Shown here: positions 1 to 64,000 of the stretch, one piece after another
How positions within the stretch are numbered: the stretch's first letter is position 1
Layout: each line of letters begins with the position of its first letter
Source: a virus
Taxonomy: Duplodnaviria > Caudoviricetes
Length of the DNA stretch: 64,000 bases
Reading direction: 5' to 3' (one strand)
IMG/VR virus record: IMGVR_UViG_2974666105_000001
Coordinates: 1-64,000 of that record
The notes under the pieces: generated by a model
The model's input: only the letters and a program-made list of their open reading frames with translations
The model's database searches: none
What the model was told of the DNA's origin: nothing
Made by a program: the position numbers and the translations under genes

Positions 1-2
1 TT

Positions 3-830
3 GGTAACTATATTCCAAAAGAATTTGAGAATCAAAAGAATGCTTATCTAATGAAAGACTATGTTAAAAACAACAAAACATTGTATGATAGTCCAATTGG
101 ACGATGGTTTTTAAATGTTGTTAAGCCACTTATTTCTCACTATGAGAATGAACTTAGAAATAAGCCAGAAGGAGACTTTTGGAGCATTGAATATGGTAAA
201 ATTATCATAGATTCAAAACGTTATAGTAAGTGGTTTAATGAGTATTCTAAGCCACTTAAAGATTGGCTGAAAACGGATGAAGCTATTAATATTGAAAGAA
301 AGGTTAGATGCTCTGAAATTTGGAAGAAAGAGTGCCAAGGAAACCCAGAGCACTGGGTATTTGAAGCCTTAAACTTCTATCCAGAAAAACATGAACTTGA
401 AGTATCGAATTTATGGAGCCAACTGCCATACAAATCTTTTAACGATCTAAGTCCAGAACCAAAACTAGTCAAAACAGTTAAGTCAAAAAACGGACGGGAG
501 TTCAATATTTATCACACATATATTATCGCTGGTACAATTGTTGCAAAGAACAATGTAAAATCAACTGTTAGTTTACTAACTCCAGATGGACTTGCGATTG
601 TATCTCTTGGCAGAAACACATATTCTAAGATCGGTAAAAAAGAAATGGTGGGAAAAGGAAAAAATAGAAAGTGCATTTCAGATAGTTGGTTAGAGCGGGG
701 CGAGATGCTCGTGGTGACTGGCTATCGGCAACAGGATTCGTTCAGACTTAGAAAAGATAGTAATATGAGTACAACGGTGATGCTGGCCAAAGGATTTGGA
801 GATAATATCGTATTACAATTTGAAAAATAA
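3..830 (+). CDS. dnaE: DNA polymerase III alpha subunit, C-terminal part (5'-truncated by the window)
   Basis: Frame is open from position 3. OB-fold-like C-terminus (IAGTIVAK...LLTPDG...WLERGEMLVVTGYR) resembles phage DnaE (SPbeta YorL-like). Confidence 0.7.
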   Translation, partial: GNYIPKEFENQKNAYLMKDYVKNNKTLYDSPIGRWFLNVVKPLISHYENELRNKPEGDFWSIEYGKIIIDSKRYSKWFNEYSKPLKDWLKTDEAINIERKVRCSEIWKKECQGNPEHWVFEALNFYPEKHELEVSNLWSQLPYKSFNDLSPEPKLVKTVKSKNGREFNIYHTYIIAGTIVAKNNVKSTVSLLTPDGLAIVSLGRNTYSKIGKKEMVGKGKNRKCISDSWLERGEMLVVTGYRQQDSFRLRKDSNMSTTVMLAKGFGDNIVLQFEK

Positions 831-833
831 AAA

Positions 834-861
834 AAAGAGACACTCATTGGAGTGTCTCTTT
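834..861. terminator. Bidirectional intrinsic terminator between convergent genes
   Basis: AAAGAGACACTC-attg-GAGTGTCTCTTT perfect 12-bp stem flanked by A and T runs. Confidence 0.9.
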
Positions 862-865
862 CGTA

Positions 866-1111
866 TTATCTAACGGCATAACCTAATGTTAGACCATAAA
901 AATCGTATTCGTCGATATTCATTTTCTTAACCATAGCGTTAAATTTTCGTTTATCAATCTTACCATCACCGTATTTTTCATGATAGATCATATCAAGGTA
1001 GTCACTTAAATCATGTTCATTTAAGAATACAGACATTCCTTTGGCGCGTGATCCAAACAGAACTGCACGAGTGATTCCAGCTTCTCCATCTTTTACTTCA
1101 ATTTTAGCCAT
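866..1111 (-). CDS. Hypothetical protein (81 aa)
   Basis: AGGAG RBS before the ATG at 1111 (MAKIEVK...). Confidence 0.75.
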   Translation of the reverse strand: MAKIEVKDGEAGITRAVLFGSRAKGMSVFLNEHDLSDYLDMIYHEKYGDGKIDKRKFNAMVKKMNIDEYDFYGLTLGYAVR

Positions 1112-1121
1112 AAAAATTCTC

Positions 1122-2096
1122 CTATTCGATGTCAATTCCAAATGCGTTACTTAACTTGTCATCATCATGATTCTTCAAATAACCCTCAGTAGTTTCTGAG
1201 CTGGAATGATGAGCAATTAACTTCAAAACTTCGATTGGCAATGCGTCTTTTCCAGATTCGATTAGAACGTGGTGGGTGCCCATAGAATAATTTTCAAGTC
1301 CAGTTCTTCTGAAATCATGAGGATGAATAGTAATTTCTTCTCCAGTAATTTTAGATAAGATTCGTCCAAACTGGTTACACCATTCATAGAAAACAGAATA
1401 GTTGATCCGATGTCTTTCATCACCATAATCTGAAACCCACAATGAGTCAATATCATCTTCACCGCGCTGTTTTAAATATAAGTCTGCAAGTTGTTGAGTA
1501 CGCTTAAAATAAATTAACTGGAATCTTTTTGCACGCTTACCAATAACTGTATTCGTTTGATTAGATTTAACAAAATCTTTTTTGTTTACTTGAAGAATCT
1601 CATTTCTTCTACCACACGATTCGTAGGCCAAGCTCACAAATAAAGCCTTCTCATATTTCTTGTGTCGAACTAAATAATCTAACAGTGTGTTAATCTGTTT
1701 ATCGGTTAAATAGGTGTGAGATTTAACGGGTTCCTTAATTAGACCTTTAATGGCGTGCATTTCGTTAATGTCATAGTCATAGTCTTCACTAATCATTAAA
1801 TACTCTAAGAAATTTCTTAGGCTACTTTGAAAACGATTAATCCTAGCGTGGCTAGTGCCATCACGTTGCATCAACAGAAAGAAATTTCTAAAGTCTTTAC
1901 GTTTCAATTGTAAGACGGTTTTTTTAGGAAACTTCTTATTTGAATAACACAAAAACCCCTTGATGTCAGCACTATATTGATAACGTGTCTTAACAGCACG
2001 TCCATTGGCTTCAAGTTCTAGGAGATAATCATCTAAAGCTTCTTTATCTTCATCTTTAACTTTATTGTCCCAAACTTCTTGGTCAAATAGTTCCAT
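1122..2096 (-). CDS. Tyrosine recombinase (XerC/D / integrase family)
   Basis: SAM-like N-domain; catalytic residues R (CGRRNEI), HxxR (HDFRR), H (AHH) and Y (TEGY). Confidence 0.92.
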   Translation of the reverse strand: MELFDQEVWDNKVKDEDKEALDDYLLELEANGRAVKTRYQYSADIKGFLCYSNKKFPKKTVLQLKRKDFRNFFLLMQRDGTSHARINRFQSSLRNFLEYLMISEDYDYDINEMHAIKGLIKEPVKSHTYLTDKQINTLLDYLVRHKKYEKALFVSLAYESCGRRNEILQVNKKDFVKSNQTNTVIGKRAKRFQLIYFKRTQQLADLYLKQRGEDDIDSLWVSDYGDERHRINYSVFYEWCNQFGRILSKITGEEITIHPHDFRRTGLENYSMGTHHVLIESGKDALPIEVLKLIAHHSSSETTEGYLKNHDDDKLSNAFGIDIE

Positions 2097-2152
2097 TGTC
2101 TCTCACCATTCCTTTTCATATACTATATGTATGCCCCTAATCGGGGCGATTG

Positions 2153-2554
2153 CTAAGCTTGACTAGCTTGTGATTCTTGCACAGCGGATTCACTAGTTAC
2201 AGGAGCAACGGCAGATTTTACTTGTGATGATGCAACGGATGCTTGTGATACGGCCTGTGATACAGCTTGACTAGCTGCTTGCTTTGTGCTATTAACTTCG
2301 CTTTGAACCTCTGTCTCAATGTCTTCTTGGATCGTTGGGGCCGATACAGTTTGAACATCGGTTACAACACCGAGCATACCAAGAATTGTTAATACCGTGT
2401 TAATAACAGCAACAATACTGGTCCAGTCCCCAGGGAATTTAATCCCAAAGGCAAACAATACTTGTTGGATCAACACGATCAACAATGAGATAATCCCAGC
2501 GATCAATTTACCGTTCAAACTTCCATCGGCATTCTTAAAACTAATTTTTTTCAT
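2153..2554 (-). CDS. Holin
   Basis: Start MKKISF with AAGGA RBS; two TM helices and an S/Q/A-rich tail; downstream of the endolysin. Confidence 0.8.
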   Translation of the reverse strand: MKKISFKNADGSLNGKLIAGIISLLIVLIQQVLFAFGIKFPGDWTSIVAVINTVLTILGMLGVVTDVQTVSAPTIQEDIETEVQSEVNSTKQAASQAVSQAVSQASVASSQVKSAVAPVTSESAVQESQASQA

Positions 2555-2837
2555 TTCCTTTGGCTTCCTTTTCATATAGATGCTTAAATTCCATATCATG
2601 ACCATCTAGCCGGCTTTCTACCTTAATGACCCGATTTTCAAGACCATTAATCTGATCGGCACTCTGTTGTCTGAACTTCATACTCTCGTCAGTAAATTTA
2701 TCAATTCTGTTGCTCACTTGATTAAGTGGGTTCCTGACAGTTTTGTTTAAAATCCAATTAGCTAAAATGCAGACACTTGTTATGATCGCCACAATTGACC
2801 CCCATTCGTCCCAACCTAAACCGAGAAAAATGTGCAT
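2541..2837 (-). CDS. Small membrane protein of the lysis cassette (single TM + coiled coil)
   Basis: MHIFLGLGWDEWGSIVAIITSV TM followed by a heptad pattern; lies between endolysin and holin. Confidence 0.7.
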   Translation of the reverse strand: MHIFLGLGWDEWGSIVAIITSVCILANWILNKTVRNPLNQVSNRIDKFTDESMKFRQQSADQINGLENRVIKVESRLDGHDMEFKHLYEKEAKGNEKN

Positions 2838-2839
2838 AA

Positions 2840-4225
2840 TTACCGCACCACCAAACGTTGTCCAGGATAAATGGTCGACCAAGAATAAATACCATTTAAG
2901 CTGGCTAATTTTGATACAGTTGTACCGTTATCATTGGCAATCTTCCACAAACTATCACCTGAAACGACCGTGTGATACGTGTGAGAGACACCAACAACTC
3001 GCTTACCATAGCTTTCACCACCATTTACACCTAATGCAATGTAACCGTAGTAACCGTTAGACCGTAAGTATCTCGCCCAGACGTAGTCAGACTTGATAAT
3101 TACCTGATTATACTGAACGCTCTCACCACTAAAGTAGGTAGCTACCTTAGAGTACCCGGTTCCTGCCCCAGAACGTACGTTTAAAGTTGTGTTAGGGTAG
3201 AAAGTGCCATTTTGGTTGTAGGTTTGAGAGCTTGCTTTGTTGCCTGAGGCTGATTTTGAACTAGAACCTTGCTTTGTAACATGCTCTGCTAATGTCCAAC
3301 CAACAGCAGTGTTACCGCTCTTTAATAGTAACATCTGGTTTGACTTACCCTCAGTGACTTGTTTTACTTGGCCAACCGTATAAGTCTTATGAAGAACAGA
3401 GCTTGAAATTGGCGTCTTGGTGTCTCCAGCATCCCATTTTGCGACACTAGAATTAATCTTAACTTTATCACCAACTTTATATCCACCGACATAATACTTA
3501 GTTACATCTTGCTTGTTGGCTGCGTTGTCGCCAATCCACCACTTAACAGGATGCTTTGAGGTGATAACCTTGTTGGTATCAACTGCTAAACTAAGACTTG
3601 TTGAATAACTAGAGTCTGTGTGTTGCCATAAAGCCGGGTCTTTGAGATAATGATTGCTGTAGTTTGCTTCCCAGAATCCGTCGTAATTACTCATTGATCC
3701 GATGTAGTTATTGTAGAAATAACTGCCGGAATACAAGATAACTGGACGCTTGGTCAAACTTTGCATCTCACTACCCCACGCTGAAACAGCACTTGAATAA
3801 CTACCAGAAGTAGTTGTCATTTCTTCGGCATCGTTAGCAAAAAACTTCGCATGTGGAGCACGACTGTGCAGATCCTTCGCTTCTTGTTTGGCATCCGCAG
3901 CATTGATATAACGCGAATACGAATAAACGCCATATGGTGTCCCAGCCTTTTCAAGATTAGCAATAGTGTTCTTATATTGCACATCTTGATAATTAGATCC
4001 GTACTGAACCCGCACAATAACAAATGACGTCTCAGATTTTAATGCAAGCGCCTTTTGATAGGTAACTGCGCCTTGCCATTCTGAAATATCAACAACCTTT
4101 TTAACAACCGCACCATCGCTGGTATTAGCAGCTTTAGCTGTTTGTGGTAAGGCTGTGGCTCCAAACGCTCCTAGTGCCAGAGCAGTCATGGAGCCATATA
4201 GTGTACGTTTTACTTTATTTTTCAT
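2840..4225 (-). CDS. Endolysin: signal peptide + GH25 muramidase + SH3b-like + LysM
   Basis: VDISEWQG...D.E GH25 motifs, LNVRSGAG SH3b, C-terminal HTVVSGDSLWKIA LysM; N-terminal K/R-rich, hydrophobic and AKA signal peptide. Confidence 0.93.
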   Translation of the reverse strand: MKNKVKRTLYGSMTALALGAFGATALPQTAKAANTSDGAVVKKVVDISEWQGAVTYQKALALKSETSFVIVRVQYGSNYQDVQYKNTIANLEKAGTPYGVYSYSRYINAADAKQEAKDLHSRAPHAKFFANDAEEMTTTSGSYSSAVSAWGSEMQSLTKRPVILYSGSYFYNNYIGSMSNYDGFWEANYSNHYLKDPALWQHTDSSYSTSLSLAVDTNKVITSKHPVKWWIGDNAANKQDVTKYYVGGYKVGDKVKINSSVAKWDAGDTKTPISSSVLHKTYTVGQVKQVTEGKSNQMLLLKSGNTAVGWTLAEHVTKQGSSSKSASGNKASSQTYNQNGTFYPNTTLNVRSGAGTGYSKVATYFSGESVQYNQVIIKSDYVWARYLRSNGYYGYIALGVNGGESYGKRVVGVSHTYHTVVSGDSLWKIANDNGTTVSKLASLNGIYSWSTIYPGQRLVVR

Positions 4226-4319
4226 TCTATATGCACCTTTCTATAATATTTCTTGATTTATTTCGATTTAAAATTCAAATTTTATTTCATAAACAAGTGC
4301 TTATTCAATTGTTTACCTC

Positions 4320-4859
4320 CTAATTTAATATATCTTCCGGTGCTATGGAATACGGTGTATAAATGGTACCTCTTTCTAGCTTAGGCCCCGCTATTAGAAG
4401 GGTGTTTTCATTATTGGACGTTCTTTCTATTCTAGCGCTAAGCGTCCCATCATCTGTAACGGTGACTGTGCCGGAAACTCTTTTCCATGAATCATCAAGG
4501 TTTACTAATTGTGCACCAATATTAGTATTGATAGCTGTATTTGAGCTTCTAAAGTAAATATTCGATGAACCGGCACCACTAGCATACTTTGCATACACTG
4601 AGTAAGTGTAAGTCTCCCCTTTTTTAACATTTATAACTTGTGTTAACCCATTCCAGTCGTGAATCGTTGACATCACTGCTAGGTCATTAAAGGTGTCACC
4701 AGTTTTTTCCCAAGCATTATAACCTATCCAGTCATCTGAATTGCTAAAGTTTTCAGTATCAACAAATAGGTTTCTGCCGTATAAAATACTGTTATCTGAG
4801 TAAACAGCGTCAACCGCCTTGCCATTGTTAATCCATATTCCATGTGTTATATCTGCCAT
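4320..4859 (-). CDS. Tail-associated carbohydrate-binding-module protein (candidate receptor-binding)
   Basis: GRNL...YTYSVYAK...WKRVSGT...PKLERG..TPYS.APED pattern typical of phage CBM4-like domains. Confidence 0.7.
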   Translation of the reverse strand: MADITHGIWINNGKAVDAVYSDNSILYGRNLFVDTENFSNSDDWIGYNAWEKTGDTFNDLAVMSTIHDWNGLTQVINVKKGETYTYSVYAKYASGAGSSNIYFRSSNTAINTNIGAQLVNLDDSWKRVSGTVTVTDDGTLSARIERTSNNENTLLIAGPKLERGTIYTPYSIAPEDILN

Positions 4860-4864
4860 TTAAA

Positions 4865-5890
4865 TCACCCCTGAATCACGTACAAGCCGCTCTTGTCAGT
4901 TAGTGCATTATACTGCGCTTGGGTGACGACATTGATTACTGCATTATCACCCTTATCACCTTGGTCGCCCTTATCACCTTTATCTCCCTTGTCACCTTTA
5001 GCGCCGACAAGAGAGGCCAGCCATTGATTTACACTTCCAGAAAATCCAGCATTAACGGCAACTTGATAAGCAGAAATTCCTTGGTCGCCTTTGTCGCCTT
5101 TATCACCCTTGTCACCTTTAGCTCCAGTGTCACCTTTCATACCTTGCGAACCACTTAAATCGGCAACATACGTGAAGCTGGTGCCGTTCCACACATAAAG
5201 CTTACCGTCATCAGGGTCATTGACATCACTGGCAATCATGGTGAAATCACCATCGGAGAAGCCGGCACCGTTCATTGTAGCGATTGACGGGAACGTCTTT
5301 ACGATTTGGAAATCCTTCCCAGCGTCACCTTTGTCGCCTTTATCACCTTTAGCACCAACGAGAGAAGCAAGCCATTCCGCTTGTGAACCGTGATAGCCAT
5401 TAATTACCGCCACTTGGTAGGCAGATAGGCCATCATCACCTTTATCACCTTTATGGATTGTGCTTGCGGCCTCATTCATTGCTTGCACAAAGTCATCAAA
5501 AGTAATGGTGGTAATCGTGCTACCACCACTATCTTCAATGTTACTATTAATCATGAATCCTGTCATTGTATTGCTTGGATAAATTGACACTCCTGTTGAG
5601 TAAGTGACCCAAACTTCTAACAGGTATGATCCTGCTGGTAATCCGCTCATAAAGTTGGAATCAAAACTAATAACAATTTGACCAGATAAAGGATCAGTAA
5701 TACTTGACGTAGGAATGGTTTGAGACTTTAAGTATCCAGAATTGTTACCAAGTTTTGCGATGATACTCGTCGCGTTAGTAAGGTCAACAGGGTTACTATC
5801 TTCACCCAATACCATTGTGAAGCTGGTAGTTGTATCACCGATTTTTACAGTTTGAGCAGAAGTATCAGTAAACTCTAATGTTTTTGCCAA
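4865..5890 (-). CDS. BppU-like baseplate/fibre protein with collagen-like (Gly-X-Y) repeats
   Basis: N-terminal BppU-like domain (VKIGDTTTSF...YLLEVWV...IYPS); several (GDK)n runs. Confidence 0.8.
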   Translation of the reverse strand: MAKTLEFTDTSAQTVKIGDTTTSFTMVLGEDSNPVDLTNATSIIAKLGNNSGYLKSQTIPTSSITDPLSGQIVISFDSNFMSGLPAGSYLLEVWVTYSTGVSIYPSNTMTGFMINSNIEDSGGSTITTITFDDFVQAMNEAASTIHKGDKGDDGLSAYQVAVINGYHGSQAEWLASLVGAKGDKGDKGDAGKDFQIVKTFPSIATMNGAGFSDGDFTMIASDVNDPDDGKLYVWNGTSFTYVADLSGSQGMKGDTGAKGDKGDKGDKGDQGISAYQVAVNAGFSGSVNQWLASLVGAKGDKGDKGDKGDQGDKGDNAVINVVTQAQYNALTDKSGLYVIQG

Positions 5891-5906
5891 ACCAAATCAC
5901 TCCTTT

Positions 5907-6329
5907 CTATCGCTTATCAAAATCGACATCTAACGCTTCACATAACGCGTTATAGCACAGCGCTTCATCACCAGAGACACTTACATCAGCATGTAATAAG
6001 AAGTCTTGACAATCTTCTTTATGGTGTGAATAGGTCGCCTTTTCAAGTTCACCGTCTTCTAACATCAGCTTTTGATAAGCTTCTTGGAATTTTTTGCTAT
6101 TTTCTTTCGTGAATTGATAATTATTATCTTTAACAATTAATTGTCCGTCTTCATCTTTTTTGGCATATTGGTCAATCAAATCTTTTTGCATTTCAACAAT
6201 TTCTTCGTTTTTTGATGCTAAGATCTTAATTAAACGGGTACGCGCGATTGATTGATACCCCGATAGGGGCAGACGGTTTAAAAAACTGATTGAAGATGAT
6301 ACGAATTGATTTTGTAATTCAAATTTCAT
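5907..6329 (-). CDS. DUF1617-like protein
   Basis: Sequence pattern and position downstream of the tail fibre, as in Lactobacillus phages. Confidence 0.65.
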   Translation of the reverse strand: MKFELQNQFVSSSISFLNRLPLSGYQSIARTRLIKILASKNEEIVEMQKDLIDQYAKKDEDGQLIVKDNNYQFTKENSKKFQEAYQKLMLEDGELEKATYSHHKEDCQDFLLHADVSVSGDEALCYNALCEALDVDFDKR

Positions 6330-6343
6330 AATTTGGTTTCCTC

Positions 6344-6574
6344 CTATTTTTCTTCACTAGATGGTCTTAATGCCGTCAGACTATCAATCAATGTATTCAA
6401 CACCTTTGATTTGACCCTATCAGCGCCTCCAACGCCTCCAGTAATGGCAGTATTAAATTCGTCCATGGTAATACTGACCTGTGAACTGATACCAAGTGTA
6501 TTAATTTGAATGCTGATTGTCATAATGTTGTTCGTGTAATCTGGTTTATAATTCGTGATTAAAATGCTATCCAT
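6344..6574 (-). CDS. Hypothetical tail-region protein
   Basis: 76-aa ORF overlapping the fibre stop codon. Confidence 0.7.
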   Translation of the reverse strand: MDSILITNYKPDYTNNIMTISIQINTLGISSQVSITMDEFNTAITGGVGGADRVKSKVLNTLIDSLTALRPSSEEK

Positions 6575-9500
6575 TTAATTTGGCCTCCAATTTATTTAAT
6601 TTAGCTTCTAGTTCCATGTTGTGACCGTTTAATTGGTCAATTTCCTTTTGTTGTTCCTGCACCGTGGCTAGGGTGGCATTTAAAAGCACGCTGTCATCCA
6701 CCCCAACCAACTTGCCGTTTTCATCACGGGCAACAAACACGTCTGGCAATTGCCACTGTTTTGTTACATTAACGTCGTCAACAATGCTAGATAATCTCAA
6801 ATGACTGGTATTATCGTCAGTTTTGTACTGATAAGTGGCTAAATCAATTGAGTTAACTAGCTGCGCCCAATAAGCTGTGTCAGCCTTTTTAACGTCCCGC
6901 TTAACACTTAATAGAGATGACTTAACTAGGCTCGTATAGTGAACAGTAGCGGCATAGATGTCACCAGAGCTACCATCGTTACGATTAAAATGAATCGGGC
7001 CATTGTCAGAACTGGTAATCGTGTGATAGGTATTTATGTTGAAGTTGCCAATATCTAAAGAACGATTAAATTTAATGTTATTAGCACCCGAGCCATCAAT
7101 ACCAAAGCTGGCTGTCTTCATAGTTGGACCATTACCGACATACCAGATATTCTGTGTGCCATTAGGGTTGATATTGCCATATGGTGTAATAATGATACCC
7201 TTCGGTGTAACATCAGCAGAAGTACCGCTAAAGGTGATTTGTTGATTATCACCTTTAAAAGTAAGACCGTCGAGTGGACTTATCAATACATATCCATCTT
7301 GATTACTGCCAGTTACAGACTGTGAAAATGACATGTCTTTTCCATTTGTGTGACCAGCAGATAATACGATTTGGTTAGCACTTATGTTAGTGTCGTATGC
7401 CTCGTACTGGTTACTAGATGAGTTGGTTGCACGATATTTTGTTGTTAATGATCCAGTTGATAAATCTGTTTGCATAGCATCAGCAGCATTGAACATTGTC
7501 GTATAGATATGACCATTACTAGATATTGTTGTTGGATAAAATTGAGACGCATTATTGGCGTCATTAATGATGTCGCCACCATGGAACGTTGTCCCATTGA
7601 TAGTTGACGCACTAATATTTGTGCCTAAAATTGTACCGGCGCTAACAACATTACCTGTATCTGGCTGGTAGCCAGTTGAATGAGCGGTTTGTGTCAACAT
7701 TGGTGAGCTAAATAGAGCATGGCCTTTGCCGTTGTACGCCCAATACTGTAGGCCGACAGATGACGCAGTGCTAGGAGCATTAAAACCGTCGATAGTTAGA
7801 TACTGCCATGCCTGAGCACTACCAGTCCCGTGTAAATTTACACTGGTGTAATTCCCAGCCGGCAACCTGTTACCGTTGGCGTCATAGAAAGCTAGTGTCA
7901 TTTGGTATGTCATTGTAGCGTCGCTACCGGCGTCAATAAACCAGACTGACGCACTGTAAGGCTGTCCAGTCAAACCATTTAGTGGTACTCTTTTGGTTTG
8001 TCCAAAGTTTACCCAGTTCCCAGAACCAGTTGAATTATTAAACCCGACAGAAGGGACACCATCATGCAACGTAAAGTTTGAGTAATACCCCATCGAACCT
8101 ATTACCCACCCCGGAATATATGTCCCGTTGCCGCCAGACAATGCTGAGTTATAAACTAGGTTAGTTGAGCCACGGATAATTAAACTTGTAGCTGTGACAA
8201 GACCGTTCGAGTCTACTGTGAAAGTCCCGTTGTTAGTTGTAAAAGTATTGGCCGCAATGTCGGCCGCCGTTAACTTTTTACCAACAAGGAGCTTGTCGAT
8301 ATTTGCGCTTTTCATGATAACGGGGTCAACACTGTCAAGGAATACACTTTTACCAGACAGCGTTAATTGACCACTGGATGAGATTAGGGTTTTACCGGCT
8401 TGAATATTAATCTGGTCGACTAGGTCACCCTTGGTTACTCTAAGGTTAATATCGCCGCTTAACTGTGTGATTTGAGACTGCGTAGCTTGGTCTTCTGGAT
8501 TAAGAGACCAATCTGTTGCTACACTACCTTTTTCAAGTTTAATCCTGGTGATATGCACTATGTCCCCAACTGTACCCGAATTGAATGCTCCAACTGTTAT
8601 CGATAAAGTCCCACTATTTCCCCATACAGGCTTGATGATTCCTGTATATCTAGTTAAAGTATTTCCGCTGACACTTATAGAAGTTAGATTATCATAAGGA
8701 CCTACTTTTACATTTATACTAGAACTAGTGCTGGAGCTATCTACGTAGGCATAAAAACTAATCGTATATGTCGTGCCTGCAATTAAGGTCTGGCTTGCGG
8801 AATAATATATTCTGTTACCTGATGCAGCTTTAACAGCCAAAACTAAATTTCCACTAGAATCAAAACTGGTAGTTGTCCCTGGGTCTACTGTCCAATATGT
8901 TAAACTTTCATCTGAAAAATTAGAATTAGTTAATAAGTTAGTCCCAACCACACTATTATCAACTTGCGTTTGTAAGGTTTGGAAGTCGCTAGACTCAACC
9001 TTGCTAGAAATAGCATCAGCAGTTTGTGTCTTGTACGTGTTAAAATCACTAGATTCAACCTTGCTAGATATTTCTTTAGCAGTTGTCGCTTGGTATGCTG
9101 AGAAGTCACTAGTAGCCACCTTTTGAGCTATTAATCCAGCCGTCTGCGTTTTGTAAGTTGAGAAGTCACCATTATCAACCTTGCTAGCAATCTGACTAGC
9201 AGTTTGTGTTTGGTAGGTTGAGAAAGCACTATTACTTACCCTATCCGCTATCTCACTAGCCGTTTGTGTCTTGTCAGACGCATAAGCTGAGTTAGAAACT
9301 TTGTCATCAATTAAGTCAGCGGTTTGTGTTTTGTAAGTGTTAAAGTCACTAGATTCAACTTTACTTTCAATTGACTTTGCAGTTGTAGCTTGGTATGCTG
9401 AGAAGTCACTAGTAGCCACCTTTTGAGCTATTAATCCAGCCGTTTGGGTTTTATAAGTTTCAAAGTCACTGTTAGCTACCCTTTCGGATATTTGACTAGC

Positions 9501-11006
9501 TGTCTGTTGCTTGTCAGACGCATATGCTGAGTTAGATACTTTACTATCAATCAAGTCAGCAGTCTGTGTTTGATAAGTTGAGAAATCACTAGAAGATACT
9601 TTTGAAGCAATATCTTTAGCCGTCTGTGTTTTGTCTGTTTGATAAGTTCCGTTATCAACTTTTGATTCAATTAACTTGCTAGTTTGTGTTTGATAGGTTT
9701 CAAAGTCACCATTATCAACTTTAGACGCTATTTGACTAGCTGTTTGAGTTTGATAGGTTGAAAAAGCGCTATTACTTACTCTATCTGCAATTTGACTAGC
9801 TGTCTGGGTCTTATCTGAGGCATACTCTGAACTAGAAACCTTATTATCAATTAAGTCAGCTGTTTGGGACTTATAGGTGTTAAAATCACCATTATCGACT
9901 TTGCTAGATATTTCTTTAGCAGTTGTCGCTTGGTAAGCTGAGAAGTCCTTAGTAGCCACCTTTTGGGCTATTAAGTCAGCGGTAGTCGTTTGATAGGCTG
10001 AGAAAGCACCATTATCAACTTTCTGCGCTATCTGGCTAGCTGTCTGAACCTTGTAACTAGCATAGTCTGAGTTAGCAACCTTTGTAGCTAGTCCATTTTC
10101 TAGTTCAGCAATCGTTAGCTTGGAACCATCTTTTAGGTCTGTCACTGCTTGACTAGTTACTTTACCAGTATCTATTGCTGTAGTCGCTTGGCTAAACGCA
10201 TTATCAGCTGTACTTTGAGCCTTAGTAGTAGCCGTAGAGTTATTGCTTATCTCAGCACTAGCTTGACTACCAACCGCTTGAGCTTGGCTAAACGCATTAT
10301 CAGCTGTACTTTGAGCCTTAGCAGTAGCCTGTGAGTTAACTGCCATTTGAGAGTTAGCATATGAATAGGCATTATTGGCCGTACTCTGAGCTTTAGCAGT
10401 AGCCTGAGAGTTGATCGCTATTTCAGCACTAGCTTGACTACCGACTGCTTGAGCTTGGCTAAACGCATTATCAGCTGTGCTCTGAGCTTTGGCAGTAGCA
10501 GTAGATTGGACCGCTATTTCTGAATTGGCGTAATTGTAATTGCTATCTGCGGCTGATTTAGCGGCATTTGCCATTGAAGCCGCCTGACTTGTAGCACTGG
10601 CTGCACTTGTAAACTTACCGTCTGTATTATTCTTTAGGGCTGTTTGTATCTTTGCAAGTTCGGAATTATAGGCGTCTTGATAATTTTTATAAGTCTTTCG
10701 ATCTACATCACTGGCGTGATCTGGATCTGTCAACACATCAATCATGAACTTGTTTAAATTATTATATGCGGTGATTAAAGAATCTGTATTGATTCCTTCG
10801 TCCTTTGCATTTTGAACAATTACATTATATTGTGACGTTAATCCCGCAAATTGTACGACATTATTTTGTTTCTCAATCACAGACATCAAATTAGGGTCAT
10901 TTAAATCTGTAACCCCCTTAACAGCAGTGTTCGCCGTGTCTTGTGAATCTTGTGCTAATTTTGTCGGATTAGTAATGTTGACTTCAACGAAAGCACTTTT
11001 TGTCAA
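6567..11006 (-). CDS. Tail fibre / host-specificity protein with repeats, CBM domains and C-terminal S74 intramolecular chaperone
   Basis: TTG start with RBS; internal 20-aa repeats; CBM-like segments; C-terminal SSLLSVKRDVK...YQYK plus coiled coil (peptidase S74). Confidence 0.88.
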   Translation of the reverse strand: MTKSAFVEVNITNPTKLAQDSQDTANTAVKGVTDLNDPNLMSVIEKQNNVVQFAGLTSQYNVIVQNAKDEGINTDSLITAYNNLNKFMIDVLTDPDHASDVDRKTYKNYQDAYNSELAKIQTALKNNTDGKFTSAASATSQAASMANAAKSAADSNYNYANSEIAVQSTATAKAQSTADNAFSQAQAVGSQASAEIAINSQATAKAQSTANNAYSYANSQMAVNSQATAKAQSTADNAFSQAQAVGSQASAEISNNSTATTKAQSTADNAFSQATTAIDTGKVTSQAVTDLKDGSKLTIAELENGLATKVANSDYASYKVQTASQIAQKVDNGAFSAYQTTTADLIAQKVATKDFSAYQATTAKEISSKVDNGDFNTYKSQTADLIDNKVSSSEYASDKTQTASQIADRVSNSAFSTYQTQTASQIASKVDNGDFETYQTQTSKLIESKVDNGTYQTDKTQTAKDIASKVSSSDFSTYQTQTADLIDSKVSNSAYASDKQQTASQISERVANSDFETYKTQTAGLIAQKVATSDFSAYQATTAKSIESKVESSDFNTYKTQTADLIDDKVSNSAYASDKTQTASEIADRVSNSAFSTYQTQTASQIASKVDNGDFSTYKTQTAGLIAQKVATSDFSAYQATTAKEISSKVESSDFNTYKTQTADAISSKVESSDFQTLQTQVDNSVVGTNLLTNSNFSDESLTYWTVDPGTTTSFDSSGNLVLAVKAASGNRIYYSASQTLIAGTTYTISFYAYVDSSSTSSSINVKVGPYDNLTSISVSGNTLTRYTGIIKPVWGNSGTLSITVGAFNSGTVGDIVHITRIKLEKGSVATDWSLNPEDQATQSQITQLSGDINLRVTKGDLVDQINIQAGKTLISSSGQLTLSGKSVFLDSVDPVIMKSANIDKLLVGKKLTAADIAANTFTTNNGTFTVDSNGLVTATSLIIRGSTNLVYNSALSGGNGTYIPGWVIGSMGYYSNFTLHDGVPSVGFNNSTGSGNWVNFGQTKRVPLNGLTGQPYSASVWFIDAGSDATMTYQMTLAFYDANGNRLPAGNYTSVNLHGTGSAQAWQYLTIDGFNAPSTASSVGLQYWAYNGKGHALFSSPMLTQTAHSTGYQPDTGNVVSAGTILGTNISASTINGTTFHGGDIINDANNASQFYPTTISSNGHIYTTMFNAADAMQTDLSTGSLTTKYRATNSSSNQYEAYDTNISANQIVLSAGHTNGKDMSFSQSVTGSNQDGYVLISPLDGLTFKGDNQQITFSGTSADVTPKGIIITPYGNINPNGTQNIWYVGNGPTMKTASFGIDGSGANNIKFNRSLDIGNFNINTYHTITSSDNGPIHFNRNDGSSGDIYAATVHYTSLVKSSLLSVKRDVKKADTAYWAQLVNSIDLATYQYKTDDNTSHLRLSSIVDDVNVTKQWQLPDVFVARDENGKLVGVDDSVLLNATLATVQEQQKEIDQLNGHNMELEAKLNKLEAKLNG
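8965..10083 (-). repeat. Tandem 60-bp (20-aa) repeat array, 18 full units + 1 partial
   Basis: Consensus KVxxxDFxxYxTQTAxxIxx; some units are near-identical at DNA level. Confidence 0.92.
10185..10530 (-). repeat. Four 25-29-aa repeats (ATAKAQSTADNAFSQA)
   Basis: Visible in both protein and DNA. Confidence 0.85.
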
Positions 11007-11033
11007 TACTTCACCTTCTTCTTAAACGTGTAG

Positions 11034-13418
11034 CTAATCATCAGAGCTATTACTGTTTTCCCCGTTACCATCATTGACAACTGGCATAGGATCTCTTATC
11101 GTTAGTCCAGAGTTATAGACATACTGCCCGTCAACCGAGCCATCAGGTTCTGTTACTTTAAATGTTTGAACTAATTTATTTCCATCGCCAAAATTATGAA
11201 ACCCAAGTCCTTCTGGTTCAACATGTTTTCCATTCATTCCAAGTTGCTCTTGAGTGTCATAATACATGTGGAATACCTGCCCTCTGTGAATAACGTTAGC
11301 ACAATATAGCTCTGCTGATACGCCGATAGCTTGGTTGCCAACCACCCAATAAACATATGGAAAATTAAGTGTCTGACCCTGAACAATCTGGTCATCGCCA
11401 GTGAAGTCATAATCTAGCCAATTGATACTGTATTCAACGGTTTGAATACCACGTTCGGCGTCTGCCATATTCAAGATTCGATAATTAAATGATGCGTCAC
11501 AATAAGCCAATAAATCATTTTCTCTATCATAATTTACCCTTGCATAGTGATGAGTATCGACTAACTTAATAACGCTGTTTATATCAAGGGTTGCTCCCGC
11601 TTTAAATTGGAATCTGACAATTGACCAGTCGTTGACATCGTTCTTTACAGATGTTATAATCCAAGGAGAACCATTAATATACTTGACACCAAAAGACGTC
11701 CCATGACCACCCATTTTAAGCTTCATTGATGATACATAATTAAAGTTCTTATCTCTTAGAATGAAGGCAGTATCACCACTATCACCAGGGTCTGACGATT
11801 GGTACCAACTACCATCATCAAGTGGCTCTAGGTGTTGCCCTATTCTACTAATAGGATTGTCATATGGATTAAACTTACCAATTAACTTGTATGATTGATT
11901 ATCAATGTGCAATTCTGGGTCCGTAGAAATATAGTCACCGTCAATATACGCTCTAATGTTTCCCATTAATGATGGAGAGACATTAATCAGGTCTCCTGTG
12001 TCTTCCCAATTCGGGTCTACTGACCCATCTGTGTTAATATGGTGCCATGAGAAACCCTTGTCATCAATGTATGTGCTGATATTCTGCTTACCAACCCATG
12101 CACTCAGCATTAATCTTTTGGACGTTTCACCTTGCGAGAAATCAAGTCCATCTGGGTGAGATAAAACTGGTGTAATTGAAGATGCGTCAGATATTGCTTT
12201 TGATAAGGCGTCAGCTAAAGCGTTTTGATAGCCAGTCAGCCATGCTGGCGATGCGACGGGTACGGTAACAAATTCGCCAAAAGCAATGCTGTTTCCGTTC
12301 GGGTTTGCAAAACTTAATGTCCTTTGGATAACTCGACCAGTAGCATTAAGTTCTGGTGTAATGTACTTATCCTTGAACCGAATTGTCGTACCTAAGGGAG
12401 GCAAAAAGTTTGGTGAAACAGTAACCTCATAGTATGTTCTTGGGTGATTAAATAAAGTAAGCATTTGTTTTCCCCAAGAAAGTAATCCACTGGCGGACTG
12501 AATCTGATTAGAAGTTATTACCCCTTCTAAATAGGTATTATTAAGAGACCCAGCATAGTTGTAAGCATTGTTAGCATCGTCGTCAACGATATAGCTTTTG
12601 CCATCATTTTTAGGTTCCATCGTCTCGCCATTTGGGCCATATACATAAAGCTTTGTTATTGGCGCAGATACCGTCGTTCTCTTAATGTCAGTTACGTTTT
12701 TACCGAATACTGCTTCTTCATAGACAATTGACGACGATAGCTCGTCGGTTATCTCAACGATTTTGTCAGATATTTTACCCTGACTATTGATTTTTACATA
12801 TGCGGTAACTTCCACTCCAAAAAGTTGAAGCATGTTTTGTAATAGTACAGTTCCTTTTGTTTTTCCATCAAATGAATCTGTATTTTGAATAGCCACATTG
12901 TTGGTATTAAATTCTAATTCCCAACCAGAATCTTGAAATAACCTGGTAAAAATAGTCTTAATGGATTCGTTTTTTATCGTTGCCGCATCTGGCACTAAAA
13001 ATGCCAAGTCTCTGAGCATCATGTTGCACACATAAGCTACAGTATTGACGGAGGCCGTCATCGTTGTTTCTTCTGTAGTCGTATATATATACATGACATA
13101 CCAACGGTCTAAATAGGCGTCGTAATAAGCTAAATAATTTCCAGCAACTATTTTATCACTATCTGGTTGTCCTTGTGGAACAGTAACAGTCCCTTGGTGA
13201 TCATATTTTTTAGATTGAAGATTAGTATTAACTTCTGATCGATAGTTGTCATCCGTCCCGACACTTACATCATCATCATATTGAGTGTTTGAGCTATCTG
13301 TGTCTGCGATTTGCATTGAGATAGAGTCGCTAGTGAATTTTGTAGCGCCATCAGTCGTTAACACACCAATGTTATTTAAATGTGAGTCTAAAATTAAATA
13401 CTGATTTCCGAGAGACAT
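11034..13418 (-). CDS. Tail tip / Tal-like protein with C-terminal beta-propeller-like domain
   Basis: Follows Dit; phage minor structural protein pattern (ITKLYVYG); C-terminal GHGTSFGV propeller-like motif. Confidence 0.75.
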   Translation of the reverse strand: MSLGNQYLILDSHLNNIGVLTTDGATKFTSDSISMQIADTDSSNTQYDDDVSVGTDDNYRSEVNTNLQSKKYDHQGTVTVPQGQPDSDKIVAGNYLAYYDAYLDRWYVMYIYTTTEETTMTASVNTVAYVCNMMLRDLAFLVPDAATIKNESIKTIFTRLFQDSGWELEFNTNNVAIQNTDSFDGKTKGTVLLQNMLQLFGVEVTAYVKINSQGKISDKIVEITDELSSSIVYEEAVFGKNVTDIKRTTVSAPITKLYVYGPNGETMEPKNDGKSYIVDDDANNAYNYAGSLNNTYLEGVITSNQIQSASGLLSWGKQMLTLFNHPRTYYEVTVSPNFLPPLGTTIRFKDKYITPELNATGRVIQRTLSFANPNGNSIAFGEFVTVPVASPAWLTGYQNALADALSKAISDASSITPVLSHPDGLDFSQGETSKRLMLSAWVGKQNISTYIDDKGFSWHHINTDGSVDPNWEDTGDLINVSPSLMGNIRAYIDGDYISTDPELHIDNQSYKLIGKFNPYDNPISRIGQHLEPLDDGSWYQSSDPGDSGDTAFILRDKNFNYVSSMKLKMGGHGTSFGVKYINGSPWIITSVKNDVNDWSIVRFQFKAGATLDINSVIKLVDTHHYARVNYDRENDLLAYCDASFNYRILNMADAERGIQTVEYSINWLDYDFTGDDQIVQGQTLNFPYVYWVVGNQAIGVSAELYCANVIHRGQVFHMYYDTQEQLGMNGKHVEPEGLGFHNFGDGNKLVQTFKVTEPDGSVDGQYVYNSGLTIRDPMPVVNDGNGENSNSSDD

Positions 13419-13457
13419 AATACTCCTCCTTATATGTATGAATGGGTATCCCCATCC

Positions 13458-15242
13458 TTAAAGCTTTTTAGGTAAATACTTCAAAACTATGTTCGCGTCG
13501 TCTATATCCCCAACCATATTGAGACTGTTAACTCCAGGCTTTAACTTTGGATAGCTGGTGGACCACACAGGGTATTCAATTTTTCCCCCAACGGTTGTTT
13601 TTTGTGCCTCTGAGTCAAGCATAATCTCATCACCAGCGTTTGCAATATATGTTGGTGTGTTATTGTTGCTTATCGCATTGTGCTTGTATACTTCGAGACT
13701 AGTTAAAGACATATATGGTTCATTATAATCAACTTTTTGAATATCCTCGGTGATAGGGCGCTTACCAAAGAAGATAGCAAAACCACCGAGCGCTGTATTA
13801 TAACTGTTCCCAGTTTTGACCGGCTGTTGTGAACTCACAATCAAATACTTGTTTGTATCACGATAAGCCTGCCCGTTAGACAAATTGTGCTGAGTAATCG
13901 ACCAATCAAACTGGTTATCATGATACGATAAATCTAAAAACAGCCACGCATCAGATAAAGCACTAGTTTCTCGCCTATTCTGAACCTTAATATATGTGGC
14001 TACCTTTTGGTTAATCGTTTTCTTTGTTACCTTGCCATTCTTTGCTCTTGAAGTGACCGTTTTTTGGATAGTTTTTGTACCAGTTTTAATATTAACTGTT
14101 TGGTCTGATTGATTACCAAAAGCACCGCTTGGCCCATAGCCATAGTAAAATGTCCGATGTGTACCATCGCCAACATCAAAATTACTTCCGGGTTGAGCGA
14201 TTTGCAAAAAACATTCTGGCCTTGCTCCGTACGCATGATCTGAAATACCAAAGTGTCCAATTGTTTCTCCATTGGGGCTTAGCCACAACAATTGGATCTG
14301 TCCAATTGCTCGACCACTGTGAGTTCCGTTCCATTTTGTATGATGAATACCGGCTTTAATCCGATATTCTGGTAGTGCTTGTGTCATACCATTGTATTTA
14401 TATCCGGGACCCAACCATTTATTGTCGTTGTCGGCTAAACTGGTTGGCATTGTACCATAATCTTTTTTGCCATTAGTTTTCTTAACAATCATCGATCCAG
14501 AATCTTCATTTATTGCCGCCGTCCCTTGGAACACGTGATCAGTGCCAGTTTTGATTGGACTTAACGCGTCGGCCCCATTACTCCAAAGCGCCATCGAATT
14601 GATTGGATCATCAATAACATTTTCCCATTCTTGAACAGCTTGTGCTTGGTCTACTGGGTCTTCCGGCCCAACACCATAGTTTCCGCCATTCAAAGAATAT
14701 CCGACGTATTTTAGTGCTCGCTTTGGAATGATTTGAATGACTGGCTCTGTTTGGGCAGTTCCAGATACAGTAATCGTATTTAGACCATTTTTTAAAGGAA
14801 CTTCTACTTGTGGCAGTGTCGCCCGTGGATCTGACATCACGAATGTGATTGTCGATGTCGTGTCCCAAACACCTTCTTGAACAGCTTGCGGATCACTAAT
14901 TGCAGTAATGTGTCCCCAATAAGTTAGGTCTGGTTGGAATCCAAATACCAATGGAATCTCTTGATTATTATCAGCTTCATCAGTTAATAATAACCCAGCT
15001 AACGTCTGAGTATAATCTAAATAAGACTTTGAGTTTTGTGGTGCCATAATTGTAATTGGAATATTAATTGTCTTTGATGTATAATCTGTTCCACCATAAT
15101 AATTACCATATTTTGCAGGGATGTCAGTTGCAAGTTCTGACATTGTTGGTGCGATTGGTGGGAGCACCATTCCCATAATGACGTGTAAGTCTGTACGACT
15201 ATTAAGGCCGCCTAAACTAAATTCATCTTCTTTTAATGCCAA
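13458..15242 (-). CDS. Distal tail protein (evolved Dit with insertion)
   Basis: TTG start; F.L.G..S...L N-terminus, TSTITFVMSDP, and C-terminal LKPGVNSL; follows the TMP. Confidence 0.85.
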   Translation of the reverse strand: MALKEDEFSLGGLNSRTDLHVIMGMVLPPIAPTMSELATDIPAKYGNYYGGTDYTSKTINIPITIMAPQNSKSYLDYTQTLAGLLLTDEADNNQEIPLVFGFQPDLTYWGHITAISDPQAVQEGVWDTTSTITFVMSDPRATLPQVEVPLKNGLNTITVSGTAQTEPVIQIIPKRALKYVGYSLNGGNYGVGPEDPVDQAQAVQEWENVIDDPINSMALWSNGADALSPIKTGTDHVFQGTAAINEDSGSMIVKKTNGKKDYGTMPTSLADNDNKWLGPGYKYNGMTQALPEYRIKAGIHHTKWNGTHSGRAIGQIQLLWLSPNGETIGHFGISDHAYGARPECFLQIAQPGSNFDVGDGTHRTFYYGYGPSGAFGNQSDQTVNIKTGTKTIQKTVTSRAKNGKVTKKTINQKVATYIKVQNRRETSALSDAWLFLDLSYHDNQFDWSITQHNLSNGQAYRDTNKYLIVSSQQPVKTGNSYNTALGGFAIFFGKRPITEDIQKVDYNEPYMSLTSLEVYKHNAISNNNTPTYIANAGDEIMLDSEAQKTTVGGKIEYPVWSTSYPKLKPGVNSLNMVGDIDDANIVLKYLPKKL

Positions 15243-15300
15243 CGGTTATTCCTCCCACTCTTATTCTATGTACATGGGGGAAATATCCCCCATAAAATGG

Positions 15301-18300
15301 TTAATTTATCAGATGATTATAAACATCTTTTGGTTTCTGTTGTCGTTTAACCGAGTCGTAAATACTTTGATCAGTAATGACAGCAAGATTTGGAGTGTTA
15401 GCTGATCCTAATAAAGCTTGCAATAGCGCGTTCGTCTGTTGCTGTAATGTTACCAGTTGAGAGAGCGTACTATTATCAATATTATTAGAGTTATTAGACG
15501 AGTTTGCGATGCTACCACTTTCAAGATAGTTAATTGATTGCTTCAACTGTCTGATAGCAGCATCCTTATCGGTTAAAGAAACGACCATTTCTGGCTTGTT
15601 CTTTTCAGCGATGTTAATCGTCTGAGCTTTGTCAATTAATCCACCATGTTCCATACCCTTGATGTAACGATAGGCTGCGGATGCGTTAGCCAACCGTGTA
15701 CCACCAGTCGAATCCATGGCGCCACCAGATTCCCATGTTGCAAAGAACTTTTGTGCGGCGGCAGTAGGACTTGTCATACGTAATACGGCCTTCAACATTC
15801 CGTTTGCGCCAGGTTCATTTAAGGCGTAGCCAATTTGACCGGCAGCAGAGTTCCATGCGTAACCGTGTCTTCTTAGCCAACTTCTTAAACCAGTTTCACG
15901 AGTAAACGTCCATTGGCCTAACCCAGTACCGTGGTCACTACTATTGACAGCAGATGGATTTAAGTTAGATTCTTGAATCCAGTTACCCAAAATACCAGCA
16001 ATACCACCATTTTGAGATGCTGGATAACCTTGTTTAAACGCCTTTGCTAAGGCACGAGCACGAGAAGCGACGCTACCTGATAACTTGACGTTACCAACGA
16101 GCTGTTCGTCTTGTCCGGCCTTTAACATCTTCTTAAACCAACTAGTCAATGTGTGTACCACAATGTCGCCGGTCATTCCAATGGCCTTACCAGCTAAACC
16201 GCCACCCTTTGCAAGAGCGTTTAGCGGTGAAGCAATCATAGCAGAAAGATATTTTCCAGGCGACTTAATCATCTTACCAAGGTTATCAATCAGCTTAGAT
16301 GCTTTGGTCTCAACTCCAGAGAACCAATTACCGACACCGTGCACAGCACCGCCAATAGCACTGCCGATACCATCTAACCAGCCAGTGGCACCAGCGAAAG
16401 CTGGAATGCCTTGTCCGCGTTCTAGGTATGGTTGTACCATTCTAGCATCTTCGCCCTTAGCAATTTCAGTGCCCTTTGGAAGATTTACAATGATATTTCG
16501 CTTATTAGGAAACATTCCCATGCGTCCATCTGGTAGTTTGTAGGCTTCGCGCCAATATTTAGACTTAGCATCGTTTACCAGCGCTGGACCACCAGCAGTA
16601 CCCTTTGCATAAGTGCTTATTTTAGATGAACTGTAACTTGCTTTTCCAAGTCTAAAACTCTTGCCAACACCGATTTTCTTTTCAACGCCGTTGATGGCGT
16701 CTGCAACAGCATTCCAACCATTAACAACAGGATGAATAAGTCCGTTGTTAACAATACCAGCCATTGAGTTCCAGATACCATGCCATGCACCTCTCAGAGC
16801 ACTAGCGATTCGTCCCGGCAACTTCTTAAAGAAACTGGACATGTTATTCCCAAAAGTTTTAATTTTTTTCCATATTTTACCAACCCATCCGCCAATGGTG
16901 CTAGAGACAGATTTCCATAACTTAGCCACAGGAGACAATATCTTTCGGAACCATTTCACAACGCTGTTGTAGATGTTATGGACCCATTTTCCGATAGTAC
17001 CTGATATTGACTTCCACCATCGTGAGGCTGTCTTTGAAACAGACTGCCAAGCTTTGGCTACTGGACTTAATATTTTTTTAACCCACTTAGTAACACCTTT
17101 CCAAATATTGTGAGCCCATTTTCCGACCGTACCAGAAATAGATTTCCACCATTTTGATGCTGTCTTAGAGATTGAATGCCATGCTTTAGCTAACGGAGAT
17201 AGGAGCTTACCAATCCACCTAGTAGCGGTGTGATAAATGTTCTTAACAAACTTTGTAACAATCTTTAGCGCACCATTCCATCCTTTGGAGATGCCCTTAC
17301 CAATTTTGCCCATTGTTTTTTGGATTGGCCTGACCATCTTATCAATAGTCTTACGAACATCACTAGCCCAGCGTTTAATTTTCTTTCCAACATCAGTAAA
17401 GAATTTACCCATGTTTCTGACAGCCTTGCCAATTCCTTTGAATAACTTAGCTAGACCAATTGCGGCTAATTTACCAGCAATTGCTCCTAAGGCGGCGATG
17501 AACTTACCAATGCCCTTAACCACACCAGCAATATCCTTGCCAATCGTTACAATTGATTTACCAACAGGACTTGTCTTAAACCATTTGCCGATTTTTTGAA
17601 ATGGCTTCTGAATTGCTTTAACGGCCGGAGCAAAAAATCTTCCGATTCCCTTGACCCATTTCCAAATGGTTTTTTCAATACCAGATAACATTTTTCCAAC
17701 TGACTTTCCGATACCTGTTTTACCAAGACCAGAAAACATTTTTCCAAACGATGAACTAATTGATTTACCAAGACTACTCAAACTAGGCATTTTAATACCT
17801 TTGAATAATCCGCTAAACCACTTACCGATTCCACTAATTTTAGGAAACTTAAAGTTTTTGAACATCTTTCCAATATTAGGAAGTTTAAACCCTTTAAACA
17901 TCTTACCAAAATTGATGTGTGGCATTTTTAGTTTGCCAATCCACTTACCAATACCACCAAACCAATTACCGATTGATTTTTTAATGGTTGACATCTTAGG
18001 CATTTTGAAGTTCTTCATGGACTTCTGGATCTTCTTACCTAATTTGCCACCCCAGTCTTGACCTTTTGATCCACCTAGCCAAGATCCTGCAAGTGATCCA
18101 CCCATAGATCCTAGCTTGGCTCCAACAACAGTCCCTGCGGGTCCAAATAGTGTACCAATAGCACCACCGGCAACGCCACCAATACCTCCGCCGATAGCAC
18201 CACCAGCAAGTGTTCCACCTAATTGTCCGGCTGTTTTACCAACCTTTGAACCAGCATTTTTCTTGTTGATTCCAATAAGGTTCATGGCAGCAAGCCCAGT

Positions 18301-20961
18301 TTGTAACCATGGGACACGTTTTAGTAAACCGCCACCGACTCTAGCAACTTTTCCAATTTTAGAACCAGTAGTACCAATTCTACCAACGCGACTGCTAATT
18401 CTCTCAGCATCTTCTGTTGTAACCCCGCCTTTCGCCATTCGGCGTAATACTGAACCTTTCGATCCAGCCTTTTTAGCGGCTCGATACTCAGAGCGAGTTG
18501 TCGTAATTTCTTCTTTGGCGGCCTTTCCAGCCTTTCCAGCCTTACCGCCAGCTCCACCACCGATTCCCCCAGCAACCTCAGATGCTTCTGCTCCAGCAGC
18601 TTCACCGGCAGATGCCCATGCGTCTGCAAGAAGCTTAACGGCTGCTGTTTGTTCGTCGATCTTAGCCACAGCAATCTTACTTGCACTCGACGTATCAATT
18701 TTATTCGTACTGAATAATTTAGATACGACTGATGCAATTGTACCAGAGTTGCGAATAAAGGCTGCAACAGCACCAGAAACCAATCCAATTGCTGGCACAA
18801 GTAGTGCAACAGAAGCAATGGCCTTTTTAGCGCTTGGATTAAGCTTATCAAACTTATCCATGATGATCGTTAGCGCCTTAGCACCTTTAGTGATATATGG
18901 TAAAATTACTTTACCAAACTCAATCTCTAATGCTTGCAAAGTCGTCTGGAAAATCTTAAGCTGGTTCTGAGACGTCTTTAAGTTCTTTTGAGCCAAGTTG
19001 CCAATATAGTCATTCTTAGCTGATCTCTCAACTTGACCATTTAATTTATCCAATGCTTTATAATTGTCTGTTAAGATACCACCGGCCTGTTGCCCAGTAG
19101 TACCAAAAATAGCATGAAAAACATCAGTACGATCATGTCCAGAAAGATTCTTCATGTGACTGTTTAAAATGCCAAAAATAGCGGACATTGACTTCATTTT
19201 TCCATTTTTATCAGTAAAACTTTTTGTGTTAAGCCCTAAACTCTTTAAGGCGGCTGCTCCGTTTTTAGATGGAGATACTAACGAGTTAATTGTTTTTCTT
19301 AGCCCAGTACCAGCTTTGTCAGATTCAAGACCGTTGTTCGATAAAATACCCATAGCACTAGCTGTTTCAGATATACTAAATCCAGCTTGATGAGCCGTGT
19401 TACCAACATATTCCATACCTTTTCCTAGGCTTTGGAAGTCAGTAGCAGTCATATCAGCGGCATAAGCCATTTCGTTAACAACCGTTGAGGTATTTTTTGC
19501 CATTTGAGCTGTTGACTTAGCTCTTAAACCAAATGACTCCAGTGTCTGTGTTGAAACAGCGGTAACATCATTGAAATCATCACCAGAAGCAATCGCACCT
19601 TTAACAAGAGTTTTCATAGCCCCAATCGCTTGGCTAGAACTATAACCACGCTTGATTAAATCTTGATACCCATCAGCAACTTGTTTTTGTGTCAACCCGT
19701 ATTGCTTAGAGTATGACTTTGTATTCTTTTCCATTAGCGCCATGTTGGCGTTAATTTCTTTAGTCCCCTCAGTGTTTGAGCTGACGATTAAGTTTTTGGT
19801 TTTATTAAAAGATGTTTGTAATTCAACAGCAAGCGATGTACCATGCTTAGCGACTGCTGCCATACCCATTGTTGCATATCCTGCTCCGCGAGAAACTGAT
19901 CCCAAAGCAGTAGCAACACCAGAATACTTTTTCTGCATTCCACCAATCTTATCACTAAACGAGTTAATAGTATTGCCAGATAACCCTACGTGCTTGTTGA
20001 GTGACTTGATCTTGGCGTCAGTTTCACCGATTTTAGCACCAAGTTCGTTTACTTTCTTAGCCTGTGCTGAGTAAGCAGCAGAAGTTTCACCAGAACGAGA
20101 TTTTACCAATGACAATTCTGACATTTCTGTCTTGTATTGATTTAATAAACCCTTTTTAGATCCAACTAAAGACCTTAATTCTACCGACATTGCGGTATAA
20201 TTCTTGCCTTCTGACCTTAAACGGTTAGCTAATGATTCTGATATTTCACTGGTTGATTTTGAATACTGTTGCATTTGATGCAAACCAGTAGCATATTTTC
20301 TCTGAGCTTCTTGGGCCTTTAAATAAGACTCTCTGGCTTTTGAGACAATTGCTGATTGCTTGTTAATATCAACGCCGGAAGCACTAGAGCTTGATTTTAA
20401 TAGCTTGTAAGCTTTTTCTTCACGACCAAGTTCGTCTTTTAGATTACGAGTCTTGGCGGCGAGCAGCTCCTTGTGTTTGGCGTTGGCGTCAGTCTCTTTA
20501 CCCTCAGCAATAAGTGCTTTTTCACTAGCTTCTAATGAGTTAGTGTATGCTTGGTGAGATTTCTTAGCACGGTCAATCCCAGTTGAATATCTAATTTCGG
20601 CAGATCTAGCAGAATCTAGCTCACTTTTGCGACGGTTTAAAGCCGCATTACTCTTAGTGAGTTCGTTAGTCCAACGCATAACTGCCAACTTTTCTTTGTC
20701 GGTTGTTGCATTGGCATTCTTCAAAGCATCTGCTAATCTCTTGTTATAATCAGTTTGTAACTCAATTTCTTTGTTCAGTCCAGTGATTTTGGCGTCCAGT
20801 GCAGCAGCACTATCGCCGGCAGCTTGCATCGCTGAGGAGCTTGAACGCCATTCTTGGCCTGTGGAGCGAATGGCCCCTTTTAATGTACGCAAACTCGATT
20901 GAGCCTTTGTATCATTGATATTAACGTTATATGTTAAACTACCATAGGCGGCTTGCTTCAT
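15301..20961 (-). CDS. Tape measure protein with C-terminal phage-tail lysozyme domain
   Basis: 1886 aa; TP901-type core, amphipathic W/F repeats, GILGNWIQESNLNP...GLGQWT lysozyme-2 motif. Confidence 0.95.
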   Translation of the reverse strand: MKQAAYGSLTYNVNINDTKAQSSLRTLKGAIRSTGQEWRSSSSAMQAAGDSAAALDAKITGLNKEIELQTDYNKRLADALKNANATTDKEKLAVMRWTNELTKSNAALNRRKSELDSARSAEIRYSTGIDRAKKSHQAYTNSLEASEKALIAEGKETDANAKHKELLAAKTRNLKDELGREEKAYKLLKSSSSASGVDINKQSAIVSKARESYLKAQEAQRKYATGLHQMQQYSKSTSEISESLANRLRSEGKNYTAMSVELRSLVGSKKGLLNQYKTEMSELSLVKSRSGETSAAYSAQAKKVNELGAKIGETDAKIKSLNKHVGLSGNTINSFSDKIGGMQKKYSGVATALGSVSRGAGYATMGMAAVAKHGTSLAVELQTSFNKTKNLIVSSNTEGTKEINANMALMEKNTKSYSKQYGLTQKQVADGYQDLIKRGYSSSQAIGAMKTLVKGAIASGDDFNDVTAVSTQTLESFGLRAKSTAQMAKNTSTVVNEMAYAADMTATDFQSLGKGMEYVGNTAHQAGFSISETASAMGILSNNGLESDKAGTGLRKTINSLVSPSKNGAAALKSLGLNTKSFTDKNGKMKSMSAIFGILNSHMKNLSGHDRTDVFHAIFGTTGQQAGGILTDNYKALDKLNGQVERSAKNDYIGNLAQKNLKTSQNQLKIFQTTLQALEIEFGKVILPYITKGAKALTIIMDKFDKLNPSAKKAIASVALLVPAIGLVSGAVAAFIRNSGTIASVVSKLFSTNKIDTSSASKIAVAKIDEQTAAVKLLADAWASAGEAAGAEASEVAGGIGGGAGGKAGKAGKAAKEEITTTRSEYRAAKKAGSKGSVLRRMAKGGVTTEDAERISSRVGRIGTTGSKIGKVARVGGGLLKRVPWLQTGLAAMNLIGINKKNAGSKVGKTAGQLGGTLAGGAIGGGIGGVAGGAIGTLFGPAGTVVGAKLGSMGGSLAGSWLGGSKGQDWGGKLGKKIQKSMKNFKMPKMSTIKKSIGNWFGGIGKWIGKLKMPHINFGKMFKGFKLPNIGKMFKNFKFPKISGIGKWFSGLFKGIKMPSLSSLGKSISSSFGKMFSGLGKTGIGKSVGKMLSGIEKTIWKWVKGIGRFFAPAVKAIQKPFQKIGKWFKTSPVGKSIVTIGKDIAGVVKGIGKFIAALGAIAGKLAAIGLAKLFKGIGKAVRNMGKFFTDVGKKIKRWASDVRKTIDKMVRPIQKTMGKIGKGISKGWNGALKIVTKFVKNIYHTATRWIGKLLSPLAKAWHSISKTASKWWKSISGTVGKWAHNIWKGVTKWVKKILSPVAKAWQSVSKTASRWWKSISGTIGKWVHNIYNSVVKWFRKILSPVAKLWKSVSSTIGGWVGKIWKKIKTFGNNMSSFFKKLPGRIASALRGAWHGIWNSMAGIVNNGLIHPVVNGWNAVADAINGVEKKIGVGKSFRLGKASYSSSKISTYAKGTAGGPALVNDAKSKYWREAYKLPDGRMGMFPNKRNIIVNLPKGTEIAKGEDARMVQPYLERGQGIPAFAGATGWLDGIGSAIGGAVHGVGNWFSGVETKASKLIDNLGKMIKSPGKYLSAMIASPLNALAKGGGLAGKAIGMTGDIVVHTLTSWFKKMLKAGQDEQLVGNVKLSGSVASRARALAKAFKQGYPASQNGGIAGILGNWIQESNLNPSAVNSSDHGTGLGQWTFTRETGLRSWLRRHGYAWNSAAGQIGYALNEPGANGMLKAVLRMTSPTAAAQKFFATWESGGAMDSTGGTRLANASAAYRYIKGMEHGGLIDKAQTINIAEKNKPEMVVSLTDKDAAIRQLKQSINYLESGSIANSSNNSNNIDNSTLSQLVTLQQQTNALLQALLGSANTPNLAVITDQSIYDSVKRQQKPKDVYNHLIN

Positions 20962-21033
20962 TTAATAAATCCTCCTCACATACGAAAACAAGCCCACCAA
21001 AGTAGACTTGACAAATAAACTAATCAAACGTTT

Positions 21034-21277
21034 CTAATGATCACGACTATCAAGCTCAGCTTTATGGTCTTCCATCCAATAACCCAAAGGCTCGATGGTG
21101 TCATCATCATCACCACTAACTTGACTACCATCTTCTTCAACTGTTAAAGTCTCGATAAGATCAAAATAGTTAGTTTCTTCTAGGTTATTAAAAGTATCAT
21201 TATGTTGCTGGATAAGATCTCTTTCGAGACGATTGATGTTATCTAGCGTCTCCTGAAACGTCTGCGGTGTCGCTGGG
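21034..21277 (-). CDS. Tail assembly chaperone extension (gpGT-like), +1 frame
   Basis: Overlaps the end of the upstream chaperone in the +1 frame, with no RBS-supported start of its own; candidate shift site CCC-AGC at 21277-21272. Confidence 0.7.
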
Positions 21278-21628
21278 CGTATCAGAATCGTCTTCACCAT
21301 CCTCATCATCAATGTGCATGATCTTTTGAATGATTTGTCCAAATAATTCATCAGTTTCGTCTGGTTCAATGTCTTCCAGCTTATCTGCTTGTGGTTCTGT
21401 TAGCTTTAAAATATCAGCAATAAATTCGATTGTTGCATCGGTTGCTTCTAACTTTCCACTTAGAAATGCGTCATAAGCTTCTTCATTAGACATGTTCTCA
21501 GCATCAATCTTACTTAATTTTTCAAGCTTGATTTGAACCTTTAACGTTTTCTTCAAGTTTTTATTTGTTTCGTTAACTTCGATAGGCTTTTTAATTCCTA
21601 ATACCTTAGCATCAATTTTGACAGTCAT
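21239..21628 (-). CDS. Tail assembly chaperone (gpG-like)
   Basis: GAGGAG RBS, start MTVKIDAK; lies between MTP and TMP; acidic. Confidence 0.85.
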   Translation of the reverse strand: MTVKIDAKVLGIKKPIEVNETNKNLKKTLKVQIKLEKLSKIDAENMSNEEAYDAFLSGKLEATDATIEFIADILKLTEPQADKLEDIEPDETDELFGQIIQKIMHIDDEDGEDDSDTPSDTADVSGDAR

Positions 21629-21685
21629 ATAAATCTCCTCGTCTTTCATATTAAATTATGTATACCACCAAAAAGGTGGTAGTTG

Positions 21686-21757
21686 CTATTCAGCAACGAT
21701 GGTTGCGCCATCATAACTTGGAGTTATCGACACCACTTTAGGCGCCGGCGTCACTGG
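21686..21757 (-). CDS. +1-frame C-terminal extension of the major tail protein (PVTPAPKVVSITPSYDGATIVAE*)
   Basis: Open +1 frame from ACC-CCC-AGT; 13/23 identical to the capsid +1 extension; ends just before the intergenic hairpin. Confidence 0.8.
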   Translation of the reverse strand, partial: PVTPAPKVVSITPSYDGATIVAE

Positions 21758-22349
21758 GGGTGTACCCTGGGAAGATAAACTTCATCCAATCATCAAGCTT
21801 AAATTCAGTGTTAGCTTCGTCACCCTTAGCATATGCAACCTTATCGGAAGAACGGTTAACGGCCGTAAATGTTAACGAATCAGCAGCCAACTGTTCCGTG
21901 TCGGTATTAGTTTGCATGTTATGTTCTTCAAGACCAAAGGTCCCTTTAACTAACGCCAAGTGAAGAATGTTGTTTAGACGCCCGTGGGTAACAAATTCAA
22001 GTGCTGAATATGGCGCCCTAGTGTCAGAAGTAACGACTGAGAAACCTTTAGAATTATCAACACCAGTAATAGCGTCGATGACATCTTCTGGAATGTCGTT
22101 TGCTCCAACGGTCGCGGTGATTGAACCAGTACCCTTGCCAGATGTTTCAACCACCATATCAGACCCATAAATCTTAGTCATAGTTGGTGCTAAACCTGTG
22201 ATGTTACCGACCGTCATACCTTGCGCAGTTGATGCGTTTAGGTTGAAGACGCCGGTAGTACCAATAGCCTTATTCGTTAAATCAATTTTTTCGGTATCTT
22301 GTGTAAAAATAGCGACTTTGGCACTATCAATACCTTTGGTTTTTGCCAT
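21738..22349 (-). CDS. Major tail protein
   Basis: KGIDSAKVA...GLAPT...YGSD...GTGSITATVGANDIP phi13-like MTP pattern; position. Confidence 0.92.
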   Translation of the reverse strand: MAKTKGIDSAKVAIFTQDTEKIDLTNKAIGTTGVFNLNASTAQGMTVGNITGLAPTMTKIYGSDMVVETSGKGTGSITATVGANDIPEDVIDAITGVDNSKGFSVVTSDTRAPYSALEFVTHGRLNNILHLALVKGTFGLEEHNMQTNTDTEQLAADSLTFTAVNRSSDKVAYAKGDEANTEFKLDDWMKFIFPGYTPSDAGA

Positions 22350-22366
22350 TAGTAATTACCTCTTTC

Positions 22367-22744
22367 TTAATAAATTGTCTTTTTGAAATGGTAAGTGCTA
22401 TATAATTGAGACGTGCTAGGGTCTCTATCAATACCGCCACCAATTGTTTGAAACCAACCATTCTTTCTTAACAAGTTCCTGATCGGTCTTTCGTATAACG
22501 CTGTTAAATCTCCATCCGCTTTAACTGGATAAAAGAATTGAACTTGAACTGTCCCGTCATCAGAAATAATATCGTCGCTTCCAAAACCACTAGGAATACG
22601 AGCAATGTCGTTTACTAAAATGACAATTTTATTCAGCTTTTGTGACTGAATGCTGTGTGGCAGTCCATATGAGAATACATACTTTGGATCAATTCCGTCA
22701 ACTCCAGAGTTGCGGATGATCTCTTTTACATCATTTGAAATCAT
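22367..22744 (-). CDS. Tail terminator / completion protein (DUF806-like)
   Basis: VQVQFFY...DRDPST motifs; upstream of the MTP. Confidence 0.75.
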   Translation of the reverse strand: MISNDVKEIIRNSGVDGIDPKYVFSYGLPHSIQSQKLNKIVILVNDIARIPSGFGSDDIISDDGTVQVQFFYPVKADGDLTALYERPIRNLLRKNGWFQTIGGGIDRDPSTSQLYSTYHFKKTIY

Positions 22745-23199
22745 TATAGCAACCCCTTTGCATTAAGAATCGCTTTAGCAGTTTGTGTCTGAGCAGTAAA
22801 GATTTGATCATATGGCATCGTCTTTGTTGCATTCTCAAACCAAAACTGTGCTGGTTGCCTATACGTTCCCCAGTCAGTCCAGACCGCGATTGGGTAAGCT
22901 TTTCTTTCAAATCCAACCTCTGTTGCACCGTCGATGAACTGATTAGGCTTATGAGTAATATGATCACGCAAGTGCCCAATTGATTCTCCATATAATTGTT
23001 TATCTTTGGCATCTTCAAATTCATCATATGGTGTGTTATCATAGAGATGTTTCTCAATGATGGGCACGGCGGATTCAACGATTGCGGAGCGCTCTTTTCT
23101 TGAAAGTTTGAAATTATCAAGCTTTTTCAATAACTCGTCTTCACCAGTAACCTCAATTGATCCGAGACCATTAGTTACCAACGTTTTATTAACTGCCAA
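22744..23199 (-). CDS. HK97 gp10-like neck / tail-completion protein
   Basis: GHLRD...GATEVGF...WGT..QPAQFWFE pattern; probable TTG start at 23199, 9 nt after GGAG. Confidence 0.75.
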   Translation of the reverse strand: MAVNKTLVTNGLGSIEVTGEDELLKKLDNFKLSRKERSAIVESAVPIIEKHLYDNTPYDEFEDAKDKQLYGESIGHLRDHITHKPNQFIDGATEVGFERKAYPIAVWTDWGTYRQPAQFWFENATKTMPYDQIFTAQTQTAKAILNAKGLL

Positions 23200-23611
23200 C
23201 GTCATCATCTCCATATCCGCCAGTGGATGCTTGATTGCCACCGTTCTTAACAACTGATTTCAATGACAATAAATCATAAGTGACGATAGCGGTAGTATCG
23301 GGAACTTTGTAGGTGATAATATAAAACTTGCCTCGATACTTAGCCCGATAACTATCATAGTCAAAATTAGGACGGTGTTTAACGGCAATGACCATCGTGT
23401 CTTCCATATCCATACCGTTAACACCAACAATGTTTCTGTCTGATACTCGATACGGAGCGCAATGGAATGTGTATTTAATTTTAAAGTTGCTATCATCTAA
23501 TGTGTCGGCACCATTATCAATAATGTTACCGTTGGACAGCTCTGTGTATTCATCTGCTACTCCTAGATAAACCTTTTCTTTGTATCGCCACAGGTCAACT
23601 TTATTAGCCAT
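23189..23611 (-). CDS. Head-tail adaptor / head-closure protein
   Basis: Position and SPP1 gp16-like pattern (IAVKHR...AKYRGKFYII). Confidence 0.7.
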   Translation of the reverse strand: MANKVDLWRYKEKVYLGVADEYTELSNGNIIDNGADTLDDSNFKIKYTFHCAPYRVSDRNIVGVNGMDMEDTMVIAVKHRPNFDYDSYRAKYRGKFYIITYKVPDTTAIVTYDLLSLKSVVKNGGNQASTGGYGDDDVGS

Positions 23612-23623
23612 TTATGCACCTTC

Positions 23624-23917
23624 TTAAATTGAGAAATTGCGTCCATAGTTGATAACCGTGTCAAGCGACGCAACATTTTGAGTCCCACTTGTAACAGGAG
23701 ATCCATCTCTACGTAAGTATGATGCAGTTGCGACCTCTAAAACGGCTGTGTCAATCATGCTTTGATAGTCTTCTTGTCTCTTGTTAAGAAACTGGTTGTC
23801 TTTTCCTTGAACATATAAATCAACATAGTTCTTAGCGTTATCTAAATAAATCTTAACGTCTTCATCGTCATCTGCATTAATGTGATTTTTAAAATCATCG
23901 AGAGAAACTGACATCAT
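23624..23917 (-). CDS. Head-tail connector (gp6/gp15-like)
   Basis: SLDDFKNHI..DDDEDVKIYLDNAK pattern. Confidence 0.85.
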   Translation of the reverse strand: MMSVSLDDFKNHINADDDEDVKIYLDNAKNYVDLYVQGKDNQFLNKRQEDYQSMIDTAVLEVATASYLRRDGSPVTSGTQNVASLDTVINYGRNFSI

Positions 23918-23951
23918 TGCACCTCCTATGTACCCGTTAAGGGTTTACCCC

Positions 23952-24401
23952 TTAAGCGGTTGGCGTTGCTTTAACTGCTTCCGACTTAGCTGATTCCCCA
24001 GCGCCGTTCTTAACCGTTGCCTGGACAGTATATTCAGTACCAGCAGTCAGTCCAGTAATTGACCCAGTTAATGAAGTCTTTAAATCTACCGTTCCATTAT
24101 TGGTGCCGTCAGTCCAATAAACAACTCGGTCGGTGATTGCACTGCCTGTATTTTCACCATCAACTAAAGTAACATCAATTTTGCCAGAACCAGCGGTGAG
24201 CGTTGCGGTTGGTGCTGATGGTACTTTATCTAAAGTTGTAAAATCTGAAATTGTTGTCTTCTCAGATGCACCGGCATATGCAATTTGATATCCAGAAACC
24301 TTTGTGTTCGGCTTTAACCCAGTAATTGTAACTGGAGATGGCTGATTGTCAATTTTCTTTGCGCCAGCATTATCGTAAACATCAAAATTTGCCAAAAACA
24401 T
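23952..24401 (-). CDS. Fibronectin type III protein (putative virion decoration): N-terminally truncated FN3 + complete FN3
   Basis: ITGLKPNT and ITGLTAGTEYTVQA...GES FN3 motifs; the first domain begins at a strand-C-like segment. Confidence 0.8.
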   Translation of the reverse strand: MFLANFDVYDNAGAKKIDNQPSPVTITGLKPNTKVSGYQIAYAGASEKTTISDFTTLDKVPSAPTATLTAGSGKIDVTLVDGENTGSAITDRVVYWTDGTNNGTVDLKTSLTGSITGLTAGTEYTVQATVKNGAGESAKSEAVKATPTA

Positions 24402-24456
24402 AACCTCCTATCGTGAAACCATATGTATGCCCCCACAATGGGGGTAATCGGATTTA

Positions 24457-24529
24457 CTACTTGGCAACAACCGTTGCACCATCGGCGGTCGGTGTTACAC
24501 TAGTCACCGTCGGTGCCGGATTAATTACT
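24457..24529 (-). CDS. +1-frame C-terminal extension of the major capsid protein (VINPAPTVTSVTPTADGATVVAK*)
   Basis: Open +1 frame across the capsid stop, ending in tandem TAG TAA just before the intergenic hairpin; homologous to the MTP extension. Shift site uncertain. Confidence 0.72.
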
Positions 24530-25801
24530 CGCAGGCTTAGCTACAACGAATGCTGATGGATTAGTAACAGTACCGTCCATATATCCGTTAAGAACAACCA
24601 AGTGACCACCAGTCATAGCTTGCGTAGTATCTGAAACTACGTGAGTTAACTGTAAGCCTTGCTTAGTCATAATCGTATAACCAGCGTTAAAGTTACCAAG
24701 GATAATTTGACCATTCTTGTTACCGTTCAAGACGTCTGAAACGAACACTGGGATTCCTTGGAAGGAATAACCAGGGCGTACACCAACTGCACCGGCGATA
24801 GCCGTTTGCATTTGTGGCTTAAAGATCAAATGTTCGTTGTCGTCATCTTTCAACTTAGAAACAGCATTGAAGGCATCACGAGACATAACAAAGATCGCTT
24901 GGTCTAAATATGCAGGGTTAATTGACATAGTAAAGTCAAGCATTTCATCCAAGGTTGGGGTTGCACCGGCTAAAGTAACGACCTTAACGTCATCAGCACC
25001 GATAACTGGTTTGAACGTCTTGTTAGCGTCTTCGCCAGTCTTAGCACCAACTAATACCGCGCGTTCAATAGCTTTACCTAATGAACGACCCAAACGGCCA
25101 ATAGCATAATCGACAACGTCCGGTGCACTATCGTTAATCATCATTTCTGATAATTGCAATGCGGCACCGACACGCTTTTGAGTCAAGGTAACGTACTTCA
25201 AAGTTGGGGTTTGTGCCTTAACAGCTTCGAGTTCACCAACGAAACCATCGTCAGAAGTATCGTTTTCACGAACGACTTCCAAGTTACCATTCATAGAACC
25301 AACCTTGTTTGACAAAGCAAACACTGGTGAAGTTTCTTGTAACTTCTGGATAATTGTTTGTGAGACGCTCGTTGGAATTAAAACACCACCGTTTGATGAA
25401 GTACCATTAACGGCATTACCCCATGACAAACCATTGTCAGGAAGATCACGAGATTCTTGTGGCAAGTCTTTTTGTTCCTTGACAGCTTCCACGTACTTCT
25501 TGGCTGCTTCACTCCCACGTAACTTACCACGGATCATATCAGCAGTGGCACGCTTTTCGAGAGCTTTAAATTGCTTCTTTTCCATTTCCACACTCCGTTC
25601 ATTGTTTGCTGGAACTGCGTTACGACGTTCTTCGTCCAGTTCAGCAATATCATCGTTAATTTTTGAAATATCGTCTTTAATTGAACGCATTTCCTTAATT
25701 TGATCATCAGTGATCGTCTTATTATCAATGGCGTCTTTAAAACCGCCCAGTTTTTCCTTTAAAGCAGTCCGCTTTTCTAAAAGACCTTTCTTAGTCTTCA
25801 T
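24521..25801 (-). CDS. Major capsid protein (HK97 fold, with delta domain)
   Basis: GGAGG 8 nt before the ATG at 25801 (MKTKKGLL); coiled-coil delta domain, GGVLIP and FVGEL motifs. Confidence 0.93.
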   Translation of the reverse strand: MKTKKGLLEKRTALKEKLGGFKDAIDNKTITDDQIKEMRSIKDDISKINDDIAELDEERRNAVPANNERSVEMEKKQFKALEKRATADMIRGKLRGSEAAKKYVEAVKEQKDLPQESRDLPDNGLSWGNAVNGTSSNGGVLIPTSVSQTIIQKLQETSPVFALSNKVGSMNGNLEVVRENDTSDDGFVGELEAVKAQTPTLKYVTLTQKRVGAALQLSEMMINDSAPDVVDYAIGRLGRSLGKAIERAVLVGAKTGEDANKTFKPVIGADDVKVVTLAGATPTLDEMLDFTMSINPAYLDQAIFVMSRDAFNAVSKLKDDDNEHLIFKPQMQTAIAGAVGVRPGYSFQGIPVFVSDVLNGNKNGQIILGNFNAGYTIMTKQGLQLTHVVSDTTQAMTGGHLVVLNGYMDGTVTNPSAFVVAKPASN

Positions 25802-26824
25802 CTGCCATGCCTCCAATTTCTTCATAGAGCTTAGATGCTTCAAGACTCCGTTTTCTTGCTTCTTTTTTTCGTCGTCTTTCTTGCTTGGTTTCTTACCAGC
25901 CGGAACTTGAACTCCGTCTTTTGGCTTATCATCGTCCGTTTGAGTGTCTTCGGGTGCGTCGCCAGAATCGTCTGGTTCTGGAACGTCCGAGTCATCGTCA
26001 CGGGCGGATAATACTCCTTGAATACCAGTAAGAATGCTTTGCGTTAAAGTAGCTGCGAAGTCGTCAAGGTCGATAGTTTGCTTTGTGTCAGTAACTGCAT
26101 CCTTACCATCTGGTTGATCGTCACGCTTTGCTGGCTTTACCACAACTTCATTTGCTGGTAATTTACCGGCACGACGTTCGAGTTCTTCACAAAGATCTCT
26201 TGTTTCTACACTGTCAAGCTTCAAGTCATTACCCTCCTTTTTAATATTCACAATTTCTGAAACGCTCTTGATACCTCTTTTTTCAAGGTCTCGTAGCGTC
26301 TTTAATCCACGTGCTTCAATGCTAGAACTTAAATATGCTGGGAATCTAACAGCGGAAACTTCCTTTAGGAACAGTTCATTGACTGTTCTAAGAGGAACAC
26401 CATCATCAAAGTCTCCGCCATCCATGTCCCAACTGTCATCTAGGACGATAAACCCAAAACTCATACTAGTGATAACACCAGTCTTAATTAACTCATAGGT
26501 ATCTCGTCCGTCATTTGTATCTAGGATTTGAGCTTCCATATAAAGCCCTTGGTCGTCTACTCTTAAGACGAGCGATCCATTTGCGGTAGTAGCCAGAAGC
26601 TTGTCCGAGTCATGTTCAGCATAAAAGTCGATTACGTCTCCATCTGAGATTGCAGACTCGAAAGCCGTTGGAGAGATCGTCTCTCGGAACGGGCTACCAT
26701 CAGCCGACATAACTTGACTGTAAGATCCAGCTCGGTTAACATAACCAGAAACTTTAAGATTATCATCATCAAAAGATAAATCTCTAGTTTCAAAGCTAAG
26801 AGTTCTTAATTCTGTCTTTTTAAT
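24521..26824 (-). CDS. Prohead protease (HK97/S78 family), in frame with the capsid gene as sequenced; -1 frame ends at 25791
   Basis: VSGYVN..FRETISPTAF..H..L..T.NGSL.L..D..GL..SFGF..EVSAV..PAY motifs; probable ATT start at 26824 behind AGGAGG. Confidence 0.85.
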   Translation of the reverse strand: MKKTELRTLSFETRDLSFDDDNLKVSGYVNRAGSYSQVMSADGSPFRETISPTAFESAISDGDVIDFYAEHDSDKLLATTANGSLVLRVDDQGLYMEAQILDTNDGRDTYELIKTGVITSMSFGFIVLDDSWDMDGGDFDDGVPLRTVNELFLKEVSAVRFPAYLSSSIEARGLKTLRDLEKRGIKSVSEIVNIKKEGNDLKLDSVETRDLCEELERRAGKLPANEVVVKPAKRDDQPDGKDAVTDTKQTIDLDDFAATLTQSILTGIQGVLSARDDDSDVPEPDDSGDAPEDTQTDDDKPKDGVQVPAGKKPSKKDDEKKKQENGVLKHLSSMKKLEAWQMKTKKGLLEKRTALKEKLGGFKDAIDNKTITDDQIKEMRSIKDDISKINDDIAELDEERRNAVPANNERSVEMEKKQFKALEKRATADMIRGKLRGSEAAKKYVEAVKEQKDLPQESRDLPDNGLSWGNAVNGTSSNGGVLIPTSVSQTIIQKLQETSPVFALSNKVGSMNGNLEVVRENDTSDDGFVGELEAVKAQTPTLKYVTLTQKRVGAALQLSEMMINDSAPDVVDYAIGRLGRSLGKAIERAVLVGAKTGEDANKTFKPVIGADDVKVVTLAGATPTLDEMLDFTMSINPAYLDQAIFVMSRDAFNAVSKLKDDDNEHLIFKPQMQTAIAGAVGVRPGYSFQGIPVFVSDVLNGNKNGQIILGNFNAGYTIMTKQGLQLTHVVSDTTQAMTGGHLVVLNGYMDGTVTNPSAFVVAKPASN

Positions 26825-28256
26825 CTTGATTGCCTCCTAACGCATTGTTATCAGCCTTATGTTGATGGCTGTCTTGCTGATTTTTTGTATTTGGTGCTTT
26901 CTGGGCACCTTTTGCAGGCGATTTGCCGACTGTGGCACTATCAGAATCAATCGATGTGTTTGCACCAACATCAGCACCACCAGCAATCCCAAGGTTAGGA
27001 ATCTTCATTTCACCAGTCTTAGGATAATACAGAACAGATCCAAGACTTAAATTAATGAAGTCGTCTCCAGCAATGTCTGCGAACCCAAATTTGTTTCTGA
27101 ACTCATCATAAGAAATCAAGCCTTTGTCATAAAGTGCCCCATAAGAGGCGACTTTTTCTTTGAAGGTATTCTGCATGATTGTGTCAGTATCGAACTTAAA
27201 GAAAATTCCGTCTTCTTTTTCGCTCTCTAGCAATAATTCCTTATTGATAGCAGCTTCAAAGCTTGACAGAATCGGTTTTAAACAATACTGGAAGAATTGG
27301 AGGTTATTTTGCTCATTAGAGTTATACTTGTTCGCACTCGCATTGATTAGTGTTTCTGGAATATTAAACATGCGCGCGATTTCACCAAGCATTGCTTTTT
27401 TGCTGGAATCTAGTTGCATATTATCTGGATTCGTGCTAATCTGTTTATATTCAAGCCCGCCTTCTAAGAACAATGTCTTACCAGCGTTTTTGCTACCCGT
27501 GTAACTTTGGTTAAACTGCGATTTCAAGCGGTCTAACGTTTCTTGCGCCACGGTCCTTTGGCTAGAAACAGCTCCAACTGGAACGGCACCGTTGGCCATT
27601 AAGTTCTTTTCATAATCTCGTTGTGCCAGCGCTAGTTGCAACGTGGGTGCATAATCCGACATGATACCAGTAGAAGTAATACCATCTGGAGTGTCTGAAA
27701 TGATGTTCATTAGGTCATCTTCATCATAGTTATAACTGCCAGACTGGGAATTATACGTATAGACGCCATAATACTTATATCCACCATACGTATAAACTTC
27801 GGTTGTCATGTCTTTAGACATTAAGGGATAAATACCGTTAATGTTGTTTTTGCTTCTATCTATATACGAGAACGATCTACCATACAGAAGCAAGTCCTTG
27901 ACAACTGAGCGCTTATAATTAAAAGCGGACATTGACTCGTTGACTTGCGAATTAAGTAATGCTGTACGATAGTCATTCTTAACGGGTAACGGGACGCCTT
28001 CATCGCTATTCTTCATCATAAGAATATCAAGTGACGCAACAGTATCAGCAACAAGTGCTACTGCGGCACCAAACGACGGAATTGCCATGACAGAATCTTC
28101 TGTGATTGGCTCCGTATCTCCGTTTAAAAGCATTGGTCCAGATCCAGTTTGGGATCTTACAAAAGTGCCGCCTCGACTGTCTTGTCCCGGCTGTTGTTGC
28201 GTAAATGGTAAGCTGAAAATATTCTTTAGCGACCATTTATTATTACTCTTAGCGAT
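26820..28256 (-). CDS. Portal protein (HK97 family)
   Basis: LLYGRSF..., EIARMFNIP motifs. Frame is open 41 codons upstream of ATG 28133; SD AAAGGGGTGA precedes an ATC at 28256. Confidence 0.9.
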   Translation of the reverse strand: MAKSNNKWSLKNIFSLPFTQQQPGQDSRGGTFVRSQTGSGPMLLNGDTEPITEDSVMAIPSFGAAVALVADTVASLDILMMKNSDEGVPLPVKNDYRTALLNSQVNESMSAFNYKRSVVKDLLLYGRSFSYIDRSKNNINGIYPLMSKDMTTEVYTYGGYKYYGVYTYNSQSGSYNYDEDDLMNIISDTPDGITSTGIMSDYAPTLQLALAQRDYEKNLMANGAVPVGAVSSQRTVAQETLDRLKSQFNQSYTGSKNAGKTLFLEGGLEYKQISTNPDNMQLDSSKKAMLGEIARMFNIPETLINASANKYNSNEQNNLQFFQYCLKPILSSFEAAINKELLLESEKEDGIFFKFDTDTIMQNTFKEKVASYGALYDKGLISYDEFRNKFGFADIAGDDFINLSLGSVLYYPKTGEMKIPNLGIAGGADVGANTSIDSDSATVGKSPAKGAQKAPNTKNQQDSHQHKADNNALGGNQD

Positions 28257-28274
28257 TTTTAGTTCACCCCTTTG

Positions 28275-29984
28275 TTAAAGCAAAGTGATATTGGCCTGTC
28301 CACCGATGATATTTGAAAATTCATCAATTTCCCATAGTGACATTGCGTCAACCACGGCTGCAACCATATCAATTTTGCCGTTTGATTTTTTCTTATTTAA
28401 GAAATAAGACAAGTTACTGTCTGTAACCATTCTTGCGTTCATAAAGTTCTCTTTGAGCATATCGTTCTTATCATATGCAAAATTTCCATCTTCAATAGAC
28501 TCACGAAGTAATTTTGTCCCTGGGTATAATCCCTTTGCGTTTTGCGGAACCTCAATGCCATCATATCCAGCAGCCAAAAACTTAGCTACCGTAGATCGTG
28601 CGTTCCACTTATCATACCCAAAGCCCTTAATATTAACCCCGTATTTTTCCTCTAACTTAAAGAAGAAGTCTTCAACAAAACCATAATCAATCGTTGTGTC
28701 TCCAGACGAATAACCCCAACCTTCGTTTTCGCTATGCTGGTAGTCCCATCCTTCGACCTTTGATTTCTCATTAATTCTTCCGGCTGGGAAGAACGACCAT
28801 GCTTTTGCTACATATTTAGCATGACTTTCATCAAATGTAACCATCGCAAGACCAAAATTATCACGAGATTCAGCGAAATCAAGACCCACGAACACATCTT
28901 TGCCATACCAATCGTAACCTTGAACTAATTCTGAATTATCAAGATCATTCTCTGTGACAAACTGTTCAGCCTGTGCACCGTCAACGAAGATATTCATGAA
29001 CTTCGTCAAAAAGTTTTGACGCTTATCAGCATAGGTAATAGCATCTTCACGATCTTTAAAAAGTCTTTTTTTAACTGATGGAAATTCTTGCGAAAGAGGA
29101 TTGACTTTTATTAGCTCTTTATCGCTAGTTGCCCACTTTTTTGGCTCATCTGGACGATATATTAAAGCAAAATAAGTCGGATCATATAACTCCCCATCAA
29201 CAATCTTGTCCTTGGCGCGCTCTATTTCAGCAGTCATAGGATTATGTAATGAATCATACGCAGTTGAAATAATAATACCAAGCGGATTTGAAACAAGGTT
29301 TTGTCCAGATTGCATGGCTTGTATAGGATAACCATTTGGTAAGGCCCCGACTTCGTCAGCTAAAAACGCTACTGGCTCGCGGGCATCAAGCCTGTTGTTC
29401 GAGTTAGCTAATGGCTTATAAGTATTCTTTGTCACTAAACAAGTGATTTCCTTATTGGTTACTTTGAAGAATCTCTCCAGTTCTGGAGAACCATCAATCA
29501 AAGAGTCAACCTGTGTCTTCAATTGAGACGACAAGTCTAAGTCTGGAGCGACTGAATAAAATTTTGAGTATCTAGGCTCCAAAATTAACAATAAGATAAA
29601 AATTATAGAACTTATGAAAGTTTTTCCATTCTTGCGTGGGATAAGCATAGTAGCTGTGTTATATCTACGCAAACTATGGTCATCTTTATGTCTCCAGCAG
29701 AAAATATTAACAAAAAAGAACCACTGAAACCCAGCGAGGGCATCATAAGCACTTTCTCCTCGTCTAGGTCCAGTTGCCATAGTGATTAATTTAAGTAGCT
29801 TAGACACCTTATCAAGCGCCCTTATATCAAAATAGTAGTCGCCTTTTCCGTTTAAACTATCATTAACTTCTCTAATGAAGCGATCGGTAACAATTTTTAC
29901 ATCATTGTTGACGATAATATCGCCGTTTTTGATTCCAAGCGCATATTTGTAAGCTGGATGATTAAATATTTCTTTATCTTTCAA
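28275..29984 (-). CDS. terL: Terminase large subunit
   Basis: IPRKNGKT Walker A, LADE Walker B, IISTA, VGLDFA, YDKWNA, KIDMVAA motifs; TTG start behind GAGGTG. Confidence 0.96.
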   Translation of the reverse strand: MKDKEIFNHPAYKYALGIKNGDIIVNNDVKIVTDRFIREVNDSLNGKGDYYFDIRALDKVSKLLKLITMATGPRRGESAYDALAGFQWFFFVNIFCWRHKDDHSLRRYNTATMLIPRKNGKTFISSIIFILLLILEPRYSKFYSVAPDLDLSSQLKTQVDSLIDGSPELERFFKVTNKEITCLVTKNTYKPLANSNNRLDAREPVAFLADEVGALPNGYPIQAMQSGQNLVSNPLGIIISTAYDSLHNPMTAEIERAKDKIVDGELYDPTYFALIYRPDEPKKWATSDKELIKVNPLSQEFPSVKKRLFKDREDAITYADKRQNFLTKFMNIFVDGAQAEQFVTENDLDNSELVQGYDWYGKDVFVGLDFAESRDNFGLAMVTFDESHAKYVAKAWSFFPAGRINEKSKVEGWDYQHSENEGWGYSSGDTTIDYGFVEDFFFKLEEKYGVNIKGFGYDKWNARSTVAKFLAAGYDGIEVPQNAKGLYPGTKLLRESIEDGNFAYDKNDMLKENFMNARMVTDSNLSYFLNKKKSNGKIDMVAAVVDAMSLWEIDEFSNIIGGQANITLL

Positions 29985-30110
29985 AATAATCACCTCAATA
30001 TATGTAAAGCCCAACTGTGGCATGGGCCAGCCATTTTATTACAGTTGATGGTTATAAAAGAACATGGAAAGAAAACGCCCACCTGTTTTGCTTTATTGAG
30101 TTAAGCTACA

Positions 30111-30183
30111 AGCGAATAATCGGACTCGAACCGATGTTATCAGATTGGAAATCTAATGTGTTGCCCAACTACACTATATTCGC
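30111..30183 (-). tRNA. tRNA-Gly(TCC)
   Basis: GCGAATA/TATTCGC acceptor stem, TTAGA-TT TCC AA-TCTGA anticodon arm, GGTTCGAGTCC T arm, U73; no encoded CCA. Confidence 0.9.
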
Positions 30184-30325
30184 ATAAAGTCCCCACTTGG
30201 GCCACATTGTTAAGAGGTGTGTGGGGTGCGATTGTGTATGGTCGGATAAGTAGACGTCACTTATCGGGACTAGTGGTCAGATACAAAGCCTCTGCCGGGC
30301 AATATGGCGACCTCAACCATATTTA

Positions 30326-30522
30326 TGTGATTACTAGGGAGTCGAACCCTAGACTTAATCTGATTCTAAGCACCAACTTCTGTGCTAGTGTCGAACTAGC
30401 TCGCCATCAGATTTCAGATATTGCATAACTCAATGGCCCCCTGTATTTCAGCGTGCACATAGCCTACTCTGTGAGAGCATATGAATTAAGCTTTAGCATT
30501 TTTACCTTTCCGCCATAATCAC
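30326..30522 (-). ncRNA. Oversized tRNA-Leu-like RNA (197 nt)
   Basis: Perfect GTGATTA/TAATCAC acceptor stem, A73, Leu-type D arm (TGGCGGAA..GGT..ATGC), TAGGG-TTCGACT-CCCTA T arm; about 110 extra structured nt in place of the anticodon arm. Confidence 0.65.
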
Positions 30523-30554
30523 GTGTTAAAATGTAAGTTTTATTAGTAATACAA

Positions 30555-30704
30555 CCACCCAGGCGGGTATCGAACCCACGCACAACGAATGCCTTTGTTC
30601 AAGCACGCTGTTAATCTCTACTATTTTGACAAAAGCTGACTAAGGCTATGCAGCGACATACCTTTAACCACTCGGAAGATTGATGTGCTCTCCATGACTG
30701 GGTA
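30555..30704 (-). ncRNA. Oversized tRNA-Ser-like RNA (150 nt)
   Basis: TACCCAG/CTGGGTG acceptor stem, G73, GTGGG-TTCGATA-CCCGC T arm, variable-arm hairpin, displaced CCGAGTGGTTAAAGG D motif. Confidence 0.55.
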
Positions 30705-30741
30705 AAATTAAGCTGGTTTTGTAGAGTTCCATAAACTCTTA

Positions 30742-30813
30742 CTGCTCGGGCTGGGATCGAACTAGCGATCTCTTGATTAACAGTCAATTATTCTACCGCT
30801 GAACTACCGAGCA
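30742..30813 (-). tRNA. tRNA-Asn(GTT)
   Basis: TGCTCGG/CCGAGCA acceptor stem, TAGTTCAGCGGTAGAA D arm, CT GTT AA loop, T arm, G73. Confidence 0.9.
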
Positions 30814-30825
30814 ATGATTATGTAT

Positions 30826-31028
30826 GCCCGACACACTAGCACCCGTAGCGCCGTGTTATCAGGGCTTTATCTATCTCAACCGAGGTTAGACCAGATAGAT
30901 TTGGTTTTTCTACTCGCAAAAGAATGCTCACCTCCAAAGGCTACTCCATTATGGAACTTTTACTTTCGGGTGCGCGCTTCTCGGAACTTAAATTACTATG
31001 TAACATAAGCGGGTTTTACTACCCCGCG
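30826..31028 (-). ncRNA. Structured non-coding RNA candidate between terS and tRNA-Asn
   Basis: Stems GCGGG/CCCGC, ATCTATCT/AGATAGAT, and GCCC..GGGC enclosing a further hairpin; no credible ORF. Confidence 0.5.
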
Positions 31029-31071
31029 TGTATTATATCTTAAATATGTACTGCTGACGTTGTGTCAGCTT

Positions 31072-31566
31072 TTAACTGTTGATAATTTTCTCTAACTCAC
31101 TGTTACCACTGCTTCGATCACCAATGGTCATGGCGCTCAATTGAGCACGGCTAGACGGAGACAGTCCGTATTGGACAGCCAATGTTCTAAAACGATCTAA
31201 AAACTTAATATGTGTGTTAATGGCTGGATTTTCAACCATTTTGACACCAAATTTTGTTCTTTGCTCAACCATTAATTCATCATTTTTCATTGCTTTGTTG
31301 GATTGTTCCATCATAGCCAAACATTCAGCTAGAGCACCCACACCCATTCTGTCTACATTTGATAGAATGTCAACATCGGCTAAAAGGTGGTAGATATAAT
31401 GATAATACTTTTCGGCAGTTTCCCATCCTTTAATAAAGTCAGGTGCCACGTTTACTTCATTATCTTTGCCTTTGAGCCGTTCTTCATCCGCGATACGTGC
31501 TCTTAATTCTGATTGAGACTGATTATGACCTTTGGTTAGAGCAGCGGGCTTTCTTGCATTAGGCAA
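31072..31566 (-). CDS. terS: Terminase small subunit (P27 family)
   Basis: MPNARKP N-terminus (probable TTG), ENPA, and YGLSPSSRA motif. Confidence 0.93.
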   Translation of the reverse strand: MPNARKPAALTKGHNQSQSELRARIADEERLKGKDNEVNVAPDFIKGWETAEKYYHYIYHLLADVDILSNVDRMGVGALAECLAMMEQSNKAMKNDELMVEQRTKFGVKMVENPAINTHIKFLDRFRTLAVQYGLSPSSRAQLSAMTIGDRSSGNSELEKIINS

Positions 31567-31579
31567 TTTATCCACCTCT

Positions 31580-32032
31580 CTAAAACGTTAAATCTTTATC
31601 TAAATCTATTTTTACTTTTGTTAAATCCCAGTCGAAATCAATTCCGCCAAGCCCCATAGCAAGGTTGCACTCTCGACATAACGTAACACAATTTGATTCG
31701 TCATACATCAATGTCGGGAACTTGACCCTTGGCTTAATATGGTGGACAGTTAGATCGGTGTAGACATGCTTATGAAGCTTAATTAAGCATCTCTGACACT
31801 CACCACCGTCCCTAAGAATGATCTGTTTTCTAAAAATCCGCCAACGTTTGGACGTTAATTCCCTGTCTGTATCGCGTTGATTGATTCTATTCTCCTTGGC
31901 AGTTCTATTATTTTTTCTTTTTTTAATTGGACAATCATGTGTTGAAATGTCAACAATCATGCCACAATAAGGGCATATTTTGGAGTCCTTACCCGATTTC
32001 GTATTCTTCAAGATCATCACCATTAACTTCAA
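31580..32032 (-). CDS. Packaging-associated HNH endonuclease (HK97 gp74-like)
   Basis: RDGGECQRC...LTVHHIKP...YDESNCVTLCRECN; directly upstream of terS. Confidence 0.9.
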   Translation of the reverse strand: MKLMVMILKNTKSGKDSKICPYCGMIVDISTHDCPIKKRKNNRTAKENRINQRDTDRELTSKRWRIFRKQIILRDGGECQRCLIKLHKHVYTDLTVHHIKPRVKFPTLMYDESNCVTLCRECNLAMGLGGIDFDWDLTKVKIDLDKDLTF

Positions 32033-32120
32033 TTAGAATACCGCAATAGGGACAAACAATATATGTGTCTTTCTTGCCTACTTCGACTGGAGTTGAACAT
32101 GACGGACATTCTTGTGCCAT
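31989..32120 (-). CDS. Small zinc-ribbon protein (43 aa, missing from the ORF track)
   Basis: MAQECPSC...VCPYCG...; GGGAG RBS. Confidence 0.75.
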   Translation of the reverse strand: MAQECPSCSTPVEVGKKDTYIVCPYCGILIEVNGDDLEEYEIG

Positions 32121-32281
32121 GCGTCTCACTCCCTTTTAATATGTATTACCAATGCAAAGACTGAAAGAAATCATTGGTATGCGCTTCCTTGGCGAATTTT
32201 TTGAACAATAATGTTCGTCTCTATAACTTTGACGAGTTATGTACGAGAAGATAAAATCTTCTCAGGAGGAATAATGAATGA

Positions 32282-32557
32282 TTACAGTGATTGAGCGACT
32301 GTTCTGCGAGTTTCTAATTTCAATCCAGGCCAAACTGAGTCTGCGAATTTCAAATCACCAGCAGTAGGCGTATCTTTTACTGCATCTGACAAGTTGTTAT
32401 ACTGAGAATAACCTGTACCATAAGCGATACCTGCTCCGTAGTCCCAATTCCTAACAACGGAACGAATAGCATCATATTTTGTGTCATCATCTAAATCGTA
32501 AGATGAAACAATTGTTTGAATTACTTTAATTTGTTGAGTTCTATCCTTTTCTTCCAT
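32282..32557 (-). CDS. Hypothetical protein
   Basis: AAGGAG RBS, 91 aa. Confidence 0.75.
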   Translation of the reverse strand: MEEKDRTQQIKVIQTIVSSYDLDDDTKYDAIRSVVRNWDYGAGIAYGTGYSQYNNLSDAVKDTPTAGDLKFADSVWPGLKLETRRTVAQSL

Positions 32558-32759
32558 AAATAGTACACTCCTTTATATAAGTGCTAAAGCACTAACTGAG
32601 AGTAACTCGCTAACGCTCGAACTCTCAGTCTCCTGTCACACGATTAATTAAATGTTATCATGTGGTCGCCAAATGCGACATCGGGACACCCCTAACGGGA
32701 ACTCATCACAGCAAGCTGTGCTGATTCCCTTCCCCCTAGCTCCCTACACTATACTCCCA

Positions 32760-32866
32760 AAGTGGTGGAAATATTACCATAATTTTGCGTTTTTTGGTCG
32801 TATTTCCACCACTTCCAAAAAATTCTTTTTTTTACTATTGACTATTCTTAAATTATATGATATACT
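32760..32866 (+). promoter_or_regulatory. 14-bp inverted repeat plus sigma-A promoter in the divergent intergenic region
   Basis: AAGTGGTGGAAATA...TATTTCCACCACTT (32760-32814); TTGACT-17-TATACT (32838-32866). Confidence 0.75.
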
Positions 32867-32889
32867 CTTTAGTATAGGAGGAATCAAAA

Positions 32890-33510
32890 ATGGACAAACA
32901 CTTAGTAAAGCATGAATTAAACGAAGCAGAGTTACTTGGGACAATTAAGAAGTTAGACGAATTAGAACACGATGACGGAGTAGTACAAATGTTGGGGTCA
33001 TATGACGAAATATTAACATACAACTTTCTTGTACCAAAGAACGATAAGACGAAATTACTATCAATGATCATGATTGATATTTCGAGAGGTCGAGAACCAT
33101 CAGAATATGAAACTAAATTTCTTGATGAAATTGATAGCAGGTTTATTGCACATAAAGATAAAAAGGATTTTACCCCACGAGAAACCCTATGTCTATTTAT
33201 GAAAGAATATTGGGATTGGGATGACTATGAATGGACAAATTACAGAAATGTTTCCGTATTAGTAAAAGATATGTTCAAAATTTATACTGATTTTTGTAAG
33301 AATAATAAAATTGCCAGAAGAAAAAGAATCTTATATGAAGATTTCAAAAATTATCTGTCAAAATATGGAAACTTGAAAAGATACCGAAAGAACGGTAGTA
33401 GTAGAACAACAGATGTCATGGTTATCACAAATCTTCCAGCCTACAAAGAATCATTAACGGAAATTCCAAGTTTTGATCTGTCGAAGCATACAGAGTTAAA
33501 ACAAGCATAG
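32890..33510 (+). CDS. Hypothetical protein (possible winged-helix C-terminus)
   Basis: GGAGG RBS, own promoter, 206 aa. Confidence 0.75.
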   Translation: MDKHLVKHELNEAELLGTIKKLDELEHDDGVVQMLGSYDEILTYNFLVPKNDKTKLLSMIMIDISRGREPSEYETKFLDEIDSRFIAHKDKKDFTPRETLCLFMKEYWDWDDYEWTNYRNVSVLVKDMFKIYTDFCKNNKIARRKRILYEDFKNYLSKYGNLKRYRKNGSSRTTDVMVITNLPAYKESLTEIPSFDLSKHTELKQA

Positions 33511-33561
33511 ACAAAACGTCAATAGGTGTTATAATATAAGATATTAGAAAGGGTGATAAAT

Positions 33562-33732
33562 ATGTTTAATCAAGGAGCTTTTCATTTCTTTGTTATGGTA
33601 ATCGTCTCACTTATCGTTATGGCGATCATTGCCGTATTCGTCATGGTTTGTGCAGTGTTCCCACACGTGTTAGCAACTGTATCTGTGATACTTGGAGCTA
33701 TTTGTTACACTTGTGGCAAGTTATTTAAATAG
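33562..33732 (+). CDS. Small membrane protein (56 aa, missing from the ORF track)
   Basis: GGGTG RBS, two hydrophobic segments, upstream TAGACA-16-TATAAT promoter. Confidence 0.75.
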   Translation: MFNQGAFHFFVMVIVSLIVMAIIAVFVMVCAVFPHVLATVSVILGAICYTCGKLFK

Positions 33733-33743
33733 GAGGAATAAAA

Positions 33744-34097
33744 ATGATTAATAGTATAAGACTTTGGAGTGAATATTATAAAGAATATGTCGATTGGTAT
33801 GACGGGGTTATGTTTGATTGCGACGGTAAAATATATTATGACGATGGAGTTGCTAGTGATGGGGACATCGGAATTGTTTATGAATGGTGTACAGGGGTCA
33901 AAGATATTAATGATAAATATATCTTCACTGGCGATATTATCAAGACTAAAGCCGGACGTATTCAGATTGTTAAGCAGGGCGTATTATTATCAGATGAAAA
34001 CAACATCATTAGCGGATTTTATGCAGAGGATATAAAAAGTGGAAACCCATACACGTTTAGTCCCCATGATAAAGTAATTGGTACCGTGCACAATTAA
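33744..34097 (+). CDS. YopX-family protein
   Basis: EWCTGVKDINDKYIFTGDII motif. Confidence 0.8.
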   Translation: MINSIRLWSEYYKEYVDWYDGVMFDCDGKIYYDDGVASDGDIGIVYEWCTGVKDINDKYIFTGDIIKTKAGRIQIVKQGVLLSDENNIISGFYAEDIKSGNPYTFSPHDKVIGTVHN

Positions 34098-34123
34098 TAA
34101 AAAAATGCTGGAGGTAAACGATA

Positions 34124-34579
34124 ATGATTAAGTTTAGAGGAGTTCCGTTAGATGATTATAGTCATGATGCTAATGTCGACTTTGATGGAACATTTATTTA
34201 TGGGAATTATGAAAAAGTGGGTGACGATGTATTAATTTCTAGTGGAAAATTTGATTTAGAAGGAGTATCTGTTCCAGATTTATTTGCAAAAGTAGATCCT
34301 AAGACAGTGGGACAGTTTACTGGTCTGAAAGATATTAATGGTAAGGAAATCTATGAAAATGATATTATCCATTTTGGAAGCATTTGGTGTGTCGGTGATG
34401 AATGTGACCCTAGGGAAGAAGAACATATAGGTGCTGTGAAATATCGTACCGACTGTGCGAGTTATGAGGTCAATTGTAATGGACAAATATTTCCACTAAT
34501 GGAAGTAATCAATTTTGATGGTTATTCAGTACAAGGCAACGTGCACGAGAACCCGGATCTATTGGAGGAAGACAAATGA
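34124..34579 (+). CDS. YopX-family protein
   Basis: IKFRG...GQFTGLKDINGKEIYENDII...GNVHENPDLL. Confidence 0.9.
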   Translation: MIKFRGVPLDDYSHDANVDFDGTFIYGNYEKVGDDVLISSGKFDLEGVSVPDLFAKVDPKTVGQFTGLKDINGKEIYENDIIHFGSIWCVGDECDPREEEHIGAVKYRTDCASYEVNCNGQIFPLMEVINFDGYSVQGNVHENPDLLEEDK

Positions 34580-34973
34580 AATGTCCATATTGTCACAGTG
34601 ATGGTTCACGTTTAGACAACGCTAGTGTTTGGGGATCAAAACCAGTTGCCAATGTATCTGGGCCTGAATATCCGGCTTTATACATTGACCTATCTACACA
34701 CAAACTAGTTATGGCCAACGCCCTAGAAGCATGGCGAATTAGATATTGCCCTATGTGTGGGCGAAAGTTATTGGAGGAAGAGAAATGACTGAGACAGAGA
34801 AGCAAAAAGCGTGTCGATATTGTCATGGGAACTCGCCACAACAAATTATGGACGTAGATAATGGCGATTTGATGGATGTATGGTTATTAGGACGTACATT
34901 GATGGCCAAAGAGATCAATATGTCTGGAGTTTATATTAATTACTGCCCAATGTGTGGGCGGAAGCTAGTTTAG
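34576..34973 (+). CDS. Two small zinc-finger proteins (34576-34788, 34785-34973)
   Basis: CxxC ... YCPMCGRKL in both. Confidence 0.8.
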
Positions 34974-34982
34974 GAGATAATA

Positions 34983-35216
34983 ATGACAATTAATTTAAAA
35001 GTTGGAAACGTATTTCATATTGAAGATCCAGAAAACCACGTTAGAATCAATAATAAAGACTACATGGTAGTTGAAGATGCAATAGGATGGACTAAAAGGT
35101 TCTTTGTAGTAGATCTAACTGGGTCACGGGTATTAGAAAGCTTTAAATCATTGAATGACATCAACAAGTTTCTAAAAGACGCTTGGGATAAATATGATGT
35201 TGTTGTAGTGAATTAA
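34983..35216 (+). CDS. Hypothetical SH3-like protein
   Basis: LKVGNVF...YMVV pattern; resembles the 49362-50446 paralogs. Confidence 0.7.
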   Translation: MTINLKVGNVFHIEDPENHVRINNKDYMVVEDAIGWTKRFFVVDLTGSRVLESFKSLNDINKFLKDAWDKYDVVVVN

Positions 35217-35222
35217 GATGTT

Positions 35223-35245
35223 GGCTGCTTAAATGCAGCTTTTTT
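35223..35245 (+). terminator. Intrinsic terminator
   Basis: GGCTGC-ttaaat-GCAGCT followed by a T run. Confidence 0.8.
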
Positions 35246-35255
35246 AATAAAATTG

Positions 35256-35284
35256 TTGACACTGAAAAACATGTGCGTTAGTAT
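35256..35284 (+). promoter_or_regulatory. Sigma-A promoter pointing at cos
   Basis: TTGACA-17-TAGTAT. Confidence 0.6.
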
Positions 35285-35389
35285 TAAGTCAATCAAGAAA
35301 GGATCGTGTTGAGGATGGATAAGTATGCCCTGATTGGCCAAAAAATGTGTTTCTCAAATCTCTGAACTAGGATTTTGTGTGAACAAGAG

Positions 35390-35400
35390 TAGGGCGCTCA
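35390..35400. other. cos site (11 nt)
   Basis: TAGGGCGCTCA is the reverse complement of TGAGCGCCCTA, which I recall (unverified) as the cos of phage ATCC 8014-B2. Non-coding context; P27 TerS and packaging HNH indicate cos packaging. Confidence 0.75.
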
Positions 35401-35704
35401 TTGTTTGAAGCTTTGTCTTTTTTCTGAGTTAGCTTGCGGGGTGCCTATATGCGTACGCGTACCTGTGTGTTTGCTGTTTTCCTGGCTTTCCAAGCCATAC
35501 AAATTACAATATAATAATTTATTATCATGACTACAATAAAATACTATTGTAGTTTCTTTATTAATATGATAATAATTTATTATATTTTTTCCGTCTCAAC
35601 ATACTTTTTACGAACTTTTATGTATTTATTATAATAATGCGATATTGTGCTGAACTGCGTTCAATATCCGTCTTGTCACGTCCGTTCTACGATCGTGCAA
35701 GCAT

Positions 35705-36095
35705 AGATCATCACATACAACATCAAGTCATCAACTTACAATCAACATCACAACATCAATGTAACAACACACATCACACAACCAACAACACATGAACACT
35801 CACTCATAACAAGTCATACAATCACGTTTAAGCAACTCAACACATCATCAACACAATAGTATACAACTAACACACAACTGCTTACAACGTCTCTCAATCG
35901 CTTATAATGTTGTTGTATTTAGTATCTATCATCAATCACGATCAACATACATCATTCAACCAACAATCGTCAATATAATTAGATCTAACAACGTTTAACC
36001 TATTCTCTTATAACTACACACAATAACGCTTAAAACGTATCACAACGCTTCTTATTGACTAATATAATCAATAACACAATATAAATATGTACACA
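35705..36095 (+). repeat. G-poor CA-rich low-complexity tract
   Basis: AACAACACACAT twice, many CAACATC/CAACAC units; non-coding. Confidence 0.8.
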
Positions 36096-36127
36096 AAAAA
36101 AAGATCTAACTAATTAAGTTAGATCTT
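36092..36127 (-). terminator. Terminator of the early module
   Basis: AAGATCTAACT/AGTTAGATCTT stem with a long U tract on the minus strand, just after the stop at 36135. Confidence 0.85.
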
Positions 36128-36134
36128 AAATACA

Positions 36135-36437
36135 TCAATACTTATCCAATTCATTTATGATATTGTTCACATCATCAATACTTAATAACTTCTCTTGATC
36201 AGTGAACACATAACACATCAACCTATCATCGTTGTAACCTTTAACACGATTATAATGTTTGCGAATTCTTTCCCTAATATTATAGCAACTACTGATCGTG
36301 GCTGTTGTATATACATCGATTAACTCTTTCTTAACGGCTTTCACGCTTTCAATACCGTATTCAGACAACACAACGGCTTGTCTTAACGTCATGTCGGTAC
36401 CGGCCATATAATCATTTAGAACTTTTTCGGGCGTCAT
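36135..36437 (-). CDS. Hypothetical early protein
   Basis: Start MTPEK behind GGTG RBS. Confidence 0.75.
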   Translation of the reverse strand: MTPEKVLNDYMAGTDMTLRQAVVLSEYGIESVKAVKKELIDVYTTATISSCYNIRERIRKHYNRVKGYNDDRLMCYVFTDQEKLLSIDDVNNIINELDKY

Positions 36438-36438
36438 G

Positions 36439-36852
36439 TTATTCACCAACCTTGATAGTCTTTTTAGTAAACCACAACCCAACGCCGTGATACTTTCCCG
36501 TTCGTTGCTCTTTAATGCGATCGCGCTTACTTAATCGTGTTATAGTCAATTTATAAGCCTTTAAAGGTTTCTTGTTGAATAGAATACCATCACCGCCACG
36601 CGTCTTGGTGTATAACAGCACGGACTTTTTAGATCTTATTGGAACGTCAATACTAAAGCTTTTACCTTTATCGGGCGTAATTTTAAAATTGTATGTTTGT
36701 ACGTGTCGTGTCGTATTCGTGATCACAACATTATTTTGATCGGTTGTACTTAACTTTACACCGCTTAGCATACTAGCCTGGGGCTTAATAGCAAACATCA
36801 TTCCCAATAGAACCCCAACCATAATCAACACTACTTTATTTACTTTAAACAT
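36439..36852 (-). CDS. Secreted/exported early protein, paralog of 38308-38625
   Basis: Signal peptide (MFKVNK-hydrophobic-PQA); ITNT..YxLTITRLSK motifs. Confidence 0.75.
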   Translation of the reverse strand: MFKVNKVVLIMVGVLLGMMFAIKPQASMLSGVKLSTTDQNNVVITNTTRHVQTYNFKITPDKGKSFSIDVPIRSKKSVLLYTKTRGGDGILFNKKPLKAYKLTITRLSKRDRIKEQRTGKYHGVGLWFTKKTIKVGE

Positions 36853-36960
36853 ATTTACATTTCCCCTTTCCATTGATTGATATAAGTATATCAACACCAG
36901 CTTTATTTGTCAAGCATATTTTAACAAACAAAAAAGCACCCAATCAAGGGCGCTTATTAC

Positions 36961-37416
36961 TTACATAAAACTCACATACAATTTTGTTTTATGATCTTGT
37001 AACCATTCGTAAAATTTAAATGATCCGCCGTTCAAAATATCTTGGCCAAAAATATCATAGCCACATCCGTGTACTGTATAATATGCGTCGGGTAATTCTA
37101 CTACTGATCGCATATTAGATAAAGCATAATTAGTAGTAGGATCTTTTGCATAAGCTCGCAAGCATTGTCCTAATAGCGAATTCTTTTTGATACGCCCAAT
37201 CGTAATCATACCATCAATAGTTTCATCGATGGTAGCGGTGTCCTCATCATAATCACCAATTAAGCAGTCGGAACATTCTTTTTTAGCCATTTCCCTGATC
37301 GTTTCCATGTCTAAATCGTAATCATGATAACTAAACCCACTCATAACGTCATTATCACAAACAACAGTGTTCGCGTCTAAATATTCCATGTCATTTTCTA
37401 AATCATATTTAATCAT
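36961..37416 (-). CDS. Acidic early protein
   Basis: 151 aa, D/E-rich, RBS present. Confidence 0.8.
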   Translation of the reverse strand: MIKYDLENDMEYLDANTVVCDNDVMSGFSYHDYDLDMETIREMAKKECSDCLIGDYDEDTATIDETIDGMITIGRIKKNSLLGQCLRAYAKDPTTNYALSNMRSVVELPDAYYTVHGCGYDIFGQDILNGGSFKFYEWLQDHKTKLYVSFM

Positions 37417-37428
37417 ATTTATTCCCCC

Positions 37429-37752
37429 TTAATCAAAGTCAACGTAGAATTCATTGCCAACCACATACACATCGTAATATTCCGTAAAAAGTCTGATTTT
37501 TCTTTCATGGCTCGCTAACTGCTCTTGATCCGCTTGCAACAATTCTTTCATATCATCATTAAAGTATTCACCAATCACACAAAACAGACTATTAACTGTA
37601 TGATCTATTGGGGTAATGTTTTCTAATTCTGATAAACAAAGACCCGTTTCAGCTTCAAAATTTTTCGAGGTATCAAAATTACTAATGTTCATTAAAGCAA
37701 TCTTTAACTCGTCATTGTCTTGCTTACTTATTTCATTTTTTAAATTAATCAT
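37429..37752 (-). CDS. Acidic early protein
   Basis: Start MINLKN after its own promoter. Confidence 0.8.
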   Translation of the reverse strand: MINLKNEISKQDNDELKIALMNISNFDTSKNFEAETGLCLSELENITPIDHTVNSLFCVIGEYFNDDMKELLQADQEQLASHERKIRLFTEYYDVYVVGNEFYVDFD

Positions 37753-37832
37753 ATTTACAGATCCTTTTCTTTTATTTAATGACTTAATTATAATCTTAGT
37801 TAGATACCTTGTCAACCACTATTTTTTATTTT

Positions 37833-38147
37833 TTAATAAGTTTCGATGGTGTATCCGCAATCCTTTAGCATGTCCAACTTATTACCCGATAGCTGCAAGC
37901 CACTGACTAGCGCTGTCTGAGTTTCAGGGACTAGCCGGGCAACTGCATAATGTTGGTGCAGCTCCTCATACGTGTCGGAGTTAGGCAACTCACCTAGTAA
38001 CGTATTATGATCAGCTCCTCGAATACCGTCGCAAAACTCGCCAGACACTAGCACGCCATTTTCAAACATGTAAATAGCCTCGCCAAGATTGTCAGCTAGT
38101 TCAATACCGTCATCTAATAATCGTGCTTCTAATTGTTCTCTGGTCAT
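37833..38147 (-). CDS. Acidic early protein
   Basis: Own promoter and GGAGG RBS. Confidence 0.8.
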   Translation of the reverse strand: MTREQLEARLLDDGIELADNLGEAIYMFENGVLVSGEFCDGIRGADHNTLLGELPNSDTYEELHQHYAVARLVPETQTALVSGLQLSGNKLDMLKDCGYTIETY

Positions 38148-38307
38148 ATTTATTATTCCCTCCTTTATTTAATAACCTAATTCTAGCAAATTTTATTAGA
38201 TCCGTCAACAACTTTTTACAAAAAAAACTAGCCTAATGGCTAGTTATTTTTTTTATCGATTCCAGATCGTACGTTGTGTGTTTTTAATTCCTTGTGGTAT
38301 AAAATGG

Positions 38308-38625
38308 TTACGTGGGATCAGCATTTCGTTTTTCGTCCGACTTTGAGACGCGCCGAACAGTGACGCTATACTTGCCAGGCTGCTTGATCATCCATGATTG
38401 CCGTGAGTTCAAAGCCATATAATACCATGTTGTTTTGTTACTCTTGACAGTAACTCGGTACATGTTTTCAGTGCGTCCCGTATTTGTAAGCTTAATTGCG
38501 TGTTGACTTGTGCGTGTTAGGCTATACGCATAATTAGGTTTTTTACTGGCGTCCGCATTATATGCGGTAACTAGCGACAATGTAACACCGGCAATAACAG
38601 CGATCAATAATTTATAAAATTTCAT
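38308..38625 (-). CDS. Secreted/exported early protein, paralog of 36439-36852
   Basis: Signal peptide ending ADA; IKLTNT..YSVTVRRVSK. Confidence 0.75.
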   Translation of the reverse strand: MKFYKLLIAVIAGVTLSLVTAYNADASKKPNYAYSLTRTSQHAIKLTNTGRTENMYRVTVKSNKTTWYYMALNSRQSWMIKQPGKYSVTVRRVSKSDEKRNADPT

Positions 38626-38641
38626 TTTTATACCCTCCGAA

Positions 38642-39886
38642 TTATTTAAAGAATGACTGGAAAAATTTTGAATTTTTAAGCGATGGAAATTGTAAAATTA
38701 ATCCGTAACAGAAACCGAATACCGAAAAAATTAAAATCAATAGATAGAACACATTACTAAGATCAACAACTAACATTTTGACACCCCTCCTACATTTCCT
38801 TGAAATATTGCCCTGTTTCCTTAACGTGATAAACCAAACCTTTTTGATCGTCAATTTCTAGTGGACCCAATTCTATGAAAAAGTCATAGGGTAAATAATG
38901 GTTGTCGTATGCGATTTTCTCAAGTTCTGACATTGTTAATTCGATCATATTTATCCCCCCCTTATAAATTATTGCCTAGTATATTGACGATTTTTTCTGA
39001 CGTCAGCACGACCATATTATCAGTGTAGTAATATTGATCTTCGATAACTTTTCCGTCATATTCAATACTAACCTTATTGCGTTTACAATTAACTGATAAA
39101 TGCTTGCTTTTGTTCGTAACTAACATTTTGTTGCCTACTATTCGAGCGCTTAAATTGCCTTCAAGTCGTAGGTCAATCTTCAAATCGCGGTAAAAATCTT
39201 TTTTAGTCATATTTATTTTCTCCTTTTTGATTTTCTAAATCCTAGCATATTTATTAAAATCTGTCAACAAATTTCACAACTTTTTATATCCCAACCCGTC
39301 TAAAATTTCGATAATCTTTTTTAGATCCTTGCTGACATTCCCTGCGATCAAAACGTTATGAGTTGATGTTCCTTGCCAATTGCTTTTTTCAAGATAGATC
39401 TTGTCAACCGCATTTACTTCAAGAATTTTGCCATTCCCATACATGTCAAGCTGGCTGACAACCTCAAAGTGGTTCGTGTTGAGTAGCATTTCAACTAATT
39501 TCGCATTGATTTTCATAATATTTACCATCCTTTTTTTGATTGACTAAATTCTAGCATATTTATTTTTTAATTGCAACCCGATCATTAAATAAATTATTAA
39601 AGCTTTTCAAAACATCTTGATAACCGCCACTGCATTCGTATTTGTCACTATCGTACAAGCAATATTTTTCGCGCTCCGGCGTTCCTTTAGCAGCATAATA
39701 CACGAACGTATATTTTTTGTTGATCGTGAAAATATACATCAATCCGGCGGTTCGGGACTTAAAACGCTCTACAATTATTTCGGCGTTTCGTTTTCCGTAG
39801 CCCAGGGCGTTCGCAATTCCGACAAGTGTTTTTGTTTCCCGACAGCAATATTTAATTTTGTTTTTTAAAAATAACTCTTGATCCAT
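38642..39886 (-). CDS. Five small early genes: 38642-38776 (membrane), 38790-38948 (missing from track), 38962-39210, 39274-39516, 39560-39886
   Basis: Each has a clear RBS and ATG. Confidence 0.7.
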
Positions 39887-40119
39887 TTTTAACAACCTCC
39901 CTCGCTTGATTGATTAAATAATATCACGTTCCAGGATCAAAAACAACCCTCCAGAGCAAAAATATTTGATCAACCAAAAAACGATTTTTCATATTATAGT
40001 AGAAAACTTTATTTTTGTAACTCTATTTTAAGCTTAAACGCCCGTTATATAAGTATTTAAGGGCTATTTTTATTGCTTATGTGTTATTTTATAGAATCGT
40101 TTTACATATTATAGTAAGA

Positions 40120-40390
40120 AAAATTCTTTTTTATATGTGTGTTTGTTTATGTAAACGCCTATATACTAGCGTTTTAAAGCTTATATGTATGTGTGTATAT
40201 GTGTGTTTTCAGGGCTGCATGCGTGATCATGCGTTTGTGTTTGCATGTATGTATGCGTGTTTATTCGTACTTGTGTGTATATGCGTGTTTCGTAGGGCGG
40301 TGTCGCATGTACGTATGTGTGCGTGTTTCGTATAGCGCTATATACGTGTCTGCGCGTGTTTTCCTATGTGTGCGTGCGTGTTTTTCATGA
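40120..40390 (+). repeat. Alternating purine-pyrimidine tract with seven RYGYGTGTTT-type repeats
   Basis: Copies at 40135, 40199, 40253, 40281, 40319, 40352, 40374. Confidence 0.85.
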
Positions 40391-41023
40391 GTCTCACATA
40401 GGCATGGGCTATTAGATCTAGGCCGTGTATGTGCGAGTAATATGCTAAGGTGGCCAGGATGCTATTGCCCCGTATTAATATTTGGCTACCCAAGCAAAAG
40501 CGCTAAATGATACTCACAGCCTTTTTAGACGTTTTTGTGCATAGAAATGTCGCTAGAAACATCGAATAACATATCCAATACAGAATAAACCTGCCCGTAG
40601 CATTTTGATTAGAATGAGCATATGAAAAACCATCCAACAAACAAACCATTGTCAGATTATTGAGAATGACTGGGCATTATCTAATAGTAAAACTCTAATA
40701 AATACCGCATGGGAATATTTTTAATATTTTTTCAGATTGCAAGCATTAATCTAGTGTCGACAAACATTTAATAAATCATTTTTATATGTAATTATTAACA
40801 ATGATGTTTTCCAAGATGCGTTTCAATCATTAATCATGCCAATCGTCACTAATCCCATAGCATGTATAATTGTAAAACTTTATCTGGACGAATTATTATA
40901 AAATATATAAATATAGTTAGAGCCGGGGTATATTGAAGAACTTTTTCTGATCAACATTTCTTGTATGTTACATATTTACTGTCATAAGGGGTAAATAAAA
41001 AGTCCTCTATTGAGGACTGATCA

Positions 41024-41707
41024 TTATTTAACAGGAAACTCATAAATGTTCTTGTTCCCACATTTTTCACATTGATATTGTGCTCTTACACGTTTTCTAG
41101 TTGTCGCAGCCATCGAAATTTTCTTAAAGTATTGGTTCGTATGACAAGCAGAGCAATAGCAAAGTATTTCTTCTTTCATTCAGTCACCTCAGAACCTTCC
41201 ACTAATTCATCGGGGATTACCGCTATATATTTCCCATCTTCTCGTTGTTTTATTAACCCGCTGTTGATTATCATGCCTATGATTTCCCCTGCCACACTAG
41301 ATTTGCTATCGCCGATAATCTGATACCCTATAGATAATCCATCGAATAATTCGGGATGATCCCGTTTTAAGTCTAATAGCGCTGATTTAATTTTGTGGGC
41401 GCTATCATTATCATAGCTATTATTGCGTTGCAAAGTCCATGGTTCATCTGATGGCACCACTAGCGTGGCGACCATTTCGTTTAACGATGTTTCGTAACTT
41501 TTGTTAGTGTTATTCATGTTAACCCAGCTTTCTTCCACATAGGGGGCAGTAATTTATTCTGACTTCATCATCATCTGGTTGATCATCATAATAGTCCCAG
41601 CCATTATATACTAAATGATTTCCGCTGACATACACAGAGCCGGATTGAAAATCCATGAGGGAATTGCTGTCTTCGCCTTTGGGTCTGCATGCTTTACATT
41701 CACTCAT
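41024..41707 (-). CDS. Zinc-ribbon protein 41024-41179 (missing from track), hypothetical 41176-41517, and YCPxCGRKL zinc finger 41519-41707
   Basis: CxxC pairs and RBSs; U-tract terminator at 40997-41020. Confidence 0.75.
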
Positions 41708-41888
41708 TCAATTAACCCCATTTCTCCGCCTAATAAAGGGGAGTAATTCATCTCTGTTCCCATAGTATAAACAACCCTTTTATATTTCCAACCATATCCG
41801 TCAATAAATACACTCCCGGTGTAGCATTCTTTCATTATCATTTATCTCCTCAACATTAAAATGGTGATTAATCTGATCGCTATATACT

Positions 41889-42464
41889 TCAATAAGCGTA
41901 ATATTCTGTGCGTACCTTGTTATTGTTCATGCGATTATTAATTGTACCAATATTCGTATTTTTATACTTAAAGGGCTTAGATACTTCAATTTTATTCTTC
42001 TTTGAGTTCCATGATGAGGTAAATACAACCTCATAGTGGGCGGCCTTATAGCTCGTTTGAACACGGGTACCTACTTTAAAGTTCTTAACCTTACGATTAT
42101 AACTGCTATCACTAAACCCGTCGAATAGATTATTCATCATATCTAAATCAGCTTTGTTACCCTCAGTGCCAATATTAACACCATTAGTATCTGCTTCGTC
42201 TTGCTTACTGGTAGTTCCATCAGATAGCACAATCTCAGACACATTGACATTACGCTTATACTTATACTCATCAAACGTCCGTAGCCCAACAATATAAGCA
42301 TACTTAGAACTCCCGGGTACATAATGTTGTGATATAATTTCAGCATTAGAGTTATCGTACGATGTATGTTCCTTAATTGCAATAGAGATAACATACCCAG
42401 AAACAATTAATAATACAGTCATTACTACCCCAAACAAGATATAGTGTTTCTTCTTACTATTCAC
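41889..42464 (-). CDS. Membrane-anchored extracellular protein
   Basis: N-terminal K-rich segment + TM helix, hydrophilic remainder. Confidence 0.75.
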   Translation of the reverse strand: MNSKKKHYILFGVVMTVLLIVSGYVISIAIKEHTSYDNSNAEIISQHYVPGSSKYAYIVGLRTFDEYKYKRNVNVSEIVLSDGTTSKQDEADTNGVNIGTEGNKADLDMMNNLFDGFSDSSYNRKVKNFKVGTRVQTSYKAAHYEVVFTSSWNSKKNKIEVSKPFKYKNTNIGTINNRMNNNKVRTEYYAY

Positions 42465-42516
42465 TATTACCCAGCCTCCTAAAATAATAGTTTTATCGTG
42501 ATGAGTGTCATAAGTT

Positions 42517-42948
42517 TTACGACACGTAAATAGGTTTAATGTTCACCTTATCCCAATCTAACGGGATGTCTTTGCGTTCTTTAATTTTTGAAATCTCCGC
42601 CAGCGTAAAAATTGTTTGATAGCTATCCGTATTAAGATCATCAGCAAGTAAAGGTTTATTGTTTTCATCAATGTTCAAATATTCATTAAGCACATTTACT
42701 TTGTACTTAGTTTTGTCTTTTCGATCTTCGACCGGGGTTGCTGATAGTTCAGCCATAATCATATACGCTTTTTCAAACATAGGAAAACTTGTGCTCATAG
42801 ACGTTAATTCAAGACCATATCTATAAGGTCTAACGTAGATAATTAAGGAGTCCTGATAGAAAACATCAAACTCTCCGTCGAGATCAACGTCGGCGCTGTA
42901 ATTCTTACTCAATGCTTCGATTTGTTTCTGTGCATCGGTGTACTTCAT
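42517..42948 (-). CDS. Hypothetical phage protein
   Basis: 143 aa; ELSATPVEDR...YQTIFTLAEI pattern common in Lactobacillus phages. Confidence 0.75.
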   Translation of the reverse strand: MKYTDAQKQIEALSKNYSADVDLDGEFDVFYQDSLIIYVRPYRYGLELTSMSTSFPMFEKAYMIMAELSATPVEDRKDKTKYKVNVLNEYLNIDENNKPLLADDLNTDSYQTIFTLAEISKIKERKDIPLDWDKVNIKPIYVS

Positions 42949-42951
42949 TTT

Positions 42952-43563
42952 TCATTCCTCCAACGTTTTAGACTTCAATCCGACTTTTTTAATGTCGTAT
43001 AACTTTTGCTGGACAATGTCAGCGCCATTATCATCTGCATTAACAAACCAATATCCGTTCGCTTGTTTTCTGTTTCCTTTAATGACACTGTGAATATTTC
43101 CTTGGCTAACTTCTAATACTTGGCTAGCTCTGATTTGTGATGGAAATTGATACACTTCTAATGTTGATAAGTTTATCGCAAATACAGGGTGGTTTCGTGA
43201 TTTTCCGAATTTTTCCCGATATTTGCTATTGTACAAGCTTGAACACCATTCAAGGTTTTCAACACAATTGTCATCTCTAACACAGTCTTTATGGTTTACC
43301 TCTGGAAAATTATCAGGATTTGGAATAAAAGCTTGAGCCACAAGGCGATGAACTTTTTTCATAGTCCATTTACCATCAACTGGAATAGATACTTGTAGAT
43401 AACCATGACCATTTTCAAATTGTTTTAAAATTCGTCCTTTCGTGAAACGTGTCTTGTTTTCGCTTGATACCACCCTATCTAACATGCGAACATTGCCAAA
43501 ATCAGAAATTTCTACCCCTGTAATTCCCGGAATTGATTTCCAAGTTTCACTTTCTTCAAACAT
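42952..43563 (-). CDS. NUMOD4-HNH homing endonuclease
   Basis: ETWKSI..EISDFGNVR, VHRLVAQAFIPNP...VNHKD..N...NLEW, C-terminal NUMOD1-like domain. Confidence 0.92.
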   Translation of the reverse strand: MFEESETWKSIPGITGVEISDFGNVRMLDRVVSSENKTRFTKGRILKQFENGHGYLQVSIPVDGKWTMKKVHRLVAQAFIPNPDNFPEVNHKDCVRDDNCVENLEWCSSLYNSKYREKFGKSRNHPVFAINLSTLEVYQFPSQIRASQVLEVSQGNIHSVIKGNRKQANGYWFVNADDNGADIVQQKLYDIKKVGLKSKTLEE

Positions 43564-43606
43564 AACTATTTCTCCTCAACTTTCCATTTCCTCGTTTTGC
43601 TATATT

Positions 43607-44066
43607 TCATTTATCTTCCTCCACTTGGTATCCGTCTAGCCATGCTCTAACAAAATCATCTTGAATTTCAACCCACTGTTCACGTGTGCGATACTTTTCT
43701 GAAATAATCAGCTACCTTTTCTGGCAGGTCTGGTTCGTTCATTGCTCCACCAATTGCAACCATGTTTGCCTTACACTTATCAATCCAGTCACCTACTGCC
43801 TTAGGAATAACTGGTAACTCAGCATAAGTCTTCTTGAATACGTCATCGGCGATTGCCCAGTTTTCATCCTCAACTCCAGATGCAATCCAGTCGCCAATAT
43901 TCACTCTTAGCTCGCCTTCCATTGTTGGCAAGAAGTAGGCTCCTTCAAATCCTATAGCAGTAGATGCAAGCTGTGTATTAATAATATCATATTTATCAAT
44001 CATCTCATCGCTACCATCAAACCGTTCAGCCTTGATAGTAGCTGTTTTAATATAAGTTTTAATCAT
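43607..44066 (-). pseudogene. Two-domain gene (PGDYG-like + DUF1642-like) with a frameshift near the 3' end
   Basis: ORF stops at 43680, but the +1 frame carries the DUF1642 terminus ...FVRAWLDGYQVEEDK* to 43607. Confidence 0.65.
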
Positions 44067-44071
44067 CTTAG

Positions 44072-45790
44072 TCACCCCATAACGTTTTTCTGATACCATT
44101 TATCTATTTGTCGTGCTACTGTTAGTGGATTATCATCACTAGATAGCAAGTCTTTAAACTCAGAACGCACTATGTCAAACTCTTCCCATGTATCTACTAC
44201 GTGGTGTGCCCTCTCAGCAATTTCATTAAAATCATCACGTTTCTTTAATTCTGATAGCTTCATTTGTCCGCCTCCGTATAAAGGATAGTTAACGTATGTG
44301 AATGGTCGTCATATGGCAATACCGTGTCACTTGCAGAAATTTGAACGACATTTTTGTCTTTAATGAAATCATTGACTTTATCATCAAATTCATCATCACT
44401 TGTACAGTTAGTCCAGAATGTTTTAACTTTCATCATTTTATTACTCCTAATCAGAAATTGTAAGAGATGAGTGCATGTATACAGTGTTTGTGGCATCATC
44501 ATAAAATGAATCAGTACGTACTCCCATTCCAGCCCAATTAGTCTCAACCGGCATGTCTTTGGGTAATTTTTTAAGATCTTCGATTAATCCCCCGACGGTT
44601 TCTCCAAAATCCCAATTTTCATCTACGACCGGGGATGTGATAACAGCTTTCTCCGCTTCAACACAACCGTCTAATTCATCCTTAATTTTGTCATGATCAA
44701 TAGGATAATTACTAAAGACTGGAATTCCCCAGACCTCATCTTCATGCTTCCACTTATTATTGCTCATCGGTTTCATCCCCAATTTTTCCAATCATAATTT
44801 TTGTAAATTCCTCTGTTTCATCAATATGATCAAGAAGAGTTTTCAAAATTGTCGGTAAATCATAAGGAGTATCAAACTCCATTTCAATCTCATACCCATC
44901 TGATTCTCCAACCGTTTTGATATGATATTTGTTTTCAATTTCTGATTTTACCATTTAATCATCGTCTTCTTTCTTTTTATCCTCAATATCTTCAATCCTA
45001 CCCATGACATAGCTGATCACGGCGAACAATGTTGACACGCCATATATTACATAACATTCATTGTTTGACAGTACCCCACTATTGTTAGCTATAATCAGTG
45101 CACCAAGTATGGAGGTTACGCACCATACAATATACGATCTAAGTAAGCTAATCTTCACCATCTCCCACTAAAATGAATCTTTTATCATTGGGGTTAAATT
45201 CTGGAAGATAGTCTCTAAACACGTACTGATAGTAAAAATAGGTATCTTCATCAAATACTTGGGTGTATTCTGGTCCACCAAGGTCTGAAAAATCTTTATT
45301 ACAATCTTTATCCGCCATATATACGGACTTACCATCAGGTCCAAAATATGCTTCCAAATATTGATCTCCTGGGAGCATTTTCACCCTAAATTTCATTTTT
45401 ACTTTCCTCCAATTCTTTATCAACTTCTGAAATTGAAGCATTCAAATCATCATCAATGCTCATGGCCAGTGTTTTTGGATCGTATGGTCTTGTCGCGTTG
45501 AGAGTCCAGACTTTTGAACAATACGGACAAGTACATTTATACTCTTCTTTAAGCAACTTCTGATGGTCAATTTCTACCATATGTTGGTTATGCCCCTCAC
45601 CAAATAGTCTTTCAACAAACGTAAAGCCGCACCGGGTACAGGTCATTTCAGTTTGAATCCAGTTGTTCAAGTCTGTATTCACCTTTGTATTAGAGTTATA
45701 ACAAAAAATCTTACAAGGTTTGTTCAAGTAAATGTCATAAATTGGAAAAAGCGTTTCATTGTCCGTTTTAAAACCGTCTAGTTTTTGCAT
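44072..45790 (-). other. Cluster of about seven small hypothetical CDSs (44072-44263, 44260-44436, 44447-44766, 44757-44954, 44955-45161, 45148-45441, 45386-45790)
   Basis: Tightly coupled ORFs with RBSs; one membrane protein, one with two CxxC motifs. Confidence 0.7.
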
Positions 45791-45867
45791 ACTTCATCGT
45801 TCCTTTCTATAAACAGAAGATCATATCTAGGGCGTCATTACAAGCGCAAAATAATATTTTTATTTAA

Positions 45868-46719
45868 TTATTGTGCCACCAGAGGATCCACTTTAGAGGC
45901 CACCTCATTACCGAATTTCGCTCTGATGGACTCCATAGCATTACCATTATCTTCTACGAACCAATAACCGCTAGTTTGTTTTTGTCTGCCTTTTAGAACA
46001 TTATTAATACATACTATGTTAACTCCAAGTTCGCGCCCGGCTTCTCTCTGTGACGAAAACTTCAAGACCTCTAGTGTTTCCAAATTGACTGCAACTGTGC
46101 CTCCTATAAATAGCATACCACCTTTAATCTCGTGCAACTTATCTTTATTAATTTCACTCTCGTCTTCTGTAAACCAATATCCACATGCCTGATTGCGTTT
46201 ACCTTTTAAGATACTGCAAATGTGTGCTTGGCTGATCTCTAATTTGCGGCTTGCTTCATGCTGTGACAAAAATTGTAAAACCTCGTATGTTGCTAGGTTG
46301 ATTGCATACAAAGGGTGGCCTAGTGTTTTTGTGTTTGATATTCCGTATTTTTCACGGTACTTCGCATTGTCCGAAGGAGTAACCCACTCAAGGTTGACTA
46401 GCCGATTATCTGTCCTATCGCAATTTTTGTGATTGACCTGTGGTAAGCTATCTGGGTTGGGTAAGAAGCATTCTGCCACGAGTCTATGAACACTTCTATT
46501 AATTGTCTTGCCATCCATGCTAAAGTTCACACGTAGATAGCCATTGTTACTACGGTGTTGCTTCAAGATTCTACCCTTCACAAAAAGTCTCCCACCTTTG
46601 CCGGTTGTCGCTTGTCTATCTAACATCCTTATCCGTCCCCATGTACTCACCTCGATAAACGAGAAATCTGGGTGCATTTTCCAATTTTCAAACTCTTGTT
46701 TAGTCTTATTTTTAATCAC
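45868..46719 (-). CDS. NUMOD4-HNH homing endonuclease with two NUMOD1-like repeats
   Basis: WKMHPDFSFIEVSTWGR, VHRLVAECF, VNHKNC; duplicated AINL...F.SQ.EA.R.L. Confidence 0.92.
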   Translation of the reverse strand: MIKNKTKQEFENWKMHPDFSFIEVSTWGRIRMLDRQATTGKGGRLFVKGRILKQHRSNNGYLRVNFSMDGKTINRSVHRLVAECFLPNPDSLPQVNHKNCDRTDNRLVNLEWVTPSDNAKYREKYGISNTKTLGHPLYAINLATYEVLQFLSQHEASRKLEISQAHICSILKGKRNQACGYWFTEDESEINKDKLHEIKGGMLFIGGTVAVNLETLEVLKFSSQREAGRELGVNIVCINNVLKGRQKQTSGYWFVEDNGNAMESIRAKFGNEVASKVDPLVAQ

Positions 46720-46791
46720 TATAATTTCCTTCTTGAATTTTGTAAACTAAGATTGCTGCATTACCCATTACAGTGTACGATAATCTACATT

Positions 46792-47870
46792 TTAGTCAAC
46801 TGGGATTGGATCAAAATTATTCTCTGTCAAGAAGAAGCCTGGATTATTAATCATCCCATCAATTTCGTTCACAGAAAAACTAACCTTTGCCCATGAAAAA
46901 GAATCATCGGCATCATCAGTGAAGTATCGATCTTCTTGCATGTCATAATTCAGATAACCATCTTTTTCACCCAACCCCTTAATTTTGACATAATATTTTT
47001 TAGAAGCGTCGCGCCAATTCTTTAAAGTTTTTTGATCTTTTGTTGGGATATCTTTTGATTGGTTTGCTAGGTTCATGAATGTCTCCTCAACGTTTTCATC
47101 TCTAATCGCAATATTTGACCCATCATCAAACACTAACCGCCAGTTTCCAAATTCATTCTTATATATATATTCGATATTATCAGTATCTAAATATAGTTCA
47201 TCATTAGCTTTAATCAACATATTCGTCACCTGTCCTTTTCTCGATAAATATATTATCTCATTTTAACTTCTCCATGTCAAATTTATTTACAAAAAAAGAC
47301 CCTATAGGGGCCCTGATACTATTTATAAAACGCTTGTTTTGTAATTCCAACTTTAGTAATCAATACTGTATTTTGCTCGTCAGCTAATCTAACTTTTAGA
47401 CCAGAAATAGCTTTTTCTTCATCACCACAAAAGTTCGTATACCAGATAAATCCATGAGATTTTGCCCACGTATTTGATTCTCCTAGCGTTTTGAACTCCT
47501 TATGACTAACTCTCATGTTTTATCACCCCCTATTATAAATTATCTACTCTTCTCGTACGGTCGCGTACGGATACTCAGCGCAATTTTCTGACAACTCTCG
47601 CATAAAGTTCAAGCAACCCTCAATCGTCCCCCACCCATTTTCAGCCTCAAATTGTTGGTAAAATAATGGTTTGGAATTAATATCCATAATTGCTTTTCTA
47701 AGTTTTGGTTCCAAATCTCTAGCGATCATACCGTTCCAATCTTTCGGACTGCTGCCAACACTTTCCACAAACATGTCTCTCAGATTGTAAGTAATACTAA
47801 AATCGTCACCCATCTCAATCCACTTATCAACATCTTGAATTTTAGCCTCTAAATAAATACAATAACTCAT
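46792..47870 (-). other. Three hypothetical CDSs (46792-47229, 47319-47516, 47544-47870) with terminator + sigma-A promoter at 47252-47315
   Basis: ORFs with RBSs; TTGACA-17-GATAAT. Confidence 0.7.
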
Positions 47871-47871
47871 T

Positions 47872-48264
47872 TTAATTATCCCGCCTTTTCAATAGTTTAG
47901 GGTTAGTGTGAATATTGCCAGATACCTTAATTTCATTGCTAAAGTAATAGTCATTTACGCCGAATCCCTTGCTAGAAACATCCTTTGCAATCCATTTACC
48001 GTATACATAATTGCCTTTCTTAACTTTAAAAGGCTTACCAATCTTGTGCTCTGTATACAACATAATTGGTTGTATAATATCACCTTCATAAATGTCCTTG
48101 TCGTTCAAGTCTTTCAGTCCAGTAAACTGTTCAACAGCATATCGCTCATTGTCGAGTAAGAAGTCGCCAAAGCAAGATTCATTTGTGTCGTAAGTGTCCT
48201 GCACATCATATAGGTAAGATTCGTTTTCCTTGTTCCATGCTCTAAACTTAATCATCGTCGCCAT
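47872..48264 (-). CDS. YopX-family protein
   Basis: KFRAWNK...EQFTGLKDLNDKDIYEGDII...GNIH.NP.LL. Confidence 0.9.
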   Translation of the reverse strand: MATMIKFRAWNKENESYLYDVQDTYDTNESCFGDFLLDNERYAVEQFTGLKDLNDKDIYEGDIIQPIMLYTEHKIGKPFKVKKGNYVYGKWIAKDVSSKGFGVNDYYFSNEIKVSGNIHTNPKLLKRRDN

Positions 48265-48909
48265 CTCCTACTAAATCGTCTATCTCATCAATTGCCCTCT
48301 GAATTCCATCAACGTATGTAGCATTATAATTAGCATCTTCACTCATTGATAGTTGCTGATTTCTTGCATCCACTAATCGACGCCACAATTCTTTCATTTC
48401 ATCGCTCATTTTCAATCCTCCCCAAACGCTTCGAATGCTTATTTTCGTTCTTCAATAGTTGGTTCTGTTATGATTACCATATTTACTCCTCCTTTCCATG
48501 AAAACGGAAATTTCATTTAATGTGATGATATATACTGCACATCTTTGTATTTCTTCCAAAATCGTTTAATTAGTCGAATTAATTCGTGCCGGCTCAATCG
48601 TTGATGAGCGACGAGAATGGTAACCGCAACCAGATCAGCCATTAACTGTTTGTAACTCCTATTAGGATAATCAACAGTATAACCGCCATTATCAATTGAG
48701 ATAGTAATTTTCCCCTTCACTGTTGCTTCTCCTCTATATAAAATAGTAATTTTATTGTGATTTTTCTTTGACGTGTGCCCACAAAACACCCTACAAGCCA
48801 TTTGCGGGGTGTCTAAGCAATTATACCATGATTCTAGTATAATTACATTAAGAACATTTTTAACACCCGTTAGAATCTCTTTAAGAGAGTCACTTTTTCT
48901 GTTGCTCAA
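48248..48909 (-). other. Hypothetical CDSs 48248-48409 (missing from track) and 48517-48909
   Basis: ORFs with RBS or translational coupling. Confidence 0.6.
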
Positions 48910-49168
48910 TATTTTTGACTAAATACCAGTCTGCTGATAGCATGTCAGTTTGACTTGCAAGCCAACCAACCTGCACAACCCCACTTGTTGTTTTGATTGC
49001 TAATACATCAGAACATTCCTCAAAATCTTGAACCGATGTGCCGTAAAATACTCCATCTTCAAGGTCTCCACCCTGAATAAGAAAAATATATTGTCCAGAT
49101 CCATTCCATCCATGACGTGAAACGAGATTTCCATTTTTTAATTCTTCAAGTGCTTCTCCAAAAGTCAT
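48890..49168 (-). CDS. DUF2829 / Tad2-like immune-signal sponge protein
   Basis: MTFGEALEELKNG..VSRHGWNG...GWLASQTDMLSADW family signature. Confidence 0.75.
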   Translation of the reverse strand: MTFGEALEELKNGNLVSRHGWNGSGQYIFLIQGGDLEDGVFYGTSVQDFEECSDVLAIKTTSGVVQVGWLASQTDMLSADWYLVKNIEQQKK

Positions 49169-49341
49169 TACTTAATCCCCCTCCAAACATGAATACCAAA
49201 CGCTACATACAATGAAACAAAAATCAGGTACAATGCGCCCGCAATCAATTCAGGTAACAGTACAAGCCACCACGACCATGTGATAATTCCCATTAACTTC
49301 AATACGATAAACACAATCGTCAATGTTTCTGTAAATCCCAC
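49168..49341 (-). CDS. Small membrane protein (57 aa, missing from track)
   Basis: LTIVFIVLKLMGIITWSWWLVLLP motif typical of phage membrane proteins. Confidence 0.75.
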   Translation of the reverse strand: MGFTETLTIVFIVLKLMGIITWSWWLVLLPELIAGALYLIFVSLYVAFGIHVWRGIK

Positions 49342-49361
49342 TATATAATTCCCCCCATTTT

Positions 49362-50446
49362 TTAAAATTTAACCGCCATAGTACCACTTAAAACAGAATC
49401 AAGTACACCTGAAAACAACATTACTAAATCGTTTAATTCTGGATAGACCCATGTTTTCCCAGTGTCAAGATTAGTTATCCCATATTTGTAAGAATCATTG
49501 TAGCGTTCCTTGATACTAGTGATCATATAATATTGCCCTACCTTATCCTTAATCACGTTCCCTGGTTTAAATGCCGTTTCGGGTTTGATCCCGATTTCTA
49601 ATCCGCTTAAAATTTCCATTTTACTCCTCAGAATCAGGTTTAAACTCGAACGAACCAGAAAGAATATCGTCACCGTAATCTGAATAAGCATCTTCTAGTT
49701 CACTTTCACTATCAAACGAAATATCGTGATGACTATGTCTTGCAATCATGGAATTAGACAGATTAACCAAAGCAAATTTTTTATTCTCAGTTTCTTGATC
49801 ATAGACTCCAACAACTAAATATACATTTCCACACTGATCTAAAATAACGTTTCCTTGTTTATACAGCCCATCAACTTTTTGTTCTTTATCAATTCCTGTA
49901 ATTTTCATTATATTCCTCCTAATTTAGCCAAAGTCAACTACATGTTCACCAGTTACATGAACATCGTCAGCGTCTAAGTATGATCGTAATTGTTGCAATG
50001 AATCATAACATGCACCAGCAAGTCCGTCACTCAAGTCAATCAACGTATATTTGTTTTCAACTCTGACGACAATAAACAACTGGCTACAATGATAGATTAC
50101 ATCACCTAAATTGTATGAATCTTTTTCTATATCAAGATCTCCAACTAACTTCATTTTTCTCTCCTTAATCCATATCGAATGTGATTTTTCCAGTTAATAA
50201 AACATCACTACAATCATAGAACGCATCTGATAACTCTTCCTTAGTGTCAAACCAACATTCTCCATCGTGGTATTGTAATCTTCCAGATCTTAAAGACACC
50301 AATCCAAATTTATCATTTGAGTGATTTACTCGATTGTCATCCTTTGATACTACAAAGTAGATTCCATTCCCATTCCTAATTACATTTCCAACATTATATA
50401 GATTACTTGCATCTTGGGGGTTAATACCATTATCTAAAAGTCTCAT
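49362..50446 (-). CDS. Four tandem paralogous SH3-like proteins (49362-49619, 49621-49908, 49924-50154, 50165-50446)
   Basis: Shared G[ND]VI...Y.V....Y/F.L..L..G......EL......D.L.G pattern. Confidence 0.75.
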
Positions 50447-50447
50447 T

Positions 50448-51107
50448 TTATTCGTCCACCTCGTCTAAATTAATAACATGGATTGTACCTTCCGGCAAGT
50501 GGCTGTTTTTAATTAATACGTCAATTGCATCCTGTTTACTCATGAAAACTTTTCCTTGTGTTTTATCAAACTTAAATCCATCAGCAGCATACCACGAGTC
50601 ATAAAAAATATCATGAAGCATGTATCGATGTTCGATCAACGGGTTAACATGATTTACCGCATCCCATTTCTTTTGAGTATCTGCAATGGGAATTTCAAGC
50701 CTATCCCTGTCAACAAAATATCCTTGTTCGTTAGGATCTACCTCAATTAAAGATTCTATATAAGATTCTGGAATATACCCATACAAATTTGGTACTTCAT
50801 GTACCACAAACTTATAGCTATCTTCAACTCTATAATCACGAGATACATACAATACTTTTCCAGACATATCTGGATTTGAATTAACGAACGTAAGATCACC
50901 GCTAATGTATTGTAACATAGATGTTCCAAGATCTTTCTTTAATACGCAAAAATAATATTTTCTCATTTCGATTCCTCACTTTTCAACATTGGCAAAAATA
51001 TGGCAATCTTTGCATTCAACGACATCCACATTTCCAAACGTCTTTAACCACGGTTTGTTGTGTACTTTCTTCCATCGATGTTTCTCATGTCCAGTAAAAA
51101 TATTCAT
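50448..51107 (-). other. Hypothetical CDSs 50448-50966 and 50976-51107, with terminator + promoter at 51129-51182
   Basis: ORFs with RBSs; TTGACA-17-TATTAT. Confidence 0.7.
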
Positions 51108-51179
51108 ATGTTTTTCCTCCATGAATTAATAATACAGCTCCTGATTCTTTGTGTCAATATAAAAAGGGCTTTTAGCCCT

Positions 51180-52925
51180 TTAAAAAATAAAATTGTCTGC
51201 TGTCTGCTTGATTTTAACTTCGTCACTCTTAACGCATTTGTCAATTATTAACTGAGGAACGGGGCTTTTACCCCAATAGTTGAACCCTGATGAACAAACG
51301 AAGCTAATTGTCTTATCTGAAAATCCGCTCTTAATGTACTTTTTTAGTTCATCAGTAACATTAAAATCATCAATTGTAATTCCAGACATCTTAATTGACA
51401 TCCAATTATTAACTAGTTTTATATCTTTTTTAGGGACTTTTAACCCAATCACAGCAATTTTTATTTCATCCCTTGCCCCTCTAAAAATATTTGCTGATCT
51501 GTAAATTTCTGAAATATCATCAATAGTTGGGAGTTCGTCTACAAATCCAGCGTCAACGTAATATTCATAATCTGGTACGGATTCTGAATATTCTTCAATT
51601 TTAGAAGCGACATCATTCCACTTGTCATCATATAGTGCAACACCAAACGCTTGCTCATGCCCCGCAGCAAACTTAACGCCATCCAACTTTTTAAGTAAGG
51701 ACATTCCGTCAATGTTTTCTGGAAAGCGTCCACTCCCTTGAAGGACATTACCCTTTGCTTTCAACACTAAGGTTGGTTTCTTGGTGTTTCCAAGCATCTT
51801 GTTAGCGACAAGGCCAGCAATCCCTTTGTCATACTTCTCTGACAAAATAGCAATATTATACTGGCATTCTTCATTTGAAAGCATTTTGATTTCTTTTAAA
51901 GCTTTTTTGACTAGCCGGTCCTGTCTACTTTTTACTTTTTGAAGCATATCAGCGGCTCGATCATAAACATTCATCTCAATATCAACACTGTGCATCTTAC
52001 CATCTGATAATTTTCGACGTTTTTTCACCATCTCGGTTTTTCCAATTCCGACGAGTGCATTAAATGTTAGTTCACGTTCTTCATGGCTACCGATACGTGC
52101 GACTGCATTAATTTTAGGAATTAATGAAAATTGAATATGTTTGATTGTCATTTTTTCTGGATCATCCTTAAAAAATGACTTCAACATTTTGTTACTAACG
52201 TTTTCCATACCATATGAAACAATTTTCATAATCGAGGCATCATTCAAATCACTCATATCAGCAATTTGTCCAACGGCAGTTAAGTCTGGATAAGGAATTT
52301 TATCAGATCCAAGCCATAATTTAGCAACTTGTGCCACCATTCCAGATCCAGTCAGTTCTTTGTTTAATTCACCGTCTTGATATTGGTTGCTGACTACCAT
52401 ATAGTTAGGATAGTTTTCAGTAATAAATTCTTCATTTTCAAGAATATGATGATCAATCACCATAACCTTTGTGCCTTTCGATTGAATCTTGTTAATTGTG
52501 ACTAGATCGTTACTTGAACTATCTGGGCAAATAATCCAATCATATTTTTCACCATCAAAAAGTTCCTCGTTGGCTTTGATCCCATGAAGCTTGGCATTTG
52601 GAAAAACTGGAATAACATCATTATTTTTATTCATCGATTTTAGAGCTTCATAAATAATCGATGAAGACATATAACCGTCGACATCGACATCAACTAGAAT
52701 GGCAACTCTTAAATCGTTGTGATCTCGATAATACTTTGAAAAATTAATCAATTCTTTTTCAAACGGAAGATGCCATTCCTCGCCACAATAATCTCCCCAG
52801 ACATTATTTTTTCGATATTCAATAGCACCTTTGACAATATTGCCAATATTATCATTTGTCAGTTCAATATTGAATCCATTAATCTGATTGTTTACATTTT
52901 CAACGTCGCTTTGTGCAATTCTCAT
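51180..52925 (-). CDS. recJ: RecJ-like DHH single-stranded DNA exonuclease
   Basis: DVDVDGYMS, DHH, GQIAD, INAVARIG, GSGR, AGHEQAFGV motifs. Confidence 0.92.
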   Translation of the reverse strand: MRIAQSDVENVNNQINGFNIELTNDNIGNIVKGAIEYRKNNVWGDYCGEEWHLPFEKELINFSKYYRDHNDLRVAILVDVDVDGYMSSSIIYEALKSMNKNNDVIPVFPNAKLHGIKANEELFDGEKYDWIICPDSSSNDLVTINKIQSKGTKVMVIDHHILENEEFITENYPNYMVVSNQYQDGELNKELTGSGMVAQVAKLWLGSDKIPYPDLTAVGQIADMSDLNDASIMKIVSYGMENVSNKMLKSFFKDDPEKMTIKHIQFSLIPKINAVARIGSHEERELTFNALVGIGKTEMVKKRRKLSDGKMHSVDIEMNVYDRAADMLQKVKSRQDRLVKKALKEIKMLSNEECQYNIAILSEKYDKGIAGLVANKMLGNTKKPTLVLKAKGNVLQGSGRFPENIDGMSLLKKLDGVKFAAGHEQAFGVALYDDKWNDVASKIEEYSESVPDYEYYVDAGFVDELPTIDDISEIYRSANIFRGARDEIKIAVIGLKVPKKDIKLVNNWMSIKMSGITIDDFNVTDELKKYIKSGFSDKTISFVCSSGFNYWGKSPVPQLIIDKCVKSDEVKIKQTADNFIF

Positions 52926-52927
52926 TA

Positions 52928-53956
52928 TTATGACATAACCTTTCTTGATCTCATCAATTCGTAAAACGGTTCTGATCCTTTATCAGTGGGACTATCTTTG
53001 TAACCGAGTAACCCATCACAATCATCAAACAGAACTGACACATTAAACCTTAGCAGCATTCTCTTAAACATTTTGACAATCATTTCTGCTCTTGTCTTTC
53101 TCGACTGCTCATCATTGTAATCCTTATCTAGTCCAACAATTATTTCATTGATCCCAAGTTTTGATAATTCATTTATTTGCCAACTCGAAATACTAGATCC
53201 AGATAAGGCAACCCCATTGCCATTCCCATTCATGATTGTATCTAATTGCATGACCGATTTTTCAGACTCAAAAATAATCACTTTTCCAGCCTTTAAAATA
53301 TTCCTTTTATTTTGAAACAATCCGTACAGGTTTAGGCTGGTTGGGTATGATAATACTTTTCCCTTATATCTAACGGGGCGATACTTGCCAAAATTATCTA
53401 TCTCGTACTGGTCTAATGATCTTCCACGGACACCAATCAACCTTCCATTAATATCAAGTTGTGGAATTATTATTTTGTTTTCAGATATTGAATACCTTAT
53501 TCCGAATTTTTTCTGTGTTTCAGCACTAATTCCTTCATCAATCCACCCACCGTACGCATAGGGGTGATACCTTTCTAGCAGTTTGGCACTTATTTCAGAA
53601 ACGTCTTGGTATTCATTTTCATTCTTTTTTAGCGCTACTGCCGGATTGTAAAGATCCTGTGAAAAGAACCCTTCAATTCTTCTGCCACCGATAATCGTAT
53701 TTAGCTCACTCATGGCTTGTGGGTATTCGATTTCTCTATAACGCATTATGAATCCGACTAAATTCATTGACCCACAATTTGAGTAGCAATACATTGACAC
53801 TGATAGGTTCTCATCAAAATACGCATACAACTTATATCCACCATCCCCGTCGCGATGATGACAATAAGATCTTATTTGGTAGTATTTTCCTCTGTCTTGA
53901 TAATCCAGATCATAATATTTGATTACCTTATCAAGATCACTTTTCTTATAATCCAT
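52928..53956 (-). CDS. DNA primase (DnaG-like)
   Basis: Zn-binding CHH...CYSNC; TOPRIM FESEKS..., GLDKD, KD. Confidence 0.92.
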   Translation of the reverse strand: MDYKKSDLDKVIKYYDLDYQDRGKYYQIRSYCHHRDGDGGYKLYAYFDENLSVSMYCYSNCGSMNLVGFIMRYREIEYPQAMSELNTIIGGRRIEGFFSQDLYNPAVALKKNENEYQDVSEISAKLLERYHPYAYGGWIDEGISAETQKKFGIRYSISENKIIIPQLDINGRLIGVRGRSLDQYEIDNFGKYRPVRYKGKVLSYPTSLNLYGLFQNKRNILKAGKVIIFESEKSVMQLDTIMNGNGNGVALSGSSISSWQINELSKLGINEIIVGLDKDYNDEQSRKTRAEMIVKMFKRMLLRFNVSVLFDDCDGLLGYKDSPTDKGSEPFYELMRSRKVMS

Positions 53957-53963
53957 ATCTCAC

Positions 53964-55568
53964 CTAGAACACCAATTGTTCTTTAACCCCGTAGTTTCCG
54001 TCATTATCAATCTTAATAGTAGTTCTTGGAAGATCAATATAATTGTATTGATAATCTGTGGCAAATAGTGAATATTCGTGAAGCGTCCCAAGATCAACCA
54101 CCGACCAGATAACAATGTTTTTCTTTCCAAGTCTATTTTTATAGCAAAAATTTCCAATATTTGGTTTTAAATGATAAGGATTAACAGCATCATCACTAAT
54201 CAATGGCTCTAAAGACTTTAAATCCCTAGGGGTAACGTCTGCTGAGATCATGCCAAAATCAATTTTGTCAGCAATACTCTTAGAATCACGGAGAGCTTGC
54301 GATGTTCTTGACATCTCATAATTGCTATCATCATATGTTGGCGTAATTTGAGTCGCAGACATAATATAGATGTCAAGTTCTTTTGCCTTATTGCGTAATC
54401 TGTCTGTAAAACTTAACAGAATACGATCATCACGGGTGTCTCTACCACCATAAAGTTCAGATCCAGATCTTAGTAACTTAGGCGCTGCCCAAATGTAGTC
54501 AAAATCAACGTATTTAACGTCGTAATTGAAAACATACTCATCAATAGTCGACATGACATCATCTATATCGAAGTCCTGAATCTCCTTGAAATGAAGTTTG
54601 GTCTCCTGTAAGACTTTTACACCGTGATTAATAATATTTTTTACGTCGTTTGTGTAATGTCCACGCTTAATAACTTCTGGATTAATTCTTGTAACTGCGC
54701 ATATTAGAATTAATTGAATTTCTTTTTTTGAAAGTTCAGTAGAAATAAATAATGATGGCTGGGGATTTTCGTTTGTAACCCATTTTCCAGTGTTTTTATT
54801 AAAAATTTGAGTAGCAGAAACATTCACCAAATCCATCAGGCCCAGTCGTGTCTTACCACCACCAGCTTTCATAGATCTTAGAAATAACTTTCCAAGTTGC
54901 ATACCAGAAGTGATCGTATTCATAAGACCATCATGAAACCCATAACCAAAATCAGGTGACTGATTAATATTTTCAAGCATTTCTTCAATATCATCACCAG
55001 CGTCAAATGATTCTGAATTTTGTTCCCAATCAGAAACTTCATTCTTAATGTCGCTGATTGTTTTTGAAAAATGATTGACAATATCTTGTTCAGTCATTGC
55101 ATTCAATTGATCTTGTTGTTTGGAAAGTTTATCTGGTTCTTCCGTATATACATCGTATATACTGCTAATATCAATGCCAGAAGACAATAATTTTCTTAAG
55201 ACCGTCATTTTTTTAATATAATGATAGTTTAATTTAAACATGCCTTCATTTGCAGATTCTTTTGCAGACTGGACATATTCAATCCCTTTATATCCAGTAA
55301 AGATAGAATAATATTTTTCAAATTGTTTTAAATACGTGTCAATGTCAATGGCGGTTATTTCTTCTAGCTTATCCGATTCGTTAACAATATTGTTGATAGC
55401 AAAAAAAATAATTCTGTGAACACTATTTGAAAAATCTTCTTTAGTCAGACACACGCTATCTGATAATAATTTAGCTGGATTGTTCATTAACACTCCAATA
55501 ACACCGAAAATTTGGCTTTGGGGTGTAAGAGCTTTTAACTCATTTTTATTCAAGTAGATCATCCTCAC
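53964..55568 (-). CDS. Replicative helicase (DnaB-like, SPbeta YorI type)
   Basis: AGGGKT Walker A, FISTE, DFDYI, SATQ, SIADKIDFG motifs. Confidence 0.92.
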   Translation of the reverse strand: MRMIYLNKNELKALTPQSQIFGVIGVLMNNPAKLLSDSVCLTKEDFSNSVHRIIFFAINNIVNESDKLEEITAIDIDTYLKQFEKYYSIFTGYKGIEYVQSAKESANEGMFKLNYHYIKKMTVLRKLLSSGIDISSIYDVYTEEPDKLSKQQDQLNAMTEQDIVNHFSKTISDIKNEVSDWEQNSESFDAGDDIEEMLENINQSPDFGYGFHDGLMNTITSGMQLGKLFLRSMKAGGGKTRLGLMDLVNVSATQIFNKNTGKWVTNENPQPSLFISTELSKKEIQLILICAVTRINPEVIKRGHYTNDVKNIINHGVKVLQETKLHFKEIQDFDIDDVMSTIDEYVFNYDVKYVDFDYIWAAPKLLRSGSELYGGRDTRDDRILLSFTDRLRNKAKELDIYIMSATQITPTYDDSNYEMSRTSQALRDSKSIADKIDFGMISADVTPRDLKSLEPLISDDAVNPYHLKPNIGNFCYKNRLGKKNIVIWSVVDLGTLHEYSLFATDYQYNYIDLPRTTIKIDNDGNYGVKEQLVF

Positions 55569-56010
55569 TTATCTTAGCGATTTGTTTCCTCTCTCTTTTA
55601 GGAGGCTTGATAACCACAACAGATTTATTGTAATTGTAGGAATTATCATTTTCTTCTCTCACATAACTATTGTGATCGGCATAGTAATACTTAATCAGTC
55701 CGATTCCGTAAGTTGAATCAAATTTAACATTTTTATGTGTCTTGATCCAATCAAATGTATGCAACATTCCCTCATAAGTCATGCCTAGTGAAGTATATTT
55801 TTTAATCTGGGCATACACCATCGACGGTAAGACAACTTGACCATATTCCTCTCGCAGTCCGTGAGTGAATGCTTTTTTACATTGGTCATTATGAATAACT
55901 ATGTTTAGGCACTCTCGACAGTAATTTTTATTTTTATATTGAGTTAACTCGTCTTTTTCATGTTTTATACCTTGTTCATAACAATTAGGCCCATAACATT
56001 TTAATAACAT
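55546..56010 (-). CDS. Zinc-binding replication-associated protein (possible helicase loader)
   Basis: Start MLLKCYGPNC...YCREC behind GAGGTG; directly upstream of the helicase. Confidence 0.6.
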   Translation of the reverse strand: MLLKCYGPNCYEQGIKHEKDELTQYKNKNYCRECLNIVIHNDQCKKAFTHGLREEYGQVVLPSMVYAQIKKYTSLGMTYEGMLHTFDWIKTHKNVKFDSTYGIGLIKYYYADHNSYVREENDNSYNYNKSVVVIKPPKRERKQIAKISEDDLLE

Positions 56011-56075
56011 ATTTAACACCTCTTTCTCTATTATATCAAAAAAGGCGCAGCTCATCAAGCCGACGCCAATCATTT

Positions 56076-56270
56076 TTACTTCAATTTGCTCGTAATTATG
56101 CTTAAAACCCAGCCGATACAGAATACTGTGGTTCCAATTTTCCATAGTAAAAGCCATGACCACGGAGTCCCCCACAAACACATAACCAGCATCCCAATTA
56201 ACCCATAAACAAACACTAAGGCAACATCAGCAAGTAACGATGCTAAAGTATTAACAACAATATCTCTCAT
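56076..56270 (-). CDS. Small membrane protein
   Basis: Two hydrophobic segments. Confidence 0.7.
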   Translation of the reverse strand: MRDIVVNTLASLLADVALVFVYGLIGMLVMCLWGTPWSWLLLWKIGTTVFCIGWVLSIITSKLK

Positions 56271-56971
56271 TTTCTAGTCCCCCATGATCTCTTGCCTGTC
56301 ATATTAAAAAATTCCTTGTCGGTTAGATAACCAAGCTCGACTAGTTTCGCTTCAATTAAGTCCAAAACAAAATTACGATCCCCCATATTAGACTCAAAAT
56401 CAAGGTTGTCTCTGTTGATCCTAATAATCGGGGCTTCACTATATGAGTCTGCCCAATTTTTAAACCCTTTGTTAATTGACCTGTAGTATTCAACTAAGTT
56501 TGGATCTGCTGTTTCCATGTCTCGTCCGCGTCCGATAATATCTTCAATTTCCTTTTCTGGGCTAATATCCAAGAAAACATATAGATCTGGATAATGTCCT
56601 TTAGGAGTAGCACTAATAGAATCAAGCATGTGTCGCAATAGCTTTAAATAGAGATTATATTCCTGATCTGTTGTTTCTCCTCTATCATGGATCACTTTAT
56701 ATACGATAGAGTCAGCTACTAGATTTGAATCCATAACAGCTTTTTCATCAACAACGGCATCTCTTAGCTGTGAAAATCTTTCATCAAGCCAGGCGATTTG
56801 TAACGGGAATCCAAATTTTTTACGTGTTTCTTTTCCGCCTGAGTAGTAATCCTTCAAAATCGGAATGGCATATGGATCTTCCAAATATTCTTTTGCCCCC
56901 AGATCCTCACTCAAAATCTTTACTAAAGTGCTTTTACCACTCCCAAAAGCCCCCATAACATTAATCAGCAT
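56267..56971 (-). CDS. Deoxynucleoside kinase
   Basis: GAFGSGKST P-loop, LQIAWL..RF, PDLYVFL, GRDME motifs. Confidence 0.92.
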   Translation of the reverse strand: MLINVMGAFGSGKSTLVKILSEDLGAKEYLEDPYAIPILKDYYSGGKETRKKFGFPLQIAWLDERFSQLRDAVVDEKAVMDSNLVADSIVYKVIHDRGETTDQEYNLYLKLLRHMLDSISATPKGHYPDLYVFLDISPEKEIEDIIGRGRDMETADPNLVEYYRSINKGFKNWADSYSEAPIIRINRDNLDFESNMGDRNFVLDLIEAKLVELGYLTDKEFFNMTGKRSWGTRK

Positions 56972-57463
56972 TACTTTGTCTCCTTTGTATGCGAATATTT
57001 AAACATTTCATTTTTAAAGTCATCATAGTATTCAACAGGAATTTTATAAGGTTCGTCAGTGCCATCGTCAACAAATACATTAAACAATTTTTGTCCATCA
57101 TAAAGACCAACAAAGATTACATGTGACAGCATGATAGTTCCCCTAATCCCATCCTTTTCATAACCAAACATATATGTTTCCCTCCTAAATTAGATATGGA
57201 ATAATTGAAACGTAGGCATGAATACCAATATAATAAGCCGTATCATTTACCCCATTTTGTAGTCTAAAATCCCCTACACTCAATGATTTAGCCCCGTACA
57301 CGTGAGCCAAGTTGTTATACCGTCTCGTAATATTAGACTTAACAATCTCCAAATCTTTATCAACACATTGATATTCTATCCCATCAGATGAAATAGTTCC
57401 AATATACACTGTTTCACGTTCAAATCCGCCAATTGGACTATAAACGTCACTCCATTCGCTCAT
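56971..57463 (-). other. Two hypothetical CDSs (56971-57171, 57185-57463)
   Basis: ORFs with RBSs. Confidence 0.7.
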
Positions 57464-57482
57464 ATTATCAGCTCTTCTACAT

Positions 57483-57553
57483 ATTATTCATTTATGTGTA
57501 TACATATACAATATATAAACATAAATATGAATAATAATACAATATATAAACAT
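57483..57553. repeat. AT-rich element: 17-bp direct repeat inside an inverted repeat
   Basis: ATACAATATATAAACAT at 57506 and 57537; TATTATTCAT/ATGAATAATA arms. Confidence 0.75.
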
Positions 57554-57606
57554 TTTATTCATATAAAGCATTATAAAAGTCGTATTTTATTAAATCTGTG
57601 CTATTC

Positions 57607-58002
57607 TTAATAATTATTCAATCTATTAATTAATGTGTCAAGTTTTCTTGATAATTCTGAGGTGTCGATCTGCACTGACATCGCTAATTGTTTGTTAAAG
57701 TTTTCTTGCTTTTTCTTTTGAGATTCTTTCAGCAAATCGTCAGTCGACACAAAACGATCGCCGTTATCAACAATACCACCCTTTAAACTATTTTCCCAAT
57801 TCCTCCAACGTTTCGCATATTCAATAATTTTCCCGATTTCGACATTAACATTGTCTTTCTTGCCAGCACGGTCAGCATACTTAAAAATATTAAACTTATA
57901 TGCCCCTCGCATCTCGTCTTCTGTGAGAATTTTTTCCATATGATCCAACAAATCTTTCCCACCATGTTGATAGTGTTCTGGGATAATCTTTTCTTCTGCC
58001 AT
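57607..58002 (-). CDS. DUF3310-family protein
   Basis: PEHY..GG...GAYKFNIFKYADRAGKK...EIGKIIEY. Confidence 0.85.
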   Translation of the reverse strand: MAEEKIIPEHYQHGGKDLLDHMEKILTEDEMRGAYKFNIFKYADRAGKKDNVNVEIGKIIEYAKRWRNWENSLKGGIVDNGDRFVSTDDLLKESQKKKQENFNKQLAMSVQIDTSELSRKLDTLINRLNNY

Positions 58003-58013
58003 TTCAGTTCCTC

Positions 58014-58581
58014 CTATTTAAATTCAATTACGGTGTCTGATAAACTAATTTCATCACTGTCTTCTCCAAATACCAATGAAACTGGTTTCCCACTCCCATA
58101 GACAGCTGCAACACCACTAGCATTGTACTTTTCTTTCAGCTTGTTAGCAACAATATCCATAATGAATTCACTTCTGTTAATTGTTATGACATTCCGATTT
58201 TTATCATAATCGAACAAATCTAATAACTCTAGTAGCATATCCTGCTGAGCACTGATTTTATCATATTCGTTTTCATTCATAATAATCTTTTTATCCATTC
58301 TTAATTGTCTCCTCTGCGTATGATTGTAATTTATGATCAAAATAAGACATAATTTCTTTGTCAATATCTTTATTAGTTGCAATAATCGGTTCATCATCGG
58401 TACTAAACCACATGATTAAGCAATCCGTGTCTCCAAATACAAATGGATAACTAATCTTAGTGACGCTTTTACCGTCCTGATCATAACGTTCAAGTTCTAC
58501 ATTTTGTTCATTGTAAGACCCATCAAAGAAATGATCTAAAAAGTCATACATATTTTCAACTGTTAATTTCTTTTTTCTCAT
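58014..58581 (-). other. Two hypothetical CDSs (58014-58298, 58291-58581)
   Basis: ORFs with RBSs. Confidence 0.7.
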
Positions 58582-58618
58582 ATTATATTCCCCGTCTTTA
58601 TTTTATTAACTGAATACA

Positions 58619-58721
58619 ATTATAGCATTAAAACATCCAATTGTAAACAAAACTTTATGTTGACTTAAAAATAATTCCGTGTTAATATTGTATTTACAAA
58701 CAAATGAAAACTTAATAAGCT
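58619..58721. promoter_or_regulatory. Divergent sigma-A promoters
   Basis: Minus: TTTACA-17-TATAAT (58647-58619). Plus: TTGACT-17-TAATAT with TG (58660-58688) and TTTACA-17-TAAGCT (58693-58721). Confidence 0.75.
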
Positions 58722-58727
58722 ACAAAT

Positions 58728-59545
58728 ATTCAACGCAGACAACCTACTGCGGAACTAACAAATGGGTATGTGCTGGCATGGCTTTAGGGAAATTGAAGTA
58801 ATGTCAGTCGAGTCAAGTAGCAAAAAACTCCAAAAGCTACTAATCATTAAGATGAACGCTAAACCGACAAAATATCGGCAAGCGGAAGATGGGGTGGAAA
58901 GGGACAAGGTTCGCGCGGCTTGTGCTAAGTTAGACACTGGCAGATATGGTTTCTGTTATTTTCTATAAATAGGCACCGTGACTTAACTCAATCCGAAAGG
59001 CAGACTAACAGATATGTGAAAACTAAGCTTCTGGGACGGACGGCGTAGAAGCAGAAAGTTAGTTGATTGGTTGAAATACCAATTAGAGACAATTTCTCTT
59101 GTATACGCGATGCGCTCAGTGTTGCGAAACTAATTACAAGTCTTTGCTCCTTAGTCAGTGTATTAGTCTGCACTTTTTCGTTGACTAAGGCAAAGACTTG
59201 TTCCGCTCAACAACTCGTATTACAAAACTGGTAGCCGAGACTTTCGTTACTTTAAATCCTAACTAAACAAAACAAATAACAACCAAACTTGATATTAATT
59301 GGATTTGGTTTTTGGTTTTTAGTTTTTAGTTTTGGTGACACGTATGTGTGTCACGGTTGGTGCTAGACTAATAACGCTTATTAGCTACTAGCGCGACGTT
59401 GCCCGAAAGATGGTGAGAAACTGGCCCTTCGGCAGGAACACTATTCAGTTGATCCCAGCTAAGCCGAGCTGTTTTCTAAAGCGAGACCCTTAGCACTATG
59501 CTAATTAGAACATATTTGGACTTATGTTAGTTAATTATGAGATTA
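58728..59545 (+). ncRNA. Large structured ncRNA, ROOL-like core (~58990-59545) plus extra 5' domain
   Basis: Many strong stems (e.g. ACAAGTCTTTGC/GCAAAGACTTGT enclosing CTTAGTCA/TGACTAAG), dedicated promoter, and motifs colinear with ROOL as I recall it. Confidence 0.65.
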
Positions 59546-59620
59546 CAAAAAAGTGGTTGAAAAAACTATATGTTGTGTTATAATTAAATCATATAAAGTA
59601 TTAATAAGGAGTAATTTGTA

Positions 59621-60259
59621 ATGAGTGGTATTGAATCTTGGAAACTACAACCAGAGTTTTGTTTTATCGAAGTGAGCACATTAGGTAACGTGCGCACACT
59701 TGATAGAGTAGTACCATGTGGAAAAGGGACACAATTCGTAAAAGGGCGAGTGTTGAAGCAACAATGTGACAAAAACGGTTATCTACGTGTGCATTTCCGC
59801 GGAAATGGAAAAAATTTTTTTAGGTTCGTCCATCGTCTTGTGGCTCAAACTTTTATTCCTAACCCTGATAACCTACCAGAGGTTAATCACAAGGATTGTA
59901 ATCCAACAAACAATAACGTTTCAAATTTGGAATGGATTACACGTAAAGGTAACAATCAATATCGGAACAAATATGGAGTATCATACAAAGAAGCCGCGCG
60001 AAAGAAACCTGTATGTGCAATCAACTTAGATACCTTAGAAGTATACCGTTTCCCCTCACAAATGGAAGCGAGTCGCGTTTTGGGAGCTAACGTAGGACAT
60101 ATTAATGATGTTATATTAGGAAAACGAAACCACACGCACGGTTATTGGTTTACAAACGCCGATAACAATGCCATAGAAGCCACCAGAGTTAAGCTTGGCA
60201 ACAGCATGGCCCGTAAGGTTGAAGAATTGATGATTAATAAAGAATTACAATTAGTATAG
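59621..60259 (+). CDS. NUMOD4-HNH homing endonuclease
   Basis: WKLQPEFCFIEVSTLGNVR, VHRLVAQTF, VNHKD; own promoter at 59557-59584. Confidence 0.92.
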   Translation: MSGIESWKLQPEFCFIEVSTLGNVRTLDRVVPCGKGTQFVKGRVLKQQCDKNGYLRVHFRGNGKNFFRFVHRLVAQTFIPNPDNLPEVNHKDCNPTNNNVSNLEWITRKGNNQYRNKYGVSYKEAARKKPVCAINLDTLEVYRFPSQMEASRVLGANVGHINDVILGKRNHTHGYWFTNADNNAIEATRVKLGNSMARKVEELMINKELQLV

Positions 60260-60295
60260 AAACATTTGAAAAGGTAATATAATAGTAAAAAAGAG

Positions 60296-61139
60296 GTGAT
60301 TATGTTGAATGTTTCTGAGTATAAAAGAAAAGTAGATCTTGAAAATAAAGATGAAGAGTTATGTAAATATGAAGAATTTATTAAAAATGAAATAAGACAT
60401 GGGTATGATTACATTTTATTATCAGAAGACAAAAATATTGGTATTGGATTGACATATCACAAGTCATCACCATTGGCAAAAATATTTGAAAATAAAATCA
60501 ATGAAATCGGAAATGTTGATTGTCATAAAATATTTTCGAATCCGATGCGTTTGCCATCAGATGAATACTTAATTGAAAATTACTCGTTGATAGATGGAAT
60601 TTCTTACGCTGAAAAAGATGTTACAATAAAATATAAGAAATTGTTCTTTTACAAAGATATAACTGTACATGCTAAATTGCTTAAAATAAATTATTAGTGA
60701 GGGAAATATGGAGATTGGTGATAGTGTTTTAGTTCGTGGAACAACGTTAGCCGGCAAGATAGTTGAGATATTTGATCCATTTTGTATATGCGACAGTGAT
60801 AAAGAGATGTTTTCAGTTGAAATTGATAGAAAAGATAATAAAAAGGAATTAGCAATATTTGAATTGACTAGTTTACAGAAAGTGTGAGATTTATATTTGA
60901 AAGAAGTTAAGGACAATAAAATAGAAATTAACGGAGAGTTGGTTTCACTTGAAGACTTGTGCCAAGTTGTAGCCGAGTCAGATTCGATTGCAGGACTAAT
61001 TACCCAAAGATTTAATTTTATTGGATCAAATCAATCATGCCTTGATAAAATATCTAATACGGATGTTAATCCCGAACGTGGATCACATTTTTCAATTGCA
61101 GTCGCTAAATGGTGGACAGTTGAAAAGAGTGGTGTATAA
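60296..61139 (+). other. Three hypothetical CDSs (60296-60697, 60708-60887 missing from track, 60897-61139)
   Basis: ORFs with RBSs. Confidence 0.7.
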
Positions 61140-61141
61140 CT

Positions 61142-61579
61142 ATGGGATTACAACATTATGGAAACAAGGTAGAATATGATGGATTCACATTTGATAGCAC
61201 TAAAGAGTTTAACTTTTACAAGAGATTCATTAAAGATTGCGGCTATACTTTTAAAGTTCACGAAAAATTCAATCTAATTGAAAAGATAAAAATAAACGAT
61301 AAAATGTCCATTAGAAGTCTGACATATAAGCCTGACTTCATTATATTCAACAAGGATGGTGGTATTAAGCACGTTTATGATGTCAAAAATGGATATACTC
61401 CTTATGCGATTGATCGTGGAGCTGCAATATCGTTTAAATTGTTTGCTAAAAAATACGGCATTCCTGTTGAAGTTGTTGTTATCAGAACGCATGATTTTAA
61501 GACAAAAATATTGGGGACAACAAAGAAATATGATGTAAAAATTAGAAACGATGTTGACTATGATTGGAGAGAAAACTGA
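61142..61579 (+). CDS. DUF1064-family PD-(D/E)XK nuclease
   Basis: YGNKVEYDGFTFDS.KE...YKPDFII...YDVKNG. Confidence 0.85.
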   Translation: MGLQHYGNKVEYDGFTFDSTKEFNFYKRFIKDCGYTFKVHEKFNLIEKIKINDKMSIRSLTYKPDFIIFNKDGGIKHVYDVKNGYTPYAIDRGAAISFKLFAKKYGIPVEVVVIRTHDFKTKILGTTKKYDVKIRNDVDYDWREN

Positions 61580-61896
61580 TGTATAGAGAATTTAAGGGGG
61601 GACTTGACGGAGTAACCTTGGATGAAATTAAAGAAGAATTTTTTGAAGATTACTATGATCAAGAACACTCAGCAGATGAGCGAGTCGAGGACGTTAAGAG
61701 ATTTATTAAAGAACAAAGCAACGGTTTCTTTGAGGATTACTATTGTGAACAATACTTAGCTAAAACACCATCCCAACAAGTTATGTCTGATCAGGACAAT
61801 GTTTGTCATTTTGTTGAGATTATGGCATCATATGTTATTACTGGCGAAGATGATGATTTACCATATGATAAAGATTTATTTTTTATCGGAAATTAG
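61579..61896 (+). CDS. Acidic hypothetical protein
   Basis: ATG overlaps the upstream TGA. Confidence 0.75.
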   Translation: MYREFKGGLDGVTLDEIKEEFFEDYYDQEHSADERVEDVKRFIKEQSNGFFEDYYCEQYLAKTPSQQVMSDQDNVCHFVEIMASYVITGEDDDLPYDKDLFFIGN

Positions 61897-61962
61897 TTGA
61901 CTTGGTTAGCGGATAATGTTATGATTAAATAGTTGTAAGACAACATCTAGGAGGAATAAACA

Positions 61963-62931
61963 GTGATGGAAACTCAATTGAACGAGCTAAAAGGTAATGC
62001 AGTCTCAATTGTTGGGACGCTAGAATCTAAGGATCTCTCATTAGATAAAGATAAGCAAGGCAACGATATTGTTAAAGGATTAGTTCGTTTGCAAGTTAAG
62101 AATGGCAATAAGGTGAACTCATTTGTTCTCAACGTGTACAACAAGAAATTTACCAATGCTGGTAAAGAAAACAAGCTTTACAATGGAATTGTAACAGTTA
62201 TGAATGAATACAAGTCCATTGAAGAAACTGGTAGTGAAGAAACCGCTGACCGAGTTTCCGTAAATGCAGACTTGTCATACAACATTTATGCAAAAGATGG
62301 GAATATCATGGAAAACAACCGCCTACGCGCAAGTACATTCCATCGAGTAAACGGTAATCCAGGCGCAAAGGATCAGGCAATTGGTCAAATTACTGCGGTT
62401 ATTGATAGCTATGTCGACGAAGAAGATTCTAATGGCGACCCAACTGGTAAGACGTTAGTTAACGCATTTACTGTTGGTTATAATGGCCGCGTCGGTAAAA
62501 TCATGAAACTTAAGGTTGCTGGTGATCTTTCAGAGCAAATGCAGAGCTTCTTCCCAACTGGATCTACTGGCGTGCTGTCGTATGATTTATTCAATTATGT
62601 GATTGTTGAAGAACAAAGTGTTGACAATAACAGTAGCTCATTTGGTGAAATTCATGAAGTTGTACAACGCAAGTCATATGTTAACGAGCTTCTAATTTCT
62701 GGTGGAGAAATGCTTAAGAATGAGGAAGAAGCGTTAGACGAAGATCAAATTAACGCTGCAAAGGTTGCACTGCGTAAACAAAAGACAGAAGCATTGTCAA
62801 ATGACACTCAAAGTGTAACACATAAGACTGGATTTGGTAGTGCTAAGCCGAAGAGTGAATCAAATTCATCTGACCCATTTGCTAGTGGGGGCGGCAACAT
62901 TGACATTACCGATGATGACTTACCTTTCTAA
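61963..62931 (+). CDS. Single-stranded DNA-binding protein (SPbeta YorF-like)
   Basis: OB-like repeats; SSB-type acidic tail DITDDDLPF; promoter at 61897-61925. Confidence 0.75.
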   Translation: MMETQLNELKGNAVSIVGTLESKDLSLDKDKQGNDIVKGLVRLQVKNGNKVNSFVLNVYNKKFTNAGKENKLYNGIVTVMNEYKSIEETGSEETADRVSVNADLSYNIYAKDGNIMENNRLRASTFHRVNGNPGAKDQAIGQITAVIDSYVDEEDSNGDPTGKTLVNAFTVGYNGRVGKIMKLKVAGDLSEQMQSFFPTGSTGVLSYDLFNYVIVEEQSVDNNSSSFGEIHEVVQRKSYVNELLISGGEMLKNEEEALDEDQINAAKVALRKQKTEALSNDTQSVTHKTGFGSAKPKSESNSSDPFASGGGNIDITDDDLPF

Positions 62932-62963
62932 AGAATTACGATAACATTAATGGAGGATTATGA

Positions 62964-64000
62964 ATGATTGATTTAACAAAAATTAAAGCTAACAAAGTTT
63001 CGACAGACCCATCAAGTTACAGTTTCTTACTTTATGGTAGCTCTAAGATTGGTAAGACTACTTTTGTAAATGGGCTGTTTCCAAATAATCGTCTGCTTAA
63101 CATCATGACGGAAAAACGCTACGGTGCTTTAGATGGTGCCATGGTTCAATACATTTCTTCTTGGGGTGAATTTAAGCAAGTTTTAGCACAATTAAAGCGA
63201 CCAGAAGTACAGAAGAACTTCGATGCTGTCTCAATCGATACCGTTGAAAATTTGTATCGTTACGCGACTAAATTTACCGCCGGACAGTTTGGTGAGTTTA
63301 GTGTTGGTGATGGTGATGTTGGTTATGGTCGTGATTATACTCGATTAGATGAAGTTTGGTTCCGGGGATTAAAGGAACTAGAATCATTACCTTATACGAA
63401 CATCTTTGTGTCTCACTCAACTAGTATTCAGACTAAGATTCCATATATCGACTCTGATGAAGTTGAAAACATTCCAGATGCAACCACCAGTGAAGAAAAA
63501 GATGGCAGTAAGTTTATTGAGTTCACAAAGATTGTTCCAGATTTGAAACAAAAGGCGTTGGGACCCGTTTCAAAAATGGTTGATAATATCTTATTCGCAG
63601 AAAATAACTTGGTGAATGGCAAAGAAACACGCGTGTTACATCTACGTGGATCACTACAATACGATGCTGGGACAACATTTAAGAACGTTAAGCCTGTCAT
63701 TGGGTTTAGTCCAGAAGAATACACAAAAGAAGTAAAGCGATCATTAGGTGAAAACTACTCTGAAACCACTGATAAGAAAGTTCTACATGCAGATGTAAAA
63801 GATAACGAATATGACTTCAAAGAACTACTTGAAAAAACCAAAAAGGTCGCATTTTCGTTCAGTGAAAACGATGACATGAAGTCGTTAACAACTATTGTTG
63901 AATCTGTAATTGGTAAAGGCCACAAGGTTAATGACTTAGATGAAAAACGGTCAGATGACTTGCTTGTTATTTTGTCAGAATTGAAATCAGAAGCTGATAA
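62964..64000 (+). CDS. Sak4-like AAA ATPase / ssDNA-annealing protein (3'-truncated, missing from the ORF track)
   Basis: GGAGG RBS; LLYGSSKIGKTT Walker A, SIDTVE Walker B, FVSHS; open to the window end. Confidence 0.85.
   Translation, partial: MIDLTKIKANKVSTDPSSYSFLLYGSSKIGKTTFVNGLFPNNRLLNIMTEKRYGALDGAMVQYISSWGEFKQVLAQLKRPEVQKNFDAVSIDTVENLYRYATKFTAGQFGEFSVGDGDVGYGRDYTRLDEVWFRGLKELESLPYTNIFVSHSTSIQTKIPYIDSDEVENIPDATTSEEKDGSKFIEFTKIVPDLKQKALGPVSKMVDNILFAENNLVNGKETRVLHLRGSLQYDAGTTFKNVKPVIGFSPEEYTKEVKRSLGENYSETTDKKVLHADVKDNEYDFKELLEKTKKVAFSFSENDDMKSLTTIVESVIGKGHKVNDLDEKRSDDLLVILSELKSEAD

What the first reader, a model, noticed from the sequence alone, without database searches (positions are those of the whole stretch)
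2126..32179. Ten late-region junctions share 'any hairpin + 1-2 nt + TACATA': a candidate RNA-processing or attenuation code (UACAU is the MazF site)
Seen: on the minus (sense) strand a stem-loop of unrelated sequence is followed after 1-2 nt by TACATA. Plus-strand TATGTA positions: 2126 (holin/recombinase), 13433 (Dit/Tal), 15267 (TMP/Dit), 21657 (MTP/chaperone), 23927 (FN3/connector), 24422 (capsid/FN3), 30001 (before terL), 30819 (5 nt before tRNA-Asn), 31045 (after terS), 32140 (before Zn-ribbon/HNH). None has a U tract, whereas early and middle terminators here do. At 23927 the motif abuts GGAGG, which argues against a -10 box. A by-eye scan found only about ten sense TACAT in the ~27 kb of late coding sequence (count may be incomplete). 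Established: B. subtilis and S. aureus MazF cleave U^ACAU. Inference: the late polycistron is cut at these sites by host MazF or a phage RNase. That would leave hairpin-protected 3' ends and RBS-intact downstream pieces, tune stoichiometry and release the tRNA/ncRNA island. Alternatives: factor-dependent terminator/antiterminator site, or a late promoter element.
Basis: partly seen in the sequence, partly recalled or inferred. Interest (0 to 1): 0.9.

Follow-up and report, generated by a model that had tools for sequence, protein, structure and literature searches.

The report
Hairpin-UACAUA cut sites punctuating phage late genes
A virulent Lactiplantibacillus plantarum phage has removed the six-letter cut site of the RNA-cutting toxin MazF from its genes but keeps a dozen copies between late genes, each just after an RNA hairpin, and it carries its own MazF gene, which suggests an undescribed way of cutting one long late message into stable pieces.

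Summary
All ten listed sites exist. Two more (30997, 32238) bring the late block to 12 sites with a hairpin ending 0-6 nt before sense-strand TACATA. A 13th lies ahead of a mazF gene outside the window. The conserved unit is the hexamer UACAUA. That is the strict cut site (U^ACAUA) reported for B. subtilis EndoA/MazF, and also for Listeria and S. aureus MazF.

New evidence:
- The phage is a Lenus-like Tybeckvirinae and encodes an intact MazF homologue with no upstream antitoxin, as do all its relatives.
- Sense-strand TACATA is purged from coding sequence (2 seen against 14 expected), while the complement is not.
- At orthologous junctions in three genera the stems differ, with compensatory changes and G.U pairs, but the hexamer is invariant.
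- Hairpin+TACATA sites occur in MazF-encoding Lactobacillus phages of three lineages (5-10 each). They are nearly absent from four MazF-free ones (0-1).

Best reading: these are MazF-type processing sites that leave hairpin-capped 3' ends and SD-bearing downstream pieces.

Caveats: there are no RNA-end data. MazF-free Lactobacillus phages show the same purge, so a host enzyme may do the cutting. Earlier notes of this scan report the same pattern on other phage DNA. I found no publication describing it.

The parts
2126..2147 (-). Hairpin (5-bp GC stem) + 1 nt + UACAUA, between holin and the tyrosine recombinase gene
   Evidence: orthologous site with a different stem in B2, Gut-P1, Satyr, Maenad, P1
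13433..13457 (-). Hairpin + 1 nt + UACAUA between Dit and Tal; the SD starts 2 nt after the motif
15267..15294 (-). Hairpin (9 bp) + 0 nt + UACAUA between the tape measure gene and Dit
   Evidence: 3 of 10 pairs show compensatory changes
21657..21681 (-). Hairpin (7 bp) + 0 nt + UACAUA between the major tail protein and the tail chaperone genes
23927..23959 (-). Hairpin + 1 nt + UACAUA directly abutting GGAGG of the head-tail connector gene
   Evidence: TACATAGGAGGTG is identical in all 7 genomes
24422..24444 (-). Hairpin (6 bp) + 2 nt + UACAUA between the protease/capsid ORF and the FN3-domain gene
30001..30028 (-). Hairpin + 1 nt + UACAUA 16 nt before the TTG start of terL, at the end of the tRNA island
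30819..30865 (-). Long imperfect hairpin (-20.8 kcal/mol) + 1 nt + UACAUA, 4 nt before tRNA-Asn
   Evidence: the same arrangement in Satyr
30997..31027 (-).
   Evidence: conserved with CTTATGT spacer in B2, Gut-P1 and P1; Satyr has a different spacer
31045..31069 (-). Hairpin (6 bp) + 2 nt + UACAUA just after the terS stop codon
32140..32179 (-). Hairpin (long loop) + 1 nt + UACAUA before the Zn-ribbon ORF, HNH and terS genes
32238..32263 (-).
833..862 (-). Strong T-tract terminator that closes the late block. One weaker T-rich hairpin (20989-21010) is the only other terminator-like site on the late strand

Best explanation
The elements are programmed endonucleolytic processing sites in the ~32-kb late transcript. 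A UACAUA-specific MazF/EndoA-type RNase would cut U^ACAUA in the single-stranded stretch immediately 3' of each stable hairpin.

The most likely enzyme is the orphan MazF encoded by the phage itself at genome 69839-70204, in the replication-gene block outside the window. A host enzyme of the same specificity is the other candidate.

The upstream product would end in the hairpin plus a 1-4 nt tail. That tail is too short for 3' exonucleases to engage. The downstream product would start 5'-OH-ACAUA, 0-30 nt ahead of an intact Shine-Dalgarno sequence. The late message would thus be cut into about a dozen modules:
- packaging genes
- tRNA island
- terL to capsid
- decoration protein
- connector to major tail protein
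- chaperone and tape measure
- Dit
- Tal to holin
- recombinase

Everywhere else the phage has purged UACAUA from its messages, so the nuclease spares them.

Shown here:
- the anatomy of the elements and their conservation
- the purge
- the presence of the MazF gene, with catalytic residues conserved in alignment
- the co-occurrence of MazF genes with these sites

Inferred: the cleavage itself, the identity of the enzyme, and the consequences for RNA stability.
For: 1. The conserved unit is exactly UACAUA. The flanks are nearly free, with a purine bias at -1 and C rare at +1. B. subtilis EndoA cuts only U/ACAUA (PMC11780869). Listeria and S. aureus MazF prefer the same hexamer (bioRxiv 10.64898/2026.08.06.743204).

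2. The genome encodes a MazF:
- PF02452 at 65 bits against a cut-off of 23.
- The best solved relatives are B. subtilis, B. anthracis and S. aureus MazF, E about 1e-15.
- The residues aligned to the catalytic Arg25/Pro26 and Thr48 are invariant in the phage clade.
- The gene is present in every Tybeckvirinae genome examined, at 56-100% identity.

3. The purge is confined to the sense strand of coding sequence:
- this genome: 2 against 14.1 expected
- B2: 2 against 14.5
- Satyr: 3 against 10.4
- Gut-P1: 2 against 12.1
- P1: 0 against 9.3
- ATCCB: 1 against 16.7
- The complement TATGTA is as expected in each.
- TACATA ranks 2nd of 2662 hexamers for sense-only depletion, behind an SD-like word.
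- The variants TACTTA and TACATC are also depleted. These are the two weak off-targets reported for S. aureus MazF.

4. Across 6 junction classes and 7 genomes the stems differ, with compensatory changes, while the hexamer is invariant. Sense-strand hairpins are more stable than their complements in 47 cases against 6. They contain 36 G.U pairs.

5. Co-occurrence of strict hairpin+TACATA sites with a phage MazF gene:
- MazF-encoding Lactobacillus phages: Tybeckvirinae of L. plantarum 6-9, ATCCB 5, 3-521 10, Semele 6.
- MazF-free Lactobacillus phages: LP65 1, 8014-B1 0, phiJL-1 0, Lb 0.

6. The hexamer is predicted to be more unpaired than control intergenic hexamers (0.66 against 0.44, p=0.0025).

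7. Of the 12 strong sense intergenic hairpins in the late block, 10 are of the TACATA type (9 strict, one with a 4-nt gap). T-tract terminators are confined to the early and middle blocks.
Against:
- MazF-free Lactobacillus phages show the same purge: LP65 1 against 27.7, phiJL-1 0 against 5.0, Lb 0 against 4.5, 8014-B1 0 against 3.4. The purge therefore does not need the phage gene, and a host enzyme may be the cutter.
- The phage MazF has a 3-residue insertion in the beta1-beta2 loop. It differs from B. subtilis MazF at the positions aligned to Gly18 and Glu20, so its specificity is not established.
- A hairpin 0-1 nt from the scissile U might hinder binding. At 4-5 sites part of the hexamer is predicted to be paired.
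- In 3-521, Semele and ATCCB many of the hairpins look like ordinary A/T-flanked terminators.
- Most other MazF-bearing viral contigs show neither the purge nor the sites.
- The co-occurrence test rests on few independent lineages.
Confidence: 0.65

Rival explanations
1. Same RNA-level sites, but the cutter is a host UACAUA-specific RNase, either a chromosomal or plasmid MazF/PemK or an unrelated enzyme. The phage MazF would have another role, such as host shut-off or exclusion of competing phages. The phage would simply exploit or tolerate host cutting at buffered positions.
For: MazF-free phages of L. plantarum and L. brevis purge sense UACAUA just as strongly. L. plantarum carries MazF-family genes: WCFS1 NP_786238.1 (PMC3519753) and pemK on plasmid p256 (PMC10832526).
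Against: Hairpin+UACAUA sites are found almost only in phages that carry their own MazF. Core-type MazF is reported absent from the genus Lactobacillus; whether that covers Lactiplantibacillus is unknown. Host MazF is normally held inactive by its antitoxin.
Confidence: 0.2
2. TACATA is a DNA-level late-promoter or activator-binding element, similar to the T4 late -10 box, placed just after terminator-like hairpins.
For: The sites lie upstream of late genes in the sense orientation, about a dozen per genome. In 3-521, Semele and ATCCB the motif follows genuine T-tract terminators. The copy ahead of mazF overlaps a TTGACA-17-TATGCT promoter.
Against: - The motif abuts GGAGG at the connector gene in all 7 genomes, so a start 6-8 nt downstream would remove the SD.
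- The region where a -35 box would lie is a GC-rich hairpin of variable sequence.
- The depletion in genes is sense-only, and it also occurs in phages that lack the elements.
- G.U pairs and compensatory changes point to RNA.
- No Sigma70_r2 or ArpU family protein was detected, and the only Sigma70_r4 match is below the family cut-off.
- The 0-3 nt spacing to the hairpin would have no explanation.
Confidence: 0.08
3. The hairpin plus UACAUA is bound, not cut, by an RNA-binding protein. That protein could be an antiterminator, a translational regulator, or MazF itself acting as a binder. Alternatively the element is a factor-dependent terminator.
For: RNA-level conservation of structure plus a short single-stranded word is typical of protein-binding operators. 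No T tract follows the hairpins.
Against: No candidate protein other than MazF is known for this word. The genome-wide purge from coding sequence suggests the word is harmful in an mRNA, which fits cutting better than binding.
Confidence: 0.07

Closest known systems
B. subtilis EndoA (MazF-Bs, ndoA) and its U^ACAUA sites; S. aureus and L. monocytogenes MazF
   Same: The six-letter word is identical. The phage protein belongs to the same Pfam family, and these proteins are its best solved relatives. The Arg and Thr aligned to the catalytic pair are conserved. The off-target words UACUUA and UACAUC are also depleted in the phage's genes.
   Different: The phage enzyme has no upstream MazE, is about a third identical by eye in the alignment (not computed), and has a longer beta1-beta2 loop. 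The sites are not scattered targets. They form a conserved, hairpin-linked punctuation of one operon. Cleavage has not been shown.
T7 early and late mRNA processing by host RNase III; T4 RegB cutting GGAG (own knowledge; T4 review PMC3014915 listed)
   Same: In both, a phage polycistron is cut at programmed intergenic sites, and in T7 the upstream RNA is left with a stabilising 3' hairpin. RegB is a phage-encoded, sequence-specific RNase acting on the phage's own messages.
   Different: RNase III cuts inside long duplexes, whereas here the stems are 5-13 bp and the cut would lie beside them. RegB is unrelated in fold, inactivates early mRNAs at SD sequences, and needs ribosomal protein S1.
MazF interplay of SPbeta/phi3T (AimX and YosL antitoxins; 10.1101/2023.04.27.537455, PMC10769878)
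   Same: A UACAU(A)-specific MazF acts on phage transcripts in Bacillota.
   Different: In that case host MazF is a defence, phage transcripts are enriched in sites, and the phage encodes inhibitors. Here the phage encodes the nuclease, purges the sites, and keeps a chosen dozen.
ToxN/ToxI and Cas6/Csy4 processing (own knowledge)
   Same: A small endoribonuclease cuts a repetitive precursor at a fixed position relative to a sequence or a hairpin.
   Different: Those enzymes recognise a specific repeat or hairpin sequence. Here the hairpins are unrelated in sequence and only the hexamer is fixed.

Membership tests
MazF/PemK toxin family (the enzyme, genome 69839-70204, outside the window) | Match to PF02452 above the gathering score | tested here: met
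   65.4 bits against a cut-off of 23.1; phrog_1936 'MazF-like growth inhibitor' at 1e-37
MazF/PemK toxin family | Catalytic Arg25 and Thr48 (B. subtilis numbering), and Pro26 | tested here: met
   Aligned to R33, P34 and T56 of the phage protein. These are invariant in 13 clade members; their roles are as cited in PMC8634880
Type II MazEF toxin-antitoxin module | An antitoxin gene immediately upstream that is co-transcribed | tested here: not met
   Only 67 nt separate the methyltransferase gene from mazF, with no ORF between. A conserved 107-aa ORF overlaps the mazF stop downstream but has no Pfam match, and its model is poor
EndoA-type UACAUA specificity | Cleaves U^ACAUA in single-stranded RNA | not testable with these tools
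   Indirect evidence only: the purge of that word and moderate predicted accessibility. Base-contacting loop residues differ
Intrinsic (Rho-independent) terminator | GC-rich hairpin followed directly by a U tract | tested here: not met
   None of the TACATA hairpins has >=6 T in the next 8 nt. T-tract hairpins lie only in the early and middle blocks
Sigma-70-type promoter | -35 and -10 hexamers at 16-18 nt spacing | tested here: not met
   None of the 120 listed promoter-like matches has TACATA as its -10 hexamer on the late strand, and promoter-like matches are only about 1.5-2.5 SD above shuffled sequence. The region where a -35 box would lie is a variable hairpin
RNase III processing site (T7 type) | Duplex of about 20 bp or more, with the cut inside the stem | tested here: not met
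   Stems are 5-13 bp, mostly 6-9

The most novel reading that the evidence does not exclude
An orphan, phage-encoded MazF together with the hairpin-UACAUA punctuation forms a self-contained system for message maturation and host shut-off. The nuclease would destroy host mRNAs that carry UACAUA. It would spare phage coding sequences, which are purged of the word. It would cut the late polycistron only at a dozen chosen points, giving hairpin-capped units of different stability. This would be a toxin of a toxin-antitoxin family domesticated as an RNA-processing enzyme, arisen or retained in at least three Lactobacillus phage lineages.
Probability: 0.4. Interest if true: 0.9.

Novelty: new variant of a known kind. 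Interest (0 to 1): 0.8.

Why it matters
If the reading is right, a toxin-family RNase serves a virus as a precise mRNA-maturation enzyme. The recognition code is simple and transferable: any stable hairpin followed by UACAUA. That would explain why virulent phages carry 'orphan' MazF genes, which are currently annotated only as growth inhibitors.

It would also give a Gram-positive counterpart to T7 RNase III processing and T4 RegB processing. It would show how a 6-nt RNase shapes whole phage genomes, purging the word from genes and retaining it at junctions.

The model is directly testable with one phage, one host and end-mapping RNA-seq. It could also supply a compact tool for operon processing in lactic acid bacteria.

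Tried and rejected
- **Fold of the 107-aa protein.** The AlphaFold model had mean pLDDT 59. That is too poor for a fold search, so none was run.
- **Rfam.** It found only the two tRNAs.
- **Host MazF.**
  - The single genome-contig scan returned only Lachnospiraceae relatives.
  - The Atlas search gave no host information.
  - No supplement of the preprint is held.
  - Whether L. plantarum has a UACAUA-cutting MazF therefore stays open.
- **Simanshu 2013.** The paper is not held, so base-contact residues were taken second-hand from PMC8634880.
- **Whole-genome intergenic enrichment.** TACATA alone is enriched only 2-3 fold. The signal lies in its conjunction with a hairpin.
- **Other MazF-bearing viral contigs.** I looked for the pattern in 75 of them. 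There is no general purge (191 against 157 expected) and only 12 sites among 750 hairpins. Perkons and NatCom_42228 are also negative. A phage MazF gene alone does not predict the system.
- **Relatives of 3-521 as matched controls.** None are in the collection.
- **Rejected readings.** Terminator (no U tract), sigma-70 promoter, RNase III site (stems too short), and N4-type DNA hairpin promoter (loop and stem sizes vary, and no phage RNA polymerase is annotated in Lenus).


Full report
**What the window is.** The window is 64 kb of a 79,099-bp virulent siphophage of Lactiplantibacillus plantarum. It is 96% identical to phages Lenus and Nyseid (Tybeckvirinae). The late genes (Zn-ribbon/HNH, terS, a tRNA island, terL, portal, protease/capsid, tail, lysis, recombinase) all lie on the minus strand from 32557 down to 866. 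A strong T-tract terminator at 833-862 closes the block.

**Checking the observation.** All ten TATGTA positions are real. On the sense strand each is preceded by a stem-loop ending 0-2 nt before TACATA.
- Two sites of the same build were missed: 30997 (gap 6) and 32238 (gap 1).
- This gives 12 of the 13 sense TACATA in the late block. The 13th (29243) is inside terL and has no hairpin.
- Noncoding DNA is 7% of the block, so 12 of 13 by chance has P about 2e-13.
- In a blind scan for perfect-stem hairpins, 9 of 40 sense intergenic hairpins are followed within 0-3 nt by TACATA. None of 145 antisense or coding hairpins is.
- T-tract terminators (nine on the sense strand) lie only at 35-47 kb and 71-75 kb, in the early and middle blocks. 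Ten of the twelve strong sense intergenic hairpins in the late block are of the TACATA type.
- Over 69 distinct hairpins from seven related genomes, the gap is 0-3 nt in 64, stems are mostly 6-9 bp and loops 3-6 nt.
- Only the six letters are fixed. Position -1 is a purine in 52 of 69, and position +1 is rarely C.

**What the hexamer is.**
- End-mapping in B. subtilis has since shown that EndoA/MazF cuts only U/ACAUA (PMC11780869).
- A 2026 preprint reports the same strict hexamer for Listeria MazF and as the preferred site of S. aureus MazF. UACUUA and UACAUC are weak off-targets of the S. aureus enzyme (10.64898/2026.08.06.743204).
- The conserved sixth letter in the phage motif therefore fits the enzyme exactly.

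**The phage has its own MazF.** Lenus is annotated with a 'MazF-like growth inhibitor'. The identical 121-aa protein is encoded in this genome at 69839-70204, outside the window, in the plus-strand block that holds replication and nucleotide-metabolism genes.
- It matches PF02452 at 65 bits.
- Its best solved relatives are the UACAU(A)-cutting MazFs of B. subtilis, B. anthracis and S. aureus (E about 1e-15).
- The residues aligned to Arg25, Pro26 and Thr48 are invariant in the phage clade.
- There is no room for an upstream antitoxin, since the gap is 67 nt.
- A 107-aa ORF of unknown family overlaps the mazF stop codon and is syntenic in all relatives.
- The beta1-beta2 loop carries a 3-residue insertion, so specificity cannot be read from the sequence.
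- Every Tybeckvirinae genome examined carries the gene at 56-100% identity. ATCCB, a member infecting L. brevis, carries a more distant copy at 39%.

**A strand-specific purge.** I used synonymous-codon shuffles as the null model. Sense TACATA in coding sequence is strongly depleted:
- this genome: 2 against 14.1 expected
- B2: 2 against 14.5
- Satyr: 3 against 10.4
- Gut-P1: 2 against 12.1
- P1: 0 against 9.3
- ATCCB: 1 against 16.7

The complement TATGTA is as expected in each. The depleted strand follows gene orientation in each block, and the signal is strongest in the late block (1 against 8.6).

In an unbiased scan of all hexamers, most of the top depletions are restriction-type words lost from both strands. 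Among the 2662 hexamers whose complement is unremarkable, TACATA ranks second, behind an SD-like word. Of its single-letter variants, only three are clearly depleted (z of -2.9 or below): the palindrome TACGTA, TACTTA (38 against 69) and TACATC (20 against 38). The last two are the reported MazF off-targets.

**Conservation with turnover of the stems.** Six junction classes were compared in seven genomes of three genera: before the recombinase, Tal, Dit, tail chaperone, connector and FN3 genes. In every case the hexamer is present while the stems differ in sequence.
- RNAalifold finds compensatory double changes in 3 of 10, 2 of 6 and 3 of 7 pairs at three junctions. This is despite some misalignment.
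- The sense-strand hairpins are more stable than their complements in 47 cases against 6, and they contain 36 G.U pairs. There is a caveat: the hairpins were first picked on the sense strand.
- The hexamer is predicted to be more unpaired than control intergenic hexamers (0.66 against 0.44, p=0.0025).

**Link to the phage gene.** Strict hairpin+TACATA sites in sense intergenic DNA:
- MazF-encoding Lactobacillus phages: Tybeckvirinae of L. plantarum 6-9, ATCCB 5, the herellevirus 3-521 10, the herellevirus Semele 6.
- MazF-free Lactobacillus phages: LP65 (131 kb) 1, and 8014-B1, phiJL-1 and Lb 0 each. Absence of PF02452 in these four was checked.

This is the expected co-occurrence, but it rests on few lineages.

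The purge of coding sequence, however, is just as strong in the MazF-free phages: LP65 1 against 27.7, phiJL-1 0 against 5.0, Lb 0 against 4.5, 8014-B1 0 against 3.4. It is absent from Psychrobacillus phage Perkons (93 against 60.6) and a Clostridium phage (8 against 5), which serve as controls for the method.

So something in L. plantarum and L. brevis cells penalises UACAUA in any phage message. A host MazF/PemK is the obvious candidate. L. plantarum has family members, although core MazF is reported absent from 'Lactobacillus'.

Most other MazF-bearing viral contigs show neither feature.

**Mechanism proposed.**
- A cut at U^ACAUA beside the hairpin would leave a 3' end with a 1-4 nt tail on a stable stem. 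By established knowledge of PNPase and RNase R/II, these enzymes need a longer single-stranded toehold. This would explain the tight 0-3 nt spacing, which the promoter reading leaves unexplained.
- The downstream piece would keep its SD, which lies 0-30 nt away. At the connector gene the motif abuts GGAGG in all seven genomes.
- An SD close to the 5' end is a known 5' stabiliser in B. subtilis (own knowledge).
- The twelve cuts would split the late transcript into functional modules and free the tRNA island.
- The phage MazF gene sits in the replication block, which fits expression before late genes. That timing is inferred.

**Rivals.**
- A DNA-level late promoter is disfavoured by several points: the overlap with the SD, the variable GC hairpin where a -35 box would lie, the sense-only purge, the RNA-type covariation, and the lack of a detectable sigma or ArpU factor.
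- It is not excluded for the myoviruses, where the motif follows true terminators.
- A protein that binds rather than cuts, or a host enzyme as the cutter, remain open.

**Limits and prior notes.** No RNA data could be obtained, and the complex predictor was closed. Earlier notes of this scan describe the same pattern in other phage genomes. They are unchecked AI notes, and I did not use them as evidence. I found no publication describing hairpin-UACAUA punctuation or a processing role for phage MazF.

Noticed in passing
genome 69780-69838 (outside the window; L003:5780-5838): The mazF gene itself is preceded by TTGACA, a 17-nt spacer, TATGCT, then ATA and TACATA. An AGCATAC...GTATGCT palindrome spans the spacer and the -10 hexamer. 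The arrangement is conserved in Lenus, Nyseid and B2, and lies upstream of the small ORFs that precede mazF in Satyr and P1. It may be an operator plus a self-cleavage site in the leader, which would give autoregulation.
   Followed up: partly
genome 70201-70524 and 70527-71075 (L003:6201-6524, 6527-7075): A 107-aa ORF overlaps the mazF stop codon (ATGA) and a 182-aa ORF follows. Both are syntenic with mazF in all Tybeckvirinae examined, and both belong only to PHROGs of unknown function. The 107-aa ORF is a candidate inhibitor or partner.
   Followed up: partly
window 30024-31071 (minus strand): A 1-kb noncoding island between terS and terL holds tRNA-Asn and tRNA-Gly. It also holds further T-arm-like stretches (GGTTCGA...) that ARAGORN and Rfam do not call. 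These could be decayed tRNAs or other small RNAs. Hairpin-UACAUA sites bracket the island.
   Followed up: no
whole genome, and relatives B2 and Satyr: Many restriction-type hexamers are almost absent from both strands: CTGAAG/CTTCAG, CTCAAG, TTCGAA, GATATC, TCTAGA, ATGCAT, AGTACT, CTGCAG and GATC-containing words. This is a strong signature of restriction avoidance. SD-like words (CAGGTG, GCAGGT, TGTAGG) are depleted on the sense strand only.
   Followed up: partly
phages LP65, 8014-B1, phiJL-1, Lb (loci L076-L089): Lactobacillus phages without any MazF gene also purge sense-strand UACAUA from their genes (for example LP65, 1 seen against 27.7 expected). This implies a UACAUA-directed RNase pressure in L. 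plantarum and L. brevis cells that has not been characterised.
   Followed up: partly
window 40100-40310: A cluster of short ACACGCATATACACA-like repeats contains several TACATA copies on both strands. It lies in a gap between early genes, and a similar cluster is present in Gut-P1 at 9.5-9.9 kb. It may be an origin or an iteron region.
   Followed up: no
window 24521-26710 (minus strand): A single 729-aa ORF covers what Lenus annotates as two overlapping genes, the prohead protease and the capsid family protein. It is either a real protease-capsid fusion or a frame difference between the two records.
   Followed up: no

What the first reader, a model, noticed from the sequence alone, without database searches (positions are those of the whole stretch)
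21686..24529. Possible split-FN3 decoration system: the same hidden +1-frame peptide on capsid and tail subunits, with the matching partial domain in a separate gene
Seen: past their stops, the +1 frames of the major capsid (VINPAPTVTSVTPTADGATVVAK*, 24529-24457) and major tail (PVTPAPKVVSITPSYDGATIVAE*, 21757-21686) genes encode the same 23-aa peptide (13/23 identical). Each ends exactly at the intergenic hairpin. The gene after the capsid (24401-23952) has two FN3 domains. The second starts PSAPTATLTAGSGKIDVT (strands A-B). The first starts at a strand-C-like segment (FDVYD...ITGLKPNT...YQIAY...SEK) and lacks A-B. Established: programmed frameshifts append whole Ig/FN3 domains to capsid and tail proteins (SPP1 gp17.1*, Listeria PSA, Lactobacillus A2). 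Inference: here frameshifting appends only the A-B hairpin, and the truncated FN3 protein docks on it by strand complementation. One decoration protein would then be placed on both head and tail, at a density set by the shift rate.
Basis: partly seen in the sequence, partly recalled or inferred. Interest (0 to 1): 0.93.

Follow-up and report, generated by a model that had tools for sequence, protein, structure and literature searches.

The report
Frameshift tags docking a split FN3 protein
In this Lactiplantibacillus plantarum phage, a rare +1 ribosomal slip probably adds a 23-residue tag (the first two strands of a fibronectin-type domain) to some head and tail subunits, and the neighbouring gene makes a protein that starts with the other five strands, so one surface protein can probably clip onto both head and tail by completing its own fold.

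Summary
The window is a Lenus-like L. plantarum siphophage.

- **Tags.** The +1 frames behind the capsid and tail-tube genes encode two related 23-residue peptides (13/23 identical). A motif scan of all 64 kb finds no others.
- **Conservation.** Both peptides are kept as protein in three genera.
- **Other phages.** In at least five other Lactobacillaceae phage lineages with unrelated capsid and tail families, the same peptide is reached by +1 shift (GCG_AGU_A, CCC_AGY), by -1 shift, or in frame.
- **Partner gene.** Every partner gene examined directly follows a gene whose end encodes the peptide, and its product starts at FN3 strand C.
- **Unsplit relatives.** Contiguous relatives show that peptide plus N-module equal one FN3 domain.
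- **Model.** In an AlphaFold model of a read-through proxy from relative ATCC 8014-B2, the peptide forms strands A and B.
- **Shift site.** CCC_AGY also sits where the tail-chaperone G-T fusion must shift.

The closest precedents are frameshift-appended whole Ig domains (PSA, SPP1, A2) and the Tuc2009 BppU hairpin that completes BppA. I found no paper describing this system. This scan has already reported the same system in Enterococcus, Brochothrix and other Lactobacillus phages.

The parts
24521..26710 (-). Prohead protease-major capsid ORF; its C-terminus carries the first tag
   Evidence: Pfam Peptidase_S78 at residues 7-134 and Phage_capsid at 441-725.
24526..24532 (-). Candidate +1 shift heptamer GCG_AGU_A. 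The +1 codon GUA gives Val, the first residue of the extension.
   Evidence: It is the only in-frame GCGAGTA in 4,653 structural codons of the window. It is invariant in all Tybeckvirinae capsid genes. It recurs at the ends of unrelated capsid or tail genes in JNU_P2, the Weissella prophage, L013/L024, L029, Satyr and P1.
24457..24528 (-). Capsid +1-frame extension of 23 codons plus TAG, equal to FN3 strands A-B (the 'tag')
   Evidence: Variable sites by codon position are 7/8/18. It aligns to strands A-B of the unsplit homologue P0111.
24422..24444 (-). Hairpin CCCCC-AUUGU-GGGGG followed by UACAUA, between the tag and the FN3 gene
   Evidence: A hairpin plus TACATA is also conserved in relatives. 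It is not part of the recoding signal, because other lineages lack it.
24231..24401 (-). N-module of the FN3 protein (aa 1-57): FN3 strands C-G only (the 'catcher')
   Evidence: hhalign places aa 24-49 on strands E-F. In the AF2 model, segment 22-33 has no sheet partner. VIA alignments begin 25-34 residues into the first FN3 of tandem-FN3 structures. About 45 of the top 150 profile hits carry this module at residues 1-55.
23952..24230 (-). Linker, complete second FN3 domain (the cargo) and stop codon of the same protein
   Evidence: Pfam fn3 E 6.7e-8 over residues 75-145. The AF2 model has pLDDT 95-98 here and matches single FN3 domains at Z about 14, rmsd 1.5-1.9 A.
21738..22349 (-). Major tail (tube) protein gene; carries the second tag
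   Evidence: Pfam Phage_TTP_1, E 1e-28.
21752..21758 (-). Candidate +1 shift site CCC_AGU_G, where tRNA-Pro would slip from CCC to CCA
   Evidence: It is one of only two in-frame CCC_AGY sites in 4,653 structural codons. The other is the chaperone G-T shift site. It is conserved as CCC_AGC_G in ATCC 8014-B2 and Gut-P1. It resembles the PSA cps site ACA_CCC_UCC (PMC5009743).
21686..21757 (-). Tail +1-frame extension of 23 codons plus TAG, equal to FN3 strands A-B (second tag)
   Evidence: It co-varies with the capsid tag within phages.
21657..21680 (-). Hairpin ACCACC-UUUUU-GGUGGU followed by UACAUA
   Evidence: Folding energy -11.1 kcal/mol, z -3.85.
21271..21277 (-). CCC_AGC_G in the tail-assembly-chaperone gene, where the +1 frame continues as the T part. 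It acts as an internal control for the site.
   Evidence: The chaperone gene matches Pfam Phage_TAC_3. The downstream ORF 21369-21034 lies in the +1 frame.

Best explanation
This is a two-part virion decoration system built on a split FN3 domain.

**Step 1 (inferred from comparative evidence).** A fraction of ribosomes shift +1 near the end of the capsid gene at GCG_AGU_A. The likely mechanism resembles Ty3: a slow AGU codon in the A site, with tRNA-Val reading GUA in the +1 frame. A fraction also shift near the end of the tail-tube gene at CCC_AGU_G, where tRNA-Pro would slip from CCC to CCA. Each shift adds 23 residues that form FN3 strands A and B.

**Step 2 (inferred from sequence, models and synteny).** The 149-aa protein encoded next to the capsid gene begins with an FN3 domain that has only strands C-G. 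This incomplete domain takes up the A-B hairpin of a tagged capsid or tail subunit, and a whole FN3 sandwich forms across the two proteins. The protein's second, complete FN3 domain is thereby displayed on head and tail.

**Step 3 (inference).** Occupancy follows the frameshift efficiency. The displayed FN3 domain probably gives weak adhesion to cell-surface carbohydrate, as proposed for other Ig-like phage decorations.
For: **The tags are translated.**
- The +1 frames stay open, with the stop in the same place, in Lenus, Nyseid, ATCC 8014-B2, Gut-P1, P1 and Satyr, although the DNA has diverged.
- Variable sites fall mostly on third codon positions of the +1 frame: 7/8/18 for the capsid tag and 12/9/16 for the tail tag.
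- The same peptide is reached in other phages by several routes:
  - by +1 shift at GCG_AGU_A: JNU_P2, Weissella prophage capsid, L013/L024 capsid and tail, L029 tail, Satyr and P1 tails;
  - by +1 shift at GUG_AGU_A: Bacchae;
  - by -1 shift at U_UUA_AAG (L029 capsid) or A_AAA_AAA (L011/L033 capsids);
  - in frame: Weissella and L011 tails, 3-521 gene 0106.
- In-frame CCC_AGY occurs only twice in 4,653 structural codons of the window: at the tail gene's end and at the obligatory chaperone G-T shift.

**Tag plus N-module make one domain.**
- Every N-module gene whose upstream region I read (about 18 loci in six lineages) directly follows a gene whose end encodes a tag.
- Unsplit proteins P0111 and P0145 carry the tag-like A-B strands and the C-G module contiguously. 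The window's tag plus N-module aligns colinearly to P0111 residues 244-328 with score 117.5. The N-module alone scores 75.5. With the peptide shuffled, the mean is 82.7 and the maximum 101.5 over 200 shuffles.
- In the AF2 model of the protein alone, the strand-E segment is unpaired. Its alignments to tandem-FN3 crystal structures start 25-34 residues late, for example at 4yfe residue 356 rather than 328.
- In the read-through proxy from ATCC 8014-B2, the tag forms strands 7-13 and 18-23 (pLDDT 96 for residues 11-20) and strand E now forms. Alignments cover 4yfe 328-520, 6tpu 512-705 and 3p4l 852-1052.

**One partner for head and tail.**
- Capsid and tail tags resemble each other more within a phage than between lineages. 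Only 3 of 5,040 permutations reach the observed sum.

**Further support.**
- Phage 3-521 encodes a chain of three genes: 0106 (carrier ending in A-B), 0107 (C-G, FN3, A-B) and 0108 (61 aa, C-G only).
- Proteins 0106 and 0108 were detected in purified 3-521 virions (PMC6563214 Table 4). The paper's ORF numbering matches the locus tags.
- A solved precedent exists: the Tuc2009 BppU hairpin completes BppA domain 2 (PMC4742702).
Against: - There is no direct evidence of frameshifting or of the long protein forms in this phage or its genus.
- The read-through model is a tethered single chain from a relative. It had no scrambled-peptide control, and AlphaFold tends to complete familiar folds.
- The FN3 protein alone is already modelled at pLDDT 95.6, so the N-module might be stable by itself.
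- Profile-profile alignment of tag plus N-module against the second FN3 domain did not extend into A-B.
- The codon-position signal for the tail tag is weak (12/9/16).
- In L043 the capsid shows no tag, although two N-module proteins follow it. The module therefore need not always dock on the capsid.
- Within-phage similarity of the two tags could also come from gene conversion. In L013 the downstream hairpin element is shared as well.
Confidence: 0.72

Rival explanations
1. The tags are translated by frameshifting but act on their own, for example by beta-strand augmentation between neighbouring capsid or tail subunits, or as an assembly signal. The FN3 protein attaches by some other means or is not a virion component.
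For: The tags are conserved as protein, and that alone does not name a partner. L043 has N-module proteins but no capsid tag. The FN3 protein alone models confidently.
Against: Tag and N-module gene are adjacent in six lineages with unrelated carrier proteins. The tag matches strands A-B of contiguous homologues. Proteins of 61-64 aa consisting of C-G only exist. The tag fills the missing strands in the model.
Confidence: 0.12
2. The tags are decayed relics. The ancestors appended whole FN3 domains by frameshifting, and a later internal start plus stop split the domain. The 23-codon pieces are now untranslated or useless remnants.
For: Whole Ig/FN3 domains appended by frameshift are the known state (PSA, A2, T3; PMC5009743). 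In ATCC 8014-B2, L024 and L029 the tag and the FN3 gene are still in one frame, separated only by stops and a spacer.
Against: The split point (B-C loop) is the same in six lineages. Third-position bias shows purifying selection. In-frame tags are made on every subunit in the Weissella and L011 tails and in 3-521 0106. Tags also sit at the C-termini of cargo proteins followed by further C-G genes.
Confidence: 0.08
3. The conserved sequence is an RNA element (terminator, stabiliser or processing site) at the 3' ends of the two most highly expressed late genes. The open +1 frame is incidental.
For: A hairpin followed by UACAUA lies after both tags and after the FN3 gene, and it is conserved in relatives. 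In L013 the element after the capsid gene and the one after the tail gene are alike.
Against: The hairpin lies downstream of the peptide region, not in it. Most nucleotide change in the peptide region is synonymous in the +1 frame. Phages without any hairpin keep the peptide (Weissella, JNU_P2, 3-521). In-frame and -1 versions encode the same peptide with different nucleotides.
Confidence: 0.04
4. Ribosomes that reach the end of the tag bypass or read through the spacer. They would make a covalent capsid-FN3-FN3 fusion, so nothing docks in trans.
For: In the ATCC 8014-B2 type, L024 and L029 the tag and the FN3 gene share a frame. In L022 a single TAA separates an FN3 protein from its tag.
Against: In the window the two frames differ, and two adjacent stops (TAG TAA) follow the tag. 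There are no matching take-off and landing codons. The FN3 gene has its own GGAGG and ATG. The tail tag is followed by the chaperone gene, not by an FN3 gene. In 3-521 each unit ends with an ordinary stop followed by a Shine-Dalgarno sequence and ATG.
Confidence: 0.03

Closest known systems
Listeria phage PSA Cps-L/Tsh-L (also A118, A500), Bacillus phage SPP1 gp17.1*, Lactobacillus phage A2 gp5B/gp10B: frameshift-made long forms of major capsid and tail proteins
   Same: The recoding site sits at the 3' end of both the major capsid and the major tail gene. A proline CCC site is used for +1 shifting (PSA cps ACA_CCC_UCC; here ACC_CCC_AGU). The extension is Ig/FN3-related. Across phages it can be +1, -1 or in frame (PMC5009743). 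The SPP1 details are from memory.
   Different: In those phages the extension is a whole folded domain. Here it is only 23 residues (strands A-B), and the rest of the domain is a separate gene product. The capsid site here is GCG_AGU_A, not a proline or stop site.
Lactococcus phage Tuc2009 baseplate: BppU C-terminal beta-hairpin (residues 296-321) completing BppA domain 2 (residues 230-286), PDB 5E7T (PMC4742702)
   Same: A hairpin of about 25 residues at the C-terminus of one structural protein completes a sheet of a 57-residue incomplete beta-sandwich in another. The composite domain is titin/FN3-like. This is a solved example of the proposed docking principle.
   Different: It is a baseplate, not a head or tail tube. 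The incomplete domain is C-terminal in BppA but N-terminal here. No frameshift is involved and there is one carrier only. No sequence similarity was detected.
Yeast Ty3 +1 frameshift site GCG_AGU_U
   Same: The first six bases are identical. The predicted product is Ala-Val, because the +1 codon is GUN. The zero-frame A-site codon AGU is the slow one (PMC5009743).
   Different: This is a bacterial ribosome. The seventh base is A. No counterpart of the 14-nt Ty3 downstream stimulator was looked for in depth. Efficiency is unknown.
Chaperone-usher pilus donor-strand complementation, and the engineered SpyTag/SpyCatcher split of an Ig-like domain (both from memory)
   Same: An incomplete Ig-like fold in one polypeptide is completed by strand(s) from another. 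Chains of subunits are possible, compare 3-521 genes 0106-0107-0108.
   Different: Two strands are donated rather than one. No chaperone or usher and no isopeptide bond are implied. The components belong to a phage virion.

Membership tests
Frameshift-extended major capsid/tail proteins (PSA, SPP1, A2 type) | An alternative frame stays open past the stop at the 3' end of the major capsid and major tail genes and is conserved in relatives | tested here: met
   the frame is open in all six Tybeckvirinae compared, with the stop at the same position and a third-position bias.
Frameshift-extended major capsid/tail proteins (PSA, SPP1, A2 type) | A conserved shift-prone site lies just upstream of the zero-frame stop | tested here: met
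   GCG_AGU_A appears in at least seven gene contexts. CCC_AGY appears at the tail end and at the chaperone G-T site.
Frameshift-extended major capsid/tail proteins (PSA, SPP1, A2 type) | The extension encodes a complete Ig-like/FN3 domain | tested here: not met
   The extension is 23 residues, equal to strands A-B only.
Frameshift-extended major capsid/tail proteins (PSA, SPP1, A2 type) | Short and long protein forms are both present in virions | not testable with these tools
   This needs SDS-PAGE or LC-MS/MS of purified virions.
Fibronectin type III domain (Pfam PF00041) | A seven-stranded A-G sandwich recognised by the family profile | tested here: met
   This holds for domain 2 (aa 58-149): 33.1 bits against a cut-off of 25, and Z about 14 with rmsd 1.5-1.9 A to single FN3 domains.
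Fibronectin type III domain (Pfam PF00041) | The N-module (aa 1-57) is a complete FN3 domain | tested here: not met
   There is no Pfam hit. Only strands E-F align by profile. Structure alignments to tandem FN3 structures start 25-34 residues into their first domain. Strand E is unpaired in the model.
Trans-completed composite Ig-like domain (Tuc2009 BppU-BppA type) | A C-terminal hairpin of about 25 residues on one protein plus an incomplete sandwich of about 57 residues on another, together giving a titin/FN3-like domain | tested here: met
   Met at the level of sequence and model only. The definition of the precedent is from PMC4742702.
Trans-completed composite Ig-like domain (Tuc2009 BppU-BppA type) | A physical complex is demonstrated | not testable with these tools
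This needs a pull-down, ITC or a structure.
Trans-completed composite Ig-like domain (Tuc2009 BppU-BppA type) | Sequence homology to BppA or BppU | tested here: inconclusive
   A profile search of the PDB found only weak fibronectin FN3 hits and no BppA.
Ty3-type +1 frameshift site | Heptamer GCG_AGU_N with a GUN codon in the +1 frame | tested here: met
   GCG_AGU_A lies at 24532-24526. The Ty3 site is GCG_AGU_U.
Ty3-type +1 frameshift site | The P-site GCG is read by a poorly matched tRNA-Ala, and the A-site AGU is slow relative to the +1 cognate tRNA | tested here: inconclusive
   Tested in Weissella muntiaci, the host of the L010 prophage. Its only tRNA-Val is UAC (4 genes), which is cognate to GUA. 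tRNA-Ser(GCU) has 2 genes. No tRNA-Ala gene of any anticodon was found among the 77 tRNA matches, probably because they lie in unassembled rRNA operons. L. plantarum was not examined.
Tail assembly chaperone G/GT frameshift | A chaperone gene whose 3' part overlaps a second ORF reachable only by a shift | tested here: met
   Phage_TAC_3 gene at 21649-21239. ORF 21369-21034 lies in the +1 frame. CCC_AGC_G at 21277 sits in the overlap.

The most novel reading that the evidence does not exclude
Lactobacillaceae phages, and by earlier notes of this scan also Enterococcus and Brochothrix phages, share a general, modular tag-and-catcher assembly system. An A-B hairpin tag sits at protein C-termini. 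A C-G catcher sits at protein N-termini. Cargo lies between them (FN3, Big_2, Thr-rich stalks, or nothing).

Because some cargo proteins carry both ends, non-covalent chains can be built on heads, tails and myophage carrier proteins. Examples are 3-521 0106-0107-0108 and the L041/L042 locus.

The number of tagged capsid or tail subunits would be tuned by a bacterial Ty3-like +1 site (GCG_AGU_A) not described before, or by CCC_AGY or -1 sites. Where full occupancy is wanted, the tag is encoded in frame.
Probability: 0.55. Interest if true: 0.9.

Novelty: new variant of a known kind. Interest (0 to 1): 0.82.

Why it matters
- **A third way to decorate a virion.** Known routes are covalent fusion and a dedicated binding site. 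Here a single fold would be split between carrier and cargo, and the number of docking sites would be set at the ribosome.
- **An explanation for mis-annotated genes.** Many phage genomes carry short 'hypothetical' or mislabelled 'major tail protein' genes (PHROG 341/14018) beside the capsid gene, and this would account for them.
- **A new recoding signal.** GCG_AGU_A would be a conserved bacterial +1 signal that parallels yeast Ty3, which makes the mechanism of non-slippage +1 shifting testable in bacteria.
- **A practical tool.** A natural 23-residue tag and 57-residue catcher pair could be used to display proteins on phage heads and tails of food-grade lactic acid bacteria.

Tried and rejected
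- **Complex prediction.** I submitted the N-module (aa 1-60) with the 31-aa tail +1 peptide.
- **hhalign of tag plus N-module against the second FN3 domain.** Only strands E-F aligned (probability 23-45%), so the method gave no answer about A-B.
- **PDB sequence search with the N-module profile.** It returned weak fibronectin hits only and no phage structure.
- **Literature searches.** I searched for strand complementation or donor strand together with phage capsid, FN3 or Ig-like, for 'GCG AGU' with frameshift, and for 8014-B2 with frameshift. No description of this system turned up. The library lacks most subscription journals, so this is not proof of absence.
- **Translational bypass or read-through into the FN3 gene.** I considered this and rejected it for the window. 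The frames differ, there are double stops, the FN3 gene has its own Shine-Dalgarno sequence and ATG, and no FN3 gene follows the tail tag.
- **+1 slip at the last sense codon before the stop (AAU_UAA or AAG_UAA).** Rejected, because re-pairing is impossible and the motif is not shared by the tail sites.
- **tRNA-Ala anticodon test in the Weissella host.** The assembly shows no tRNA-Ala gene at all, so the result is inconclusive.


Full report
**What the window is.** The region is 96-97% identical to Lactobacillus phages Lenus and Nyseid (Tybeckvirinae, hosts L. plantarum). All genes of interest lie on the minus strand:
- a protease-major capsid ORF at 26710-24521;
- a 149-aa FN3 protein at 24401-23952;
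- head-tail connector and neck genes;
- the major tail protein at 22349-21738;
- the tail assembly chaperone at 21649-21239;
- the tape measure.

**Checking the observation.** Reading one base forward from the capsid frame gives VINPAPTVTSVTPTADGATVVAK followed by a stop (24528-24457). Doing the same for the tail frame gives PVTPAPKVVSITPSYDGATIVAE followed by a stop (21757-21686). The two peptides share 13/23 residues. I built a position matrix from related phages without copies of the window's own two peptides; close relatives' peptides stayed in. With it I scored the 18 residues before each of 1,999 stop codons in six frames of the window. The capsid and tail peptides scored 41.7 and 37.9, and the next best scored 6.9. 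So there are exactly two such peptides in 64 kb. Hairpins follow both, 12 nt and 5 nt after the stops.

**The peptides are conserved as protein.** In Lenus, Nyseid, a metagenomic relative, ATCC 8014-B2, Gut-P1, P1 and Satyr/Maenad (three genera), both +1 frames stay open and end at the same position, although the DNA differs at many sites. Variable sites fall 7/8/18 on codon positions 1/2/3 of the capsid extension and 12/9/16 on the tail extension.

**Different recoding routes lead to the same peptide.** Homologues of the 149-aa protein occur in other Lactobacillaceae phages whose capsid and tail proteins belong to other families. In every locus whose upstream region I read, the gene directly upstream ends in an A-B-like peptide. 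How the peptide is reached varies:
- +1 at GCG_AGU_A: all Tybeckvirinae capsids, JNU_P2 capsid, Weissella prophage capsid, L013/L024 capsid and tail, L029 tail, Satyr and P1 tails;
- +1 at GUG_AGU_A: Bacchae;
- +1 at CCC_AGY_G: tails of the Lenus, ATCC 8014-B2 and Gut-P1 types;
- -1 at U_UUA_AAG (L029 capsid) or A_AAA_AAA (L011/L033 capsids);
- in frame: tails of the Weissella prophage and L011/L033, and the carrier protein of myophage 3-521.

The same peptide encoded in three frame relationships is hard to explain unless it is translated.

**The shift sites.** In the 4,653 codons of the window's structural genes, in-frame GCG_AGU_A occurs once, at the capsid end. In-frame CCC_AGY occurs twice. 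One is seven codons before the tail gene's stop. The other is in the chaperone gene, exactly where the +1 frame continues as the T part. The chaperone G-T shift is a conserved requirement in long-tailed phages. This phage therefore almost certainly shifts +1 at CCC_AGY, which makes the identical site in the tail gene credible.

GCG_AGU_A shares its first six bases with the yeast Ty3 site GCG_AGU_U, which yields Ala-Val without tRNA slippage (PMC5009743). Here the +1 codon is GUA, also Val.

I examined the tRNA set of the Weissella host of one such prophage:
- The only tRNA-Val is UAC (four genes), cognate to GUA.
- The only tRNA-Pro is UGG, which reads CCC by wobble and is cognate to CCA.
- AGU is read by tRNA-Ser(GCU), with two genes.
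- No tRNA-Ala gene was found in the assembly, so that part is inconclusive.

**The partner protein lacks strands A-B.** Pfam sees one fn3 domain at residues 75-145. Residues 24-49 align to strands E-F of that domain. AlphaFold2 with 14 homologues gives pLDDT 95.6. The N-module forms a C'-C-F-G sheet, but the segment that should be strand E (residues 22-33) has no partner. Against tandem-FN3 crystal structures the model aligns from residue 1, but the match starts 25-34 residues into the first FN3 domain:
- 4yfe: 356-520 of a chain spanning 328-520;
- 6tpu: 537-705 of 512-705;
- 3p4l: 886-1052 of 852-1052.

**Tag plus N-module make one FN3 domain.** There are two lines of evidence.
- *Unsplit relatives.* A profile of the N-module searched against 1.84 billion representatives finds 336 proteins with E-value up to 0.001. 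About 45 of the top 150 are short proteins with the module at residues 1-55. A few hits carry the domain unsplit. The window's capsid tag joined to its N-module aligns colinearly with residues 244-328 of one of these, P0111. The tag lies on PTIESVTPTEDGAVVIV (12/17 identical), and the break falls in the B-C loop. The score is 117.5, against 75.5 for the N-module alone and a maximum of 101.5 over 200 peptide shuffles.
- *Read-through proxy.* In the ATCC 8014-B2 type the tag and the FN3 gene happen to share a frame. Reading the four intervening stops as Gly gives a natural tethered construct. In its AlphaFold2 model the tag forms two strands (7-13 and 18-23; pLDDT 96 for residues 11-20). The spacer is disordered, and strand E now forms. 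Alignments to the same crystal structures now start at the first residue of the first FN3 domain, with 172-178 residues aligned (4yfe 328-520, 6tpu 512-705, 3p4l 852-1052).

This second line shows compatibility, not binding.

**Head and tail probably share the partner.** Within a phage the capsid and tail tags resemble each other more than tags from other lineages do. Examples are DGAT in the Lenus type, SAT in the ATCC 8014-B2 type, TTGTTAT in Weissella and NAK in L013. Only 3 of 5,040 permutations of seven lineage representatives reach the observed summed identity. In the window the two tags are 11/18 identical as protein but only 30/54 as DNA, so they are not a recent copy. Gene conversion remains an alternative cause in some lineages.

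**Chains of split domains.** In myophage 3-521, three consecutive genes each break between strands B and C:
- 0106, a carrier protein that ends in an A-B tag;
- 0107, which runs C-G, a complete FN3, then an A-B tag;
- 0108, 61 aa consisting of C-G only.

The same pattern is seen in L041/L042 and L043. The FN3 proteins of JNU_P2 and L011/L033 also end in a tag. Proteins 0106 (7 peptides, 62% coverage) and 0108 (1 peptide) were found in purified 3-521 virions (PMC6563214 Table 4). I confirmed that the paper's ORF numbers equal the locus tags. That list also contains some enzymes, so the virion preparation was not perfectly clean.

**Comparison with what is known.** Frameshift-made long forms of capsid and tail proteins carrying whole Ig-like domains are established (PSA, A118, A500, A2, T3; PMC5009743). 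What differs here is that only two strands are appended and the remainder comes from another gene. One solved structure shows the docking principle. In the Tuc2009 baseplate, the 25-residue C-terminal hairpin of BppU completes a sheet of the 57-residue BppA domain 2 and gives a titin-like composite domain (PMC4742702). I found no paper describing the capsid/tail tag system or GCG_AGU_A as a phage shift site. Earlier notes of this scan describe the same arrangement in Enterococcus, Brochothrix and other Lactobacillus phages. They are not independent evidence, but they show that the pattern is widespread.

**Verdict.**
- a defined shift heptamer;
- an internal control at the chaperone gene;
- unsplit homologues;
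- multi-gene chains.

Frameshifting and binding remain to be shown experimentally. I put about 0.9 on the tags being translated and about 0.72 on the full docking model.

Noticed in passing
window 24422-24427, 21657-21662 and about 23928-23933 (minus strand); also in the relatives' loci L002-L005: Each intergenic hairpin after the capsid tag, the tail tag and the FN3 gene is followed within a few bases by UACAUA. The hairpin plus TACATA arrangement is conserved in ATCC 8014-B2, Gut-P1, Satyr and P1, even where the stems differ. It may be an RNA processing or stability signal of the late operon. Another note of this scan (e1-5906862) covers it.
   Followed up: partly
window 26710-24521: Prohead protease and major capsid protein form one 729-aa ORF in this window. 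In Lenus, Nyseid and ATCC 8014-B2 they are annotated as two overlapping or adjacent genes.
   Followed up: no
L022:6445-6504: In this 3-521-like contig, a single in-frame TAA separates the FN3 protein (...GTPVAATPA) from its A-B tag (PSVGNVTTTATTATIPLN). In 3-521 itself the tag is in frame. This could be stop-codon read-through, a nonsense mutation or an assembly error.
   Followed up: no
L006:6004-6351 (phage Bacchae) and L042:1855-2067: Some N-module proteins carry a long Thr-rich repeat (TTTTSTTTVKP...) as cargo instead of an FN3 domain. The repeat looks mucin-like, and the homologue in phage LpeD is annotated 'glycoprotein'.
   Followed up: no
L043:4425-6195: This is a prophage with a lambda-E-type capsid gene that has no detectable tag in any frame. 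Two N-module genes follow it: one is N-module plus Big_2 plus a C-terminal tag, and the other is a 64-aa N-module alone. These proteins may pair with each other rather than with the capsid.
   Followed up: partly
L013:3360-3420 and L013:6070-6140: In this phage the spacer after the capsid tag and the spacer after the tail tag share a second element (GTCGCCTG...AACAATACCGAATGGGGCGGC). Tag and downstream hairpin may therefore move together as a cassette.
   Followed up: no
window 30111-30183 and 30741-30814: The phage encodes tRNA-Gly(UCC) and tRNA-Asn(GUU). It encodes no tRNA for Ser, Ala, Pro or Val, so it does not supply the tRNAs involved at the shift sites.
   Followed up: no

Follow-up and report, generated by a model that had tools for sequence, protein, structure and literature searches.

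A probable GEBRO-related structured RNA gene in an operon gap of Lactiplantibacillus plantarum phages

What fills the gap of about 1 kb (58582-59620) that separates a leftward from a rightward operon in a phage of Lactiplantibacillus plantarum? The gap lies in the window, the 64,000-nt stretch of phage DNA analyzed here; whole-genome searches used the complete 79-kb virus record. The leftward operon encodes small unknown proteins and nucleotide kinases; among the products of the rightward operon are an I-HmuI-like HNH endonuclease and a Holliday-junction resolvase. GC content is 0.37-0.45 in the element vs 0.24-0.29 in the flanks, and the sign of the GC skew switches at the gap. The initial annotation had proposed a large, ornate, promoter-driven non-coding RNA of about 0.8 kb, with a ROOL-like core, away from tRNA genes and at the switch between operons. 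The setting is as described: the locus sits where two operons diverge, and the only tRNAs of the window, at 30111-30813 on the opposite strand, are ~28 kb from it. The large, promoter-driven RNA itself is supported by covariation and by the promoter, both presented below, and the likeness to ROOL was not borne out. An Rfam scan of the whole window at gathering thresholds returned two tRNAs and nothing else. Two features mark the right side of the gap.

59557-59584, + strand: separate promoter for the rightward operon (TTGAAA, 16 nt, TATAAT; 11 of 12 matches, TG extension)
59621-60259, + strand: I-HmuI-like HNH homing endonuclease gene (NUMOD4, HNH_3 and I-HmuI NUMOD-like domains), present in only some relatives

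The gap contains a conserved non-coding region, 58696-59235 (+), which we found in 10 L. plantarum phage isolates from two virus groups and in six metagenome contigs, the latter added through a pattern scan of metagenome contigs. It is ~94-95% identical to its counterpart in Lactobacillus phage Nyseid (Tybeckvirinae, Lenusvirus). Weaker matches, 69-75% identical, are present in the siphoviruses Gut-P1, Satyr, Maenad, Lenus, P1, P2, and ATCC 8014-B2, and also in the myovirus LP65 (Herelleviridae), which is unrelated to these siphoviruses. No gene is annotated beneath the match in any of the matching phage records (Nyseid, the siphoviruses, LP65), and a literature search returned no prior description of the RNA in L. 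plantarum phages. Short patterns did not extend the family further: AACCTAC..GGTANG..CTTTAG gave more than 112 chance matches in viral contigs, none with the RNA, and CGGCAGGAANNNTATTNAGTT gave 78 unrelated matches in genome contigs, none of them in Lactobacillales.

The region is preceded by a promoter of its own, as had been claimed, from which transcription is predicted to start at ~58695-58698.

58660-58688, + strand: sigma-70-type promoter of the RNA (TTGACT, 17 nt, TGnTAATAT, a TG-extended TAATAT)

All 12 homologues that have a 5' flank carry TTGAC(A/T), a spacer of 16-18 nt and a -10 box. The TG extension is present in 11 of them, with the end of the -10 box 12-15 nt upstream of the first aligned base; in 8014-B2 the extension is missing and the -10 box abuts the aligned start. 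The promoter sequences vary among lineages at one shared position. The strand that folds was read from the alignment of 14 sequences: among the paired cells of the 110-pair model described below, G-U (184) far outnumbers A-C (13), which identifies the + strand as the folding strand. A + strand that folds as single-stranded DNA would tolerate G-T pairs as well. Folding energy is not decisive, with z-scores of -3.2 for the + strand and -4.2 for the - strand, and alone does not distinguish the strands. Contigs from four RNA-library runs, compared with 56600-61600, covered parts of the RNA and of the neighboring genes at 2-8x, one of the runs being probably DNA.

To describe the fold, we analyzed the aligned block of the core in 14 sequences. 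RNAalifold predicted 95 pairs, 40 of them compensatory. Covarying helices were also sought over all column pairs, and the resulting model comprises 110 pairs in 23 helices, with four pseudoknots. Standard pairs occupy 97.2% of the cells of this model on the alignment vs 85.3% after shuffling and ~42% when partners are slid. Both sides change in 51 of the 110 pairs, the covariation score is 0.411 vs 0.19, and none of 500 shuffles matched the real alignment. The fold is multi-junction and contains at least three well-supported pseudoknots. Two covariance models, R1 (58978-59102) and R2 (58810-58909), were derived from the phage alignment; the main elements of the core are as follows, including those common to GEBRO (RF02988), the only Rfam relative found.

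58696-59235, + strand: core structured RNA, ~0.53 kb; the aligned block is 58703-59235, with 63-98% identity among 14 sequences
58735-58750, + strand: hairpin GCAG/CUGC with an invariant AACCUAC loop; helix 1, 100% paired, 2 pairs change on both sides
58772-58808, + strand: hairpin with an apical loop, 58787-58794 (GGGAAAUU), that pairs with 59091-59098 as a pseudoknot; helices 3 and 4 of the covariation model
58816-58841, + strand: hairpin AGUAGC/GCUACU, whose loop CUCCA (58828-58832) pairs with UGGGG (58890-58894); helices 5 and 6
58858-58883, + strand: 'CUAA' hairpin, probably a second block common to GEBRO (model ~192-219), from the R2 match to pUA140; helices 8 and 9
58921-58975, + strand: hairpin domain between the two GEBRO-matching stretches, that is, between the R2 and R1 matches; helices 13-15
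59005-59062, + strand: three-way junction common to GEBRO, with a CUAA/UUAG closing stem, a GAAA-loop hairpin and a GCUUCU/AGAAGC hairpin; helices 17-19
59038-59041, + strand: candidate pseudoknot, loop bases pairing with 59200-59203; helix 20, 89% paired, 2 pairs change on both sides
59064-59085, + strand: hairpin with a UUGAAAUA-type loop, common to GEBRO; helix 21
59091-59098, + strand: 3' strand AAUUUCUC of the 8-bp long-range helix; 100% paired, 5 of 8 pairs change on both sides
59140-59197, + strand: long hairpin, conserved in the 9 bp at its base (GUCUUUGCU/GGCAAAGAC) and variable at its tip; helix 23

Two of the pseudoknots illustrate how strictly pairing is kept. The 8-bp helix 58787-58794/59091-59098, which closes a domain of ~310 nt, occurs in six variants, all complementary; the pairings recorded for it are GGGAAAUU/AAUUUCUC, GGGAAAUU/AAUUUCCC, GGAGAUUU/AAAUCUCC, and GACAAAUU/AAUUUGUC, and further GACAGAUU/AAUCUGUC, GGUGAAUU/AAUUCACC, and GGAAAAUU/AAUUUUCC. 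The pseudoknot between 58828-58832 and 58890-58894 likewise has six complementary variants, among them CUCCA/UGGAG, UCUC/GAGA, UUCC/GGAA, GUCU/AGAC, and CUACA/UGUAG. Several stretches are invariant and unpaired: AACCUAC, CUUUAG, GAUGAA, ACUUAAC, AGGCAAAG, and CAUUACAAAC.

Several of the individual helices that had been picked out by the initial annotation agree with this fold. Covariation was found for CGCAG/CTGCG, GTAGC/GCTAC, and GCTTCT/AGAAGC, and in the ATTGGT-tgaaat-ACCAAT hairpin (helix 21) six of the eight pairs change on both sides. The nested hairpin proposed at 59136-59201 survives in its basal 9 bp, which are conserved and covary, but not in its tip, which varies. The local AGAG..TTCTCT hairpin has to be redrawn, as TTTCTC pairs instead with GGGAAA ~300 nt upstream, and GCTAG/CTAGC is not kept in relatives. 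The largest revision concerns the 5' part, which had been taken for an extra structured domain of ~260 nt. It is the best-conserved part of the element and is tied to the rest by covarying long-range helices; the supposed 5' domain is one half of the pseudoknotted core. Taken together, the covariation, strand and promoter results define a rightward-transcribed RNA gene of ~0.53 kb (58696-59235).

Downstream of the core, the 3' 0.3 kb (59236-59515) consists of a lineage-specific hairpin and a mobile module of ~170 nt, and it is a separable, optional add-on: the core is found in all 14 sequences, and Lenus has the core only, without the 3' module. The proposed RNA of ~0.8 kb is accordingly a 0.53-kb core with an optional tail. 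The idea of a tandem, two-part locus was right in that the locus is modular, but its parts meet near 59235-59350 and not at the proposed point ~260 nt in from the 5' end.

59258-59335, + strand: A/C-rich vs G/U-rich hairpin (linker), lineage-specific, which folds in the window phage
59336-59356, + strand: hairpin GUGACAC/GUGUCAC bordering the 3' module on its 5' side, with hairpins of other sequence at the same place in relatives
59357-59515, + strand: separable 3' module 'dom3', conserved in sequence
59456-59479, + strand: weak terminator-like hairpin, a possible 3' end here (5-bp stem and UUUUCU), present only in the window phage and Nyseid among the 12 homologues scanned

The linker hairpin, which had been described earlier and does fold in the window phage, is absent from Lenus, LP65, and 8014-B2 and shows neither covariation nor compensatory change in five sequences. 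At GTGACAC/GTGTCAC, also proposed before, a hairpin is indeed retained, but its sequence is replaced by that of other hairpins in P1, Lpa804, Bromius, LP65, and an L. plantarum plasmid. For dom3 itself RNAalifold predicted zero consensus pairs; on visual inspection, nothing recurs in it except its first hairpin and a CGU...ACG hairpin. A scan of the 12 homologues revealed no intrinsic terminator that is conserved.

The module also travels without the core. Among Harbinvirus phages it is present in Lpa804, Bromius, Dionysus, Iacchus, and Bacchae; in Bromius it ends an ORF-free gap of 1.36 kb, and the 5' ~800 nt of that gap show no relation to the core. It is also carried by 31 small plasmids, which belong to Lactiplantibacillus, Loigolactobacillus, and Weissella. 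The two plasmids inspected have a DUF536 gene, then ~700 ORF-free bases, then dom3. Dom3 stands behind three unrelated large ORF-free 5' regions.

Is the core related to any catalogued RNA? The GEBRO model aligned its positions 249-338 with phage 58994-59085 at 37.1 bits (E 1.6e-8 and 2.5e-10), far from the full-length gathering score of 284.7 bits, which the true GEBROs that we recovered from plasmids pUA140 and pSt0 exceed (290-347 bits). In the opposite direction, R1 found the GEBRO 3' ends of pUA140 and pSt0 as the top match in each plasmid (39.4 and 38.5 bits; E 5e-8 and 9e-8). The best R2 match in pUA140 was 5312-5402, with 21.8 bits (E 0.002), and that in pSt0 reached 10.1 bits (E 1.2). 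In each plasmid the R2 match immediately precedes the R1 match on its 5' side, an order that the phage RNA shares, and the GEBRO-phage match spans ~200 of 350 model positions. R1 gave no match in the scored part of the candidates from 151 sampled Bacilli genomes, and a sequence-only profile of the core matched nothing in the GEBRO plasmids, the Harbinvirus loci or the L. plantarum plasmid. The GEBRO 5' third (1-145) has no counterpart in the phage RNA, where the GEBRO model aligns nothing; the GEBRO 5' hairpins (7-22, 60-98) and AGGGCGAAAGUAGGU are absent from the phage alignment; and R1 and R2 reveal no GEBRO counterpart of the hairpin domain 58921-58975. Given model matches in both directions together with a missing 5' third, extra domains and no likeness at the level of sequence profiles, we file the phage RNA as a distant, enlarged GEBRO relative, or at least a sharer of its modules, below the Rfam threshold. 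Convergence or module exchange, and not common descent, could also be the source of the shared modules.

Among other explanations, the one that survives best is a DNA element: a replication origin or single-strand initiation site whose + strand would fold when unwound, with dom3 as an sso-like lagging-strand origin. Its location fits, at the GC-skew switch and between two diverging operons of nucleotide and DNA metabolism. On a rolling-circle plasmid, GEBRO is found between the two origins (dso and sso), a location noted by the authors who described the motif; they suggested that it might act in replication, perhaps as single-stranded DNA (Weinberg et al. 2017, PMC5737381). We nevertheless consider this reading unlikely. 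A strong promoter, conserved in position except in 8014-B2, is aimed into the element; its GAAA-loop hairpins and several pseudoknots are typical of RNA; and neither iterons nor tandem repeats were found at the locus.

The sso-like part of this reading draws on the 31 Lactobacillaceae plasmids, on several dom3 copies that carry CS-6-like TAGCG(T/C) and RSB-like GCCGAGA ~90 nt apart, and on a general resemblance to ssoA-type origins such as pT181 palA, which are also ~160-170 nt long, non-coding, and at home in small Gram-positive plasmids. An ssoA-type origin is one long hairpin with the RSB at its base and CS-6 in its loop. Dom3 shares the RSB core GCCGAGA and the CS-6 sequence TAGCGT with it, but in reversed order relative to palA; no conserved long hairpin is predicted for dom3, and the dom3 profile does not match pT181 palA. 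The dom3 plasmids inspected carry the DUF536 gene and no recognizable rolling-circle Rep. On these grounds we judged the identification of dom3 as an sso to be weak.

Could the element be a long cis-acting leader, a riboswitch or attenuator of the rightward operon? It points in the same direction as the rightward genes, with no strong terminator in between. This is very unlikely, since the gene downstream varies (the HNH endonuclease, unrelated small ORFs, or orf82 of LP65), the rightward operon has its own near-consensus promoter downstream of the element, and 0.5 kb with four pseudoknots far exceeds known leaders.

Membership in ROOL or GOLLD, or an enlarged, cage-building variant of either, would account for a similar size and ornateness, a phage home, a Lactobacillales host, and a widely shared 3' part behind variable 5' parts, as in GOLLD. 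Model searches leave this reading hardly any room. At E<=10 the ROOL model (RF03087; gathering score 99.1 bits) matched neither 58500-59700, searched with lax filters, nor any other part of the 79-kb genome, and the GOLLD model (RF02032; 150 bits) likewise matched nothing in the 1.2-kb region or the whole genome. As a positive control, the ROOL model scored 130.4 bits on the true ROOL of the L. salivarius megaplasmid pMP118. An Rfam scan of nine homologous loci (E<=0.1, with stricter filters on 35 kb) found nothing, and R1 and R2 had no match in the pMP118 ROOL locus, the Harbinvirus loci or the L. plantarum plasmid. The phage RNA is uncatalogued and is neither ROOL nor GOLLD.

That the region encodes one or more small proteins can be dismissed almost entirely. 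The window has four ORFs of 55-68 aa within 58755-59234, but across 13 homologues each of them meets in-frame stops, indels that shift the frame, or a missing start codon; in Nyseid (95% identical) three are already disrupted. Substitutions track base-pairing, not codons. The RNA region has no coding capacity, and the description of the locus as ORF-poor stands, as no ORF is conserved. Translation and conservation of the short ORFs at 58755-59173 had been named beforehand as an observation that would refute the RNA reading; the ORFs are disrupted in relatives.

We therefore favor an RNA gene: 58696-59235 (+) is probably a promoter-driven, compactly folded non-coding RNA gene of ~0.53 kb, related to GEBRO, whose product would act in trans as a particle. 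The RNA would be transcribed by host RNA polymerase, presumably early, from its own strong sigma-70-type promoter. As a folded particle it may serve some host or phage macromolecule as a scaffold, act as a decoy for one, or self-assemble; a compact fold with several pseudoknots and many invariant unpaired bases suggests a particle recognized by its shape. It does not look like an antisense regulator. Because its only relatives are on plasmids, its task is probably, by analogy with them, to help maintain or replicate the extrachromosomal DNA of Lactobacillales. Alternatively, the role shared with the plasmid RNAs might be evasion of a host system aimed at extrachromosomal DNA. A broader proposal, about which we are doubtful, is that the phage RNA and GEBRO form one superfamily of large RNAs that serves extrachromosomal replicons of Lactobacillales, with dom3 as a shared functional cassette. 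The 0.53-kb phage form would then either build a higher-order RNA-only particle, like ROOL and GOLLD, or be directly involved in the initiation or control of replication of its own carrier.

To our knowledge, intricate conserved RNAs of more than 500 nt are very few in bacteria and phages: rRNA, RNase P, group I and II introns, OLE, GOLLD, ROOL, and raiA. Each of them has brought new biochemistry or, more recently, the surprise of RNA-only cages. The phage RNA is a well-supported addition to these few giant structured microbial RNAs and, as a strongly supported large structured RNA gene with GEBRO as its nearest family, of clear interest for RNA structural biology. For annotation, it explains an 'empty' gap of ~1 kb in at least 10 deposited phage genomes. 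As the phages are cultured and the host is tractable and food-grade, knock-outs, northern blots and cryo-EM are straightforward, and Lenus (without the 3' module) and Nyseid (with it) offer natural, ready-made controls.

How does the phage RNA compare with known systems? ROOL is likewise large, multi-junction and pseudoknotted, occurs in phages and plasmids of Lactobacillales, and assembles into an eight-chain RNA-only cage. The two differ in that no covariance model matches in either direction, and ROOL is usually found beside tRNA genes or in prophages, whereas the phage RNA is far from tRNAs and is carried by virulent phages. GOLLD, another giant phage RNA, is conserved in its 3' region and variable in its 5' region, a plan that recalls dom3 behind different 5' parts. 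Apart from the missing model match, the roles of the two ends differ: in the phage RNA, structure and covariation belong to the 5' core, and no consensus fold was predicted for the 3' module.

The closest parallels are with GEBRO of S. mutans pUA140 and S. thermophilus pSt0. Both RNAs have a three-way junction followed by a UUGAAAUA-loop hairpin, a match that is significant in both directions; a 'CUAA' hairpin, probably present in GEBRO as well, lies just upstream of the junction, in the same order; and in both, the strand 3' of the UUGAAAUA hairpin has its partner far upstream, a pairing that closes the domain. The closing helix of the phage RNA, 58787-58794/59091-59098, would correspond in its layout to GEBRO 113-121/342-350. 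Both RNAs are GC-enriched relative to their surroundings and reside on extrachromosomal DNA of Lactobacillales. They differ in size (~530 nt vs 350 nt), in the hairpin domains 58735-58808, 58921-58975, and 59140-59197 and the extra pseudoknots that are confined to the phage RNA, and in their carriers, virulent phages with a strong promoter for the RNA on the one hand and rolling-circle plasmids on the other. GEBRO, an orphan motif of plasmids, is here linked to phages for the first time, and this narrows its possible roles to needs that are common to plasmids and lytic phages.

In the Harbinvirus phage Bromius, the separable 3' module of ~170 nt lies in a 1.36-kb gap (L009:526-1882) whose sole ORF of at least 40 aa is a 52-aa reverse-strand frame within the module itself. 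The counterpart in the Harbinvirus phage Lpa804 is 97% identical across 935 bases. Two features stand in order before the shared module:

L009 near 635-658, promoter-like site (TTGAAA..TGGTATACT)
L009 about 1225-1320, long hairpin

About 800 nt in the 5' part of the gap, ahead of the hairpin, show no relation to the core, and the genes downstream encode a nicotinamide riboside transporter and an NMN adenylyltransferase. The Bromius gap may represent a second, distinct large RNA with the same 3' cassette.

The module also occurs in small plasmids. The 6.35-kb L. plantarum plasmid NZ_CP140094.1 (L012) contains ~2.9 kb (335-3225) devoid of ORFs of at least 60 aa, except for one 70-aa frame, and no Rep gene was recognisable among its listed genes or ORFs. 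Features of this plasmid and of the second one examined (L222) are:

L012:1148-1199, 20-bp repeats, 2.6 copies
L012:1232-1292, Bacillus-plasmid RNA motif, 66 bits
L012:2290-2519, minus strand, 3' module
L012:3226-3765, minus strand, DUF536-like gene
L222:196-699, plus strand, DUF536-like gene

In both plasmids examined, the 3' module lies downstream of the DUF536-like gene, in the same orientation and separated from it by ~700 bases without ORFs, an arrangement that suggests a conserved unit. A scan of genome contigs with the 18-base pattern CGGCAGGAANNNTATTNAGTT returned 78 matches (loci L128-L205), mostly in Bacteroidota and Ignavibacteria, a number that appears to exceed chance expectation. 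None of these 78 loci proved related when compared with the 3'-module profile.

At gathering thresholds, an Rfam scan of the window matched nothing but a pair of tRNA genes, which lie 28 kb away from the RNA locus:

window 30111-30183, minus strand, tRNA gene
window 30742-30813, minus strand, tRNA gene

Within the locus, a short tandem array forms the lineage-specific hairpin's G/T-rich arm and is one unit shorter in phage Nyseid; an I-HmuI-like HNH homing endonuclease gene lies just beyond the locus:

window 59304-59333, TTTAGTT tandem array, 4.3 copies
window 59621-60259, I-HmuI-like HNH homing endonuclease (L008:1742-2362 in Lpa804)

The HNH gene directly follows the 3' side of the RNA locus in the window's phage, Nyseid, Gut-P1, P1, and Lpa804, and is absent after the locus in Lenus, Satyr, and 8014-B2. 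Between the window's siphovirus and the myovirus Lpa804, the non-coding DNA 5' of the gene is 85% identical, whereas the HNH proteins themselves share just 62% identity.
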